A stretch of 64,000 nt of DNA from Chiloscyllium plagiosum (lineage: Eukaryota). A model generated the notes under the pieces. It was not told the origin of the DNA, did not search any database, and saw only the letters and a list, made by a program, of their open reading frames with translations. Positions 1 to 64,000 of the stretch are shown piece after piece. Position numbers and translations under genes: made by a program. Location of the stretch: positions 88,926,229 to 88,990,228 of the forward strand of contig NC_057718.1 of the NCBI RefSeq assembly GCF_004010195.1, in the 5' to 3' direction. Positions within the stretch are counted from its first letter, which is position 1. Every line of letters starts with the position of its first letter.

Positions 1-64
1 TAACATCTCCTCTAAACTATTAGCTCACTTTCTCAGTCTGTAGATGTTGGTGCAGTGTGGAAGA

Positions 65-415
65 ATCATAAATCCCCCAAACTGTAGAAGCAGGCCATTC
101 AACCCATCGAGTACACACTGATCCTCCAAAGAGCATCCCCCTGACCCACTCCATCCCTGTAATCCCACATTAACCATGGCTAATCTACCTAGCTTGCACA
201 TCCCTGAATGATATGGGCAATTTAGCATCCACTCAACCTGCACATCTTTGGACTATGGGAGGAAATCAGAGCACCTGCAGAAAATCCATGTGGAGACATG
301 CAGACATGTGGAGAACATGCAAACTCCACGCAGACAGTGTCTGAGGTTGGCATCAAACCTGGGTCCCTGGTGCTGATGAGGTAGCAATGCTAACCACTGA
401 GCCACTGTGCCACCC
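65..415 (-). mobile_element. HE1-like tRNA-derived SINE
   Basis: Reverse complement has the GGCACAGTGGCTCAGTGGTTAGCA tRNA head and the same body as the other copies in the window. Confidence 0.8.
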
Positions 416-2401
416 AGGAATGCTAATGTTTCTACTGGCTTGGTGCTTTGTGTTTGTACTTCCTGTTTGATTACTGGGTCGTTGTAGCCTGTTCTGCTTT
501 GTTGGTTTCTTTCATGATTTTCACTCTACCTGCCGAGCTCCTCTTGCAATCCCTGTATACCCTATTTGCCTTTCAGTTCTGTCAAAAGTCTGCATTTGCT
601 CCCCTACATACCTCTCATGTGCTGGTTAACTGTTTCTATCCAAACATTTTGCAATCCACACTATTTACTTCCCTGTGTCAGATATGATCCTGTGGTTCCA
701 GCGTGGCACTTCCAGCATTTTCTTTTTGATCAACAGTTCACTCACTGAATTGTGGGAGACTGTGCCTTTGATTGGTTCTGTGTAGGTGGGAAGGTTGAGG
801 CAGTTTATTTGTTATTTGTCGTTTGGAATTCAGTTGCCAGAATTTAAAAGGTATTTGGTTTGCTCTGTAGCTGGCATTTGGTTAATGTCAAAAACATACA
901 GAGAACAAAAGCTTTACACTCAACGACAAGCACGTTGTTGGCACAAAATAAGCTTTTGTTTATTCATATTGTTGACGAGGAGGGCATTAATTACCCTTGA
1001 GAAGGTGGAAGTGAGCTGCCTTCTTAGGGACACAGGAACAGGAGGAGGCCATTCAGCCCCTCAAGCTTGTTTCGCCATTCAGTGAGATCATGGCTGATCT
1101 GTGGCCTAACTCCATATACTTGCCTTTGGGCCATAGCCCTTAATACTTTTGCTGAACAAAAGTGTATCTACTTCAGATTTAAGATCAACAACTGACCTAG
1201 CAACCCATCTGGTAACCACCAGAATTCAAGGAATGTGCATTATTATCTCCGTGGAAACGGGCCACTGAAGACAGGATGGTCCTCTAGATGGCAACGTTAA
1301 GAGAAACATTAATGGCAATCTTAACCTGTAACATAAAGAACAACACAGGTTGGCCAAGATGGCACCTTTCTGCTCCAGATATCAGGACGTAAGGGGTTAA
1401 ATTATCTATATGAATAAATGTGGCATCTCTTTGAATTTAAAAGCTTGGAGACTGACCTCATCAAGTCGACCAAAGTAATAAAAGGATTCAATAGGCAAAC
1501 TAGAGACACAATTTCCTCTGCAGGGCAAGTTCAGCAGCATCATGGTAAAACCAGAGCCAAGCCCTCCAGGATGAAATGAGTAAGTACTGTTTCACACAAA
1601 GGATGGAGAGACTACAGAACTGCCTCTCCCTTAATATTGTGGCGACTGGGTCAAGTCTTAAGGAATAGATTTTTGTTAAATCAATATATCAAGCAGCAAA
1701 TGTGGTAGTGGTGATGGTGGTCTGGTGGGGGTGGGGGAAGGAGTTAAAACCAATCATGATCTAGATGAATCACGGGAACAAACTTAAAAGATGAAATAAC
1801 CACTCTCCTTTTCATTAATTTCTTAGCTATGCTTGAGCCTATTTGTTCAGGTTATCTTGGTTTAAAGGAAGAGAACGAAATAGATTTAACATTATCATCT
1901 TTCTCCTACTCTATTAAATACTGCAGGTTTATCATAAAGAGCCAGTCCCACTCATTAACAAAGTCCATTCCTATTTGAGATGTGTCTCGATGATTTATGT
2001 CTGGAGCTAGAAACCTTTTGAACCTCAGGTGGAGAGTGAAAAGGCTTAAGTTTTGATCCACCATTTGCATTTTCTTTACTAGCATATCTGGAGGATCAGA
2101 CTTGCTTTTAGAGAAACGGGTTTCTAGGACAAAGATGGATAAGCAGAAAGTGCAGGCAAAGCAGCAGATGGAATTTAATGTAGAGACGTGGATAATGGTG
2201 CATTTTGGCAGAAGAGATAAGAAGAGTCTAACTAGACTTAATGGTGGAGTCATAAATCATGTTCAAGACAGTGGGATCAGATGGTTCCTGTATGTAATCT
2301 CTGGAGGTGGAGGGATTTGTTGAGAGAATTGTACAAAAACAAAGTCATTTTGCTGAAACTTTCTGAAGCTTTCGTAGAGCCACAACTAGAGCACTGCATT
2401 G

Positions 2402-2616
2402 AGTTTGAGGCATGTCACTTTAGCAAGGATGTGAGCATCCTTGAAGTAACATCAAACATTAGGCATTGTGTTCTGAGCCTGGAAAACATTTTTTTTTTTA
2501 GATTACATTACAGTGTGGAAACAGGCCAGTTTGAGGCATGTCACTTTAGCAAGGATGTGAGCATCCTTGAAGTAACATCAAACATTAGGCATTGTGTTCT
2601 GAGCCTGGAAAACATT
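2402..2616. repeat. 89-bp perfect direct duplication flanking a 37-bp SINE/LINE tail fragment
   Basis: 2402-2490 is identical to 2528-2616. The spacer is T-run + TAGATTACATTACAGTGTGGAAACAGGCC, the SINE 3' end on the minus strand. Confidence 0.9.
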
Positions 2617-3277
2617 GGGTGGTTAATTATAACTAATACTGTATCCATTGTGAACAGCTCAAAGGTTGTGCTGTTTGATAGGATTGGTCAGTCACTACAT
2701 ACCCCGTATCACTGAAATTCTAATACTATTTTGCACAATAGTTTGATCAGCAAAACATTTGTTTGGCTGTATGGCAACATCTGTAGTAAAAAATACCATT
2801 CGTGTTGCTTCCAAATAGTTTACCCATTGCCCACATTTTTGAGAAATTTAACCTTTCCATGGTAACAATGTAGAATGCACATTCTTCAGATCAAAACAAG
2901 TGGCAGTCTTATTATTGAGTATGCACGATGAACAATCGTCATGAACTGACCAGTGTAACCATTAATCACATTTACCCATGATTCCACAATTGGGCAGCCC
3001 TTGCTGAACAATCTCAAGTGTGCTAAGAACTGTAAGGTTATCAGTTGGGCTCATAAGATACCACATCTTTGCTTGTTAGAAGCTCCATGTATTCATGCTC
3101 AGTAAACAGTCTTCTGCAGGAGATAAGAATCTGTAAAGGTATATTGGTATTTCTGAACCAAACAAAATAAGGCTGAGAGCAATAACATTCTTCATGGCTC
3201 AATAAATCAGAAGGGATTTGGCAACCAATCAGCACCCTTTCTCATGCAGTACAAATGGTTGTTACCTTTGACATTTG

Positions 3278-3397
3278 AGGAGAAAGTGAGGTCTGCAGAT
3301 GCTGGAGGGACTCCTCCATCGTCAGACCACAGCGAAACGACGGTTGGAGGAAGAACGCCTCATCTTCCGGCTAGGAACCCTCCAACCACAAGGGATA
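3278..3397. mobile_element. Short inverted Penelope-like insertion (terminal repeat fragment + GIY-YIG C-terminus)
   Basis: TSD ACCTTTGACATTTG at 3264-3277 and 3398-3411. Encodes GLLHRQTTAKRRLEEERLIFRLGTLQPQG, matching the ORF end of the element at 36.7-36.9 kb. Confidence 0.85.
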
Positions 3398-3619
3398 ACC
3401 TTTGACATTTGGCATTCTTGCATCTGTCCTGACGAGTGCAAGTTAAAAACCTTCAATGGCATGTCTCCTTTTTCAACACCAGATGTTCTGATAGAATCAG
3501 GCTGTTTATAATAGTTGATTTGTCAAAAAACAGGGACATACTTACATTATCAGATGTTAGTTATTTCGAAGAGTGTACAGGAGAAATGTCTTCACACACA
3601 GTTGTGAATCTGCGGATGT

Positions 3620-4267
3620 TTTCATTTATTCATTCATGGGACCTGGGCAGAGCTGGCAAGGCCAGCAATTATTGCCAATCCTGAACTGCCCAAGAGAAGG
3701 TGGACTTGAGCTGCCTTCTTGAACCACTGTCATTCATGGAGTTTAGGGATAATGTGGTTAAGAAGCAAGATGCAAGACTTCAATTCAGTAACAGCGAGGG
3801 ACCAGTGATACATTTCCAAGTCAGACTTTGCAGGTTTGTTAAGTGTTGTCAAGGGAGCATGCAGGGCTCCCTGTAGATGGCACACATTACTGCCACAGAG
3901 CAAGTGGTGAAGAGTATGTTAAAGTGATGGATTTGGTACCAATCATGTAGCCTGCTTTGTCCTGGATGGTGTCAAGCTTCTTGAGTATTCTATCATACTC
4001 CTGACTTGTACCTTAAGGGATAGGAATTGGGGAGAAACACGGTGAATTATCTGTGACAGAATTCCTAGCTTCTGACTTGGCCTTTTAACTGCAGTATTTA
4101 TATGGTTGATCGAGTTCATTTTATGGACAATGGTATTCCCCCAGGATATGGTTGTGGAGGAGTCAGCAATGGTAATGCATTGAATGTTAAGGGGCGATGG
4201 TTAGATCCTCTCCTGCTGGAGATAGTTACTGCCTTGCATATGTGCAACACAGACATTACTTGTCACT
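3620..4267 (-). mobile_element. Old LINE 3' fragment (CR1/L2 group; TTCATTCATGGGA...GAGAAGGTGG family)
   Basis: The same sequence recurs near 24667, 26910, 28640, 41720 and 58100, and adjoins RT-like remnants. Confidence 0.6.
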
Positions 4268-5208
4268 TAGAGTCATAGAGTCATAGAGATGTACGGCGTG
4301 GAAACAGATCCTACGGTCCAACTTGCCATGCCGACCAGATATCCCAACCCAATCTAGTCCCACCTGCCAGCACCCGGCCCATATCCCTCCAAACCCTTCT
4401 TATTCATATGCCCATCCAGATGCCTCTTAAATGCTGCAATGATACCAGCCTCCACCACTTCCTCTGGCAGCTCATTTCACACACGTACCACCCTCTATGT
4501 GAAGAAGTTGCCCTTTAGGTCCCTTTTATATCTTTCCCGTCTCACCCTAAACCTATGCCCTCTAGTTCTGGACTTATGTCTGCAAAAGCAGTAACATTCG
4601 AAAGGGCATTGTGTGTATACTTGGAAAGGAAACACTTGCAGGACTTAAAAAAGCAGGGAAGGGGAACTAACCGGATAGCTCTTTCAAAGTGCTGGCAGCA
4701 GCACAAAGGGCCAAACAGCCTATCCTAGAGTCATAGAGATGTGCAGCATGGAAACAGACCGTTCGGTCCAACCCATCCATGCTGATCAGATATTCTAACC
4801 TAATCTAGTCCCATTTGCCAGCACTTGGCCCATATCCCTCTAAACCCTTCCTATTCATATACCCAGCCAGATGCCTTTTAAATGCTGTAATTTCACCAGC
4901 CTCCACCACTTCCTCTGGCAGCTCATTCCATACATGCAGCAGCCTCTATGTAAAAACTTTGCCCCTTAGGTCACTTTTATATCTCCACCCCCCCCCTCAC
5001 CCTAAACCTACACCCAGTAGTTTTGGACTCCCCCACCCCAGGGAAATGACCTTGTCTATTTATCCTATCCATGCTCCTCATGATTTTATAAACCTCTATA
5101 CGGTCAACCCTCAGCCTTAGACGCTCCAGGGAAAACAGCCCCACCCTATTCAGCCTCTCCCTGATAACATCCTTGTAAATCTTTTCTGAGCCCTTTCAAG
5201 TTTCACAC
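4268..5208 (-). mobile_element. Two CR1 (HER1-like) LINE 3' fragments
   Basis: TAGAGTCA-type tails; minus-strand KLERAQKRFTRML motif typical of the CR1 ORF2 C-terminus. Confidence 0.75.
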
Positions 5209-6185
5209 TTGTCAGCCAAAACCCAGATTGTCCAGGTCTTTTGCATTTGAACATGCACTGCTTCGGTATCTGACGAGTCGCGAATGGTGCCGAACATTGT
5301 GCAATCATCGGAGAACATCCCCACGTCTGACCTGTTGATGGAGGGAAGATTATTGGTGCAGCAGCTGAAGATGGTTGGGGCCAGGACACTATCCTGAGGA
5401 ACCCCTGTAGGATGTTCTGGAGCTGAGAGTGACTAACCTCCAACAATCACGACCATCTTCTTTACGCTGGGCATGACTCCAACCAGCGGAGACCTTTCCT
5501 CTTGATTGCCGTTGTCTCCAGTTTTATTAAGGCTCCTCAATGCCACACTCCGTCAAATATGGCCTTAATGTCAGACACAGTCACTCTCACTTTATCTCTG
5601 GGTTTCAACTCTTTTGTCCATGCTTGGGCCAGGCTGTAATGAAGTCCGGACTGAGTGACTCCAACAAACTGAGTGTCAGACAGCAGCTTACTGGCACCAT
5701 TGACAACCCCTTCCATCACTTTGCTGATGATCGAGAGTGGACTGATAATGTGGTAATTGGCTGGGTTGAATTTGTCTTTTTTTTTGTGAATGGGACATAC
5801 CATGAGAAACTTCCAACCCTGCTGGGTAAATAATAGATTTTGTAGCTGAATTGGAACAGCTTGGCTAGGGGCACAGCTAGTTCTAAAGCTGTTTCTTGAT
5901 ATCATGTGGAGTGAACTGAATTAACTGAAGACCTGCATCTTTGAATGTTGGGGATCTCAGAAGGAGGCCCAGATGAATCATCAACTCAGCACCTTTGGCT
6001 GAAGATGGTTACAAGTATTTCAACTTTGTCCCTGTGCAAGCATATGCTACTCTCCTTTGTCATTGAGGATCGAGATATGTGTAGATTCTCCACTTCCTGT
6101 GAGCTGTTAAATTGTCCCCCACCATTCATGAGTGGATGTGTCAGAGCTGCAGAGTTTAGATCTGATCTGTTGGTTGCTTGGATTC
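5209..6185 (-). mobile_element. Decayed LINE reverse transcriptase (CR1/L2 group)
   Basis: Minus ORF VCPIHKKKDKFNPANYHIISPLSIISKVMEGVVN...DIKAIFDGVWH contains non-LTR RT motifs. Confidence 0.75.
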
Positions 6186-6277
6186 ACTTCCGGGGTTAGT
6201 GGTTGAGGCAAATACTGAGTCAATATTTAAAAATCGATTGGAAATGTGAAAGCAAAGGTGCTGATGAGATATGGGGA

Positions 6278-6493
6278 CAGTGAGGGCTTCAGATGCTGAA
6301 GATCAGAGTGTGGTGCTGGAAAAGCACAGCAGGTCAGGCAGCATCCGAGGAGCAGGAGAATCGATATTTCGGGCATGAGTTCTTCATCGGGAATGAGCCT
6401 CATTCCTGAGGAAGGGTTTATTCCCGAAAAGTCGATTTTCCTGCTCTTCGGATGCTGCCTGACCTGCTGTGCTTTTCCAGTACCACACTCTTC
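6278..6493. mobile_element. Palindromic Penelope-derived element (family A) with degenerate hammerhead cores
   Basis: Inverted arms centred near 6397 (GGAATGAG/CTCATTCC); flanked by duplicated GAGATATGGGRACA. Confidence 0.8.
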
Positions 6494-7172
6494 GAGATAT
6501 GGGAACAGAGCAAGTAAATGTGTTTAGATTAGACTATTTGTTTGTGTGGAGGGTAAACACTGATATGGATTAATTGAGATGAATGCTTTGTAAATTTGGA
6601 AGAGTTTTGATGGAATATAAAGGGAGAAACTATTTGACAGGCAGGACAATTAGTAATCAGGGGACACATATTTATGATAATTGGCCACAGAACCTACATC
6701 AATATGCTGGCAATTTTCTCTATGTAATGTGTTGGTACAATCTGGAACATATTGCTGCAATTATCTTGCTTCTAGCCATGGTGCAAGCTTGGATTCTGAT
6801 CAGTTGAGGAGGATGATTGAGTCCCTTCTTTTTAAAACCCCTCTTGGTCAGCCATATTAAAAAAAAATTTGTTTCCCTTTTAGCATAGAGCTGTCACAGT
6901 TCATTAAACTTGGTTAACCAGATTTTGAAGAAGTGAAGGAGAGCCAATCCCAAGGTATATTTCAGTGAAAGGGAGTGGAGTTTTATTACCAATTAAACTT
7001 TGAGAACAATAAGTAAACGTGACATCAGACACAGACACAAACATAAGGTAATAACTCAAAAGTTAGGGGGGGGAACAGCACAGCAGACAGGATTGTACTA
7101 GCAGTTGCAGGTTGGAGACTTTTTATTGAGTCCTTCAGCTGGGTCCTAATGGTTGTCCTGTTCACTCAGAAG

Positions 7173-7289
7173 AAGGGCTTATGCCCGAAACGTCGATTCT
7201 CCTGCTCCTTGGATGCTGCCTGACCTGCTGCGCTTTTCCAGCAACACATTTTCAGCCTCTGATCTCCAGCATCTGCAGTCCTCACTTTC
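7173..7289 (+). mobile_element. Single-arm Penelope-derived element (family A)
   Basis: 17-bp TSD TCCTGTTCACTCAGAAG at 7156-7172 and 7290-7306; contains GGGCTTATGCCCGAAACGTC. Confidence 0.85.
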
Positions 7290-7778
7290 TCCTGTTCACT
7301 CAGAAGTCTTGAAGCTCACAGATAGCCTTGATTTCTCAGTGAACAATGGATTTTTCAAGCTGTTTTGGAACCAGCACTGACATTTGAGGTGTAGAGAGAG
7401 GCAAGAGAGACCATCTTGCCGTTGTTGCTCACAAAACCTTGTCTGTTCTGCTGCTCAGAAGCGGCTGTTAATCCCTGTCCATTTGAGATTTCCTGGGCCT
7501 CTGCTTCTAAGCCAAATAGTCCACTGTCAACCTTTCATATCAATGATTAACTTCCAAAAAAAAGTGTGAATCATTGGAAGATACAGATCTAAGTTTCAGT
7601 GTCTTTTATAACTATGTTCACTTTGGCTTAAACTGATCATGTTTTTTGTTGGGCTTCATGAACTTGACTCAACCTGGTCAGGTGATGTCTGCAGCCATTT
7701 TAGGTCACTACTTCGTCTTTATAATTTCATTTTTAGACCATTTGATATTAGAATCAGTTGAATATTGATAGTCCTTTT

Positions 7779-8310
7779 TTATGTCTGTAAAAGCAGTAAC
7801 ATTCAAAAGGGCATTGTGTGTATACTTGGAAAGGAAACACTTGCAGGACTTAAAAAAGCAGGGAAGGGGAACTAACTGGATAGCTCTTTCAAAGTGCTGG
7901 CAGCAGCACAAAGGGCCAAACAGCCTATCCTAGAGTCATAGAGATGTGCAGCATGGAAACAGACCGTTCGGTCCAACCCATCCACTCCCTCACTCTAAAC
8001 CTACACCCACTAGTTTTGGACTCCCCCACCCCAGGGAAATGACCTTGTCTATTTATCCTATCCATACTCCTCATGATTTTATAAACCTATCTATTTTATA
8101 AACCTATCAATTTTATACCCTATCGAAGTCACAGGTGCTCTGAGCACAGTGCCCGCCTGGAACAGACAGGGCTTGCCACTGTCTGTCCCTCAGTCTCCAA
8201 CACTCCAGGGAAAACAGCCCCAGCCTGTTCAGCCTCTCCTTATAGTTCAAACCCTCCAACCCTGGCAACATCCTTGTAAATCTTTTCTGAACGCTTTCAA
8301 GTTTCACAAA
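7779..8310 (+). repeat. Local duplication of ~4574-5208 (rearranged)
   Basis: 7779-7984 is nearly identical to 4574-4779 across a repeat-repeat junction; ~7988-8088 matches ~4994-5095. Confidence 0.85.
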
Positions 8311-9134
8311 ATTCTTCTGTTAGGAAGGAGACCAGAATTGCACGCAATATTCCAAAAATGGCTTAAGCAGCGGCATCATGACCTCCCAACTCCTATACTT
8401 AATGCTCTGACGAATAAAGCATACCAAATGCCTTCTTCACTATCCTATCTACTGCGACTCTACTTTTAAGGAACTGTGAACATGCACTCCAAGGTCTCTT
8501 TATTCAAGAACACTCTACAGGACCTTACCATTAAGCGTATAACTCCCGCTCTGATTTGCCATCTCAAAATGCATCATCTTGCATTTATCTAAATTAACCA
8601 TCATCTCCCACTCCTCAGCCCATTGGCCCATCTGACTAAGATCCCGCTGTACTTGGTTTTGTGAAAACTGATAATATCTTTTGTCAATTTGTGTAATCAT
8701 TCTTACCTATCCTTTCATTTAATTTTAGGCTGTTTCATTAGCATGTCACAGTGCTTTGTGGCTGCAATGATAAGTCCGTTCAAAACTGGGTAAAAAATGA
8801 ACCACAGAGGGTTAAAACTCACAAAATTAAACAGTAATGTACACGTTCAGATTACTGACAACCTGAGGTCTCAAAAAAAAGGAATGGTACAGATCATAGA
8901 TCCGCTTGTTACAATCTTCCAAAATTCCTCTGATTCTGGAAGGTTCCCAGGGAATAAGAAAATAGCAAATGTAACAATTTTATTCAAGAAATAAGGGAGG
9001 CAGAAAACAGGAAACCATAAGTCATCTGTCATAGGGAAGGTTCTGGAATCCATTATTATGGACGTTATGGCAGGATGCTTAGAAAATCACAATGTAATCA
9101 GATAGAGCCAACAAAGCTTTGTGAAAGAGACTCT

Positions 9135-12100
9135 GGGCTGAATTTGACATTTTGGTTTGGCTAAGTGCCTGTTGTGTCAAGAGTTTTGGAGGAGTTTTCA
9201 CCATGAAGCCTGGCACGTTTCCTCGCTGCGTCTTCCAAAACTCCCCTCATTGAATACCCACCCTGCCCTTAAGGTGAACGTCTCACCTGGCCCATCTTAC
9301 CATGTGCCCTTCCCAGAACAACTTGCCATTCAGCAGATATCTGTCAGAAGACCAGCATCCCTTGCAACCTTGCCACCTTTAAAAGGCCCATTGTGTACCT
9401 AGACAATCATTGGCAATCCGGCATTGTTCCTCCCTGGTATCGTCACGGCAAAGCAGCCACAGAGCCACACCCCTTATGGCACACGGCTGGCATGACTGAC
9501 CTTTCCTTGCACACAGGGTCCTATTCACTCATCCTAGTCGTCCTTTAACCATAGGGCCAAATGCTTTACCTGTCCTTAGCTACGTCACATTTAAGTACCC
9601 TCTCTAAGTCACAGGTACTCTGAGCCCAGTGCCCACCTGGAACATGCATGGCTTGCCACTGTCCAGTAGGGGAACATCATGACAAGGGCAAGCAAGCAGA
9701 CAATTTCAAACAGGCGCGTTTATTTACAGACAGCACAAGTGATCACACATGAAATGAGGAGAGGCTACAGTTCACTTCCAAGTGCTGACATCAGGACCAA
9801 GGACTAATCTACTGTTAATGATGCTCTGCTTCATTCAGGAATCGGGTATCCTTCAGGTCCAGTCTGGCTAGTAGCACCCAACCCGCCTGAGTTCTGTCAT
9901 GTGCAAGGAGAGATTCTTTTTCCTCAGTGTCCTCATCCTCCTCAGAGGAAGACTGCTCCCATTCTCCTGATTCCTCAGTATCCAACACATCAACTCTTTG
10001 CCTACTCCGATTGTGCAGAGCCCAGCATGCTAGAATGGTGCGGCATGTTCTGTCTGGACGACACTGGAGGAACCCTCCCCCACCCCCAATTCCCTACCCC
10101 ATTACTCTGCTCCAAGCTGCATCTTCAGCAGCCTCTTTGTTTGCTCCCCCACAGCCCTGGCCACAGCCTGTGCACCAACTTGGGGAAGGTGCTGCCCAGC
10201 GTGAGTGACCACCAGGGAGTGCTCTGCTGGGCACCAATGCCCTTCCTGTTCCAGACGCACATCAATCATTCACTTCTTCATTCCATTCAGTAGAGCCTAT
10301 TGTTACACTTACATGATGTGCAGAAGTGAGGTGCCCTTTGTACCACACCACCCCTTTGGAAGTTTCACAAATGGGTAGCTTTTGGCCAGCAGTCTCCTCG
10401 TTTTAAGTAATTGCAGCTAATTTCTGAGATGATGATGTTCAATTTGCAAGCATCGAAGGCATAGTGCAAATGACTTCACATGACCCACATGTGAAGCCTA
10501 AGCACGTTCACTCTGCAGGTGTTCCACATGGTCAATGAAATCATTGGAAATGAAATGTAGTGGCATTTGCAAACACATGCCTCATGTATTTGCCCCTTTG
10601 ATGTTGTGGTGTCCAATAAATATAGATCCTTCACTTTCGCCCATCAACGTGACACTGACTGAGCCATCCCTGGGACTTTTCCAAGGTATTTCAAGATGCC
10701 ATAGCATCGAGAGAAAATCAAGTGTTGGCAGGGAAGACAGCTCATGGTGGACACCATTACCATTATCCTGGTTGCCTCCATGTTCCCTTTTACCACACAC
10801 GACACCAACAGCCCATTTCTACCCATCCTTCCAGTGTAGAGAGGCACCACGTTGAGCTTTTCCTGCAACTGCCCTGCGGGCTCTATGAGCCATGGCATTA
10901 CACCCTAAGGATGCCCACCCTGACCCTTTACTCTTCCCCTATGGAGGCCATAGTGGTGGTCCCTGTCGACAGCCCTACATCCCATGGCCTTCCATGCTTT
11001 CCCGTGATGTTCTGCGTACCCCCAAGTACATCTTGAGTTTCCCTCGTCACCAGCCTCATCCCTACCTCTCACACACGCCTCTGCTTTCTTCTCGCCAGTC
11101 TTGAATCCCTCACTCCTTTTGGCAGTGAGAGACCCACTGTTCGCACTGGCTCCCCTTGCACCTTCCTCAGTGATCAATGCATGAAACCTCAGGACTCTGT
11201 TCCCCAAGAATTCCAACCGACCTTGACTAAGTAGCCCCTAGGTATGACTGAGTAGGTCTCCCGGCTGCTGTACCTGTCTGATGATACACACTCCTCTGAC
11301 TGCTTATGATGGCCCTACACGACAGACTATTACCCGGACCCCAGCTGGACATATCCCCTGACCATGCTGTGCCCTAGAAAACAAATGACTGGACAAGCCC
11401 CTATGACCGGCAGGACTAGGACCTTGGACTAACAGCAGCACACACCCCCTCCACTAACCCACCATCCTGGAGAGGACTGAGGACTAAACCCCACCATCTT
11501 TCTAACCTGGCCGTTTGGTTCAGTGAGCATGAGTGTTTCTGCCACGCAGTCAACTGGCACATGCTCTTGGTGTTAGATTGACATCTCTATGTGTCATAAA
11601 GCAATATGTCACCAGTGCTGGCTGACAATCAGCCTGTCGGTGTCTCTGTGCAGTGGAGCACATCAATACTGACAACCTTTGGCTCTGGTTGAAGTGCCAA
11701 CATGCTAACATTGCAAGGCATGGATGGTGTGAGCATTCATGTAGGCACAAACCAGTGAGAAGGGAGTGAGCATTAAGGGAACAGGCAAGTAGCCCTGAGA
11801 TGCAGCCTGGTCCACTCCATGAGCTGGTCACTTGCACTTATGTGTAAAGTGTCCTTGAAGTTGCCTTTCAATGTTAGTTGCTGGGACGTCCTCCAAGCAA
11901 GTGGACAGGTGGGGCTGGCAAATGTCAGACGCCAATGTCCGTAGATGTAGGGTGTGTGCAGCTGGAGCACATTTACTATGTCCTGAGATAGGGTTAGGGT
12001 TAACCCTTGGTACTGAACACCATGGAGGCTATTTGCGGCCAATGGCAAGCTGAAATCACCAGCTACACACCTTGACTTCCACACGAAGAATTCTCAATCT

Positions 12101-12335
12101 CCAATTTGTTCGGCTTGTTAGGAAAGATAGGGAGATGAGGCTGGATGTGCCATTAAACAATCTATAATGCCTCTTAATCGCCAACTCAGTGCTGCGTAGA
12201 GAGAAACTCGTCTTGCCATTTGCCGGATACATAAAAGACACCGTGAGCTGCTCCCTGATATTGAGATGTAACTCATCAGATTTCTCACAGGATTCTGCCA
12301 CAAATTGCACTATAGTCTACAACATTCAGGCCCCC
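9135..12335 (-). mobile_element. Decayed PIF/Harbinger DNA transposon (~3.2 kb) with HARBI1-like transposase remnant
   Basis: My minus-strand translation of ~10160-9920 gives AQAVARAVGEQTKRLLKMQL and GGFLQCRPDRTCRTILACWALHN plus an acidic tail, matching the Harbinger DDE C-terminus. YISFP (~10550) and GMAQSVSR (~10650) lie upstream. Imperfect termini GGGCTGAATTT and AACATTCAGGCCC. It interrupts a CR1. Confidence 0.75.
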
Positions 12336-12532
12336 ATAACATTTACAGTAGATAGAGGATAGATGTAATGCATTTAGATTTCCAAGACAAATTTGATAAG
12401 GTGCCAGATCTAAGGTTAGCACATAAAATAGGAGCACATAGTTTAGGATGCAACATATTAATGTGGATAAAGGATTTGTTAATTAACAGAAGATAGAGAT
12501 TTGGGACAAATGGATATTTTCTCGTTGGCAAA

Positions 12533-13240
12533 TTGCCCGCTTTCTCCCCGTCACCCTTGACCTCCTTGACAATCAATCTATCTATCTCCATCTTAAATAT
12601 ACTCAATGACCTGGCCTCCACAGCCTTCTGTGGCAATGAATTCTATAGATTCCCCACTCTCTGGCTGAAGATGTTTCTCCTTAGCTCCGTTCTAAAAGGT
12701 CTTCCCTTTACTCTGAGGCTGTGCCCTCAGGTTCTAGTCTCTCCTACCAATGGAAACATCTTCCCAAGATCCTCTCTGTCCAGGCCGTTCACTATTCTGT
12801 AAGTTTCAATTACATCCTCCCTCATCCCTCTAAACTCCATCAAGTACAAACCCAGATCTCTCAAAAGTTCCTCATATGTTCAGCTTTTCATTGCTGGGAT
12901 CATTTTCATGAACCTTCTCTGAACAGGCTCCTTCCTGAGATATGAGGCTCAAAATTGCGCACAATACTCCAAATGTGGCCTGACCAGAGCCTTGCAGAGC
13001 CTCAGAAGTACATACCTGCTTTTATTTTCAAGTCCTCGTCAAATAACTGCCATCATTGCATTTGCCTTCCTAACTATTGACTCAACCTGCAAGTTTACCT
13101 TGAGAGAATCCTGGACTAGAACTCCCAAGTCTCTTTGCACTTCAGATTTCTGAAATTTCTCCGCATTTAGAAAATAGTCCATGCTTCTATTCTTCATGAG
13201 CGCACACTTTGCCAAGTTGTACTCCATCGGAAGTTACTTG
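12533..13240 (-). mobile_element. CR1 LINE 3' fragment nested in an older CR1
   Basis: Minus ORFs QKSEVQRDLGVLVQDSLKVNLQVESIVRKANAM and LPQKAVEARSLSIFKMEIDR. Confidence 0.8.
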
Positions 13241-13658
13241 TCAAGAAAAAGTCTGCAAAGGGATATAGGGAGAAAAAGTGAGTGAGGAAAGGTGTGGCAG
13301 ATGAAATATAACCTTGGTAAGTAGAAAGAAAAGCAAAGCAAAATATTACTTCATTAGAAGGAGATTGCAGAACTAGTTGGTGGAATACTGAGGGATCTTG
13401 GGTATCCTGGTACATGTGGTATGTAGGTACAAGTGATTAGGAAGGCAAACAGGATGTTGTTGATTATTACAAGGAGAATGGAATAGAAGATTAGGGAAAT
13501 TTTGCTACAGTGATGCAAGGTTTTGCCCAGACCATATCTGGAGTATTGTGTACAATTTTGATCTTCTTATTTTAAAAAAATGTAAATAGTTTAGAAGCAG
13601 TTCAGAAAAAGATCCACTCAACTCATTCCTGGAATGAACGGCTTATCTTATAAGGATA

Positions 13659-13872
13659 CTCTGACTTGGAAGTGCCGGTGTTGGACTGGGGTGGACAAAG
13701 TTAAAAATCACACAGCACCAGGTTATAGTTCAACATGTTTATTCGGAAACACTAGCTTTTGGAGCACTGCTCCTTCATCAGGGCAATCACTTGATGAAGG
13801 AGCAGTGCTCTGAAAGCTAGTGCTTCCAAATAAACCTGTTGGACTATAACCTAGTGTGTGATTTTTAACTTG
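13659..13872. mobile_element. Palindromic hammerhead-bearing element (family B)
   Basis: Inverted arms centred near 13786; core TGATGAAGGAGCAGTGCTCTGAAAGCTA; TAAGGATA duplicated at 13651-13658 and 13873-13880. Confidence 0.8.
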
Positions 13873-14381
13873 TAAGGATAGATTGCATAGGCCTAAACCC
13901 CATTGGAGAAGAATGAGAGGTGATCTCATTGAAACACGTAATATCTGGAGGGAGCTGGATAGGGTGGATACTTGGAGGATGTTTCCTCTTGTGGGAGAGA
14001 CTAATACAAGGGAACATAAATATGAATAAGAGATCATCTTTTTGAGACAGATGAAGACTTCTGTTTTCTCTTTCAAAGGCTTGTTAAAGTGTAGAATTCT
14101 CTTCCGCAGGAGGAAGTGGAGACTGGATTATTTCATTTATCCAAGACTAGGTTACATCAATATTTGATCGACAGAAGAGTCATGGATTGTCGTGTACAGA
14201 CAGAAATGTGGAGTTGAGACCAGAGTCCAATCAATGATCTCATTAAATGCTGGGGCGCGCTGGAAGGACCAAATGGGCTAGTCTTGACCCTATGTAACAC
14301 TTACGCAGATCGATTCATGTTCCAGCAAACATGTTGGGTATAAGATGGGAACACCATCTTATGATGGTGATGGGAACACAT

Positions 14382-14888
14382 GGGGCAGCATGGTGGCTCA
14401 GTGGTTAGCACTGCTGCCTCACAACAGCAGGGGCCCAGGTTTGATTCCAGCCTTGGGTGCCTGTCTGTGTGGAGTTTGCACATTCTCCCCGTGTCTGTGT
14501 GGGTTTCCTCCGGGTGCTCCGGTTTCCTCTCACAGTCCAAAGATGTGCAGGTCAGGTGAATTGGCTTTGCTGAATTGCTGAAAAATGTGTTGCTGGAAAA
14601 GTGCAGCAGGTCAGGCAGCATCCAAGGAGCAGGAGAATCGACATTTTGGGCATAAGCCCTTCTTCAGCTCTCCTGCTCCTTGGATGCTGCCTGACCTGCT
14701 GCGCTTTTCCAGCAACACATTTTTCAGTCTGATCTCCAGCATCTGCAGTCCTCACTTTCTCCCTATGCTGAATTGCCCGTAGTGTTAGGTGCATTAGTCA
14801 GAGGGGGGGGTGGGTTGCTCTTCGGAGGTTTGGTGTGGACTGGTTGGGCCGAAGGGCCTGTTTCCACACTGTAGGGAATCTAATCTAA
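14382..14888 (+). mobile_element. HE1-like SINE interrupted by a family A palindrome (14579-14765)
   Basis: tRNA head TGGCTCAGTGGTTAGC and TCTAA tail; the inner insertion is flanked by TSD TGCTGAATTGC (14568-14578, 14766-14776). Confidence 0.85.
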
Positions 14889-14954
14889 AACCATCCCTCG
14901 TTTTACTTCCTCACACTCTCATCCTGCCCTTCTACTCTTGTTGTCCTTCCACAG

Positions 14955-15154
14955 AATTAACAGTGACAACAGACGCCAGCGAGTGAATGATCACCTCTCC
15001 AGCACCAGCGAGCAAAGCAGCCCATCCGCAGGCACATTAGAATCCAGCAAGGAGACCCGATACTGTGCAGTGTGCAGTGATTACGCCTCAGGCTATCACT
15101 ATGGAGTCTGGTCATGTGAAGGCTGTAAAGCTTTTTTCAAGAGAAGCATTCAAG
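14955..15154 (+). CDS. esr1: Estrogen receptor alpha, internal coding exon (equivalent of coding exon 2: end of A/B domain + first C4 zinc finger with P-box)
   Basis: Pyrimidine tract + AG at 14953-14954 and GT donor at 15155. Translation (R)INSDNRRQ...[36 protein letters not shown](G). CEGCKA is the ER-type P-box; NSDNRRQ and KETRYC are ERalpha-like, not ERbeta-like. Phase 2 start and phase 1 end match the known ESR1 exon structure. Confidence 0.93.
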
Positions 15155-16837
15155 GTAAAACGATGGCTATAATATTTCGGCTCTACTTGTCATGGTAACA
15201 GTAGATTGAGCAAGTCAGCCAGTTTGTTCAATCTTACCTGTGTGGTTTTTCAGATAGTTTGTTTGTGTTGGATAAACCAGTATGTGTTTCTATTATTGGC
15301 CAATTGCAGGTATCACCTTGACGACAGCCTTAACCATAGACACTGGAAAGCCGTTAGCAAATCTCATTGAGTACTATTTTCATTACAATGTTATACAGTG
15401 GTGTGTGCTTGGCAAATTGATTTCCCCATGTTTAATTGTGATACGACTTAAGTTTCTTTAAATGAGTACAAGGGGGATCTTGCCTTTCAGGCTCGATTTC
15501 AGATATGAACCTTACGGAATCTGGATTTTGTGAGGAAAAAGATGATGATTTCTGAATTGCTGATGCCTTTTCCATTGAGTCAGGCTGTGTGGCCTGACAG
15601 GCAGAGAATAATTGTTGAACAATCTTTGCAGGAATTGACTTGTAGCACGGGAAGTTGTTGTTTATGTGAGGTTGGTGCTCCCATGTTTTATCACTCTGTT
15701 CACAATGTTCTGTGTAAACTTCGGCTCCTCTGGGACAACTCATTTATAAAGTGCAGGAATTGCGCTGGGATGTTAAATCTACTGTAAATTTCTCTCCAGA
15801 ACTATGTCTACCCCTGCTATCCTGTCACCCCTGACCTCACCAAGTTATACTGACTCCTACACCAGTTTGAAATTCTCATCTTATCGGGCCAAAACATTGG
15901 ATGTTTTCAAGGGGGTAGTTTGATGGTAGTTCTTGCAGCCAAAGGGATCAACAGGTATGATGACAAAGCAGGACAGGGGATTGAGTTGGACAATCAGCCA
16001 TGATCACAGTGAATGGCCAAATGGCCTACTCCAATTTTCGATGTTTCTGTATCTGTGTCTGTCTGGTGCTGCCTTCATGAACACATTGGGCCACATCCTC
16101 CTAACCTTCGAAATCACTGCATTTCACTGCCTCCAGTCTCTTTCTTTAAAAAGAAGTGCTTTCAGATTGTGGCTATATTTGTTGTCCATCTCTGGTTGCC
16201 TTGGGAAACATTGAAAATTGGTGCAGCAGTAGACCGTTTGACCCTTTGAGCTTGCTGTGCAACTCAGTACCCTGTTCCTGCTTTTGATCCATTCTCTCCA
16301 GACCGTATCAAACTCTTTCTTGAACACTTGAGAAGTTGGCAGCTGAGCTTTCCAGTTGGAAACAGTTGCAGCCATCAGAGGGAGAGGTGGAATTCAATGG
16401 GCTCAGTCTTGTGGAGGTGACTATTGGCTGAAGGACTGAGAGAGAACCTTGGATCACTTCTTTTCAGGAATATCATACTGCCCCCTGGGACTGAACAGCA
16501 GTGACTGCTCCAGTACGTCACCCCATCTGAGGCTTGATATTGTTGCTGGATCACAGTCCAGAGACAGACATAATCATGAAGGAGGTGGGATGCTGGAGAA
16601 ATAACCTGCCAACATGATGACTTCTATCCAGCCAGAGGGTTGAGGGCAGGGGGGGCGGGGGGCACAAGATTGCAGCTAACATCTGAGATGGCATGACGTT
16701 TCGACTCTAGCTGACCCTTTGTCAGCTTTGACTCAAAATGTCAGCTCTTTTCTCTCCTTACAGATGCTGAGATTTTCCAGCGTTTTCTCTTTTGGTTTCA
16801 GATTCCAGCATCCGCAGTAATTTGCTTTTATTGGGAG

Positions 16838-17160
16838 ATGGCATGGTGGCTCGGTGGTTAGCACTGCAGCCTCACAATGGCAAAGACCTGGGTTCAGTTC
16901 CAGCCTTGGGTGACTGTCTGTGTGGAGTTTTAATGTTGTCTGCATGTGTTTCTTTTGGGTACTCTAGTTTCCTCCCACAGTTCAAAGTTGTGCAGGTTAG
17001 GTGGATTAGCCATGCTAAATTGTCACATTGCGTCCAGTAGATAAGTTGGATTAGCCATGGGAAATGCAGGGTTAGAGAGACAGGGTTGTTCTGGTTAGGA
17101 TGCCCTTTGGAAGGGTTAAATGGCTAAATGGCCTGCTTCCACACTGCAGGGATAATCTCA
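16838..17160 (+). mobile_element. HE1-like SINE
   Basis: TGGCTCGGTGGTTAGCA head and shared body. Confidence 0.75.
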
Positions 17161-17242
17161 GGTGATCTGAAATAGTTATCAGTTAAATCCAGTGAAAATA
17201 ACTCAGCTGAAGTCACCTTTTGAGTATTGTAAAAGCTAAACT

Positions 17243-17560
17243 TCATAGAGTCATAGAAGACAGAAACTGACCCTTCGATCCAACCAGTCCATGCTGAACA
17301 TAATCCCAAACTAAACTAGTCCCATCTGCCTGCTCCTCATCCCTATCTCTCCAAACCTTTCCTATTCATCTGCTTATCCAAATGTCTCTTAAATGTTGCA
17401 ACTGTACCCTCATCCACCAATTCCTCAGGAAGCTCATTCCACACACAAACCACGCTCTGTGTAAGAAAAATTGCCCCTCAAGTCTTTTTTAAATCTTTCT
17501 CCTCTCACCTTAAATAACATGCCCCCATGTTTTGAAATCCCGCATCCTTGGGAATTGACA
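17243..17560 (-). mobile_element. CR1 3' fragment
   Basis: CATAGAGTCATAGA tail; same family as 4268-5208. Confidence 0.7.
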
Positions 17561-18845
17561 GTGGCCATTCACTTGGCGTAACTCGAAGAAGCTCTGAAGG
17601 TTTCCTCTTGCTAAGTGGCACAATTGGCTTGAGGAGATGTCTGGTCTCCTCCTGCTCCTATATCCCAAATCAGATTATTTGAATTCAGGTACAGGCTTAT
17701 CACCCTCTGATCATTCGAACAAATTTAGCTTTTTTTTTTCCTCTGCCGACAGGTCATTCTAACAGTGACTTAATTTCCTTTCTCAGTTTTCTACACTGTA
17801 GTATAAATTTTGGCGCATTCAATTTGCATCTCACAACTGAAGAGTGTTTTGAGAACACGGGTATAATTTTTCGCAATGTGCTCCCAGGCCATGAACTGCA
17901 CCAGCATTTAGGTTTGGGGTAATCCTAATCCTAACCATAATGTTAAATAATTATCCTTATTCTGTTGACATGTCTTAATTGAGTCATTGATTTTTAAAAT
18001 TTCCCCTGTAACGCTGTGTAGCTCAGTGAAGTGTTTGTAGTAACGACCAGCCGCTTGCCTTTCGTTATGGAATTTAGATCAATGAGGCTGCTACGGAAAA
18101 CAGCTGTTTTTCCAACGGAATACTGAATCTATGGAATTCTCTGCCCCAGGAAGCAGTAGAGGCAGCTTCATTAAACATATTCAAGACACAGTCGGATGGC
18201 TTTTTGCATGGTAGGGGAATTAAAGGTTATGGGGATAATGCAGGCGGGAGGAGCTGAGATGATGGATAGATCAGCCATGATCTTAATGAATGGCAAAGCA
18301 GCTCAATGGGCTAAATAGCCACTCTTGTTTCTATGAAACGATGAGGTGAAGGAAAACAAAATTGGTCTTAACGTTCTTTGCACCTCACAAAAGAATATTC
18401 TGGAAATGCAGTCGCTGTTACGATGTAGGAAACACAGCAGGCAGATTGCAAGTTCCCACAAACAGCAATGTGACAATGACTAGATTGCCAGTTTTTTTCC
18501 TTTTTTAAGAGATCACTGTGCCCCCTTTTGTGGTCACTTAGAGGATTCAGGGAGAATTCCTTTCCTCTTTCAATGGAGCAACGGGGATTCTGCTGTGGGT
18601 TCTGGAATCTCCAGGAAGTGGGGTCCCCCTTGGCTGAATAAAGTCAGGTCATAGATGTCGTAACTGGAGTCAGAGGCAAGGCCAGAAATTGCGATCTGAC
18701 CTGATTTATTTGGATCAATGTCAGATTTGGGGTTCTTTATTCTTTGAAACAGGTATCAGGTAGCAGAGCTAAACCATGCAGCAGCTACATCCATGCAATA
18801 CCTGTGAAGTTACTCAATATAATTCTCCCAGAGGTTTGGATATTT

Positions 18846-19119
18846 TAGATTAGATTACAGCGTGGAAACAGGCCCTTCGGCCCAACAAGTCCACACCGAG
18901 CCTCTGAAGCGCAACCCACCCATACCCCTACATTTAGCCCTTACCTAACACTACGGGCAATTTAGCATGGCCAATTCACCTGACCTGCACATCTTTGGAC
19001 TGTGGGAGGAAACCAGAGCACCCGGAGGAAACCCACGCAGACACGGGGAGAACGTGCAAACTCCACACAGTCAGTCGCCTGAGGCGGGAATTGAACCCGG
19101 GTCTCAGGCGCTGTGAGGC
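18846..19119 (-). mobile_element. HE1-like SINE (5' truncated)
   Basis: TAGATTAGATT tail and shared body. Confidence 0.8.
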
Positions 19120-22100
19120 ATGTTGTGAGGATATGTTGTGTGAATCTCTACAACATGCTGTACATTGGCGGGACTGGTGTTCCCTGCTGAACAGTAATAT
19201 AGGACTGTTCTCAGTCACTCGACATGGTGGGCGACCAGGGTCTGACAATTAAAGACTAAGCCTCATGCAGTGCTGAGGTCGGCCAATGTCTGTTGATTTT
19301 AACATTTCAGGATTAACTGATGCAACCAGTTTGAGAGGCTGGGAAGGTTGAGGAGACCCTGTGTCACAGTTGAAATTCACTTCACGCAACACTGAAGGGG
19401 TAATGAGCTTGATTTGTTCATGGCAGTGCAGTCAGTGTTGTTAGTGGCGATGAGATAGCTTGTCTGACCTTGATGTGGGGGAGAACAGTTTGTGTGCTGG
19501 ACGAGTTCCTGCCAGGGATAGCCTGCAAAACGTGAATCATGAAGGCACTTAATGAGGCAATTTTACTGCAAAGAGATTGAAAGAGGCCTCAGAAATGCTG
19601 TTGTTGTACTATGTATAATTTGTGCTGATTTATGAATCGGCCTCCCTTCAAAGTTAACTTATTTGTTTCAAGATTGTGGCTTTTTTTTTGTAGAGTAGCA
19701 ATGGAGCGTTTCTTGAAGAAAAGCTTCCCTTCCAGCTCTGCCACACACTCAGGCATCATCATCCCCCCCACTCCTCCGACCGCACCCATACTGAGCTGCA
19801 CTGTGTCTCTATATCCTGAATTGGCTTGTTTGATTGTGGAATCTTTTTACTTGTCACTCCCCCCACCCACAGCCCTGCATAGTCTCCCCCTACTGCACGC
19901 GCCCCTCTCTTCTGACTGGGACCCTCCCGCCTTCTGACTGGGACCCTCCCTTTTGGTGACCTCTTCCAATGACGAGAAAGCTCTAAGCGGGACTGAGGCA
20001 ATACTTTACCCTTCACTACCCCTTTCCCAACCTCCAAACCCTTCTCAGAACCCATCTTCCCAACCAAACCTGCAGTCAGTTTTCCCACTCCGACCCTTCA
20101 TCTGATCCTCTGTTCCTTTTGTGTTTTTTTTTTCTTTCTAATCTTCCTTAATCTCTCTGCCTTGGCAGACATTATCCCATTAAAAGGCCCGACATTTCAT
20201 TCTCTGTATCTATCGAGCGTGCCTGTTGAAACACTTTAACATGATTGCAAATGTGTGTGTTCCAGTTTTAGTCCCAAAATAAATTAGCAGATGTAATGAA
20301 TGATTTACTTTTGACTGGCGCACAACTTTCTTTTCGAAAAAGTTCAAGCTCCCACAATCGACACCTTTCTCCTCATTAAAACAGCATAAGTACCAATGGG
20401 TTGCAATCTCCAACTGGAGCAGGGCTGAGCAAGGCTGGAGTGGGAGGCACAGAAAGGGCAGTTGAGGAAGAGTTTGCAATTAAGACTGTCTCAAATCTAC
20501 AAGTGTTTCAGAATTGATTACTGCTGGCTCATAGGAAATTCGTTTGAACAGAGTTATGCCGCCCCTCTATTGCAGTGAGCCACTGCACAAGAGCATTATT
20601 GGAAGACAAAAATCATCGTGGAAGCACATAAAGAGATATATGGAGAGGAGCTAGATTTTCAGAAACAGCTTTTAGGGAGAGGGAGAGAGACATAGAGGTC
20701 TAGGGAGGGGATTTCATAGCTTAAGGTGTGATGAATTGAAGGAAATTGCAAATGTATAAATTAGAAGGAGCATAAAGTTCCTGGACAGGTTGATTAGAAA
20801 ATATCCAAATTTCCTGTAGTGTTGAACAAAAGACATCAGAGGGGATTGGACACAATGTTTCCACTTGAGGTTGAAGTGAGATGATGAGTGAGTTCAGTGG
20901 TGTCTGGTCAGATTTTCTGCTGTGATCTTTGGGCTTTCAACCTCATTAATGTGACAAACATGTTGGGTGCATTTCTCAGGGAATGGCCTGGCTAACGAGG
21001 TGGAAGAGCATGCCCCCGGGGGTTTATGAGCCCCTGCTGCTAATTCAAGCACAGCTGCTCACCACTACAGATGCTGTGAGCCAACACCACCTCTCATTCT
21101 ATGGTGCTCAACTCTGGGAATGTCCCCAAAGCCAGTCACCATTTAAGGTTTGAGGGATTGACGTTGAGAATCTGATGTTTTCATTCTCACCCTATTTTGT
21201 CACCAAACTTGCCATTTCTCTTGCCACATCAGGGAAGGGAAAGTTCTACCAATAGCTTTCCTGAACTGAGAGCCAATGTGGTCAGTGAGCCAAGGGATGA
21301 AAGGGGAAAAGATTGATGTACATTAAGATATAGACAGCACACTGTAGATGCAAAGCTCTATACACAAATAGTTAAATAAGTTATCAGTTAACCTGTCTTT
21401 GGTGAAGTTGGCTGACAGTAAGTTAGGAAAGTTGCCATGCTTCTTAAACAGTGGCGCACAAATGGTGTGATTTCCATTTTCGATTCCTCTGTTACTGAAG
21501 TACTCCATGTCCACTGCAGCAAGACTTGGGCTGATAAGCGGTAAGTAACATTTGAGCCACACAAATGCCAGGCATTGACCAGCTTCAATAAAGGAGTATC
21601 AGTTCCATCCCCTTTCATAATCAATAAAGCTGCCATTGTTGAATCCACTATCAACTTCCTGTAGTCACCAAGCTCTCTTGCCTGGGCTGACTGCACAATT
21701 GCTTTTACCACAGACCAATTGTTAGAATTCTGTGGCAATGGCTCACTTCCTGGCTCCCAATATCTACAAAGTATAAAACAGGAATGACCTGGCATACTGT
21801 CACCTTCCCTGGATGGATGTAGCAGCAATCACACTCCAGACGTTTGAATAAAAAAAAATGGTTTACAAATCTTTTGTTGACTGTTAAGCATTCCTTGCCT
21901 TTTCCAAAAAGAAAATGGTAACTTTGCAATATACGGTTCAGTGAAAACACTCAATTAAAAAGCTATGGATGGATAAGTCTCATAGCCCATTTAATTTAGT
22001 AACAAAGGTGATTGATTGAGAAAGCACCGACAACATCTTGTAATAACCATCTCTATATGAACCACATACGTATATTGCCCTGAGAGGTCGAAGCATTGTC

Positions 22101-22665
22101 ACCATAACTTAATATTCCATTTCCTCTCACAGCCACTCTGCTATTTCATTACCTTTTGGTGTTTTGGGAGACCTTGTAAACAAACCTTATGTGGAGAATG
22201 CGTTTTGCGATCCCATTCTATCGCAGCCAAGATAGGCAGTGAACAGTTGGCTTTACTTTTGATTCGATTTTCTTGCCCTGTTGCCCGAGCTCCCAGCATC
22301 ATTAAGCAGCTGCTCAAGAGCAGAGGTTCTGTGTAGCCATGACACAGCAGCTTTGCTAAAATACAGGGCAGCTTGAGAACTGGTCGAACAAGGCCATTCA
22401 TTATCCAGTGCTCATGGGCACAATGCCTTGTGCACTCTCTCTATCTCAATAGCAGGCTGTATCACTGACTACTAGAATCAAGGGCATGTTGTGCTGTTAA
22501 AAGGGAACATGGCCAAGCTCCTTCCACTCACTTTTCTACGTTTAACGCTAACAGACTAATCCTGTACGTAATCACACCCCGGGGCCCTGTTTTGGGGAGA
22601 CTGAGAAACTGATGAAAAACACAGCAACTTTGTCTTCTTCTCATTCCAAAGGAAACAAAGAAGGA

Positions 22666-22850
22666 CTTGCATTTGTATGTTGTGTCGCACACTCTCAAGA
22701 CATCCTCAGTGAATGAAGTATCGTTGAGGTGTGAGCGCTGTTGTGATTATAGGAATGCAGCCGTCAATTTGCACAAAGCAAGCCCCCACAAACAGCATTC
22801 CTGTCCAGAAAAGCTGCTTTTGGTGAAAGTGATTGAGGGATCGACATTAG
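22666..22850 (-). mobile_element. Deu-domain SINE (SacSINE1-like) 3' fragment
   Basis: Reverse complement matches the TTGCTGTTTGTGGGAGCTTGCTGTGTGCAAA...ATAAATGCAAG end seen at 55640-55675 and 56220. Confidence 0.55.
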
Positions 22851-22859
22851 CCATGAAGA

Positions 22860-23370
22860 CAGTTGTGGTGGAGACGTTCAGTTGCTGAGAGAATAGTCAC
22901 TCTGATTGTAAGACCCCACAATGGATAATGAGGACAGCTGAGAGGATCATCGGTGTCTCTCTCCCCTCCATTTCAGACATTTACACCGCACGCTGCATCC
23001 GAAAGGCTAAGAGCATTGTGGGGGACCCCACACACCACTTACTCATACACTTCTTCTCCTGCCATCTGGCAGCAGATACTGGAGTATTCGGCCAACTTGC
23101 ACAACAGTTTCTTTCCCCAAGCCATCCGACTCCTCAACACAGTATGATAGGACTCTTTCCCATCTGAAATTCTTTGCACGACTTCAAATTGCTGCTAGAA
23201 AATCATCTATTATTTATCATTCTTCTATTACACTGTAACTTGCATGTTTTGCATTTCTTACACACTTTCTACTACGATTGTGTAGTTTGTGCTGCCCATG
23301 TAACACCCTCAGTCCTGGAGGGACGCTGTCTTGTTGTTACTGTATCTGACACACACACACACACACACAA
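22860..23370 (+). mobile_element. Rex1/Babar-like LINE 3' fragment followed by a CA microsatellite
   Basis: ORFs RTAERIIGVSLPSISDIYTARCIRKAKSIVGDPTH and NSFFPQAIRLLN are typical of the Rex1/Babar C-terminus. Confidence 0.75.
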
Positions 23371-24019
23371 TTAATTCAGAACACTATGGTTGAAAAAGTG
23401 TAATTGGGACTTGATTTCACACACTTTCCTGACTGAACAGATGGACACATTTATCACTTTATAACCAGAGTTCTGCTCGGATACAAATTACACAGTCCTT
23501 GTCCTTTATCTATTTCATAGTAAAGAAAGAACAAAGCTATAGGCAGATTTCACAGGAATAGCCTCAAAGCTATCATCAGCCTTTTATGCTCCCACTGTAC
23601 TTGTTAATTTTTGGAAATGTCTGCAGCCATGTGCATTCTGTGGTAAGAGTTCAATTCTTGCCTGTCTTTCTCTTTATCTGATTAAATGTGACAGCTTTGG
23701 TGAAAGGGACATCTTCCAGGAGAAGATCTCTTGGGGAACTAATATCAAATCCTGTCTTGGTCATTGGCAACCTGCGCTAAAGAGTCTCCATATGTTGGAA
23801 ACTTGTGATTGTATCACAGGCTGTTACTTACTTGAACTCAGTTCATCCTCATTAAATTGGTTACACTGAGGGATAAGATGGTTCACGGTGGTACGCTGTT
23901 TTGCTATAACAAATATGACTTTGGTGAGAAGCAGGTTCAATCCAAAGCTTACAGAAACTGTAGCTAAGTGGTGCTATTTTAGCAGACAGCAGATTCAAGC
24001 AGGCTTTACACTTGTGGGA

Positions 24020-24234
24020 AAAGTGAGTATTGCAGATGCTGGAGAGTCAGAGTCGAAGAGTGTGGTGCTGGAAAAGCACAGCAGGTCAGGCAACATCCGA
24101 GGAGCAGGAGAGTCGACATTTCAGGCATAAACTCCTCATATTCCTGATGAAGGCCTGATGCCCGAAACGTCGACTTTCCTGCTCCTCGGATGCTGCCTGA
24201 CCTGCTGTGCTTTTCCGGCACCACACTCTTCAAT
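24020..24234. mobile_element. Palindromic Penelope-derived element (family A)
   Basis: 15-bp TSD TTTACACTTGTGGGA at 24005-24019 and 24235-24249; inverted arms. Confidence 0.85.
24140..24175 (+). ncRNA. Minimal hammerhead ribozyme motif
   Basis: CTGATGA-A-GGCCTGATGCCC-GAAA-CGTC; core intact, helix II imperfect. Confidence 0.55.
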
Positions 24235-24266
24235 TTTACACTTGTGGGATTTGAGCATTTTTAGCA

Positions 24267-24576
24267 GGGCGGCACAGTGGCTTAGTGGTTAGCACTGCTG
24301 CCGCTTCACAGCACCAGGGACCTGGGTTCGATTCTAGCCTTGGGTGATTGTCTGTGTGGAGTCTGTATGTTCTCCCTGTGTCTGCGTGGGTTGCCTCCGG
24401 GTGCTCCAGTTTCCTCCCACGATCCAAAGATGTGCAGGCCAGGTGGATTGCCCATAGTGTTAGTTGCATTAGTCAGAGGGAAATGGGTCTGGGTGGGTTA
24501 TTCTTCAGAGGGGCAGTGTGGATTTGTTGGGCCGAAGGGCCTGTTTCCACACTGTAGGGAATCGAATCTAATCTAA
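24267..24576 (+). mobile_element. HE1-like SINE
   Basis: tRNA A-box/B-box head (GGTTCGATTC) and TCTAA tail. Confidence 0.85.
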
Positions 24577-26505
24577 ATATTTATTTCCTATCCATTGTTT
24601 TCCTTGAAGGTATCAGAGAGGATGCAGAAAACATTCATGAGAATGATTCCAGCCATGAGGAGCTTTGTTTTATTTATTCCTTCATGGGATGTGGGCATCG
24701 CTGGCTGGGCCCAGCATTTATTGCCCGTCCCTAATTGCCCCCTTGAGAAGGTGGTAGTGAGCTGCCTTCCTGAAGAGCTGCAGTCCACCTGCTGTGGGTT
24801 GACCCACAATGCCCTTGGGGAGGGAATTCTAGGTTACATGGATAGATTGGACAAGATTGCTCTCCTTGGATTTGATAGACGTGTTCACAATGATCCGGGA
24901 TCTGGACAGCGTGGAAGGGGGAAAGGAAAACTGTTCCTGTTGGCAGAAGGATTGGGAACTGCAGAATGCCAACTGGTAAAATAAACAAAGGTGACCTGAG
25001 GAAACCCCTTTTTCATTTAGGAGCAAGTGGTTTAGATCTTATACGCACTGCCTGAGAATGTGGTGGAGGCAGGTTCAATCAGGTCTTCAAAGAGAACTAA
25101 CCAATTATCTGAAGCGAAACATATTACTAGACCATGGGAATTAAGACTTATTTATCTGTTTCATATATCTTAACACTTCTTCTCCCCTTGAAGAATAATG
25201 TGGGGTGTTGGAAGGGTTTGCATGGCTGAATCATGCCTGTTGAACTTCAATGTGAAAGCTTTTCCCTATGACCATCAAGTTCCAGAGGCAGATTTGAACT
25301 GGATCTTCTGGTTCACAGGCACGACTGCTACCAACTTCCACAAGACTTCCTTTGGGAAAAAGCTGGGGAGTGGGTCTCATAAAGAGATGCCATGATAAGA
25401 CAGGTCAAATAGTCTTGTTTTGTGCTGTAACCACTCTGTGAAAAGACTGAAAAGACAATGTGGACTTTCTTTGTGAATGATTGTAGTGTTTGTGGTGAAG
25501 ATGTTCCCCAGTGCAGTTAGATCACCCTTCCTTGCTTCAACACAGGATCAGCATTAGTCACAGTCACATATGCCAACTTCTATGGCCTGAAGCAAAATGC
25601 ACCAGTGGTCCTCAGTCTTTTTAACCTCCTTGCAGACTATGACAGAGGCAAACTTACCCATTGTCTTCCAATTCCACTCCTCCAACATCCAACTGGGTGG
25701 AATTGTTCTCGATTGGCTCAACTAAGGCGTACCCAACTGTAACCAGGGAAACTAGTGCTGTGTATTCCCCTCCCACCCCCAAGTGTCACCGCTCTTGTCT
25801 TCCAAGGATCTCCCACCTCTTCTTCCAATACCTGCTGCCCATTAGAGACGCCACTCAGCGACATGGTGCTGAAAATTGAAGGACCTCTCTCTCTCTCGCT
25901 CTCTCTCTCTCCAGTACATCTCTCAATCACTCTGCTACCTGACTGCTTACAGCATGGAGTTTGAAAATCATTCACACTATTTCCTTCTGTGGTTACTACC
26001 TAATGCAGAAAATGGAACTGTCAGACCTGAGATGAGCCTCTGACATTGCCTCAAAGACATGGACTTTCACTCCGTAATGTCACTCAACTCCATTTCTGCC
26101 TCGGCCCCACTGCTGCTAAAACTATTTCATTAATATCATGATTCCAGTCCTTGACTAGTTGACTTCATTACATCCTATTTATGTTCTAACTCATGCAAAA
26201 ATGATGCTCACTCATCACCTGGTCAGCACAGACTTACCATATTTTTAGACCATATGATAGCCGTGCCATTCATATCTCTGAAACACCCCTCTAGCCTTCT
26301 AAACCCTCAGAGATCACTATGGACACTATCCTCATTTGTGTCTCCATTATTAATGGGTATACCTTCAGCCACCCATCTCCAATAGCTTACAATTCCCTTC
26401 CTTAATCATTTTGTCTCTCCAATTCCTTATCGTGTCGCCCACCTCATTAGCCATGGTATTATTTACATTTCCTATTATCTGCTTTGATGGCTTATCGATT
26501 ACTAT

Positions 26506-26817
26506 TGATTAGATTAGATTCCGTACAGTGTGGAAACAGGCCCTTCGGCCCAACAAGTCCACACCGATCCTCCGAAGAGCAACCCACCCAGATCCATTTA
26601 CCTCTGACTAGCGTACCTAACACTACGGACAATTTAGCATGGCCAATTCACCTGACCTGCACATTTTTGGATTGTGGGAGGAAACCGGAGCACCCGGAGG
26701 AAACCCACGCAGACACGGGGAGAATGTGCAGACTCCACACAGACAGTCACCCAAAGTGGGAATCGAACCCGGGTCCCTGGCGCTGTGAGGCAACAGTGCT
26801 AACCACTGAGCCACCGT
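26506..26817 (-). mobile_element. HE1-like SINE
   Basis: TAGATTAGATT tail, full body and tRNA head. Confidence 0.85.
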
Positions 26818-27677
26818 GATTGATTACCCAATGAAGAAATTCTGGCATATTGTTTGTCTAAAAAATATTAAATAAGAGCAAGTTAGGCTTGTTAGCAGGA
26901 CTTGTTCTTTTCCTCACTTGCTTTTGGGATCTGGGTGTTACTGGAAAGGTCAACATTTATTATCCATCCTTGATTTCCTTTCTCAACAGGGTGGTGGTAG
27001 GCTGCCTTCTTGAACTGGCACAGTCCCTCTGGCAAAGGTACTCTCACAGTATTGTTGAGTTATAGGGTATTAACCCGGCAACGATTCAGAAATGCCAATA
27101 AATTTCCAAATCAGGATGGTGACTTGACTGAGAACTTGCAAATGGAGATATTCCTTTGAGACTGTTGCCTTTCAACTTTTTTGACCATGGGTTCGGGAGA
27201 TGCCTTTGGAAACAACTTGGTGAGTTGCTGCAGTTGAGATTTGCTGTGCAGTCTCTACCCCAGTATCCAGGTGGATACATAAGTAGGGAGGGTTTCAAGG
27301 GATATGGGCCAAATGTCTGCAAATGGGACTAGATTAATGTAGGATATCTGGTCGGCATGGACAAGTAGAGTGAAGGTTCTATTTCTGTGCCGGACAATTT
27401 ATGACTCAATAACTCTATGACTTCAATTTTATTAAGCATTCTTGATGCCACATTTGGTCAAATTCTATCTTGGTGTTAAGGGCACTCAGTCTTATTTCTT
27501 TTGTACTTGTTGATCAAGGACTGTAATAAGGCCTGGAGCTGAGTCATTATGACAGAACAGAAACTAAGCATCATTGAGCTTAGTGCTGCCAGATTGCACT
27601 GTCGCTGACTGAGAGTAAACTGATTGGTTGGATTGATCTGTCCTGTTGATGTGATTTACCTGGGCACTTTTCCATAT

Positions 27678-27772
27678 TCCTGATGAAGGGCTTACGCCTG
27701 AAACATCGACTCTCCTGCTGCTCAGATACTGCCTGACCTGCTGTGCTTTTCCAATGCCACACTTTTTGACCC
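27678..27772 (+). mobile_element. Single-arm family A element with degenerate hammerhead core
   Basis: CTGATGAAGGGCTTACGCCTGAAACATC; flanked by duplicated TTTTCCAYATT. Confidence 0.7.
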
Positions 27773-28189
27773 CAGTTTTCCACATTGTCATGTGGATGCA
27801 TTAGGAGCAGGACGAGTCTGTTTGGGCTTTTAAGGCCTATTCTCCTATTTAACAAGATCACTACTGATGTTGGACAGATGCATATTCCCCTCTCCTCCCT
27901 TGTCAGCCTTCCACAAGGACCATTCCTTCCGGAACACCATGCCTAACTCCTCCTTCACTCCCAACACACTCTCCCTCCACAGCCACGTTTGCCAACCTCC
28001 AGTCTTCCGGCACTTTACCTGTGACTATCGATGATGCAAATATCTCAGCAAGGGGCCCAGCAATCACTTCCCTAGTGTCCCACAAAATTCTAGGGTTCAC
28101 CTGATCAGGTCCTGGGGATTTATGCATTTATGATTTAAGTGTGCAAAGAACACATTAACAGCACCTTAAAGGAGTGGAAATTAAAGCAA

Positions 28190-28263
28190 TGCTTCCACCC
28201 AGGATTGAACTAGGAAGCTTTTACATGTCGAGTGAGGGTATAAACCACTGCAGAAGGGAAGGC
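28190..28263 (-). pseudogene. Decayed tRNA-Val pseudogene
   Basis: The minus strand aligns end to end with vertebrate tRNA-Val (TGCAGTGGTT D-arm; AAAGCTTCCTAGTTCAATCCTGGGTGGAAGCA T-arm/acceptor). Stems are mismatched and the anticodon position reads GAC. Confidence 0.6.
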
Positions 28264-28682
28264 TGGGCAGGAGAGACCTTATTCCAATGTATCCTCCAGA
28301 TGACAGCACCACTAACAGTGTAGCACGCCCTCAGCACTGCATGTGCTCAAGACTGTGAAGTTAGGTCCTGAATCCATAAGCTTTTGACTCAGAAATACGA
28401 TTGACACCAAATATCTCTTTATAGTTTTTGAAAAACAATTAACTAATTACTGACATTAATTATAGCCCCCCAAAGGATCAATGTAAAGTCAAAGCTTTGA
28501 AGGAAACTTATCAAATTTAATTAAACTATTGTTTCTGAAGCCACCCATTGAGACTGCCCACAGATTACCGAAGGACTTCAATGTCTCCCATGGGCACTAT
28601 GTGCTCCCTCTCCAAGGACACCTGAGTTTAAATGTAGCTTTATTTTATTTATTCATAGGATGTGGGCTTCACTAGCTAGACA

Positions 28683-28964
28683 AAACGGTAAAATCAAGGA
28701 CTGCAGATTCTAGATTAGAGTGGTGCTAGAAAAGCACAGCAGTTCAGGCAGCATCCGAGGAGCAGGAAAATTGACATTTCAGGCAAAAGCCCTTCATGAG
28801 GAATAGAGGCAGAGTGCCTGCAGGGTGGAGAGATAAAAATCTCCACCCTGCAGGCACTCTGCCTCTATTCCTGATGAAGGGCTTTTGCCTGAAACGTCGA
28901 TTTTCCTGCCCCTCGGATGCTGCCTGAACTGCTGTGCTTTTCTAGCACCACTCTAATCTAGAAC
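28683..28964. mobile_element. Near-perfect ~260-bp palindrome, Penelope-derived (family A variant)
   Basis: Arms of ~125 bp centred near 28836; 16-bp TSD CTTCACTAGCTAGACA at 28667-28682 and 28965-28980. Confidence 0.9.
28867..28902 (+). ncRNA. Minimal hammerhead ribozyme motif
   Basis: ATTC-CTGATGA-A-GGGC-TTTT-GCCT-GAAA-CGTC-GATT: conserved core, helix II, palindromic ACGT helix III and a GUC cleavage triplet. Confidence 0.65.
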
Positions 28965-29923
28965 CTTCACTAGCTAGACATTTATTGCCCTTTCCAAATT
29001 GTCTAGAGGACAGTTAAGAGTCAACCACATTGCTGTCTGGAGTCACATGTAGGCCAGACCAGGTAAGGACGGCAGATTTCCTTCCCTAAATCACATTAGT
29101 GAACCAGATAGGTTTTTCCCCTGACGATCAACAATAACTTCATGATCATCATCAAAGCCTTAACTCCAGGTTTTTATTGAAGTCAAATTCCAGCATCTGA
29201 CATGGCAGGATTCGAACCGAGGTGCCTAGAACATTATCTGAGTCTCTGGATTAATAGCGTTGCAATAATGCCACTAGGCTATCACCTTCTGTGGAAAGAG
29301 GACCAGACAGTCCATTCAAGTAATGACCCCCAACTCAAACAAAGGTGACCATTTATAGATATTTTCTAATCAGCCTGTTCGGCAATGTTACTATACACCT
29401 GTGAAGCAGATGTGATTTGAAACCAAGCCTCCTAGTCCAGAGGAAGGGATACTACCACTACACCACAAGAGCCCTACATTGAAACAGTCCCAAAGCATCC
29501 TAATTTAGCAGTGAGACAACCTGCTGACAATTTTGGTCCATGTCTAATTTTGTGGGGGGCATTTTTCGACATCACAGTGGAGTGCCTCTATCACTGCTTC
29601 ACAATACAATCTTCCACCCTTCCATTTAGCAAGTTATCAATGCTTATGTATCTGTCCAACCTGTTCAGAGGTTTTATAACATTCCTTCGGAACAGGTGAG
29701 GCTTTAACCCAGGTCTCCGCAGTCAGAGGTCGACACACAGCCACAAGGCCCCCAAATGTCCCTCAGTATTCTTTTGGAAGACCAAAATTAATTAATTCAA
29801 ATAGGACCAAATTAAAGGAGGAAAGCCCGTAAATTTTCAAATTTCTCTTTACACTCCTAAGAATAACTTTAATCAATCTTTCTAAACGTACCCAATCTTA
29901 AAAAGCAGCAGCTCCTAAAAAGA

Positions 29924-30244
29924 GGCTCAGTGGTTAGCACTGCTGCCTCACAGAGCCGGGGTCCCGGGTTTGATTCCACCCTCTGGAGACTGTCTGTGTG
30001 GAGTTTGCACATTCTCCCTGTGTCTGCGTGGGTTTCCTCCACCCACAATCAAAAGATATACAGGTTAAGTGGATAGGCCATGCTAATGTTGCCCATAGTG
30101 GTCAGGGGTGTGTAGGGTAGGTGCATTAGTCAGCGGTAAATGTAGAGTGATGGGAGAATGGGACTGGGTGGGATACTCTTCGAAGGGTCAGTGTGGACTT
30201 GTTGGGCCAAACGGCCTGCTCCCACACTGTAGGAATTCTATGAT
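29924..30244 (+). mobile_element. HE1-like SINE
   Basis: GGCTCAGTGGTTAGCAC head and shared body. Confidence 0.8.
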
Positions 30245-30471
30245 ACTCCGACTTTGTTATACCATGTTTTGAGTGTCATCTCTTTCTGACAGACACGTCT
30301 TAAATTAACTTATTTGAACATGTTGTGATACATCTCCATAACAATCATATTCTGAGGTGGGACTTCAAGCCAGACCTTCTGACCCAGAGGTAGGGGCATT
30401 ATCAGTTTGCCAGGTTCCAGGCTTTTCATTCTACTGCTCCCATGGTTTGTTCATCAAGAGTAACAGCAACA

Positions 30472-30813
30472 GGGGGCAGCACGTTGGCTCAGTGGTTAGT
30501 ACTGTTGCCTCACAGCGCCAGGGACCTGGGTTCGGTTCCAGCCTCGGGCAACTGTCTGCGTGGAGTTTGCACCTTCACCCTGTGTATGTGTGGGTTTCCT
30601 CTGGGTGCTCTGGTTTCCTCCCACAGTCCAAAGCTGTAGAGGTTAGGTGAATTGGCCATGCTAAATTGCCCCATAGTGTTCAGGGATGTGTGGGTTAAGT
30701 GCATTGGTCAGGGGTAAATGTAGAGTAATAGGATAGGGGACTGGGTATGGGTGGGTTACTCTTTGGAGGGTCAGTATGGACTTATTTCCACACTGCAGGG
30801 ATTCTATTCTATG
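30472..30813 (+). mobile_element. HE1-like SINE
   Basis: Head and body as in the other copies. Confidence 0.8.
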
Positions 30814-30927
30814 AGCACCTTTCGAATTAACTTAAGCATGTTTACGTGTCCTACACCATCATTAAGACTATCGTTCTCTCTGGGTTCCTATGTTCAGTTT
30901 TATTTTTTATCAACCTTGACTCACAGG

Positions 30928-31056
30928 TCGAGAGTGTGGCTTATGCCTGAAACGTTGCGCCTCCTGCTCCTCAGATGCTGCCTGAGCTGCTGTGCTTTTC
31001 CAGCAGCACACTCTCGACTCTGATCTCCAGCATCTGCAGACCTCACTTTCTCCGAG
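30928..31056 (+). mobile_element. Family A element with very short inverted left arm
   Basis: TSD TTGACTCRCAGG at 30916-30927 and 31057-31068; GTCGAGAGTGTG is the inverse of the internal CACACTCTCGAC. Confidence 0.75.
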
Positions 31057-33097
31057 TTGACTCGCAGGATACAACCATGAGCTATGTTAATAAAAGCATG
31101 TCGCCGTGCACTGCCTGTTGCATGGCTGACTTCAAAAGAAATTGGTCAAGAAGCACTTCCATAGTCACGAAAGCAACTCTGCAAGGACGCTGACAAAACA
31201 GCAAAGAAGTAGTTATTTTTCCTTGCAATCTGTGATACTTCACTGAGCAATTAATGTAATTAATTTAAAGATCCTTTATGTTGTGTGGATGGGTAATGTT
31301 GGACATGGATCAGCCCTTGGTAAACAGAAATGTTACTGCACAATATGCAGAGCAGGGAGATGATCGTCATGGAGCAACTCCTTTTTGACACTGAGTCACA
31401 TCACTTGATGTCAACTGCTATCCAGTTTGTGGCTGCTGCCTTATACTAGTCCTCTATTGCCTGGGGAAGAAGCAGGATTTATTCCCTTGGGAGGGAGAAT
31501 TGTGATGCATGTGGGTGTGACAACTATTAAGGTGGCCCGTCTTCCCACTGCATCCACATGCATTGGTCACAGTTGGAAATATAAAGACAGCAAATTCAGT
31601 GTGGCTCATCTAGAGAGCCTGGAATGAGTTAACCTGCAGGGTATGTGTTCATCGGCTCTCTGGTTGCCTCATGTCACTATAGAGAGTACAGTTGGTAAAC
31701 AGCCACTCGAATGGAATAATAAATTTTGCCTTTGCACTCAGCGTTGTGACTTGCAAGTTGTAGTAAGGGGTTAATTCCATTGTTGAATGTGGAAAACTTT
31801 GGACAGGGAAAGGTGCAGTCGGCCACCACCCCAGTACTTTCAGACTTATTGTACACAAATTTAAAAAGCAGTGATTTGAAAACAGTCTAATTAATTTAAA
31901 GTCATACATCATTATGTAACTGTAGCCTTGTAATTCTCCAAAGCCCCTTTCTCTTTTCTGTATTTACTCTGTCATTTACTGACTGCGTCGTAAATCCTAT
32001 GGATTTCGAAAACTTGCTGCAAACAATTTGTCACTTAAAATTCTACCTGCACAAAGGTCACAGAAAAATTAAAAGTTAAAGGAATGCATCAAATCAAGTA
32101 CATGAGAATTCTATTAAATAAATTTCAGGATAAATGGCTCTGGGTCACTCTTCGTTGATTTATTTTTTTTCTCCTCTGAACATTATCCTTACAGGGATGA
32201 AGCTTTTGCCAACCATCTCCAAAGCTGTCTTAAATTAGAACAAGCAGAGTCACCAGTCGATTGATAACATCATTTACTCATATTTCTGCAGACCACAATC
32301 CTGTTTGCACAGCCAGAGTTTGAATTTGTTCATCTCACTTAGTATGAAATCATGTAGATGTTCCTGGCTTTGTCTCATGTGCACAGGCGTTGTATTACAA
32401 AACTTTCATGATAAACCACCCTGTTTGTTCATTAATTTATTCCCGTTTTATAGTTGACCAGTGTTCAATGCCTCTTATTTTATAATCTCTTTGGCAGTCT
32501 GCAAATTTCAATCAGAAGGCCAATGAGTTATCCCTTCCTGAAGGCACTCTTAATTATCTGGTTTGAGCCAGTATAGTTCAGGTGATGATTTAGGCTAAAT
32601 TAACTTTTATTAACGTTGACATTAGAACAAAATAAATGAGACAAAACAGGGCTACGTAATACCTTTCAAGAGTTTGAGCACATCTGTAAATGGGACTCTA
32701 TTTAAGCTTTTTATTCAACCAGATTTGTTTATGTGTCAATTGTATTCACATTCTGAAATATTTAACATAACAACAAATACCTTGTTAATACACTAATGTT
32801 TCCTAATAAAGTTTAAACTGCTGTTTGCCCCTTATGGGTGTTCCCAATGGTATGAACTAGACACTGTTCATGAGTAATATGTGTCTGCAATGGCCATTCA
32901 GAGGAAATTGTTTGCATAATTTTATGATATTGTCAGACCCTCAGAACTGAGGTTCATCTTTGAATTTCTCTTTTAATTTATTTAACTGAAGTAAGTTCAA
33001 TGGAATATTGATCAGGGATAATGAGCTGTTGGTTGCTTTTTCACAATTGAAGGAGAGCCCATGATGAATGGCCAATCTTGACTATTTGTAAACTTGT

Positions 33098-36050
33098 AGA
33101 ACACAGAACAATACAACGCAGAACAGGCCCTTCAATCCTCGACTTGTGCCGACCTATGAACCAATCTAAGTCCATCACCTGACGCTATCCCATCATCATC
33201 CATGTGCTTATCCAAGGATTGATTAAATCTCCCTAATGTGGCTGAGTTAACTACATTGGCAGGTCAGGCATTCCATGCCCTTACCACTCTCTAAGTAAAG
33301 AACCTGCCTCTGACATCTGTCTTAAATCTCTCACCCCTCAATTTGTAGCTCTGCCCCTTGTACAAACTGATGTCATCATCCTAGGATAAAGACTTTCACT
33401 GTCTACCCTATCTAATCCTCTGATCATCTTGTATGACTATCAAATCCCCTCTTAGCCTTCTTCTCTCCATTGAGAACAGACCCAAGTCTCTCAACCTTTT
33501 CCTATAAGACCTTCCCTCCAGACCAGACAACATCCTGGTAAATCTCCTCTGCACCTTTTCCAATGCTTCCATATCCTTCCTATAATGGGGCAACCAGAAT
33601 TGTACATAATATTCCAAGTGTGGCCACACTAGCGTTTTGTATAGTTGCAGCATGACATTATGACTCTGGAACTCAATCCCTCTACCTATGAAACCTAACA
33701 CACTGTATGCCTTCTTAACAGTACTATTAATCTGGGTGGCAACTTTCAGGGATCTATGTACATGGACTATGTACATGGATCTATGTACAAGATTCCTCTG
33801 CACATCCACACTACCAAGAATCTTTCCATTGACCAAGTACTCTGCCTTCCTATTATTCTTCCCAAAGTGAATCACCTCACATTTATCTGCATTGAACTTG
33901 ATTTGCCACCTCTCAGCCCAATTCTGCAATTTATCCAAGTCCCCTGCAACCTGCAACATTCTTCCACACTGTCCACCACTCCATCTGCAAACTTACTAAT
34001 CCATCCACCTATGCCTGCCTCCAAATAATTTATAAAAAATGACAAACAGCAGTGGTCCCAAAACAGACCGTTGTGGCATGCCACTAGTAACCAGACTCCA
34101 GGCTGAATATTTTCCATCAACCACCACTTGCTGCCTTCTTATAGAAAGCCAGTTTCTTATCCAAACTGCTAAATCACCCTCAATCCCATGCCTCTGCATT
34201 TTCTCAAACAGCCTACCATGTGGAACCTTATCAAATACTTTACTGAAGTCCATGTACACTACGTCAACTGCCCTACCCTCATCTACATGCTTGGTCACCT
34301 TCTCAAAAAACTCAATGAGGTTTGTGGGACATGACCTGCCCTTGACGAAACCATGTTGACTATCTGCAATCAAATTGTTGCTTGCTAGATGATTATAAAT
34401 CTTATCTCTTATATACCTTTCCAAAAATTTTCCCACAACAGACATAAGGCTCACTGGTCTATAATTACCTGGGCCATCTCTGCTGTCCTTCTTGAACAAG
34501 GGCACAACATTTGCAATCCTCCAGTCCTCTGGTACCAAACCTGTAGACAATGACGACTCATAGATCAAGGCCAAAGGCTCCAACACCTCATCTCTAGCTT
34601 CCCAGTGAATCATTGGATAAATCCCTGTCTATGTTCACTCCTTCTAGAATTGATAACACCTCCTCCTTACTAACCTCGATCCTTTCTAGTATAATAGCCC
34701 GTATCTCAATCTTCTCCTTTACAATATTCTCCTTTTCCTGAGTGAAAACAGATGAGAAATATTCTTTCAGCACCTCTCTGATCTCCACAAGGTCCACTCA
34801 GAACTTTCCACATCTGTCTTTGACTAGCTTTATTCCTACCCTAGTAATCCGTTTATTCCTCACGTACCTATAGAAAGCTTTAGGGTTCTCTTTTATTCTA
34901 CCTGCTAAAGACTGCTCATCTCCTCTTCTTGCTCTTCTTAACTCTCTCTTTAAATCCTTCCTACCTAATCTGTAACTCTCCATCACCTCATCTGAACCAT
35001 CTTGTCTCACCGTCACATAAGCCTCCTTCTTCCACTTAACTAGAGATGCAATTTTTAGTTCCCATACCTTATCACTTCCTCCCTGCCTGACAGGGACATA
35101 CCTATCGAGGATATGCAATATTTGTTCCTTAAACCAGCTCCACATTTCGATTGTCCCCATCCCCTGCATTTTGCTACCCCATTCTATGCATCCTAAGTCT
35201 TACCTAATTGCATTATAATTGCCCTTAGCCCATTGGTAACTCTTGCCCTGTGGCATGTACCCATCCCTTTCCATTGCTAAACTAAATGTAACCAAATTAT
35301 GGTCACTCTCTCCAAAGTGCTCACCTACCACTAAATCAAACACCAGGCCTGGTTCATTACCAAGCAGCAGATCCAGTGTGGCGATCCTCTTGTCGTCCCT
35401 TTGACATACTGTGTCAGGAAACCCTCCCGCAAACATTGGACAAAAATTGATCCATCCGATGTATTAGTGTTATAGCATTTCCAATCAATGTTGGGGAAGT
35501 TAAAATCCCCCATAATGATCACGCTGTTCTTTTCACTCCTACCCAGAATCGTTTTGCTAATCCTCTCCTCCACATTCCTGGAACTCTGTGGAAGCCTATA
35601 AAAAACTCCCAGCAGTGTGACATCTCCTTTCCTGTTTCCAACCTCAGTCCATACCACCACAGTAGACGAGTCCTCGTGAAAAGTTCTTTCAGCCACCATT
35701 ATACTGTCCTTGACTAACAAGGCCACACTGCTCCCTCTTTTACCACCTTCCCTGTTCTTAATGAAAGATCTAAACCCTGGAACCTGCAACATCCATTCCT
35801 GACCCTGCTCTATCCATGTTTCCGGAATGGTCACACCGTTGAAGTCCCAGGTACCTATCCATTCTGCAAGCTCACTTACCTTATTTTGGATACTTCTGGT
35901 GTTGAAGTAGACACACTTCAAACCAGTTTGTTGTCTGCCAGCACACTCCTGTGACTGTGAAATCCTGTCCATGTCCTCCCTACTCACATCCTCCTGTGCA
36001 CTGGAACTACACCTCAGGTTCCCATCCCCTTGCTGAGCTAGTTTAAACCC
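33098..36050 (-). mobile_element. CR1 LINE, near-complete but disrupted ORF2 (APE endonuclease + RT), 5' truncated at the end of ORF1
   Basis: Minus ORFs: LKCVYFNTRSIQNK...ETW...MGDFNFPNIDW (endonuclease); PEDWRIANVVPLFKK, SQHGFVKGRSC, YMDFSKVFDKVPH, SKFAD (RT); LEKVQRRFTRML. GTTCT-type 3' tail. Frameshifts and stops present. Confidence 0.92.
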
Positions 36051-36218
36051 ATCTGAACCCACCTGAACTCAGATCAGTTAACATCAATTACTCAGATCCA
36101 GAACAGGATTCATCTTGTATATATTTTTTATAATCACGTGAGACAGATATATACATTATTGTATACAAAATTCTAATATATAATGAGGAGCAAAATTAAG
36201 AAAGTTTACAGAATATCC

Positions 36219-36564
36219 GGGTGGCACGGTGGCTCAGTGGTTAGCACTGCTGCCTCATAGCACCAGGGATCCTGGTTTGATTCCAGCCTCAGGCGACTGA
36301 CTGTGTGGAGTTTGCACATTCTCCCCATGTCCGTGTGGATTTCCTCCGGGTGCTCTGGTTCCTCACACAATCCAAAGATGTGCAGGTTAGGTGGATTGGC
36401 CAGGCTAAATTGCCTGTAGTGTTTAAGGGATGTGTAGGTTAGGTGCATTTGTCAGGGTGCAATAAGGAAGGGGAATGGGTCTGGATGGGTTGCTCTTCAG
36501 AGGGTAGGTGTGGACTTGTTGGGCTGAAGGGCCTGTTTCCAACTGTAGGGAATCTATGATCTAA
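36219..36564 (+). mobile_element. HE1-like SINE
   Basis: GGTGGCACGGTGGCTCAGTGGTTAGC head and shared body. Confidence 0.85.
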
Positions 36565-36713
36565 TGGCTCGATTTTCTTGGAATGTGGCTTGATGCAGCC
36601 TTCCTGTTAGTTAGACTCGTTTGCACAGCTTTAGAATTTAAATTTCTTTGCAATAAATTTGAGACAACATCAAGGTGAACTGATCATGGCACAGCGGGGT
36701 CAACTGGACACAC

Positions 36714-38580
36714 GGTGGGGGGAGGGGAAATGAGGAAACTGAAGAAATCTGAGTTCATCCCTTGTGGTTTGAGGGTTCCTAGGCGGAAGATGAGGCGCTA
36801 TTCCTCCAGCTGTCGTGTTGCTATGGTCTGGCAATGGAGGAGTCCAAGGACCTGCATGTCCTTGGTGGAGTGGGAGGGGGAGTTGAAGTGTTGAGCCACG
36901 GGGTGGTTGGGCTGGTTGGTCCAGGTGCCCCAGAGGTGTTCTCTGAAACGTTCCGCAAGCAGGCGGACTGACTCCTCAATATAGAGGAGGCCACATCGGG
37001 TGCAGCGGATGCAGTAAATGATGTGTGTGGAGGTGCAGGTGAATTTGTGGCGGATATGGAAGGATCCCTTGGGGCCTTGGAGGGAAGCAAGGGGGGAGGT
37101 GTGGGCGCAAGTTTTGCATTTCTTGNNNNNNNNNNNNNNNNNNNNNNNNNNNNNNNNNNNNNNNNNNNNNNNNNNNNNNNNNNNNNNNNNNNNNNNNNNN
37201 NNNNNNNNNNNNNNNNNNNNNNNNNNNNNNNNNNNNNNNNNNNNNNNNNNNNNNNNNNNNNNNNNNNNNNNNNNNNNNNNNNNNNNNNNNNNNNNNNNNN
37301 NNNNNNNNNNNNNNNNNNNNNNNNNNNNNNNNNNNNNNNNNNNNNNNNNNNNNNNNNNNNNNNNNNNNNNNNNNNNNNNNNNNNNNNNNNNNNNNNNNNN
37401 NNNNNNNNNNNNNNNNNNNNNNNNNNNNNNNNNNNNNNNNNNNNNNNNNNNNNNNNNNNNNNNNNNNNNNNNNNNNNNNNNNNNNNNNNNNNNNNNNNNN
37501 NNNNNNNNNNNNNNNNNNNNNNNNNNNNNNNNNNNNNNNNNNNNNNNNNNNNNNNNNNNNNNNNNNNNNNNNNNNNNNNNNNNNNNNNNNNNNNNNNNNN
37601 NNNNNNNNNNNNNNNNNNNNNNNNNNNNNNNNNNNNGGCCCATGCGGGTGCCCATGGCTATTCCTTTCGTTTGGAGGAAGTGGGAGGATTGGAAGGAGAA
37701 GTTGTTCAGGGTGAGGACCAGTTCAGTCAGTCGAAGGAGGGTGTCTGTGGAAGGGTACTGGTCGGTACGGCGGGAAAGAAAGAAGCGGAGGGCTTTGAGT
37801 CCTTCGTGATGGGGGATGGAGGTGTACAGGGACTGGATGTCCATGGTGAAGATAAGGCATTGGGGACCGGGGAAGCGAAAATCATGGAGGAGGTGGAGGG
37901 CGTGGGTGGTGTCCCGAACGTAAGTGGGAAGTTCTTGAACTAAGGGGGACAGGACCGTGTCGAGGTATGCGGAGATGAGTTCGGTGGGGCAGGAGCAGGC
38001 TGAGACAATGGGTCGGCCGGGGCAGTCAGGTTTGTAGATTTTGGGCAGGGGGTAGAAACGGGCGGTGCGGGATTGTGGGACTATGAGGTTGGAGGCGGTG
38101 GATGGGAGATCCCCTGAGGTGATGAAGTTATGGATGGTCTGGGAGATGATGGTTTGGTGGTGGGAGGTGGGGTCATGGTCAAGGGGCAGTAGGAGGAGGT
38201 GTCCACGAGCTGGCGTTTAGCCTCAGCGGTGTAAAGGTTGGTGCGCCAGACTACTACCGAGCTTCCCTTGTTTACCAGTTTGATAATGAGGTTGGGGTTG
38301 GAGCAGAGGGAGTGGAGGGCTACACGTTCCGAGGGTGAGAGGTTGGAGTGTGTGAGAGGGGTGGAGAGGTTGAGGCGGTTAATGTCGCGGCGGTAGTTGG
38401 CTGTGAAGAGATTGAGGGAAGGTAAGAGGCCAGCACGGGGTGACCAGGTGGATGAGGTGTGTTGGAGGCGGGAGAAGGGGTCGTCAGAGGGTGGACGAGA
38501 ATCCTGGTTGAAGAAGTAGGCGCGGAGGCGAAGGCGGCGGAAGAATTATTCGATGTCTCGCCGCGTGTTGAACTCGTTCG
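36714..38580 (-). mobile_element. Penelope-like retroelement (RT + GIY-YIG endonuclease), truncated and disrupted, spanning an assembly gap
   Basis: MDIQSLYTSIP...LTLNNFSF...GIAMGTRMG (PLE RT), then CKTC...FTCTSTHIIYCIRCTRCGLLYI...RFREH...VAQHF (Cys linker + GIY-YIG). Confidence 0.92.
37126..37636. other. Assembly gap
   Basis: Run of N. Confidence 1.
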
Positions 38581-39509
38581 CGTTAGGAGTATGTGGCAAT
38601 ATCCGATGTACATCCAATATTATCAACGATCGTGGCAGGAATAGAGTAAACTAAACATTTGAGTGTTTTAGATTGGAAGCTTGATTAGGAACAGATCATC
38701 TCTAAGTTAGGCAGACCCAATAGCGGATTCTGGATACGTGGGGATCTGGCTGAAGTCATGTCCAATCTGCATGGCATAACAGAATCAATGATCCATGGTG
38801 AGAGATCGCTTTTGAATGAATTAGTCCAAATCCTTAAAACTTACTTTGTGCTGATCTTGACAGAGGATAGAACTAAAGTTTTAGTAGAACAATAGTTCTT
38901 TTTTTGTGCAATGTTCCATCCAGAACTCTTCAGGCCTTCAGAAAGGAGTATAAAAGATTGAAGGAATTGGATAATTAGCACTAAATTTTAGGAAAGGGTG
39001 ACAGTTTGATGTTGAAACAATTAGAAACGGAAGCAGTGAAGTGTGAGTTTCGGGACATTAAGAGTGGGATCATTCAGGAATAGCTTGATCAAATCCTTTG
39101 CAATTCATGTGGCGACAGATCATCTCAGAGTGACACGTTAAAGCTGAAGAAGGACTGTGAGGTGTGTAGATATAGATTGAAAAGACGTGGAGTTGAAGTT
39201 GCTGCTCTGTGCCTGGTTGTGACAGAGGCAGAGTCAGCCAAGAAAGGGACAGGAATTTCCTACTAAGTTCTCGAAGCACCATGTTCCCCTTGTCGTCAAT
39301 GCCATTACACCCTTCCCTAGCTGCAACAGGGAAGGAGCGAGGAGGGAGGTTAATAGCCAGCAATCAGATATTAAAATTGTTGTGAATCAAAGATTGGACT
39401 AAATTTAAAAATTGACAAAGGGAACTTCTTCAACCAGTGGGTGGTGAATCTGTGGAACTCATTGCCACAGAGGGTCACTGAGGGTCTGTAGGACAGAGAT
39501 AAATAGGTG

Positions 39510-39730
39510 TTCAAAGTTTGTGTGAAGATTTGTAGCTCGGGTGCTCGTTGCTGTGGTGCTGTTCGCCGAGCTGGGAATTTCTGGTGCAGACGCTTCGTCC
39601 CCTGTCTAGGTGACATCCTCAGTGCTCAGTTCACAGTTCACAGGAGGCTCCCAAGCACTGAGGATGTCACCTAGACAGGGGACGAAGCGTCTGCACAAGA
39701 AATTCCCAGCTCGGCGAACAGCACCACAAC
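39510..39730. mobile_element. Palindromic hammerhead-like element (family C) inserted in a CR1 fragment
   Basis: 13-bp TSD AGATAAATAGGTG at 39497-39509 and 39731-39743; inverted arms of ~75 bp; CTGAGGA-TGTCACCTAGACAGGGGAC-GAAG-CGTC. Confidence 0.85.
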
Positions 39731-40329
39731 AGATAAATAGGTGCTTGATTGATAAAGGGATCAAGGCTTACAGGGAGAAGGCAGGAGAATGGGGTTTGAG
39801 AAACATATCAGCCACGATCAAATGGCGGAGCAGACTTGATGGGCTGAATGGCCTAATCCTGCTCCATATCTTATGGTCTTAAGCTATCTGTTCATTTCAA
39901 ATGATTGACTCCTGAGGAGTATGCCCAGTACTTTATTATCTGTCATGTCAGCCATATTCTGTGAGAATTAGTTTCATTAGCTTGAAGATTGTTAATGGAG
40001 TTTTACAAAAGCTAGCTTCATTTTTACAGTCAAATTCAGGTTCAGTCGCATTTGGAAAGCCTTGAGAAGAAAGAACCAAGAGAAATGAAATTTTAAGGTG
40101 TATTGGACTGAGTATTTGTAAGCATATTTGGCTGTACAACTTTATGTGTTGCATGTGTAACTTTAAGATATTGAGTCCCTCAGTTGTTGCTAAGTAATTT
40201 CGGTTTACAAATCTGTAAAGTGCACCTGATGTTGCAAAACAGTGTGTGGTCGCTTGGTGATCTGCTAACCTAGTGTCACACAAGGTCAGGATCTGTAGAC
40301 TGGTGCATCCGATCAAATTATTGTCAATG

Positions 40330-40499
40330 GAGAGAAATCAGAGTTAACATTATCAGGTCCAGTGACCCTTCCTCAGAACTCCCTGAAACGTTAACTTTGA
40401 TTTCTCTTCACAGACGCTGTCAGATCTGCTGAGCTTTTCCAGCAATTTCTGTTTTTGTCTCTGATCGACAGTATCCTCAGTTCTTTCATGTTTTTATTG
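40330..40499. mobile_element. Partially palindromic element (family D), probably Penelope-derived
   Basis: GAGAAATCAGAGTTAAC and GTTAACTTTGATTTCTC are inverted; the minus strand has CTGAGGAAGGGTCACTGGACCTG; ATTRTCAATG is duplicated at the flanks. Confidence 0.6.
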
Positions 40500-41719
40500 A
40501 TTATCAATGCTGGGTTTCCCGTGGATGGTCACCACTACAACCTACAAGCCAGACTTCAGAGAATCCATACTAATGCAGATGTTGGTGCACAATAACAGCT
40601 GTAACTTCTGAGCTCAGCTCCACCGAACAGAAAATCTATAATTTAAGATCTGGAAGGAGTTAATGTTGTGTGCAATTAATTTTAATTGGACTTGTTGTGC
40701 TAATTATTGGAGAATGTGCATATATCTGAGAAGCAAGTCCAGTTAAATTCAAGGCATGAATGTTGTCCATCTGACAATCATGTCCCCAAATCTCTTGTAA
40801 GATTTATTGTGGCTCCTTTCTGATTTTTTGATTGTTCTGTTATACAAATTGCAGCAGTAAATTCATCGTGGGCATACTGATTAAGGTTTTTGATGCCAAT
40901 GGCATTGTTTAATCCTGTGATTGATTATAGTCAAACGAAAGGGCTCAAAACTAAAACTAAGGTTGGGGAGGTTTTCTGCCATTTTGATGGTAAAAATGGA
41001 AGACATCTTGATTGGACTGTGTTGACTTTTAAAAGTTAAGAGTATAAAGGGTATCGAACACTTCTCAACTGCAAAAATAGATGCAAATTTTTTTAACAAA
41101 TGTTGAGATTTAGTTTTAACCATACATAGGCAGGCCTATTTCTTTAATGGAATGAGCAGGCTAAAATTCTGTCTTCCCCAGCAGGCTGTGATTGAAGTTA
41201 ACAGTGCTGTTATCAATTGACTCATGGTTGTTGCTTGTTTTAAAAGATTTGCATTTTGTAAGGATGCAAGATCTTCATAGTTACAAACTGCGGCACAGTC
41301 GCTTAAGGCAAAGATTGGTAAAAATGTTGTGCCTTCACAGATAACACATGGGACATTGGAAAACCAAGACCGATAACAATAACTAACTTAGGGTGAAGGT
41401 TATTTTGACAGAGTTTAAATGTTTTTGGTTGGGAAATTCATGTCAATGACTTTAAAATGATTGTAGCCAATACTGGATGGAAAATATGAGGTTTCTTTTC
41501 ATATAAATGGCTATTAAGGTGTGAATTGTGTAACCTGATGGGGTGGTGGAATTGGATTTTGTACCAGCTTTCAAAGGGGACTTGAGGGGAACTAATTTGT
41601 ATGGGTTTGGCAAAAAGAGAGAGCACAGGCATGATGGGTAGAACTCCTCCTTCTGAACTGTACAATGGATGGTTTACGTTTAGCCAAGTCACATCACTCA
41701 AGTACATAAAGTGTTTTTT

Positions 41720-42120
41720 TTATTTATTCATTTTGTGGGATGTGGGCGTTGCCGGCTGGGCCCAGCATTTATTGCCCGTCCCTAGTTGCCCCCTTGAGAA
41801 GGTGGGGGTGAGCTGCCTTCTTGAACTGCTGCAGTCCACCTGCTGTGGGTTGACCCATGATGCCCTGACGGAGGGAATTCCAGGATTTTGATCCAGTGAC
41901 ACTGAAGGAACGGCGATATATTTCCAAGTCAGGATGGTGAGTGGCTTGGAAGGGAGCTTGAAGGTGATGGTGTTCCCATATATATCTGCAGCCCTCCTCT
42001 ATCTGGATGGAAGTGTCTGTGGGTTTGGAAGGTGCTGTCTGAGGATCTTTGGCGAATTTATTCAGTGCATCTCGTAGATAGTACGCAGTGCTATTACTGA
42101 GCGCCGGTGGTTGAAGATGC
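41720..42120 (-). mobile_element. LINE 3' fragment (same family as 3620-4267)
   Basis: Near-identical to 24667-24830. Confidence 0.7.
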
Positions 42121-43084
42121 TTTTTGAGGATAAGGGGTCTTGGAGAGTCGCAGTGTTAAAGTTATGCAATGAAGTCTGGTTTCTCAGATCACAGGATGTT
42201 TGCTTTCTGATTGGCCTTACAGGTTTGAAAGCTCCCTGCTGCCTTGAATTGGACTGTGAACCTGTCCCTATTTCAATTAAGGGGATGTCTTAACAAGTGA
42301 CTGTTTTCTCCCAGGAGTCCTTTTATGACTTGGAAACAGTCCAGGCTCCGGTTTTGCACTCCTGATCTGAAAATTCAGTCCCACTTCCTTTCCAGACGTG
42401 TGGACCGCCAATTGGAACTGATGTTGTAGTGGCCGATATACCTCCTGTTCAAATGTGGAAAGATTCAGAAGTAATTAGTACCCTCATGAAGGCTGACACC
42501 AGATTTCTCGAAACCTTCAAAAGCAGGCTGGATAGAGTAAAAGCTGTTCGTAAAAGGGTAAAGAACGCAAAGGTATAGGTTTAATGTGATGCGCAAACGA
42601 AGCAAGGGTGATGTGGGAAAAAAACATTTTTACACAGCGAATTGTTAGGATATGAAATACACTGCCTGGAAATGTTGTGAAGGCAAGTTCATTGAGGCAT
42701 TTATGAGGGCACTGGATGGTTATTTGGATAGAAAGAGTGTGCAGGGATAGGGGGAAAAGATAGGAGATTGGCACGAGGTAAGAGAACTGGTGCAGACATG
42801 TTGGTCCGAATTGCTTCTTTCTGCATGGTAGCCATTTTGTGATAGTCGCGTCTGAGAAATTGCAATGATAGGTGTGAACACGCCATTTTCTGGCACTGTT
42901 GTTTTTAAGTGTCAGTTCTTAATCTGAGTGAACATTTCCCAGCTGTATTCTTTTATCCTGTTCTACGACTCTCCAGAACAGCCTCAACAGATTGTCTGTT
43001 CTTCGTTTCTGTGGAAAGTTGAAAGATGGCATCAAGGGCTACCTTGATCATTAATTTCCCCCGTACATCAAAATCATCCATACA

Positions 43085-43178
43085 ACCACCTGATGAAGGA
43101 GCAGCGCTCCGATAGCTAGTGCTTCCAATTAAACCTGATGGACTATAACCTGGTGTTGTGTGATTTTTAACTTTGTAT
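43085..43178 (+). mobile_element. Single-arm family B element
   Basis: CCTGATGAAGGAGCAGCGCTCCGATAGCTAG (GAAA changed to GATA), followed by the same tail as 13800-13870. Confidence 0.75.
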
Positions 43179-43919
43179 ACCAAAAGAAGTGAGCCTCAGT
43201 CCTCAGGCATCACCACCCTGAAGGCTCTATGGAAACAATTGCACATTGACCACACTGGCCCAGCTGCCATCAAATAACAAGGGCAAAGAAATATCAAATG
43301 GTTATAGTTGGTTGGGTTGAAGCTATTCCCACTTTTCATTGTATTGCTTTAGCAACTGCAAAAGCACTCATTGAACAAGCTCATTTGAAGTGACATATGC
43401 CTCAGGATATAACCGGTGACAATTTACTTACAAAGAGATCCTGTAGACCCTATTCTGGAAACTAAGGTTAACTCAAATAAACGTCTGAACTAGGGGACTG
43501 AACAAACAGCAGGTTCAATGCCCGCGGCTCCTCAGAGGAGCTGTGAAAGAACTTGCAGAGATGCACACACATGAAGTTTTGCGTAAAGAAGTTTTGAGAT
43601 TAATCCTACCCTGTTCAATTCTTTTTTCTATGTATTTGCTTTTTAGTTTCGCAAATTAATGTGTATTGATTCTTATCATGCAGTTCTAAAAGAAATGAGC
43701 CTTGATTTTGCTAAATTCAATTTGGGAAGACATTAAGATTATACAGATTAAGGTATTTGAGATAGAAACAGGCTGTTCCTCCAACAAATCCTTGCTCCAC
43801 CTGCACTGCCTCCTACATTTTCTCATCAAAACTTACTGTGTCAATTATCTCGTCCCTTCTCTCTCAAATTGTCTGGCTTCTTCTTAAATGCATTCATACT
43901 GTTTGCTTCCATGACTCTT

Positions 43920-44146
43920 TCAGACAGAGGGTAGTACGTGTATGGAATGAGTTGCCAGAGGAAGTGGTGGAGGCTAGTATAGCTACAACATTTAAAAGGC
44001 ATCTGGATGTCTATATAAATAGGAAGGGTTTGGAGGGATATGGGTCAAATGCTGGCAAATGGGACTAGATTAACTAGGGTATCTGGTTTGCATGGACAAG
44101 TTGGACTGAAGCATATATTTCTGTGCTGTATATCTCTATGATTCTG
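43920..44146 (+). mobile_element. CR1 3' fragment
   Basis: QRVVRVWNELPEEVVEA...FKRHLD motif. Confidence 0.8.
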
Positions 44147-46331
44147 TCATAATGAGTTCCACATTCTCATTGCTTATTTTATAAAGAAATGTCTCTGAAA
44201 TTCCCTATGGGTTTGCTGGGTAAGGTAGATTAGCTCAGTTGGTTGGATGGCTGGTCTCAAATATAGAGTGGCGGCAACTGGCTGAGGTCATAATGAAGGA
44301 TTCTCCTTCTCAACATCTCCCCTCACCTGAGACATGGAGACCGATGGGTTAAACCACCAGTGATCTCTCTCTAATGGTTACTTTGCTACCTTATACCAAT
44401 GGTTTTTGATTATGTTGTTTCCTATAAAAGGAATCATTTTCACTAAATTTTCGGTTTATAAAGAGAATCTCTTTATATCCATTTCATTTAACAGAAGAAT
44501 GAATAAAAGGACAACAGGATGAAACCTGCTGAAACAACACACCAGCAATTAAAGGGATTGGGTCATCAATTTAAGTTGACAGCGGAGAGTCAGTGGTTTC
44601 AATAAAAGTACGGGCAGATGAATTAAGACAGGATAGATGTAAAGTTATTATGATAACTAGATGGAACAACTGATCTCAGAGTATGATGAAGGGGGTGAAC
44701 TATTGAAGAAAAATTTGGATTCCAAATATTGCATTCAACAAGCAAAAGATAATCTGGAAATCAAATGGGAATGTGGATTGGCGTGAGGTGCAGAGACTTG
44801 GGTCAGTGTATAGTTCCAGAATCAGTACAAGTGGCGTAACTGTAACTGACGACTGTGCCACTGGTATTACTTTTATGATCAATTAATGTAAAGCCGGGGC
44901 TGTGTACAGAGTGACATCAGTAGACTTGCTGGTGGATAATGTGATATGACGGAGGATAATAGTAAAGTGAAAACGAGAGGCCCCACATCAGACCAGATAT
45001 TTCACATTACTCCAGAAGCAGTGGATTGTACAGTTGTGACTTTTCCTGAAGCACATTACCAGTTTGCAACTTTACTCCAGTTGAAGAATTCCCACCAGCA
45101 TTGAGTTCGACACAGGGATCTTTTGTGTTACAGCTAATGAGAACTACTAGGACCAGTGAGGCAGCGGTGTTTTGCCTTTGGCTAAGCAGAATGATTAAAG
45201 TTAGGGATAATGTGTTTACATTAAGTGGGGTCAACTGTGTTACAAAATATCAAGTACATATTAGCCTCCAGACAGAGGCATTCAGAGCACATGCAACCAA
45301 TGGAAATATTACCTCTTGCTGGATAGTCTATCCCAATAATTATTCAAGAGACAGATTAAGAAGTGTAGTTGGTATGTAGTAAATCAGTCAAGTGAGTGTA
45401 GGGAGGTTGTCTGTTATAAATCGTTTATGTTATGAATGTATTGGGCAGAGATAAGAAGAAGGCCATTCTTGATGCATGGCTCCTTAGTACTGAATGAACA
45501 AAAACCAGATGTTTTTGCACAGTCTTACTGACAGAGATGAACCAGCCGTGGTTAGAATGCAATGAAATAGTGGTGTGACATGAGGAGGATGTAGTTAAAC
45601 ACAGGGAAAATAGTGCTGCCAGTGGGGTACTTGGGGATTTTGAATTTAGATTCATGAAGATGAAGGTAAGCAGTTAAAGCTGAAAGGCTTTTGATCCATG
45701 GATGACAAAAGACTGGAAAATGCTGGTATTCAGAAGGACCTGTCTCCTTGTGCACAAATCACGGAAAGTGAGATCCAGAAACAATTTGTAAAGGCAATAA
45801 TAAGCTAGGCCTGAGTTGTTGCTCCTGAGTCGAAAGCACAGATTTAGAGAAAATTTCTGACTCGGCAAACAGGACCCGCCCCGTATATTCGGGACATTTC
45901 ATTCCAGGGAGGTTGGGCTCAGATGTTAATAGGAGTCGAACCTGTTACCCCAAGCCACAGGGATAGGGAGGTCAGACCAGGAAGGAAAAGAATGAAACAA
46001 AAACCAATTCCACCCCCCCCCCTTCACATCCCTAATGCTCACCCCTCACCTCCCTGACCCTCACACCCCCATCCATACCAACCCATTCCACTCATAGCCC
46101 TCAAACTGTCTGTGCCACTTCATGTGACCCCACCTAGTCTCAGGTGATGGCTACTTCAGGCAGTGATGAGGAGAAATTCCTTTACTCAGAGTGTTGCGTC
46201 CATTTTTGGAACTATCTACCTCAGAGATTTGAGTTGTTGGGTAAATTCCTGTCAGAGATTGATATTTTGTTAGTTATTGGGGGAAACTCATGGAAGGTGA
46301 AGCTGAAGTTAGCGATTAGACATTATCCTTT

Positions 46332-46648
46332 TAGATTAGATTAGATTAGATCCCCTACACTGTGGAAACAGGTCCTTCAGCCCAACAAGTCCACACCAAC
46401 CCTCCGAAGAGCAACCCACCCAGAGCCATTTCCCTCTGACCAATGCACCTAACACTACGGGCAATTTAGCATGGCCAATTCACCTGAACTGCACATGTTT
46501 GGACTGTGGGAGGAAATCAGAGCACCCGGAGGAAACCCAAGCAGACACAGGGAGAATGTGCAAACTCCACACAGCCAGTCACCCGAGGCTGGGGTCGAAC
46601 CTGGGACTGTGAGGCAGCAGTGCTAACCACTGAGCCACCATGCCGCCC
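46332..46648 (-). mobile_element. HE1-like SINE
   Basis: (TAGAT)n tail and shared body. Confidence 0.85.
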
Positions 46649-47584
46649 TGAAAGCTCTTGTTCCTATTTCTTAATGATTGATGTTATTCTGAGGCCCTGG
46701 TTTATGACTGATACTGAAATGTTATATGTGCTTCAGGAATTAAGATTTTGTCAATGGACCTGACTTAATAAAGAGTTAATACCATAGTTACAGGTAGGAA
46801 AATGTGGTCCTCAGATGCCAATTTCTCTGTGCAATGGGTGCTGCTTTGTGTCAAAAATGGCCATTGCACTCGCTTCATAAGCACACTGTGGGTTGCAAGC
46901 CACAGTGGACATCACCTTGCTGAGGTCATTTGCACCAGTTATGGGGATTACACACCAGATGGGACATCAATCAGCACTGAGACCAGAGCTGTCATTTCCG
47001 ACCTTAACACTGGGGCTATCATCCTCTTGTAATCTCACAGAGGAATTCACAGCAGGAAGGTCACATTCTCCCTATCCCGTGACAACCCCCTCCCCCACTA
47101 CCCTCCACTATCATCACCTTTGAGCTGAGCTCCATTGATCAAAGTTGCACTCAGTTCACTATCTTATTTGAAGGTGCTGAAGTCTGAAGGAACCGTGTTC
47201 TTTTGAGGATTCTGCACCCGGACGTGAACGCTGACGTTTGAGTCCTGCTTGTACGGTGGTGTGAGAGGGAGAAGCAGCAGAGGTAATGTGGAGGAGGACA
47301 ATTTGTCCAAAGATGGATAAGCGGGAGAAGAACAGCAGATAATTTCCACTTCAGATCTCCAAAGTGAGAGAGCAACAGTGGGGTGGAATACCATCTATTC
47401 CTCATTTTTAATTTCAAACTGTACTTTATTCATTTAAAAAAATGCATATGTATACATAATCACAAATGCAGTTCGGTTCTGTGCAGTAGCACGTCAAGGA
47501 AACAAATAAACATTGGAGTTTGACTCTATCCAAATAAACCAAAGGTATCGACCGAGGCAGTGTTGATAAATGTACCTCCAGCTG

Positions 47585-48430
47585 CAGACAGACCTCAAAC
47601 CAAAGCGAGGGTAGAATTGGCAATGGCTGTCAAGGTGTGTGTGACCTTGAATATTCATGTGCTGGGCTCCTTCCAGGTTGAAACAGGCAATATTTATAAC
47701 ATGCTACAAACACAAGAGCTCGAAAGGGCAGGCGAATATATTTTTATTCCCGGGAGGAGGTGGGTGGATCTTCGGCAGGACCGCAGATCTCCCCAAGGTG
47801 CCACAGAATTGTTGCTTCAGGCCAAAGTCCCTCAACATCCACCTGGTGTGCGAATGGACACAGTGAGTCAGTCAAGTCAAAGTGAGGACTGCAGATGCTG
47901 GAGATTAGAGTCAAGGTTAGAGTGGTGCTGGAAAAGCACAGCAGGTCAGGCAGCATCCGAGGAGCAGGAAAATTGACGTTTCGGGGCAGGAGCCCTCTGA
48001 TCATTCCTGATGAAGAGCTTCTGCTCCCCGGATGCTGCCTGACCTGCTGTACCTTTCCAGCACCACTCTAATCTTGATAGTGAGTCAGTCAGCCCAGGGT
48101 ACTGTGTCTTGGCAATACTTATGATCATTTCCTTCTCTACCTACACTGGAGGATAGCCATGATGTGAAGGAGCAGGTGTTTGACTGGTTACACTCAAAGC
48201 ATCATAACAAAGTAAATGGTGAGTTCAGAACGAGAGTCATACTGCAACCTGAAACCTTGACCCTTTTTCTCTCTCTGCACAGATGCTGTTGTTGAGTTTC
48301 TCTGGAGCTCACTGTTTGTTTATTGACGCAGTGAGTGCCATTGACTGGCAAGAGCCATTCACTGAGCATTTACCTCAGGAACCCAGCAACCCAATCATGG
48401 ACAACATGCTGCCACACCCAGTGTGATGGG
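47585..48430 (+). mobile_element. Second decayed Harbinger/HARBI1-like transposase, interrupted by later insertions
   Basis: Motifs in order across frames: LAMAVKVCVTLNIHVLGSFQVETGNI, RAGEYIFIP, FGRTADLPKV, SLNIHLVCE, LGNTYDHFLL, GKSHSL...LRNPAT, QHAATPSV. These correspond to Harbinger motifs ALxFYxxGSFQ, YIxFP, FxxxAGFPxV, SxNVQLVCD, PGSxHD, GDxGYP, HxxTR. Confidence 0.7.
47875..48078. mobile_element. Palindromic family A element
   Basis: 13-bp TSD AGTGAGTCAGTCA at 47862-47874 and 48079-48091. Confidence 0.85.
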
Positions 48431-49196
48431 GGAGGTGACTGAGACCACCCCTTTCCAGTTGGGTTGCCCATGATCAACTGATCAGACTATGATGTCCAAG
48501 AGCACAACCCCCCAGCCACATAATTCCACCCCCTCCCCCCCCCGCCAACGCCTTCCCCACTTGGTGACCATCACAGCATCGTCATGGCCACAATGCTTAC
48601 CTTTAGGAGTCACCTCAGGACAATCGTTTCAAACCAACTTCATACCTTCGAGTCATTCGACGTTATAAAGCAAAGTCAACAGTTGTCCCTTGTGCATTCC
48701 ATTAGCGCCCGTCTCTTTGCTGTCTTCATCACGCTCCACCCAGTGCTACACCAGGAGGGTGTGGATTGTCGACGGGACGGGCACAGGGCAGCTCCAAGGG
48801 ATGGCAGGCCCAGCTCCAGACTGTACCACACAGCACGGGCTGACAGGCAAGAAGCGAGGGCACTACCAGTGTGTGGGCAGGTAGATGCTGCCAGCCTGGC
48901 AGAGGGGCAGCAGCTTCGCACTCCACGGCATTACTGCCCCCTTACCCCCCCCACCCCACACACCGTCCTGGTAATCACACAGATGGCTGGGAGCACCCTG
49001 GTAAATCGTAGCTGGGGGGTGGCGATCCCGGTAGTAAGAAAAGCTGGCATGACTTCAGTCTGAGAATCCCCTGCAGCTCAAGGCTGCTGAAGGAAAATGG
49101 AAGATTGGCATTTATGTAGTGCCTTTCATGGCCACTATCCTATGGCATTTATGTAGTGCCTTTCATGGCATTTTACATCTGTTGAAGGACTCTGAG

Positions 49197-49522
49197 ACAA
49201 GGTTTTTTCCTGGGGTAGGGGTTTCCAGAATTAGACTGCATAGGCTTAGGGTGAGAGGGGAAAGATATAAAAGGGACATAAGGGGCAACTTTTTCACGCA
49301 GAGGGTGGTGCGTGTATGGAATGAGCTGCCAGAGGAAGTGGTGGAGGCTGGTACAATTACGACATTTAAAAGGCATCTGGACAGGTATATGATTCGGAAG
49401 GGTTTGGAGGCCAAGGAAGGGCCAAGTGCTGGCAAATGGGACTAAATTAGGTTGGGATAACTGGCCAGCATGGACAAGTTGGGCCGAAGGGTCTGCATCT
49501 GTGCTGTACATCTCTATGACTC
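49197..49522 (+). mobile_element. CR1 3' fragment
   Basis: HRLRVRGERYKRDIRGNFFTQRVVRVWNELPEEVVEAG; CTCTATGACTC tail. Confidence 0.85.
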
Positions 49523-50015
49523 AGATACTGGTGTAAAGTTGCAATGTGTGCTGCACAGGCCATTGACAGCTGCACAATGGTTGGTTCACAAGTCTCTGAA
49601 AGAATCGACCAGCAGCATCCCATTGGCGATGATAGGCCGGGGGCTCTGTGTAAATCTCTGCATGGGAGGGGAATTGAGGTAAAATCCTCACACCCAGAGG
49701 TCTGGAATATACCACCTGGGAGGGGTATTTGAGGCAGGAAACATCACAACCTTTAAAAGGTATTAGGGTGAGCACTTGAAGTGTCATAACATTGAAGGCT
49801 TGGTGCCTAGTGTGGGAAAGTGGGACGGGTGTAGGTAGTAGTGCATTTTTGGTGGTACAGACTCGATGGGCTGAAGGGTCTCTTCTGTACCATATGTTCT
49901 ATGACACCTTAACGTATCTTCCCATAAGCCTTACATAATGGCCACCTTTGAGAGTTCTTTTCTGAATTCTATCCAGCAGAAACCATTGTGCCATCCAGCT
50001 CTCCAGCAGACCTGG

Positions 50016-51757
50016 CACCTGCCCAGCTCTGTATACAGACAACCCCCCCCCGACTGGTGACATATACAGCCAGCACCTGCCCGACTGGTGACTGTCTACC
50101 TGCCCAGCTCTGTATACAGCCAGCCCCCCTGACCAGTGACAGTCCACCTGCCCAGGTCTGTATACAGCCAGCCCCCCCGACTGGTGACTGTCTACCTGTT
50201 CAACTCTATATACAGCCAGCACCTGCCCGACTGGTGACTGTCTACCTGCCCAGCTCTGTATACAGCCAGCCCCCCTGACCAGTGACAGTCCACCTGCCCA
50301 GGTCTGTATACAGCCAGCCCCCCCGACTGGTGACTGTCTACCTGTTCAACTCTATATACAGCCAGCACCTGCCCGACTGGTGACTGTCTACCTGCCCAGC
50401 TCTGTATACAGCCAGCCCCCCTGACCAGTGACAGTCCACCTGCCCAGGTCTGTATACAGCCAGCCCCCCCGACTGGTGACTGTCTACCTGTTCAACTCTA
50501 TATACAGCCAGCACCTGCCCGACTGGTGACTGTCTACCTGCCCAGCTCTGTATACAGCCAGCCCCCCTGACCAGTGACAGTCCACCTGCCCAGGTCTGTA
50601 TACAGCCAGCCCCCCCGACTGGTGACTGTCTACCTGTTCAACTCTATATACAGCCAGCACCTGCCCGACTGGTGACTGTCTACCTGCCCAGCTCTGTATA
50701 CAGCCAGCCCCCCTGACCAGTGACAGTCCACCTGCCCAGGTCTGTATACAGCCAGCCCCCCCGACTGGTGACTGTCTACCTGTTCAACTCTATATACAGC
50801 CAGCACCTGCCCGACTGGTGACTGTCTACCTGCCCAGCTCTGTATACAGCCAGCCCCCCTGACCAGTGACAGTCCACCTGCCCAGGTCTGTATACAGCCA
50901 GCCCCCCCGACTGGTGACTGTCTACCTGTTCAACTCTATATACAGCCAGCACCTGCCCGACTGGTGACTGTCTACCTGCCCAGCTCTGTATACAGCCAGC
51001 CCCCCTGACCAGTGACAGTCCACCTGCCCAGGTCTGTATACAGCCAGCCCCCCCGACTGGTGACTGTCTACCTGTTCAACTCTATATACAGCCAGCACCT
51101 GCCCGACTGGTGACTGTCTACCTGCCCAGCTCTGTATACAGCCAGCCCCCCTGACCAGTGACAGTCCACCTGCCCAGGTCTGTATACAGCCAGCCCCCCC
51201 GACTGGTGACTGTCTACCTGTTCAACTCTATATACAGCCAGCACCTGCCCGACTGGTGACTGTCTACCTGCCCAGCTCTGTATACAGCCAGCCCCCCTGA
51301 CCAGTGACAGTCCACCTGCCCAGGTCTGTATACAGCCAGCCCCCCCGACTGGTGACTGTCTACCTGTTCAACTCTATATACAGCCAGCACCTGCCCGACT
51401 GGTGACTGTCTACCTGCCCAGCTCTGTATACAGCCAGCCCCCCTGACCAGTGACAGTCCACCTGCCCAGGTCTGTATACAGCCAGCCCCCCCGACTGGTG
51501 ACTGTCTACCTGTTCAACTCTATATACAGCCAGCACCTGCCCGACTGGTGACTGTCTACCTGCCCAGCTCTGTATACAGCCAGCCCCCCTGACCAGTGAC
51601 AGTCCACCTGCCCAGGTCTGTATACAGCCAGCCCCCCCGACTGGTGACTGTCTACCTGTTCAACTCTATATACAGCCAGCACCTGCCCGACTGGTGACTG
51701 CCCACCTGCCCAGCTCTGTATACAGCCAGCCCCTCTGACTGGTGACTGTCTACCTGC
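50016..51757. repeat. Higher-order tandem repeat: 146-bp unit (50+48+48-bp related monomers) x 11, plus degenerate edges
   Basis: Unit starts at 50067, 50651, 50797, 51381 and 51673 fit a 146-bp period; monomers share CAGCCAGC...GTGAC...ACCTG...TATA. Confidence 0.95.
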
Positions 51758-51960
51758 TGCTCCTGTCATTACCTACCCTTTATAAGAAGCGTTCTTTGTG
51801 CCATTGGATTAAGTGGCTGGGCGTGCGGGATTGAGTGATGTGTATTCCTTGTCCATCTCTCACCCACCACAGCTGGCGCAGGTTGGCGTTCTTGTGCAAC
51901 TGAAAGGAGAGAGGTGCCAGGTTGTGTTATGGAGTAGGCAGGGATAGTGGAGGTGTATGT

Positions 51961-52272
51961 CATAAAATCCCTCCATTGTGGAAACAGGCCATTTGGCCCA
52001 ACAAGTCCACACCGACCCTCTGAAGAGTAACCCACCCAGACTCATTCTCCTACATTTACCTCTGACTAATGCACCTAACACTACGGGCAATTTAGCCTGG
52101 CCAATTCACCTGACCTGCACATCTTTGGATTGTGGGAGGAAACTGGCACACCCAGAGGAAACCCACGCAGACACGGGGAGAACATGCCAACTCCACACAG
52201 ACAGTTGCCTGCGGCTGGAATCGAACCCGAGTCCTTGGCGCTGTGAGACAGCAGTGCTGACCACTGTACCGC
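51961..52272 (-). mobile_element. HE1-like SINE
   Basis: Shared body and head; abuts a family A arm at ~52285-52415. Confidence 0.8.
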
Positions 52273-53518
52273 TCCTTCATCTGGAATGCCTGATGAAGAA
52301 CTTTGCTTGAAACATCGACTCTCCTGCTCCTCGGATGCTGCCTGATCGGCTGTGCTTTTCCAACACCGCACATTTGGACTCTGATCTCCAGTATCTGCAG
52401 TCCTCACTTTCTTCCAGTTGTTTTTAAGACAAGCCTGTGTGATGGGCCAAAGGTGCTATGATACTCAATTAAAAAAACAGTACCCTGTATTGAAGAGTGA
52501 ATCCTATTAGATGTTTTAGCACAAAACTGACTGGCCCGGCAGCGCCAAAATCAAATACAAGCCTACATGAAACCTTGGTGGCAATGAAGTTGTTAAACTA
52601 GGTGTACAGTCATTGTTCTATTGCTGCCTGGGGCTGAGAGATAAACCTCTGTTTGTTACTTTGGTTTCGCTTCAGAGGCCAGAGACCTCAAGCCCGGTGT
52701 GAATGTGACAGGACTGGGCTCCTCCAGTACCCAGTCCTGTCCCTGATGCCTATGATCCAGGGACTGGCACCACATGAGGTAAGTATAAACACCAATGATT
52801 GCATTGGTGAGTTCAACTAATCCCCATCAACCTTCAGCCTGATTTGCGGCAGGAACCTGGAATTTGGGAATAATTGGCAGAGGTGCACCCTAATGCAGAA
52901 GTAGGGGGAGGAATTAATAAAGGTGCAAGGCAAGTAACCAACATGGCAAAACCAAATTTGACAGAGCTAAAATTATTGAACGTAACATTGAGCCCAGAAA
53001 GCTGTGGCTGAAGGGTGGGAAGCAGGCAGTGAGCTGTCTGATATAACTGTTGTGCATTTTCAGAGGTGTTTTTTTAATTGATCCATAGCGATAACCTTTG
53101 GTTGCCAACGCTGCCAACATATCATGGGCAGATTTGTCGCCATCAATTCCTCTTATTGCTGACGGTTGCTTTACTGTCACCAAGTGGGGAAGGATTCCCA
53201 GGAGACGGATTCCACAGAAGCAGTAAAGGTTTATTAAAACATTACCTAACAGCTCGCTACATTATATCTAAGATACACGATTGTCACTTCTGAGACATCA
53301 GGCTTAATTTTGAGTAAGTACTCTGGCTACATGCTGTTACCACAGGGAACAATCACAGAATCAGTTCTTAGGACACACTGCAGAGCTCTGGTTAGCACAT
53401 GGCAAATGCACTATGACTCTGGTTAACTCATTTCAGGAACAGTCTTTTATAAGTGTTTTCTAACCTGTGCCGAAATGTTAATGCACACCTCTGGAGCAGA
53501 TGGGACTTGAACCTAAGC

Positions 53519-53702
53519 AGTTGTTGAAAAATGTGATGCTGAAAAAACACAGCAGGCCAGGCAGCATCCGAGGAGCAGGAGAATCGACGTTTCGGGCATA
53601 AGCCCTTCTCCTGCTCTTCGGGTGCTGTCTGGCCTGCTGTGTTTTTCCAGCATCACATTTTTCAACTCTGGTCTCCAGCATCTGCAGTCCTCACTTTCTC
53701 CT
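53519..53702. mobile_element. Palindromic family A element
   Basis: 14-bp TSD ACTTGAACCTAAGC at 53505-53518 and 53703-53716. Confidence 0.85.
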
Positions 53703-53796
53703 ACTTGAACCTAAGCCTCCTGGTCCAGAAGTAGGGACATTGCTACTGCACCACAAGGTCTCTTCAGGGGCCTTGACATCCTGACAGACAAGAGAT

Positions 53797-54265
53797 TAGA
53801 GTCATAGAGATGTACAGCACAGAAACAGAACCTTTGGTCCAACTCATCTATGCTGGCCAGATATCATAACCCAATCTAGTCCCATTTGCCAAACCCTTCC
53901 TATTCATATACCCATCCAGATGGCCTTTAAATGCTGTAATTGTACCATCCTCCACTATTTCTTCTGGCAGCTCATTTCATACACATACCACCCTCTGCAT
54001 GAAAAAAATGCCCCTTAAATCCCTTTTAAATCTTTCTCCTCCCATCTTAAACCTCGTTCTGGACTCCCCCACCCCAGGTAAAAAGCCTTGACTATTTACC
54101 CTATCCACGCCCCTGATGATTTTATAAATCTCTATAAGGTCACCCCTCAGCCTCCAACGCTTCAGGGAAAACAGCCCCAGCCTGTTCAGCCTATAGCTCA
54201 AATCCTTCAACCCTGGCAACATCCTTGTAAAACTTCTCTGAAGTCTTTTAAATTTCACAACATCT
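53797..54265 (-). mobile_element. CR1 3' fragment
   Basis: RSFTRMLPGLKDLSYRLNRLGLFSLKRWRLRGDLIEIYKI. Confidence 0.85.
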
Positions 54266-55039
54266 ATCCTATTTGTTTGATTTCTGAAATAATGTACTAA
54301 TATTTGACATTATATCAGTTGCTGATATAATGGCAATAAAATCAAAAAATACTGGAACTACTCAGCAGGTCTGGCAGCACCCGTGGAGAGAGAAAGGGTT
54401 AAGGTTTCGAGTCGGCAAACTAGCAACTGGGAAAACTTAAACATCATCGATCTTGAACATGCGAAAGGGATGGATGAGAAGAACAAAATGAAGATCTGCA
54501 GTAAGGTGGTAAGATTTCACCTTCAAATGGTTGGTCAATGTTGAGTCCAGAAGAGAGAGAGAGAGTCCAATTGAAAGATGAGGAGCTGTTGAGTTTAATT
54601 GGAACAGTCAGCAGGCCAAGGATAGAGAGGTCAGAGAAGGAGCAGGGTAAGGAAGTGTAGTGACAGGTGACCTGTTGCTCAGGGTCAGACTTGCGGAGGG
54701 TGAATGTCATGTCCATGATGGGTCTTCCCAGTGGAGGAGGAGGCAACATGGTGAACAGTGAATATAATAAACAAGATTAAACTTGCAAGGAGCATTTAGG
54801 GTTTGGGCAGCGAGAAAGGAGGTAAACAGTCATGTCTATCAGCGCACGCAGAACTTTCTGTTTTTATTTCAGATTTCAAGCATCAACAGATTTTGATTCT
54901 GTATTAACAAGAGCAATGACTGACTGTTTCACATTATCAATGTAATGATATCAACATGATTCTGTGGTTTTTGAATTGATCTGATTTCAGATGTAATACT
55001 ATCAATGGGATTGATGACTGAGATATTAATACTAATAGT

Positions 55040-55331
55040 TAGAATCACTGAATCCCCACAGTGTGGAAACAGACCATTCGGCCCATCGAGTCCACACTGA
55101 CCACCCAAAGAGCAACCCATGCACACCCCCAGCCTATTACCCTACAACCCTACATTTCTGATGGCCAATCCTCCTAACTTACACATCCCTGGACATCTTG
55201 GGCAATTCAGCATGGCCAGTTCTAATGTGCACATCTTTGGTTTGTGTGCAGAAACCCACACAGACCCTGGGAGACCAAGGTCCCTGATGTGCTGAGGTAA
55301 CAGTTCTGATAACTGAGCCACCGTGCTGCCC
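55040..55331 (-). mobile_element. HE1-like SINE, internally deleted
   Basis: Tail and head are recognisable; the middle is missing. Confidence 0.7.
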
Positions 55332-55459
55332 ATTGACTGGTTGCATTAGATAGGTTCTATAATGATAGCAATGTCTAAATGATTGTGTACAATTTCTCAT
55401 GGGTTGTCAGCTGTGATTCAAGGCGTAACATTCTTCTGTTCAGTTCAGAAGTGTTTTGA

Positions 55460-56640
55460 TCAAGACTGACACTCCAGGGCAGTACAGAGGGAGTGCTGCA
55501 CTTCAAAGGTGTTAGCTTTTCATGAATAAGAAAACCCCATCTTCTATCGCAAATACAATTTCAAAGTAGAACAGGAAAGTTATTTATGGTCTCTCTATCC
55601 CTCAATGGACATCACCAATAATATTATCTGGTTATTATCACATTGCTGTTTGTGGGAGCTTGCTGTGTGCAAACTGGTGAATGAGTGATACCAATTCGTA
55701 TCTCTGTCTCATTGCCTATGTGATAATACTAATTGCCTCGAGGACTTGAGCACAAAAATCAAAAGGGACACTTTAGTGCAGGATTGAGGGAGTGCTGCAC
55801 TGCCATCGGTGACAGCTTTTGAAAGAGACATCAAAATGAGGTCTCATCTGCCTTCTCAAGTGGACATGGAAGATCCCACAGCTGTATTTTGAAGAAGTGC
55901 GGGGGAGGTCTTTCCAGAGGCCTGCCGAACATTTCTCTCTCAATTGTCATCACAAACCAGCCAATGAAGGAGCAGCGCTCTGAAAACTAGTGCTTCCAAT
56001 TAAACCTGTTGGACTATAACCTGATGTTATGAGATTTTTAAACTTTGTACACCCCAGTCCAACACTGGCATCTCCGAATCATAACAGATCATCTGGCCTT
56101 TATCACATTGTTGTCTTTGCGTGATGGTTGTGTGTAGACATTTGGCTGCTAGGTTTCCTATGTTACAATAGAAATGAAATTAAGAATTAATTTTTGGTAT
56201 GACCTGTGGTCATGAAAGGTGCTGTATAAATGCACGTTTTTGCTTTGAGGGAGAAACCAAGTCATCCATGCTTGAGTTGATAATATATTCACGACAAGGC
56301 TCCACATTCAAGGACTGACATTGCGATGCAGTAAGGAGGGAGTGCTACACTCTCAGAGGTACTTATGTTTGTACAAGGCATCAAACTGAAACCCCAACTG
56401 CTTTCCTAGGTTGTTGTAAAAGACCACATGGCACTGTTCGGAAGACAAGATGTGAGTCAAACCTTGAGGTTGTGGCTAGCATTTATCCTTCAATCACTGT
56501 TGAAGCACATAGGTGGTATAGCCCTAATCACATTGCTGTTTGTGTGCGTTTACTCAGGACTAATTGACTGCTGCACTTATATTACAACAACATCTGTGAG
56601 ATATCTCATGGTGGGGAAAAACGCTACATAAATGCATTTT
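55460..56640 (+). mobile_element. Three co-oriented decayed Deu-domain SINE (SacSINE1-like) copies, one containing a family B arm (~55960-56080)
   Basis: GACAC...GCAGTA...GAGGGAGTGCTRCACT at ~55468, ~55768 and ~56317 resembles the Deu core. Confidence 0.6.
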
Positions 56641-56907
56641 TTTTAACAAAACCATAAGAAAATGTTACATTGCTGATACAAGATAGCTACATCCAAAATG
56701 ATTATTTCCTAAAGCCGATGCAATCACACTCTGTGCTCATGGAGTGATACCAAGGAATACCTGATGTGGTCTGATTATTGATCCCAACATCTGAATGAAT
56801 CGGATTTCTGACCTAATGATTCCATTTGATTTATTGTTGTCACATGTACCTAGGTACAGGGAAAAGTTTTGTTTTGCATGCACTACAGGCAGACTATACA
56901 AAGTGCA

Positions 56908-57591
56908 GGTAAAAACAATGACTGCAGATGCTGGAAACCAGAGTTTAGATTAGAGTGGTGCTGGAAAAGCACAGCAGTTCAGACAGCATCCAAGGAGCAG
57001 TAAAATCGACGTTTCGGACAAAAGCCCTTCAGCAGGAATACAGGCAGAGAGCCTGAAGGGTGGAGAGATAAATGAGAGGAGGGTGGGGGTGAGGAGAAAG
57101 TAGCATAGAGTACAATAGGTGAGTGGGGGAGGGGATGAAGGTGATAGGTCAGGGAGGAGGGTGGAGTGGATAGGTGGAAAAGAAGATAGGCAGGTAGGAC
57201 AAGTCATGGGGACAGTGCTGAGCTGGAAGTTTGGAACTAGGGTGAGGTGGGGGAAGGGGAANNNNNNNNNNNNNNNNNNNNNNNNNNNNNNNNNNNNNNN
57301 NNNNNNNNNNNNNNNNNNNNNNNNNNNNNNNNNNNNNNNNNNNNNNNNNNNNNNNNNNNNNNNNNNNNNNNNNNNNNNNNNNNNNNNNNNNNNNNNNNNN
57401 NNNNNNNNNNNNNNNNNNNNNNNNNNNNNNNNNNNNNNNNNNNNNNNNNNNNNNNNNNNNNNNNNNNNNNNNNNNNNNNNNNNNNNNNNNNNNNNNNNNN
57501 NNNNNNNNNNNNNNNNNNNNNNNNNNNNNNNNNNNNNNNNNNNNNNNNNNNTGCTGCCTGAACTGCTGTGCTTTTCCAGCACCACTCTAAT
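56908..57591. mobile_element. Penelope-like terminal repeat + 3' UTR with an inverted arm, spanning a gap
   Basis: 14-bp TSD CTATACAAAGTGCA at 56894-56907 and 57592-57605. The sequence just before the gap (GGTGGGGGAAGGGGAA) matches the left end of the PLE at 36714. Confidence 0.85.
57262..57551. other. Assembly gap
   Basis: Run of N. Confidence 1.
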
Positions 57592-58225
57592 CTATACAAA
57601 GTGCATTAGGGTATTAGAACAGAGCGAGGAATACAATATTACAGCTGCAGAGACGGTGCACAGAGAGCGAGATCAACCTTAAATCGAAAAATTGAGGGGT
57701 CACTTCAGAAGTCTAAAACCAGCAGGGAAGAAGCTGTTCTTGAATCTATTCATACATGTGTGTTAACTTCTTTATCTTCTGCGCGACAGAAGATTGTGGA
57801 AGAGAGTGTAACTGGGGTGGAAGGGGGTCTTTGATTAGGTTGGTGAGATATCAAAAGTGGCAATGTTTAACAATGAATCTCCTTCTTGATTTAATAGTAC
57901 TGATGATTAATATGCCATGTTTTTTGCTGTCATGTGGTTGATGTGATGCCAAGGCTAGCCTGTTTTTGTTCAATGAACTTGTACCAATGTGACAGGTGAT
58001 TGCCAAAATCATTTTGTCAGGTGTCTTGCTTGCTTCCTAAAATGCAAAACACCCAACTTAGTGTTTTAAGCAAGGTCTGCCAATACTGTTACCTTAATTC
58101 AGTCATGGGATGTGGGCGTCACTGCTGGGCCAGCATTTATCATTTAGCTGCCTTTGTAAAGGTGGTGGTGAGCTGCCTTCTCAATCTAGTACCATGTGCT
58201 GTAGGTAGACTCACAATGCTTTTTT

Positions 58226-58537
58226 TAGATTAGACTCCCTACAGTGTGGAAACAGGCCCTTCAGCCCAACAAGTCCACACCGACCCACCGAAGAGTAACC
58301 CACCCAGACTCATTTCCCTCTGACTAATGTACCTAACACTATGGGCAATTTAGCATGGCCAGTTCACCTAACCTGCGTATCCTTGGACTGTGGGAGGAAA
58401 CCAGAGCACCCGGAGGAAACCCACGCAGATGCAGGGAGAATGTGCAAACTGCACACAGACAGTCGCCCGAGGCTGGAGTCGAACCTGGGGCCTTGGTGCT
58501 GTGAGACAGCAATGATAACCATTGAGCCACCGTGCTG
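58226..58537 (-). mobile_element. HE1-like SINE nested in a LINE fragment
   Basis: SINE body; the flanking LINE sequence (from 58100) resumes after 58538. Confidence 0.8.
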
Positions 58538-59084
58538 TTAAGGAAGGAGTTCCAGGATTTTGACCCAGTGATTCTGAAGGAGTGGTGATGTATTTCCAGG
58601 TCAGTACATTGAACGGCTTGGAGGGGAACTTGCCTGTTCCCAAGTATCTGTTGTGCTTGTCCTGTTAGATGGTAGTGGCCATGTGTTTGGAAGGCAGTTT
58701 GGAGGATGGCAATGTGGCAGTCTTCAAAATCAAGTACGCCGGCAATAGAAATCCTGCCCAGCAAGAACTGCCAGGCAATCAGGGACTGGCAACGCTCGCA
58801 ATCGGCAATGCCACCACCAAAAAGGTTGAGAACACCCAACATCATAAGGGCCAAGGACTCAGGTAAGTGCTTTTGGTGGGGGCTGTGAGGTTTCTGGGGC
58901 TAGCATGAGATGGGGTAAAGGGTCGCAGAAACCTGCTGTTTGGCCAGTCCACTGATTGTGCACAAATTAGTGCAGATTCAGGGGTGACCCCAAACCCAAC
59001 TGAAAGCCAGTCTACCCTAGTTTTGCCAGGCAGTTTGGTCAACTCTTGTCCATTTGCCTAAAGCTGGCATAATTACAGCCACGG

Positions 59085-59588
59085 CGAAAGTGGGTCCTGC
59101 AGATGCTGGAGATTTGAGTCAAGATTAGAGCTGTGCTGGAAAAGCACAGCAGGTCAGGCAGCATCCAAGGAGCAGGAAAATAGACGTTTTGGGCAAAGGC
59201 CCTACATCAGGAATGAGTCTGGACCTGCAGTGGAGAGTATCGTTGACCACGTCTGGGGAGAAATTGCAGTCTTTGAAGAAGGAGGCCATCTGGGTTGTTC
59301 AGTATTGGAACTGGTCCTCCTGGGAGCAGATGTGGCGGAGATGAAGGAATTGGGTATATGGGATGGCGTTTTTACAGGGGGCAGGGTGGGAGGAGGTGTA
59401 GTCTAGGTAGCAGTGGGAGTCCTACCTTTTATCTTAGCCTGCTTGGCACACCTTCCTCATTCCTGAAGAAGGGGCTCATGCCCGAAACGTCAATTCTCCT
59501 TCTCCTTGGATGCTGCCTGACCTGCTGCGCTTTTCCAGCAACACATTTTCAGCTCAGATCTCCAGCATCTGCAGACCTCACTTTCTCC
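59085..59588. mobile_element. Composite Penelope-like remnant: two inverted terminal arms around an RT fragment
   Basis: Minus translation of ~59420-59230 is DSHCYLDYTSSHPAPCKNAIPYTQFLHLRHICSQEDQF (PLE RT C-terminal region); the right arm has CTGAAGAAGGGGCTCATGCCCGAAACGTC. Confidence 0.8.
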
Positions 59589-60899
59589 TAGATGTACAAG
59601 AAAGTCAAGACTAGGCCTTCCCTCTCTGAACTTATTTCAGGTGAAAGTGAGAAGGCAGCAGGGTTCCAGGACAACTTCCCGCCTTTGGGTCTGTTGTGTC
59701 TGATCACCAGTGTAATGATCTTCTTGCTGCTGATGTAATAATACCAGTGATGTGTTGCGTCCGTTGCTGATGCAATGTACCACCATTTGGTGCTACCTAA
59801 ATGCAGCTGCAAAATGGCCGCTGATTGCTTGAAACTCAATTATGTCAGCATTTGACTGATTGTATCTGATTGTGATTAAATGGCATGAGAATTTGTTCTT
59901 TGTCCATGACTTCCGAAATAAACACCAATAAATGTTGATGCAAGAAATGCTTCCCTGCATCTGCATTCAAACTCTGATATAGTGTTTCCCAGTCTGGTTC
60001 CTTTTGATTGTTGGTGTGATGGCACCAATGCATGGCTAGCTGCAGTTGACACTAGCCTAAGTCTGCCTCTGCAGATCCGTGTCGATGCACTGAAATGAAT
60101 GCAAGACAAATTGTGACGACCTGCAGAATTGATTAATCCAATGCTTTATTTTCTATCTGATTTTGAAGCAGTTGTATCAAATAGCTATATCGTTGCATCA
60201 GCGTGCTTAATTAGCACAATGTTTGACTGCAGTAATACCATGGTGTGACATTGCATCTTATTGCTGATCTAACGAGAGCAATGCTTTATATTTCATCTGG
60301 TTATTGATGTATTGATAGCTATATCTAACCAATTGCTTCTGACATGAAATACTGCTGCATGATAATGTACACTTGTTTCTGTGATGCACAGACATAGTAC
60401 TTGGCCTGTCGTATCGGATTTGCTGATTTAGTTAGCGAACTCTTTCAATTATCGCTGATTTGATCATTCCATTATTTTACACTATCTGTTTTCTGATATA
60501 ATGATACCAGTTGCTGACATAACTCTAACAATGCATCACAAGAAGCAGAGAGCTAAGGTTCATTACTCAATCCAGGAAGTGACACTTCACTGGAGCAGGG
60601 CCACTATTGGTTCAGCATTTAGGCAAATGATTTGGACTCAGGAATCGAGAAAATGAAATGTGCAAATGACATCAAATTATTAGGGGTTGTGTGTCGACAG
60701 CGTGTTGTAATTGACACAGAGTGGCATCAATAACTTGCAATATGAGCATGTAGTTGAGGAAATAAAAGACGTTGAAGATTGAATCAAAGAATGTGGTTGA
60801 CATTGTATAAAGATGTAAGGGTCTGAAAGGTAAATCCTGAGAAATGCCTTAAGCATCTCTCACTATGAAGGTATCATATAGGCTTTGGATAGAGGAGCA

Positions 60900-62650
60900 G
60901 TTCAGGTTCTCAAAAATGAGAGCCCTCCTTAAAGTCTTAGCGACAAGGCCGATTGCATCATTCAATAAATGACATCTTGTTTCAGGCAAGAATCTCTTCT
61001 TATTAGCTGACAAAGTGGTTTTCCTTGACCATACCAGACCAAGTGGGTCCTGTAATTCTATGGGGGAAATGAGAATAGTGACAGCAAATTGACTTTATAG
61101 TGGGCAATAGCACAGAGACATTGTATGTCTTGAGCACTATGGAATACTAACTCAAATGATGGCGAACAAACAGTGCAGATTATCATTTAACTGCTTCCTA
61201 TAACATCGGCAGCGATGGAAACCTGAAGACATTTTTTTGAACCAGGCAGAGATTAGATTAGATTCCCTACAGTGTGGAAATAGGCCCTTCGGCCCAACCA
61301 GTCCACACTGACCCTCTGAAGAGCAACCCACCCAGACTCATTTCTCTCTGACTAATGCGCCTAACAATATGGGCAATTTAGCATGGCCAATTCACCTGAC
61401 CTGCACATCTTTGGACTTTAATAATCCTACAGGAGGGAATCTTGTAGCAAGATTCAATTAGGTAGAATGTCCAGTCAATCATAAAAATGTTTCAGACAGA
61501 CCTGGTAAGAGAAGTGCAACAGCAGGTGACCACTTGGAACTCCCAGGAGCTGGACCGAGGAGCTGGAGTATTAGTCACTCCAATGCAGTTGCAAATTGCA
61601 TTAGGTGTTGGTGGTGTCTAGGAACAGTTCCAAGTCAGGTTGTCAGCCAGAGAATGAATGGACATTGGCAACTCCTTGAGCAAATGTGAGATCCCTGGTG
61701 GGTAGGAGAACTTATTAAAAATAGTAGGGTTTCACAGACTGTGAAAGCAAGAAGTACTTACAGCTCATATCAGGCCTCACTGTCAGAGGAAGCAGATATC
61801 ATGAGACACAATGACAGTAAGGGAAGTTGAAAAACACTTTAAAACGATGCAAGGATGTTGCAAATTAGAATTTGAGCAAGAACGATGCATTTCAGAAGCC
61901 CGAGCTGACAAGGTCTAACAGACGAAGACAGTTAGAAGATTATTAAGGCCCCAGACGGCCCATTATGAAAACCATAGTAAAGGCTGGAAGCATTTATTCA
62001 AATCATTGATGGCAGGAATCAAAAGCTGTTAAAGGAAGAAGATTCATTGTGTAGAGCTGCAAACAGTGGGAGTAATTTACAGCGAGCATGATTAGAACAG
62101 GAACTATTTGTTAAAGCCATAGGCAGCAAGATTGATAGAGCAAAGCCATGAAGGAAACGGAAATCATTTATTGAGGTTGCGATTAGTGGGATTCCTCCAG
62201 AGAGGGATGAATTCTTCACCTCACTCACAAATTAAAGCAATAACTCCTGCACCGCGGAGAAGGGACGACGAAGGTCCAAAGATTGAGGGCACCATTGAAG
62301 TGATATTGCCTGGTCCAGCGGTACAGGATGCTACAAAAAAAAATTGCCTGTTTCAACACGACAGCTATCCTACAAAAATGAAATTAATAGGATTAAAGGT
62401 CCTTCCAAAATACTGCAATGGAATAATCAGAGATGTCAACAGGAAAGACGTTCCCTGTGCAGAAAAGCCACGAAGTTCAAGGTCCGCCATTTTAAAGGGA
62501 CTTTTAGACCTCAGCTTGTGAGGAACAGAATCCAAGTCAACAGCTTTCAGCCCAGAGATCTACTGATGTTCACAGGCAAAAAAAAAATGTTCGGAGAGAT
62601 AATGTAACTCCCAGATCAATTGAATTTGTCAAGTTAGTGACTTGGGGCAG
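60900..62650 (+). mobile_element. Possible heavily decayed Gypsy/Ty3-type pol
   Basis: Short motifs in the expected order: DKVVFLDH (61009-61032, cf. VxFLGH), DRGAGVL (~61552), EVEKHFKT..C (~61823), ELQT..GSN (~62054-62078, cf. QSDxGSNF) and SFQPRDL (~62545). Each motif is weak alone. Confidence 0.4.
61250..61417 (-). mobile_element. HE1-like SINE 3' fragment
   Basis: (GATTA)n tail and shared body. Confidence 0.8.
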
Positions 62651-62724
62651 GTGTGGGACTGGTATGTACAGAGATATATCAATGTTTATAATGAAAACAA
62701 AGAGCTTGGGAGGAGATTTATAAT

Positions 62725-63053
62725 GAATCATAGAATCCCTGGTAATTGGAAAGAGACCCTTTGGCTATCCACATCTACTCTCCATACAGCATGCCACCCA
62801 GACCCAGCTCCCTACCCTATCCCTATAACTGTGCATTTCCCACCTAGCCTGCACATCCCTGGGCAATTTAGCCTGGCCAATCCACCGAACCTGCACATCT
62901 TTGGACTGTGGAAGGAAACTAGAGCACCTGGAGGAAACCCACATGGACAAGGGTAGAATGTGCAAACTCCTCACTGTCAGTCACCCAAAGCTGGAATTGA
63001 ACCTAGTCCCTGGTGCTGTGAGGCAGCAGTGCTAACCACTGAGCCACTGTGCT
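62725..63053 (-). mobile_element. HE1-like SINE
   Basis: Shared body and head. Confidence 0.8.
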
Positions 63054-63776
63054 GTAAGGAGTGGCACGTGATGGTAGAAGGGTCTGAAAGGCTTAGTAAT
63101 GAGGTGTTCCTACAGAGATAGGTTTCTTGGGAGAACAATGTGGGTTCACAAAAGAGTAAGACATACTATCTGGGTTTTAATCATATTATTTGTAACAATG
63201 TCTATCACATCAATGTCAATTGTGTATAATTACTACCATGCAATAGATTAGAATGTTTAAGACGATAAACTATTCTTGTAAGCCTACCTTTTTTCTCTCC
63301 CCCACTAGTCTAAGCAGACCCTGTAGATCTCTAGTGATTGCAAAACCTTAGAGAGAGCAATAGTAGAAAGAACTCACACAACATGATAAGCAGTGGATTG
63401 CCCATGCAGCAGTTCATAAGGTTGACAGAAAAAGCACTACGTCCATGGATTGGTAGCCATTTAGAACCCAGCAATGGATGACCAAGAAACTGGTAAAGAA
63501 AGGTACATGATAATATGAACGTAATGTGATAAGCAACAAAAAAGTGGACTGTAAAAGCTTCTTTCCATATGTACAAGAACAAATGCGGCTCCCTTACAAG
63601 CAGGGACAGGAGAAATTACAATGAAGAGTCAAGAAGCTGAACAACTGCTTTGCGTTTGTCTTCATGGGTGAAGTGACAGATAATCTCCTAGAAATATAAG
63701 GGAAGCAAGGAGCTTATAAAACTGAGGAATGGTAAGAAATTACAATTGATAAAGGTGTAGTATTAAAAAAAAACTG

Positions 63777-64000
63777 GATTCATAGAATCCCCATGCTGTG
63801 GAAGCAGGCCATTTGGCCCATTGAGTCTACAACAACCCTCTAAAGAACATCCCACCAAGACCCAACCCCCTTCCCTATATTTCCCATAGCCAATCCACCT
63901 AACCTGCAGATCTCCGGATTGTGGGAGGAAACCTACACCAATACATGGAGAAAGTGCAAACCCTACCCAGCCACCTGAAGGTGGAATTGAACCTAGGTCC
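63777..64000 (-). mobile_element. HE1-like SINE running off the window edge
   Basis: Shared tail and body. Confidence 0.7.

Follow-up and report, generated by a model that had tools for sequence, protein, structure and literature searches.

Minimal hammerhead ribozymes are carried by the pseudo-long terminal repeats (pLTRs) of metazoan Penelope-like elements (PLEs), where solo copies and pairs on opposite strands have been described (Cervera and De la Pena 2014, PMC4209133). An inverted truncated copy with a tail on one side only has likewise been published for PLEs (PMC8557442, PMC3846280). For Poseidon of Anolis carolinensis, reverse transcription was reported to start at two internal sites and both target strands to be cut and extended, with a ribozyme that needs protein and is dispensable for insertion in vitro (Frangieh et al. 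2024, PMC11167929). We analyzed a window of 64,000 nucleotides from the shark Chiloscyllium plagiosum, together with further samples of its genome, in which inserts of four such families (A to D) are found. We consider it very probable that these inserts are heavily 5'-truncated and mostly decayed pLTRs of autonomous PLEs with the known minimal hammerhead, and that each inverted pair was likely built anew at insertion rather than copied ready-made.

The shark motifs agree with the published minimal hammerheads in the extra base before helix II, the G10.1-C11.1 pair, the palindromic 15-16 segment and the short helix I, as well as in the presence of several families per genome, mostly solo with some opposite-strand pairs, as in the pLTRs of fish PLEs (PMC4209133). 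Helix II, however, has 4 bp in shark family A and 7-8 bp in the Schistosoma motifs of that article, in which we found no shark named and whose supplementary alignments could include shark motifs. As in described EN+ PLE insertions (PMC3846280, PMC8557442), including Penelope of D. virilis (PMC2377424), the ends lie head-to-head with a tail at one end and target-site duplications (TSDs), and a 5' repeat in partial tandem runs into the body. Most shark inserts, unlike those, consist of the terminal 100-140 nt only and have a sharp 5' border at the ribozyme, and their TSDs measure 13-16 bp, compared with 8-10 bp in the rotifer. Poseidon likewise has two 3' ends that lie downstream of the ribozyme and are separated by about 35 nt, and copies that keep an uncleaved motif; palindrome formation is not addressed in the available account of it (PMC11167929). 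Animal non-LTR retrozymes (preprint 10.64898/2026.07.22.740005; PMC7229834) share the type I hammerhead, the origin from PLE pLTRs and the presence in a chondrichthyan. Retrozymes are, however, tandem direct arrays, whereas the shark copies are solos or inverted pairs, so that two ribozymes of the same sense do not lie side by side.

The motif, its place in PLE ends, the inverted layout and the tail are already published, while a literature search that lay mostly outside subscription journals returned no direct study of shark PLE hammerheads or of intronic hammerhead orientation. The significance for ribozymes and host regulation is small, and the useful part is mechanistic: a very large set of short insertions, regular at their 3' ends, sharply bordered on the 5' side and flanked by TSDs of 13-16 bp, bears on the inverted ends and one-sided tails of PLEs, and can be compared directly with the in vitro PLE system.

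Inserts in the esr1 introns

As a first-pass annotation had placed them, the inserts lie within the esr1 transcription unit. The window lies within introns 1 and 2 on the + strand, with the A/B exon about 7 kb upstream and the next exon about 43 kb beyond the window end. As no esr1 coding exon was found in the window other than the first zinc-finger exon (14955..15154, + strand; 97% identity to Heterodontus ESR1 over 71 aa, AG/GT ends), all elements are intronic. Each of the 17 coordinates listed in that annotation indeed holds a copy of family A, B, C or D, and an eighteenth element, a D-like solo remnant at 54352..54414 (- strand), was absent from its list. Eleven of the 17 are head-to-head pairs, nine of which are flanked by TSDs of 12-16 bp, as are two solos (7173 and 30928); for reference, a TSD of at least 10 bp arose in 5 of 300 random placements.

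Most of these copies are damaged. Among the family A pairs, both motifs are damaged at 6281..6493 (tail on the - arm, 15-bp TSD), the + arm starts past the cleavage site and the - arm has a changed G12 at 14579..14762 (14-bp TSD), the + arm keeps its core with a broken helix II at 24020..24234 (15-bp TSD), neither arm has the whole motif at 47875..48076 (15-bp TSD; the arm at 48021 was miscalled owing to an internal deletion), and the - arm lacks CUGA while the + arm starts past the cleavage site at 53519..53702 (14-bp TSD). The pair at 28683..28964 has a 16-bp TSD and is predicted to form a single long hairpin. A longer inverted family A insertion at 56908..57591 (14-bp TSD) includes 3' UTR sequence and an N gap, with A6 changed on the - arm. 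At 59083..59591, two tailed family A ends that belong to different subfamilies enclose a PLE piece, and no TSD was found; this stretch had been read as a single element (59085-59588) and probably represents two separate events. The family B pair at 13659..13868 (12-bp TSD) has C3 changed on the + arm and G12 on the - arm, in the family C pair at 39510..39728 (15-bp TSD) GAAG replaces GAAA on both arms, and the family D pair at 40328..40458 has two incomplete motifs and no TSD was found for it.

The remaining solos are all on the + strand. The tailed family A copy at 7173..7296 has a 5' end that cuts into the CUGA core, the tail-less one at 27672..27781 has a core and a broken palindrome, the tailed one at 30928..31056 (12-bp TSD) starts within helix II and thus lacks CUGAnGA, and the tailed one at 52286..52421 has a broken helix II and palindrome. 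For family B, GATA replaces GAAA at 43082..43181, and the core is broken in the tailed copy at 55955..56082.

The population had been called dense and mostly palindromic. At 28.5 elements per 100 kb, the window falls within the range of eight other intron blocks (21-34), with 19.6 per 100 kb in 20 arbitrary stretches, and its count is ordinary (18 seen, about 16 expected; 1.81 Mb sampled). The esr1 gene is not special for these inserts, and their density is like that in other introns. The palindromic majority holds in the window (11/18) and fails in the whole sample (173/466); a very short inverted arm is hidden in some of the "solos". Extrapolation from 20-26 per 100 kb gives a genome-wide total of about 700,000-900,000 insertions.

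Minimal hammerheads and their parent elements

In 1.264 Mb, our descriptor of the motif matched 108 times, compared with 1, 6 and 2 matches in three Markov shuffles, and the strict motif 65 times, compared with none. More than a dozen window copies had been credited with the full pattern, CTGAnGA-hairpin-GAAA-NNTH, yet only four of those listed keep it (6406, 27680, 28871 and 59463); of these, only that at 28871 retains the palindrome and helix I, with the conserved C11.1 changed to U. In the other listed copies, the core is absent or the core or helices are changed. Accordingly, none of the 18 window elements is a complete metazoan minimal hammerhead and one nearly is: the motif at 28871..28898 (+ strand) has the core, a 4-bp helix II, ACGU and GUC at 28896-28898, the last base being where the first-pass annotation had put it, while G10.1 is paired with U and not C. 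In the fold predicted for 28860-28965, moreover, core and cleavage region are paired with each other. A copy at another locus (L095, core at 6010) is canonical.

The family majority sequences, which were built from arms picked by homology rather than by structure, are, judged by their letters, textbook minimal hammerheads. The helix II covariation expected across families is present in them as compensatory changes, with GGGC/GCCC in A, GGAGC/GCUCC in B1, GGGUC/GACCC in D and GUC/GAC in C1. The palindrome is ACGU or AGCU, the family D majority having ACAU at the CpG, and helix I has 2-5 bp whose pairs differ by family. The proposal that the inserts are PLE derivatives with minimal hammerheads is thus borne out, and the 4-nt palindrome fits the published dimer model. 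With E values up to 1 allowed, an Rfam scan matched no hammerhead family, and its 15 matches were to hairpin-type families below gathering scores; we do not count this against hammerheads because the minimal motifs are without helix III.

A genomic footprint of cleavage was considered and dropped. An early bump of ends in TSD-verified family A arms (9/93 between +28 and +37, with none between +21 and +27) flattened with more data and better pairing (15/144 compared with 5/129 just upstream), and all arms together gave no robust excess (21/308 compared with 9/287 upstream). A pile-up of ends at the cleavage site was also absent from RNA reads of a single-cell poly(A) library, which is poorly suited to this purpose.

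The ends of families A, B and C are joined to RT-endonuclease ORFs. A search for the family A RT gave 39,913 first-look candidates genome-wide. One family A locus (L029) has RT (RVT_1, E 1.5e-6) and GIY-YIG (E 2.7e-4) in the same frame, both scores being slightly below the Pfam cut-offs, and its ORF has the DKG motif. Of 19 other RT loci, 10 have the family A motif on the downstream side of the ORF and in the same sense, and at 7 of 24 other loci a sense repeat runs into the element body, so that the terminal repeat stands at both ends of the body, as a pLTR in partial tandem. In the window itself, an autonomous PLE ORF fragment of family A's parent type (36757..38570, - strand) holds RT and then the GIY-YIG region, with a 511-base N gap, and its own terminal repeat is missing. 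Upstream of the B and C ends lie RT and endonuclease pieces that belong to the respective family. Unlike in Poseidon, RT and endonuclease are connected in A and B by a CX4CxxC linker, which is of the Neptune/Nematis type; no CX2-5CxxC linker was seen ahead of the family C endonuclease, and only C looks Penelope/Poseidon-like. The search for upstream RT or endonuclease linked no ORF to family D, which also has no definable tail. Four of 25 family D solos share upstream flank.

Formation of the inverted pairs

Exactly one arm bears the tail in 96 of 102 family A pairs, 33 of 38 in B and 6 of 13 in C, so that an inverted 5'-truncated copy is combined with a 30-40 bp tail at one end, as in EN+ PLEs. 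The 3' ends occupy two alternative positions, separated by about 35 nt, and point outward in pairs. TSDs of at least 10 bp flank 87 of 142 tight pairs, with a mode of 15, while 257 of 293 solos lack them, which we count against extending our explanation to solos. The arms diverge by a median of 6.9% within pairs, compared with 17.2% between pairs, and belong to the same subfamily in 36 of 47 cases (one arm uncalled in 8, discordant in 3).

The 5' ends also cluster. It should be noted that arm ends were taken from local alignments, with an error of up to several bases, and that five descriptor matches judged unrelated, one unshared seed, arms below 40 bits and arms whose start lay over 45 nt beyond the cleavage site (103 of 533 at an earlier stage, mostly SINE or LINE flank matches) were left out before counting. 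Among family A arms that reach the first base of the core, 116 of 196 stop within the next 10 nt, with a peak at -4, equally with a tail (50/85) and without (66/111). The same pile-up is seen in TSD-verified pairs (54/82) and in family B (43/87). Family C has none at the ribozyme border (3/48), so the stop is not general, and for D such statistics cannot be used, as the seeds lacked sequence upstream. Seven terminal repeats continue directly into the element body, and four of them start between -3 and +6. Contrary to prediction, the short arm of long inverted copies does not regularly end at -4.

The transcription initiator has the consensus YYANWYY, and an initiator-like match with its A at -4 is present in A and D and not in B. 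Position -4 is a listed loose end in one RNA run and a recurrent contig joint in another. About 2% of one run (X19) was read, from the poorly suited single-cell library, and no site was found where many molecules begin or end; its reads are on both strands, with a depth of several hundred over the terminal repeat and of about 10 over the body of the element. This pattern fits passenger transcription and has no bearing on start site or cleavage. A splice acceptor at -4, like that of D. virilis, was rejected, as the position is not preceded by AG.

From end positions only, the pile-up just upstream of the core suggests run-off at the 5' end of the RNA. In the mechanism that we propose, the RT-endonuclease would nick both target strands about 13-16 nt apart, and a cDNA would be primed from each nick, one per internal start site (twin priming, again from end positions). 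Both cDNAs would break off close to where the ribozyme ends on its 5' side, most likely because the RNA has its start at that point, and short stretches of microhomology would then link them. The RNA on which the ribozyme acts would be that of the element itself, with the active form either a dimer or a complex with the PLE protein. More specifically, though we hold this tentatively and regard it as doubtful, the RNA of shark Neptune-type PLEs may start at the initiator-like A four bases before the core, and a dimeric RT-endonuclease may prime both nicks within the 5' pLTR, one subunit per start site, possibly on two RNAs held by the ACGU/AGCU palindrome, and run off that end. If so, PLE integration would be recorded at base level in several hundred thousand stumps, and the minimal hammerhead would have a second role as an RNA dimerisation signal.

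Two alternatives compete with single steps only. The first, to which we give appreciable but less than even weight, replaces run-off by a stall of RT at the folded or protein-bound ribozyme, or by an endonuclease cut of the intermediate at ATT. The stop rate does rise steadily across the ribozyme before the peak, 5'-ATT-3' is the preferred target of the Anolis endonuclease (PMC11167929) and an ATT is present at -4 in family A, and in D. virilis the start site is described as lying upstream, with an intron ending at helix I (PMC2377424, PMC4209133). Nonetheless, the peak lies past the entire fold and not at its 3' foot, B has the peak without ATT, near-full-length copies begin at the same place, and the initiator-like sequence of A and D, though not of B, favors an RNA start.

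The second, which we consider unlikely, replaces twin priming by self-priming, in which a single cDNA would fold back on itself and serve as the primer for its own copying, possibly with an antisense template, as was proposed for rotifer PLEs (PMC3846280). It would account for the microhomology at junctions and for the subfamily marks shared by the arms of a pair, sometimes down to a rare change (both arms at 39510). If the tailed arm is made first, however, the tail-less arm cannot reach further 5' than it does, whereas the tailed arm stops more than 5 nt earlier in 34 of 82 pairs (the reverse in 22, within 5 nt in 26); later central deletions could explain some of the 34.

It is very improbable that the palindromes are copied whole as independent units, either non-autonomous mini-retroelements or retrozyme-like RNAs. 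Their high copy number, TSDs and narrow size would fit such units, as would a few recurrent junctions (one at three loci), the reported ability of solo pLTRs to act in cis (PMC3846280) and the failure to find a parent for D. The idea is largely refuted by junction diversity: 84 of 86 family A tight-pair junctions differ, so a MITE-like unit with a shared center is not seen. Moreover, long copies with ORFs have matching ends, sizes form a gradation up to 4.8 kb, and the window has no tandem direct repeats with complete hammerheads in consecutive units, although arrays define non-LTR retrozymes (preprint 10.64898/2026.07.22.740005). Of the earlier wording, "non-autonomous or truncated PLE derivatives", truncation therefore stands and non-autonomous families do not, given these junctions and the RT-endonuclease ORFs of A, B and C.

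Ribozymes in host pre-mRNA

Copies in the esr1 pre-mRNA are predicted to be inert passengers. The first-pass annotation had instead suggested that the inverted arm could be a built-in off switch, and had named orientation bias as the test. On this idea, selection would keep the arm for preventing cleavage of host pre-mRNA by the ribozyme. RNA of 28683-28964 is predicted to fold into a long hairpin that buries the motif (-249.5 kcal/mol), and weak trends in orientation go the expected way for all solos (123 sense, 146 antisense; p 0.18) and for family C solos (6 and 15; p 0.08). Intact motifs, however, number 49 sense and 40 antisense in 1.62 Mb of intron from the five genes sampled, with no difference between solos (22 and 18; 95% interval 0.38-0.71) and inverted copies (27 and 22; Fisher p 1.0), nor between unprotected (27 and 23) and protected ones (22 and 17). 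Core damage is not significantly higher in sense (intact 30/62 compared with 35/61, p 0.37). As the SINE and LINE controls were also unbiased (98:104 and 73:59), the test is without a positive control, which should be considered when referring to these ratios. With intact motifs at 49:40 regardless of an inverted arm, the off switch is unsupported, and we regard it as hardly credible. From this null result, minimal hammerheads would seem largely harmless to host pre-mRNA. Single minimal hammerheads are, moreover, described as not cleaving in vitro (PMC4209133), the Anolis hammerhead as needing its protein (PMC11167929), and 250 kb of esr1 carries seven near-intact sense copies, at least 11 kb apart.

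Hammerhead-bearing inserts in the esr1 introns

The window is part of a 3.56-Gb genome and contains the first zinc-finger exon of esr1 (estrogen receptor 1) at 14955-15154. Over 71 aa, this exon shares 97% identity with ESR1 of Heterodontus, and the host is therefore a shark or closely related to sharks. Since the same contig carries the remaining esr1 coding exons, also on the + strand, at C9:88918996-89205352 (a coding span of 286 kb), the whole window corresponds to introns 1 and 2, and the inserts are thus located within the esr1 transcription unit, as the first-pass annotation had stated. Every copy that it had assigned to the four repeat families (A-D) was found to be present. By homology, 18 elements were annotated in the window, and 11 of these are head-to-head pairs of family copies (arms). 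Target-site duplications (TSDs) flank nine pairs, with lengths of 12-16 bp, and two solos (single arms).

Our comparison sample comprised an extra 200 kb of esr1, 1.4 Mb in four CUB-domain genes (three resembling CSMD and one resembling cubilin, as judged from exon pattern; presumed intronic in these parts) and 20 arbitrary 10-kb stretches. In the 1.81 Mb sampled, 639 arms in 466 elements were counted. Per 100 kb, the window contains 28.5 elements, the remaining intron blocks 21-34 and the arbitrary stretches 19.6. With 18 elements seen where about 16 were expected, the dense population claimed for esr1 is of ordinary density. The feature is real and of a known kind but ordinary at this locus. 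In G000:C16:64446510-65809727, on another contig of this genome, six similar CUB-domain exons lie on the + strand, 160-350 kb apart.

The hammerhead descriptor matched 108 times in 1.264 Mb, as compared to 1-6 times in shuffled sequence, and its strict form matched 65 times, with no matches in shuffles. Majority sequences were built from arms chosen by homology. Those of the A, B and C groups are minimal hammerheads with ACGU or AGCU at positions 15-16, while that of family D is one but for a single CpG. Helix covariation was confirmed, with helices I and II carrying differing yet paired letters between the family majority sequences. The pattern attributed to more than a dozen copies fits the family majority sequences, but only four window copies keep it and, judged by sequence, the window copies are mostly dead. 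The suggested search with Rfam hammerhead models gave no match at E up to 1. The sole window copy retaining pattern, palindrome and helix I (28871-28898) has G10.1 facing U, and its monomer is predicted to misfold, with the core pairing with the cleavage region. In the family C pair at 39510-39728, both arms carry GAAG in place of GAAA; either the source RNA was inserted despite a damaged core, or the change passed from one arm to its partner by conversion. A match to the downstream part of a family D element (40427-40499) lies at 16765-16833 and is probably another remnant of that family.

The window also contains a broken LINE (33408-36068, - strand) with endonuclease (PF03372, PF14529) and reverse transcriptase (RT; PF00078) domains, which is CR1/L2-like by its motifs, about 15 copies of a tRNA-like SINE of ~300 bp (e.g. 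24265-24576), and a self-similar tract of 1.7 kb (50016-51757), probably a tandem repeat.

Parent elements

An RT and GIY-YIG ORF fragment lies at 36757-38570 on the - strand. First-look candidates for its RT number 39,913 genome-wide, a count of candidates and not of copies. Because the family A motif follows this RT in sense orientation at 10 of 19 other loci, because at one locus (L029) a single frame spans RT, CX4CxxC linker and GIY-YIG, and because at 7 of 24 other loci, walked to the 5' end, the sense family A repeat passes directly into the element body, family A is the pseudo-LTR (terminal repeat) of an autonomous Penelope-like element (PLE) of the Neptune/Nematis type, of which such a linker is typical (PMC8557442, in part). 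An RT, a CX4CxxC linker and an endonuclease distinct from those of A belong to family B. RT and endonuclease are likewise present in family C, whose RT is presumably Penelope/Poseidon-like, judging by its motifs. Family D resembles family A downstream of the motif, and no ORF linked to it was found. The inserts had been described as truncated or non-autonomous PLE derivatives; for families A-C, PLE origin and truncation hold but non-autonomy is unsupported, A being the end of an autonomous element and B and C being linked to enzymes of their own.

Families A-C share the tested features of EN+ PLEs with minimal hammerheads. Non-LTR retrozymes, in contrast, are defined by tandem units, which these inserts do not form; the same preprint reports retrozymes in one chondrichthyan and mild intron avoidance in Xenopus (10.64898/2026.07.22.740005, in part). 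In a literature search of incomplete coverage, no study of hammerheads from shark PLEs turned up.

In long family B copies (e.g. the esr1 downstream block near locus L049), the 3' UTR contains a long CA-rich, microsatellite-like tract between ORF and ribozyme. Three loci (L019, L021 and L022) share one composite layout, with the family A RT broken at the identical point and the family B end equally distant. L021 and L022 then add a family A end, in L022 (e.g. 2160-3180) after an inverted endonuclease piece. This layout may reflect amplification of a composite subfamily, or else faulty assembly.

Orientation and the proposed off switch

The antisense arm had been proposed to silence the ribozyme in pre-mRNA, and 28683-28964 is predicted to fold as one stem. 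The idea called for an orientation or palindrome bias, and none was found across five genes, where SINE and LINE controls were equally unbiased (98 to 104 for the tRNA-like SINE in sampled introns). Strictly intact motifs numbered 49 sense and 40 antisense, with similar ratios for intact solos (22 and 18; sense share 95% interval 0.38-0.71), inverted arms (27 and 22; Fisher p 1.0 against solos) and copies whose core is uncovered by the partner (27 and 23). Core damage did not differ significantly by orientation. An off switch kept by selection is unsupported. All solos lean antisense (123 sense, 146 antisense; p 0.18), as do family C solos (6 and 15; p 0.08), and a mild orientation effect on copies may exist. 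According to published work, such a switch is also unnecessary: a minimal motif from Schistosoma showed no cleavage as a single copy and weak cleavage as a dimer (PMC4209133, in part), and an Anolis motif cleaved only with the element's protein (PMC11167929, in part). As the motifs of a head-to-head pair lie on opposite strands, the pair supplies no second ribozyme to the same transcript.

How the insertions end

The analysis leaves one testable lead, namely how PLE insertions end. Measured from the cleavage site, 3' ends cluster at two positions ~35 nt apart: near +65 and +100 in A, +57 and +95 in B, and +40 and +78 in C. The longer end is confined to one of the two arms in 96 of 102 pairs of family A and in 33 of 38 of family B. 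This longer end is the known PLE tail, as described in parts of PMC3846280 and PMC8557442. Published work attributes the tail to a pair of internal sites at which RT starts, and the enzyme, a predicted dimer, cuts and extends both target strands (PMC11167929, in part). TSD lengths are centred on 15 bp, junction microhomology is frequent, junctions are nearly all distinct (84 of 86), and both arms of a pair come from one subfamily. We infer that cDNA would be primed from both target nicks, with one start site per nick, which fits tails, TSDs, junctions, subfamily match and arm lengths. Fold-back of a single tailed cDNA seems unlikely, as it requires the tailed arm to be the one extending further 5', a rule broken by 34 of 82 pairs. 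Copying of a master palindrome as a whole unit is very improbable, since it predicts shared junctions.

At the other end, arms stop at an increasing rate across the ribozyme, with the maximum in the 10 nt preceding C3, the first base of the core, and a mode at -4. Of 196 A arms reaching the core start, 116 stop within this stretch. The share is equal with and without tail and, therefore, template position rather than length sets the stop. The same border is seen in TSD-verified pairs and in family B, while family C has none. Only 2 of 33 A solos stopping there share upstream flank, and an artefact of missing upstream reference was accordingly rejected. Of the seven A repeats leading into an element body, four begin at -3 to +6, and public runs show a roughly fivefold rise in depth at the border, with -4 appearing as both loose end and joint. 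Position -4 of families A and D is an A lying within an initiator-like sequence (consensus YYANWYY). PLE transcription begins inside the pseudo-LTR (PMC2377424, in part), and rotifer pseudo-LTRs have been described as containing initiator-like motifs (PMC3846280, in part). RT primed in the 5' repeat would run off the 5' end of the RNA, and such run-off is the simplest reading of the border, although RT stalling or endonuclease cutting at ATT may set it instead. A ribozyme-cleavage footprint was discarded, as the apparent excess of insertion ends at the cleavage site vanished with more data. Counted from the A at -4, the family A ACGT palindrome lies at +28 to +31, and its region (e.g. 28892-28899) bears a loose likeness, in 5 of 8 letters and possibly by chance, to RGACGTGY, the downstream promoter element reported for D. 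virilis Penelope (PMC2377424, in part).
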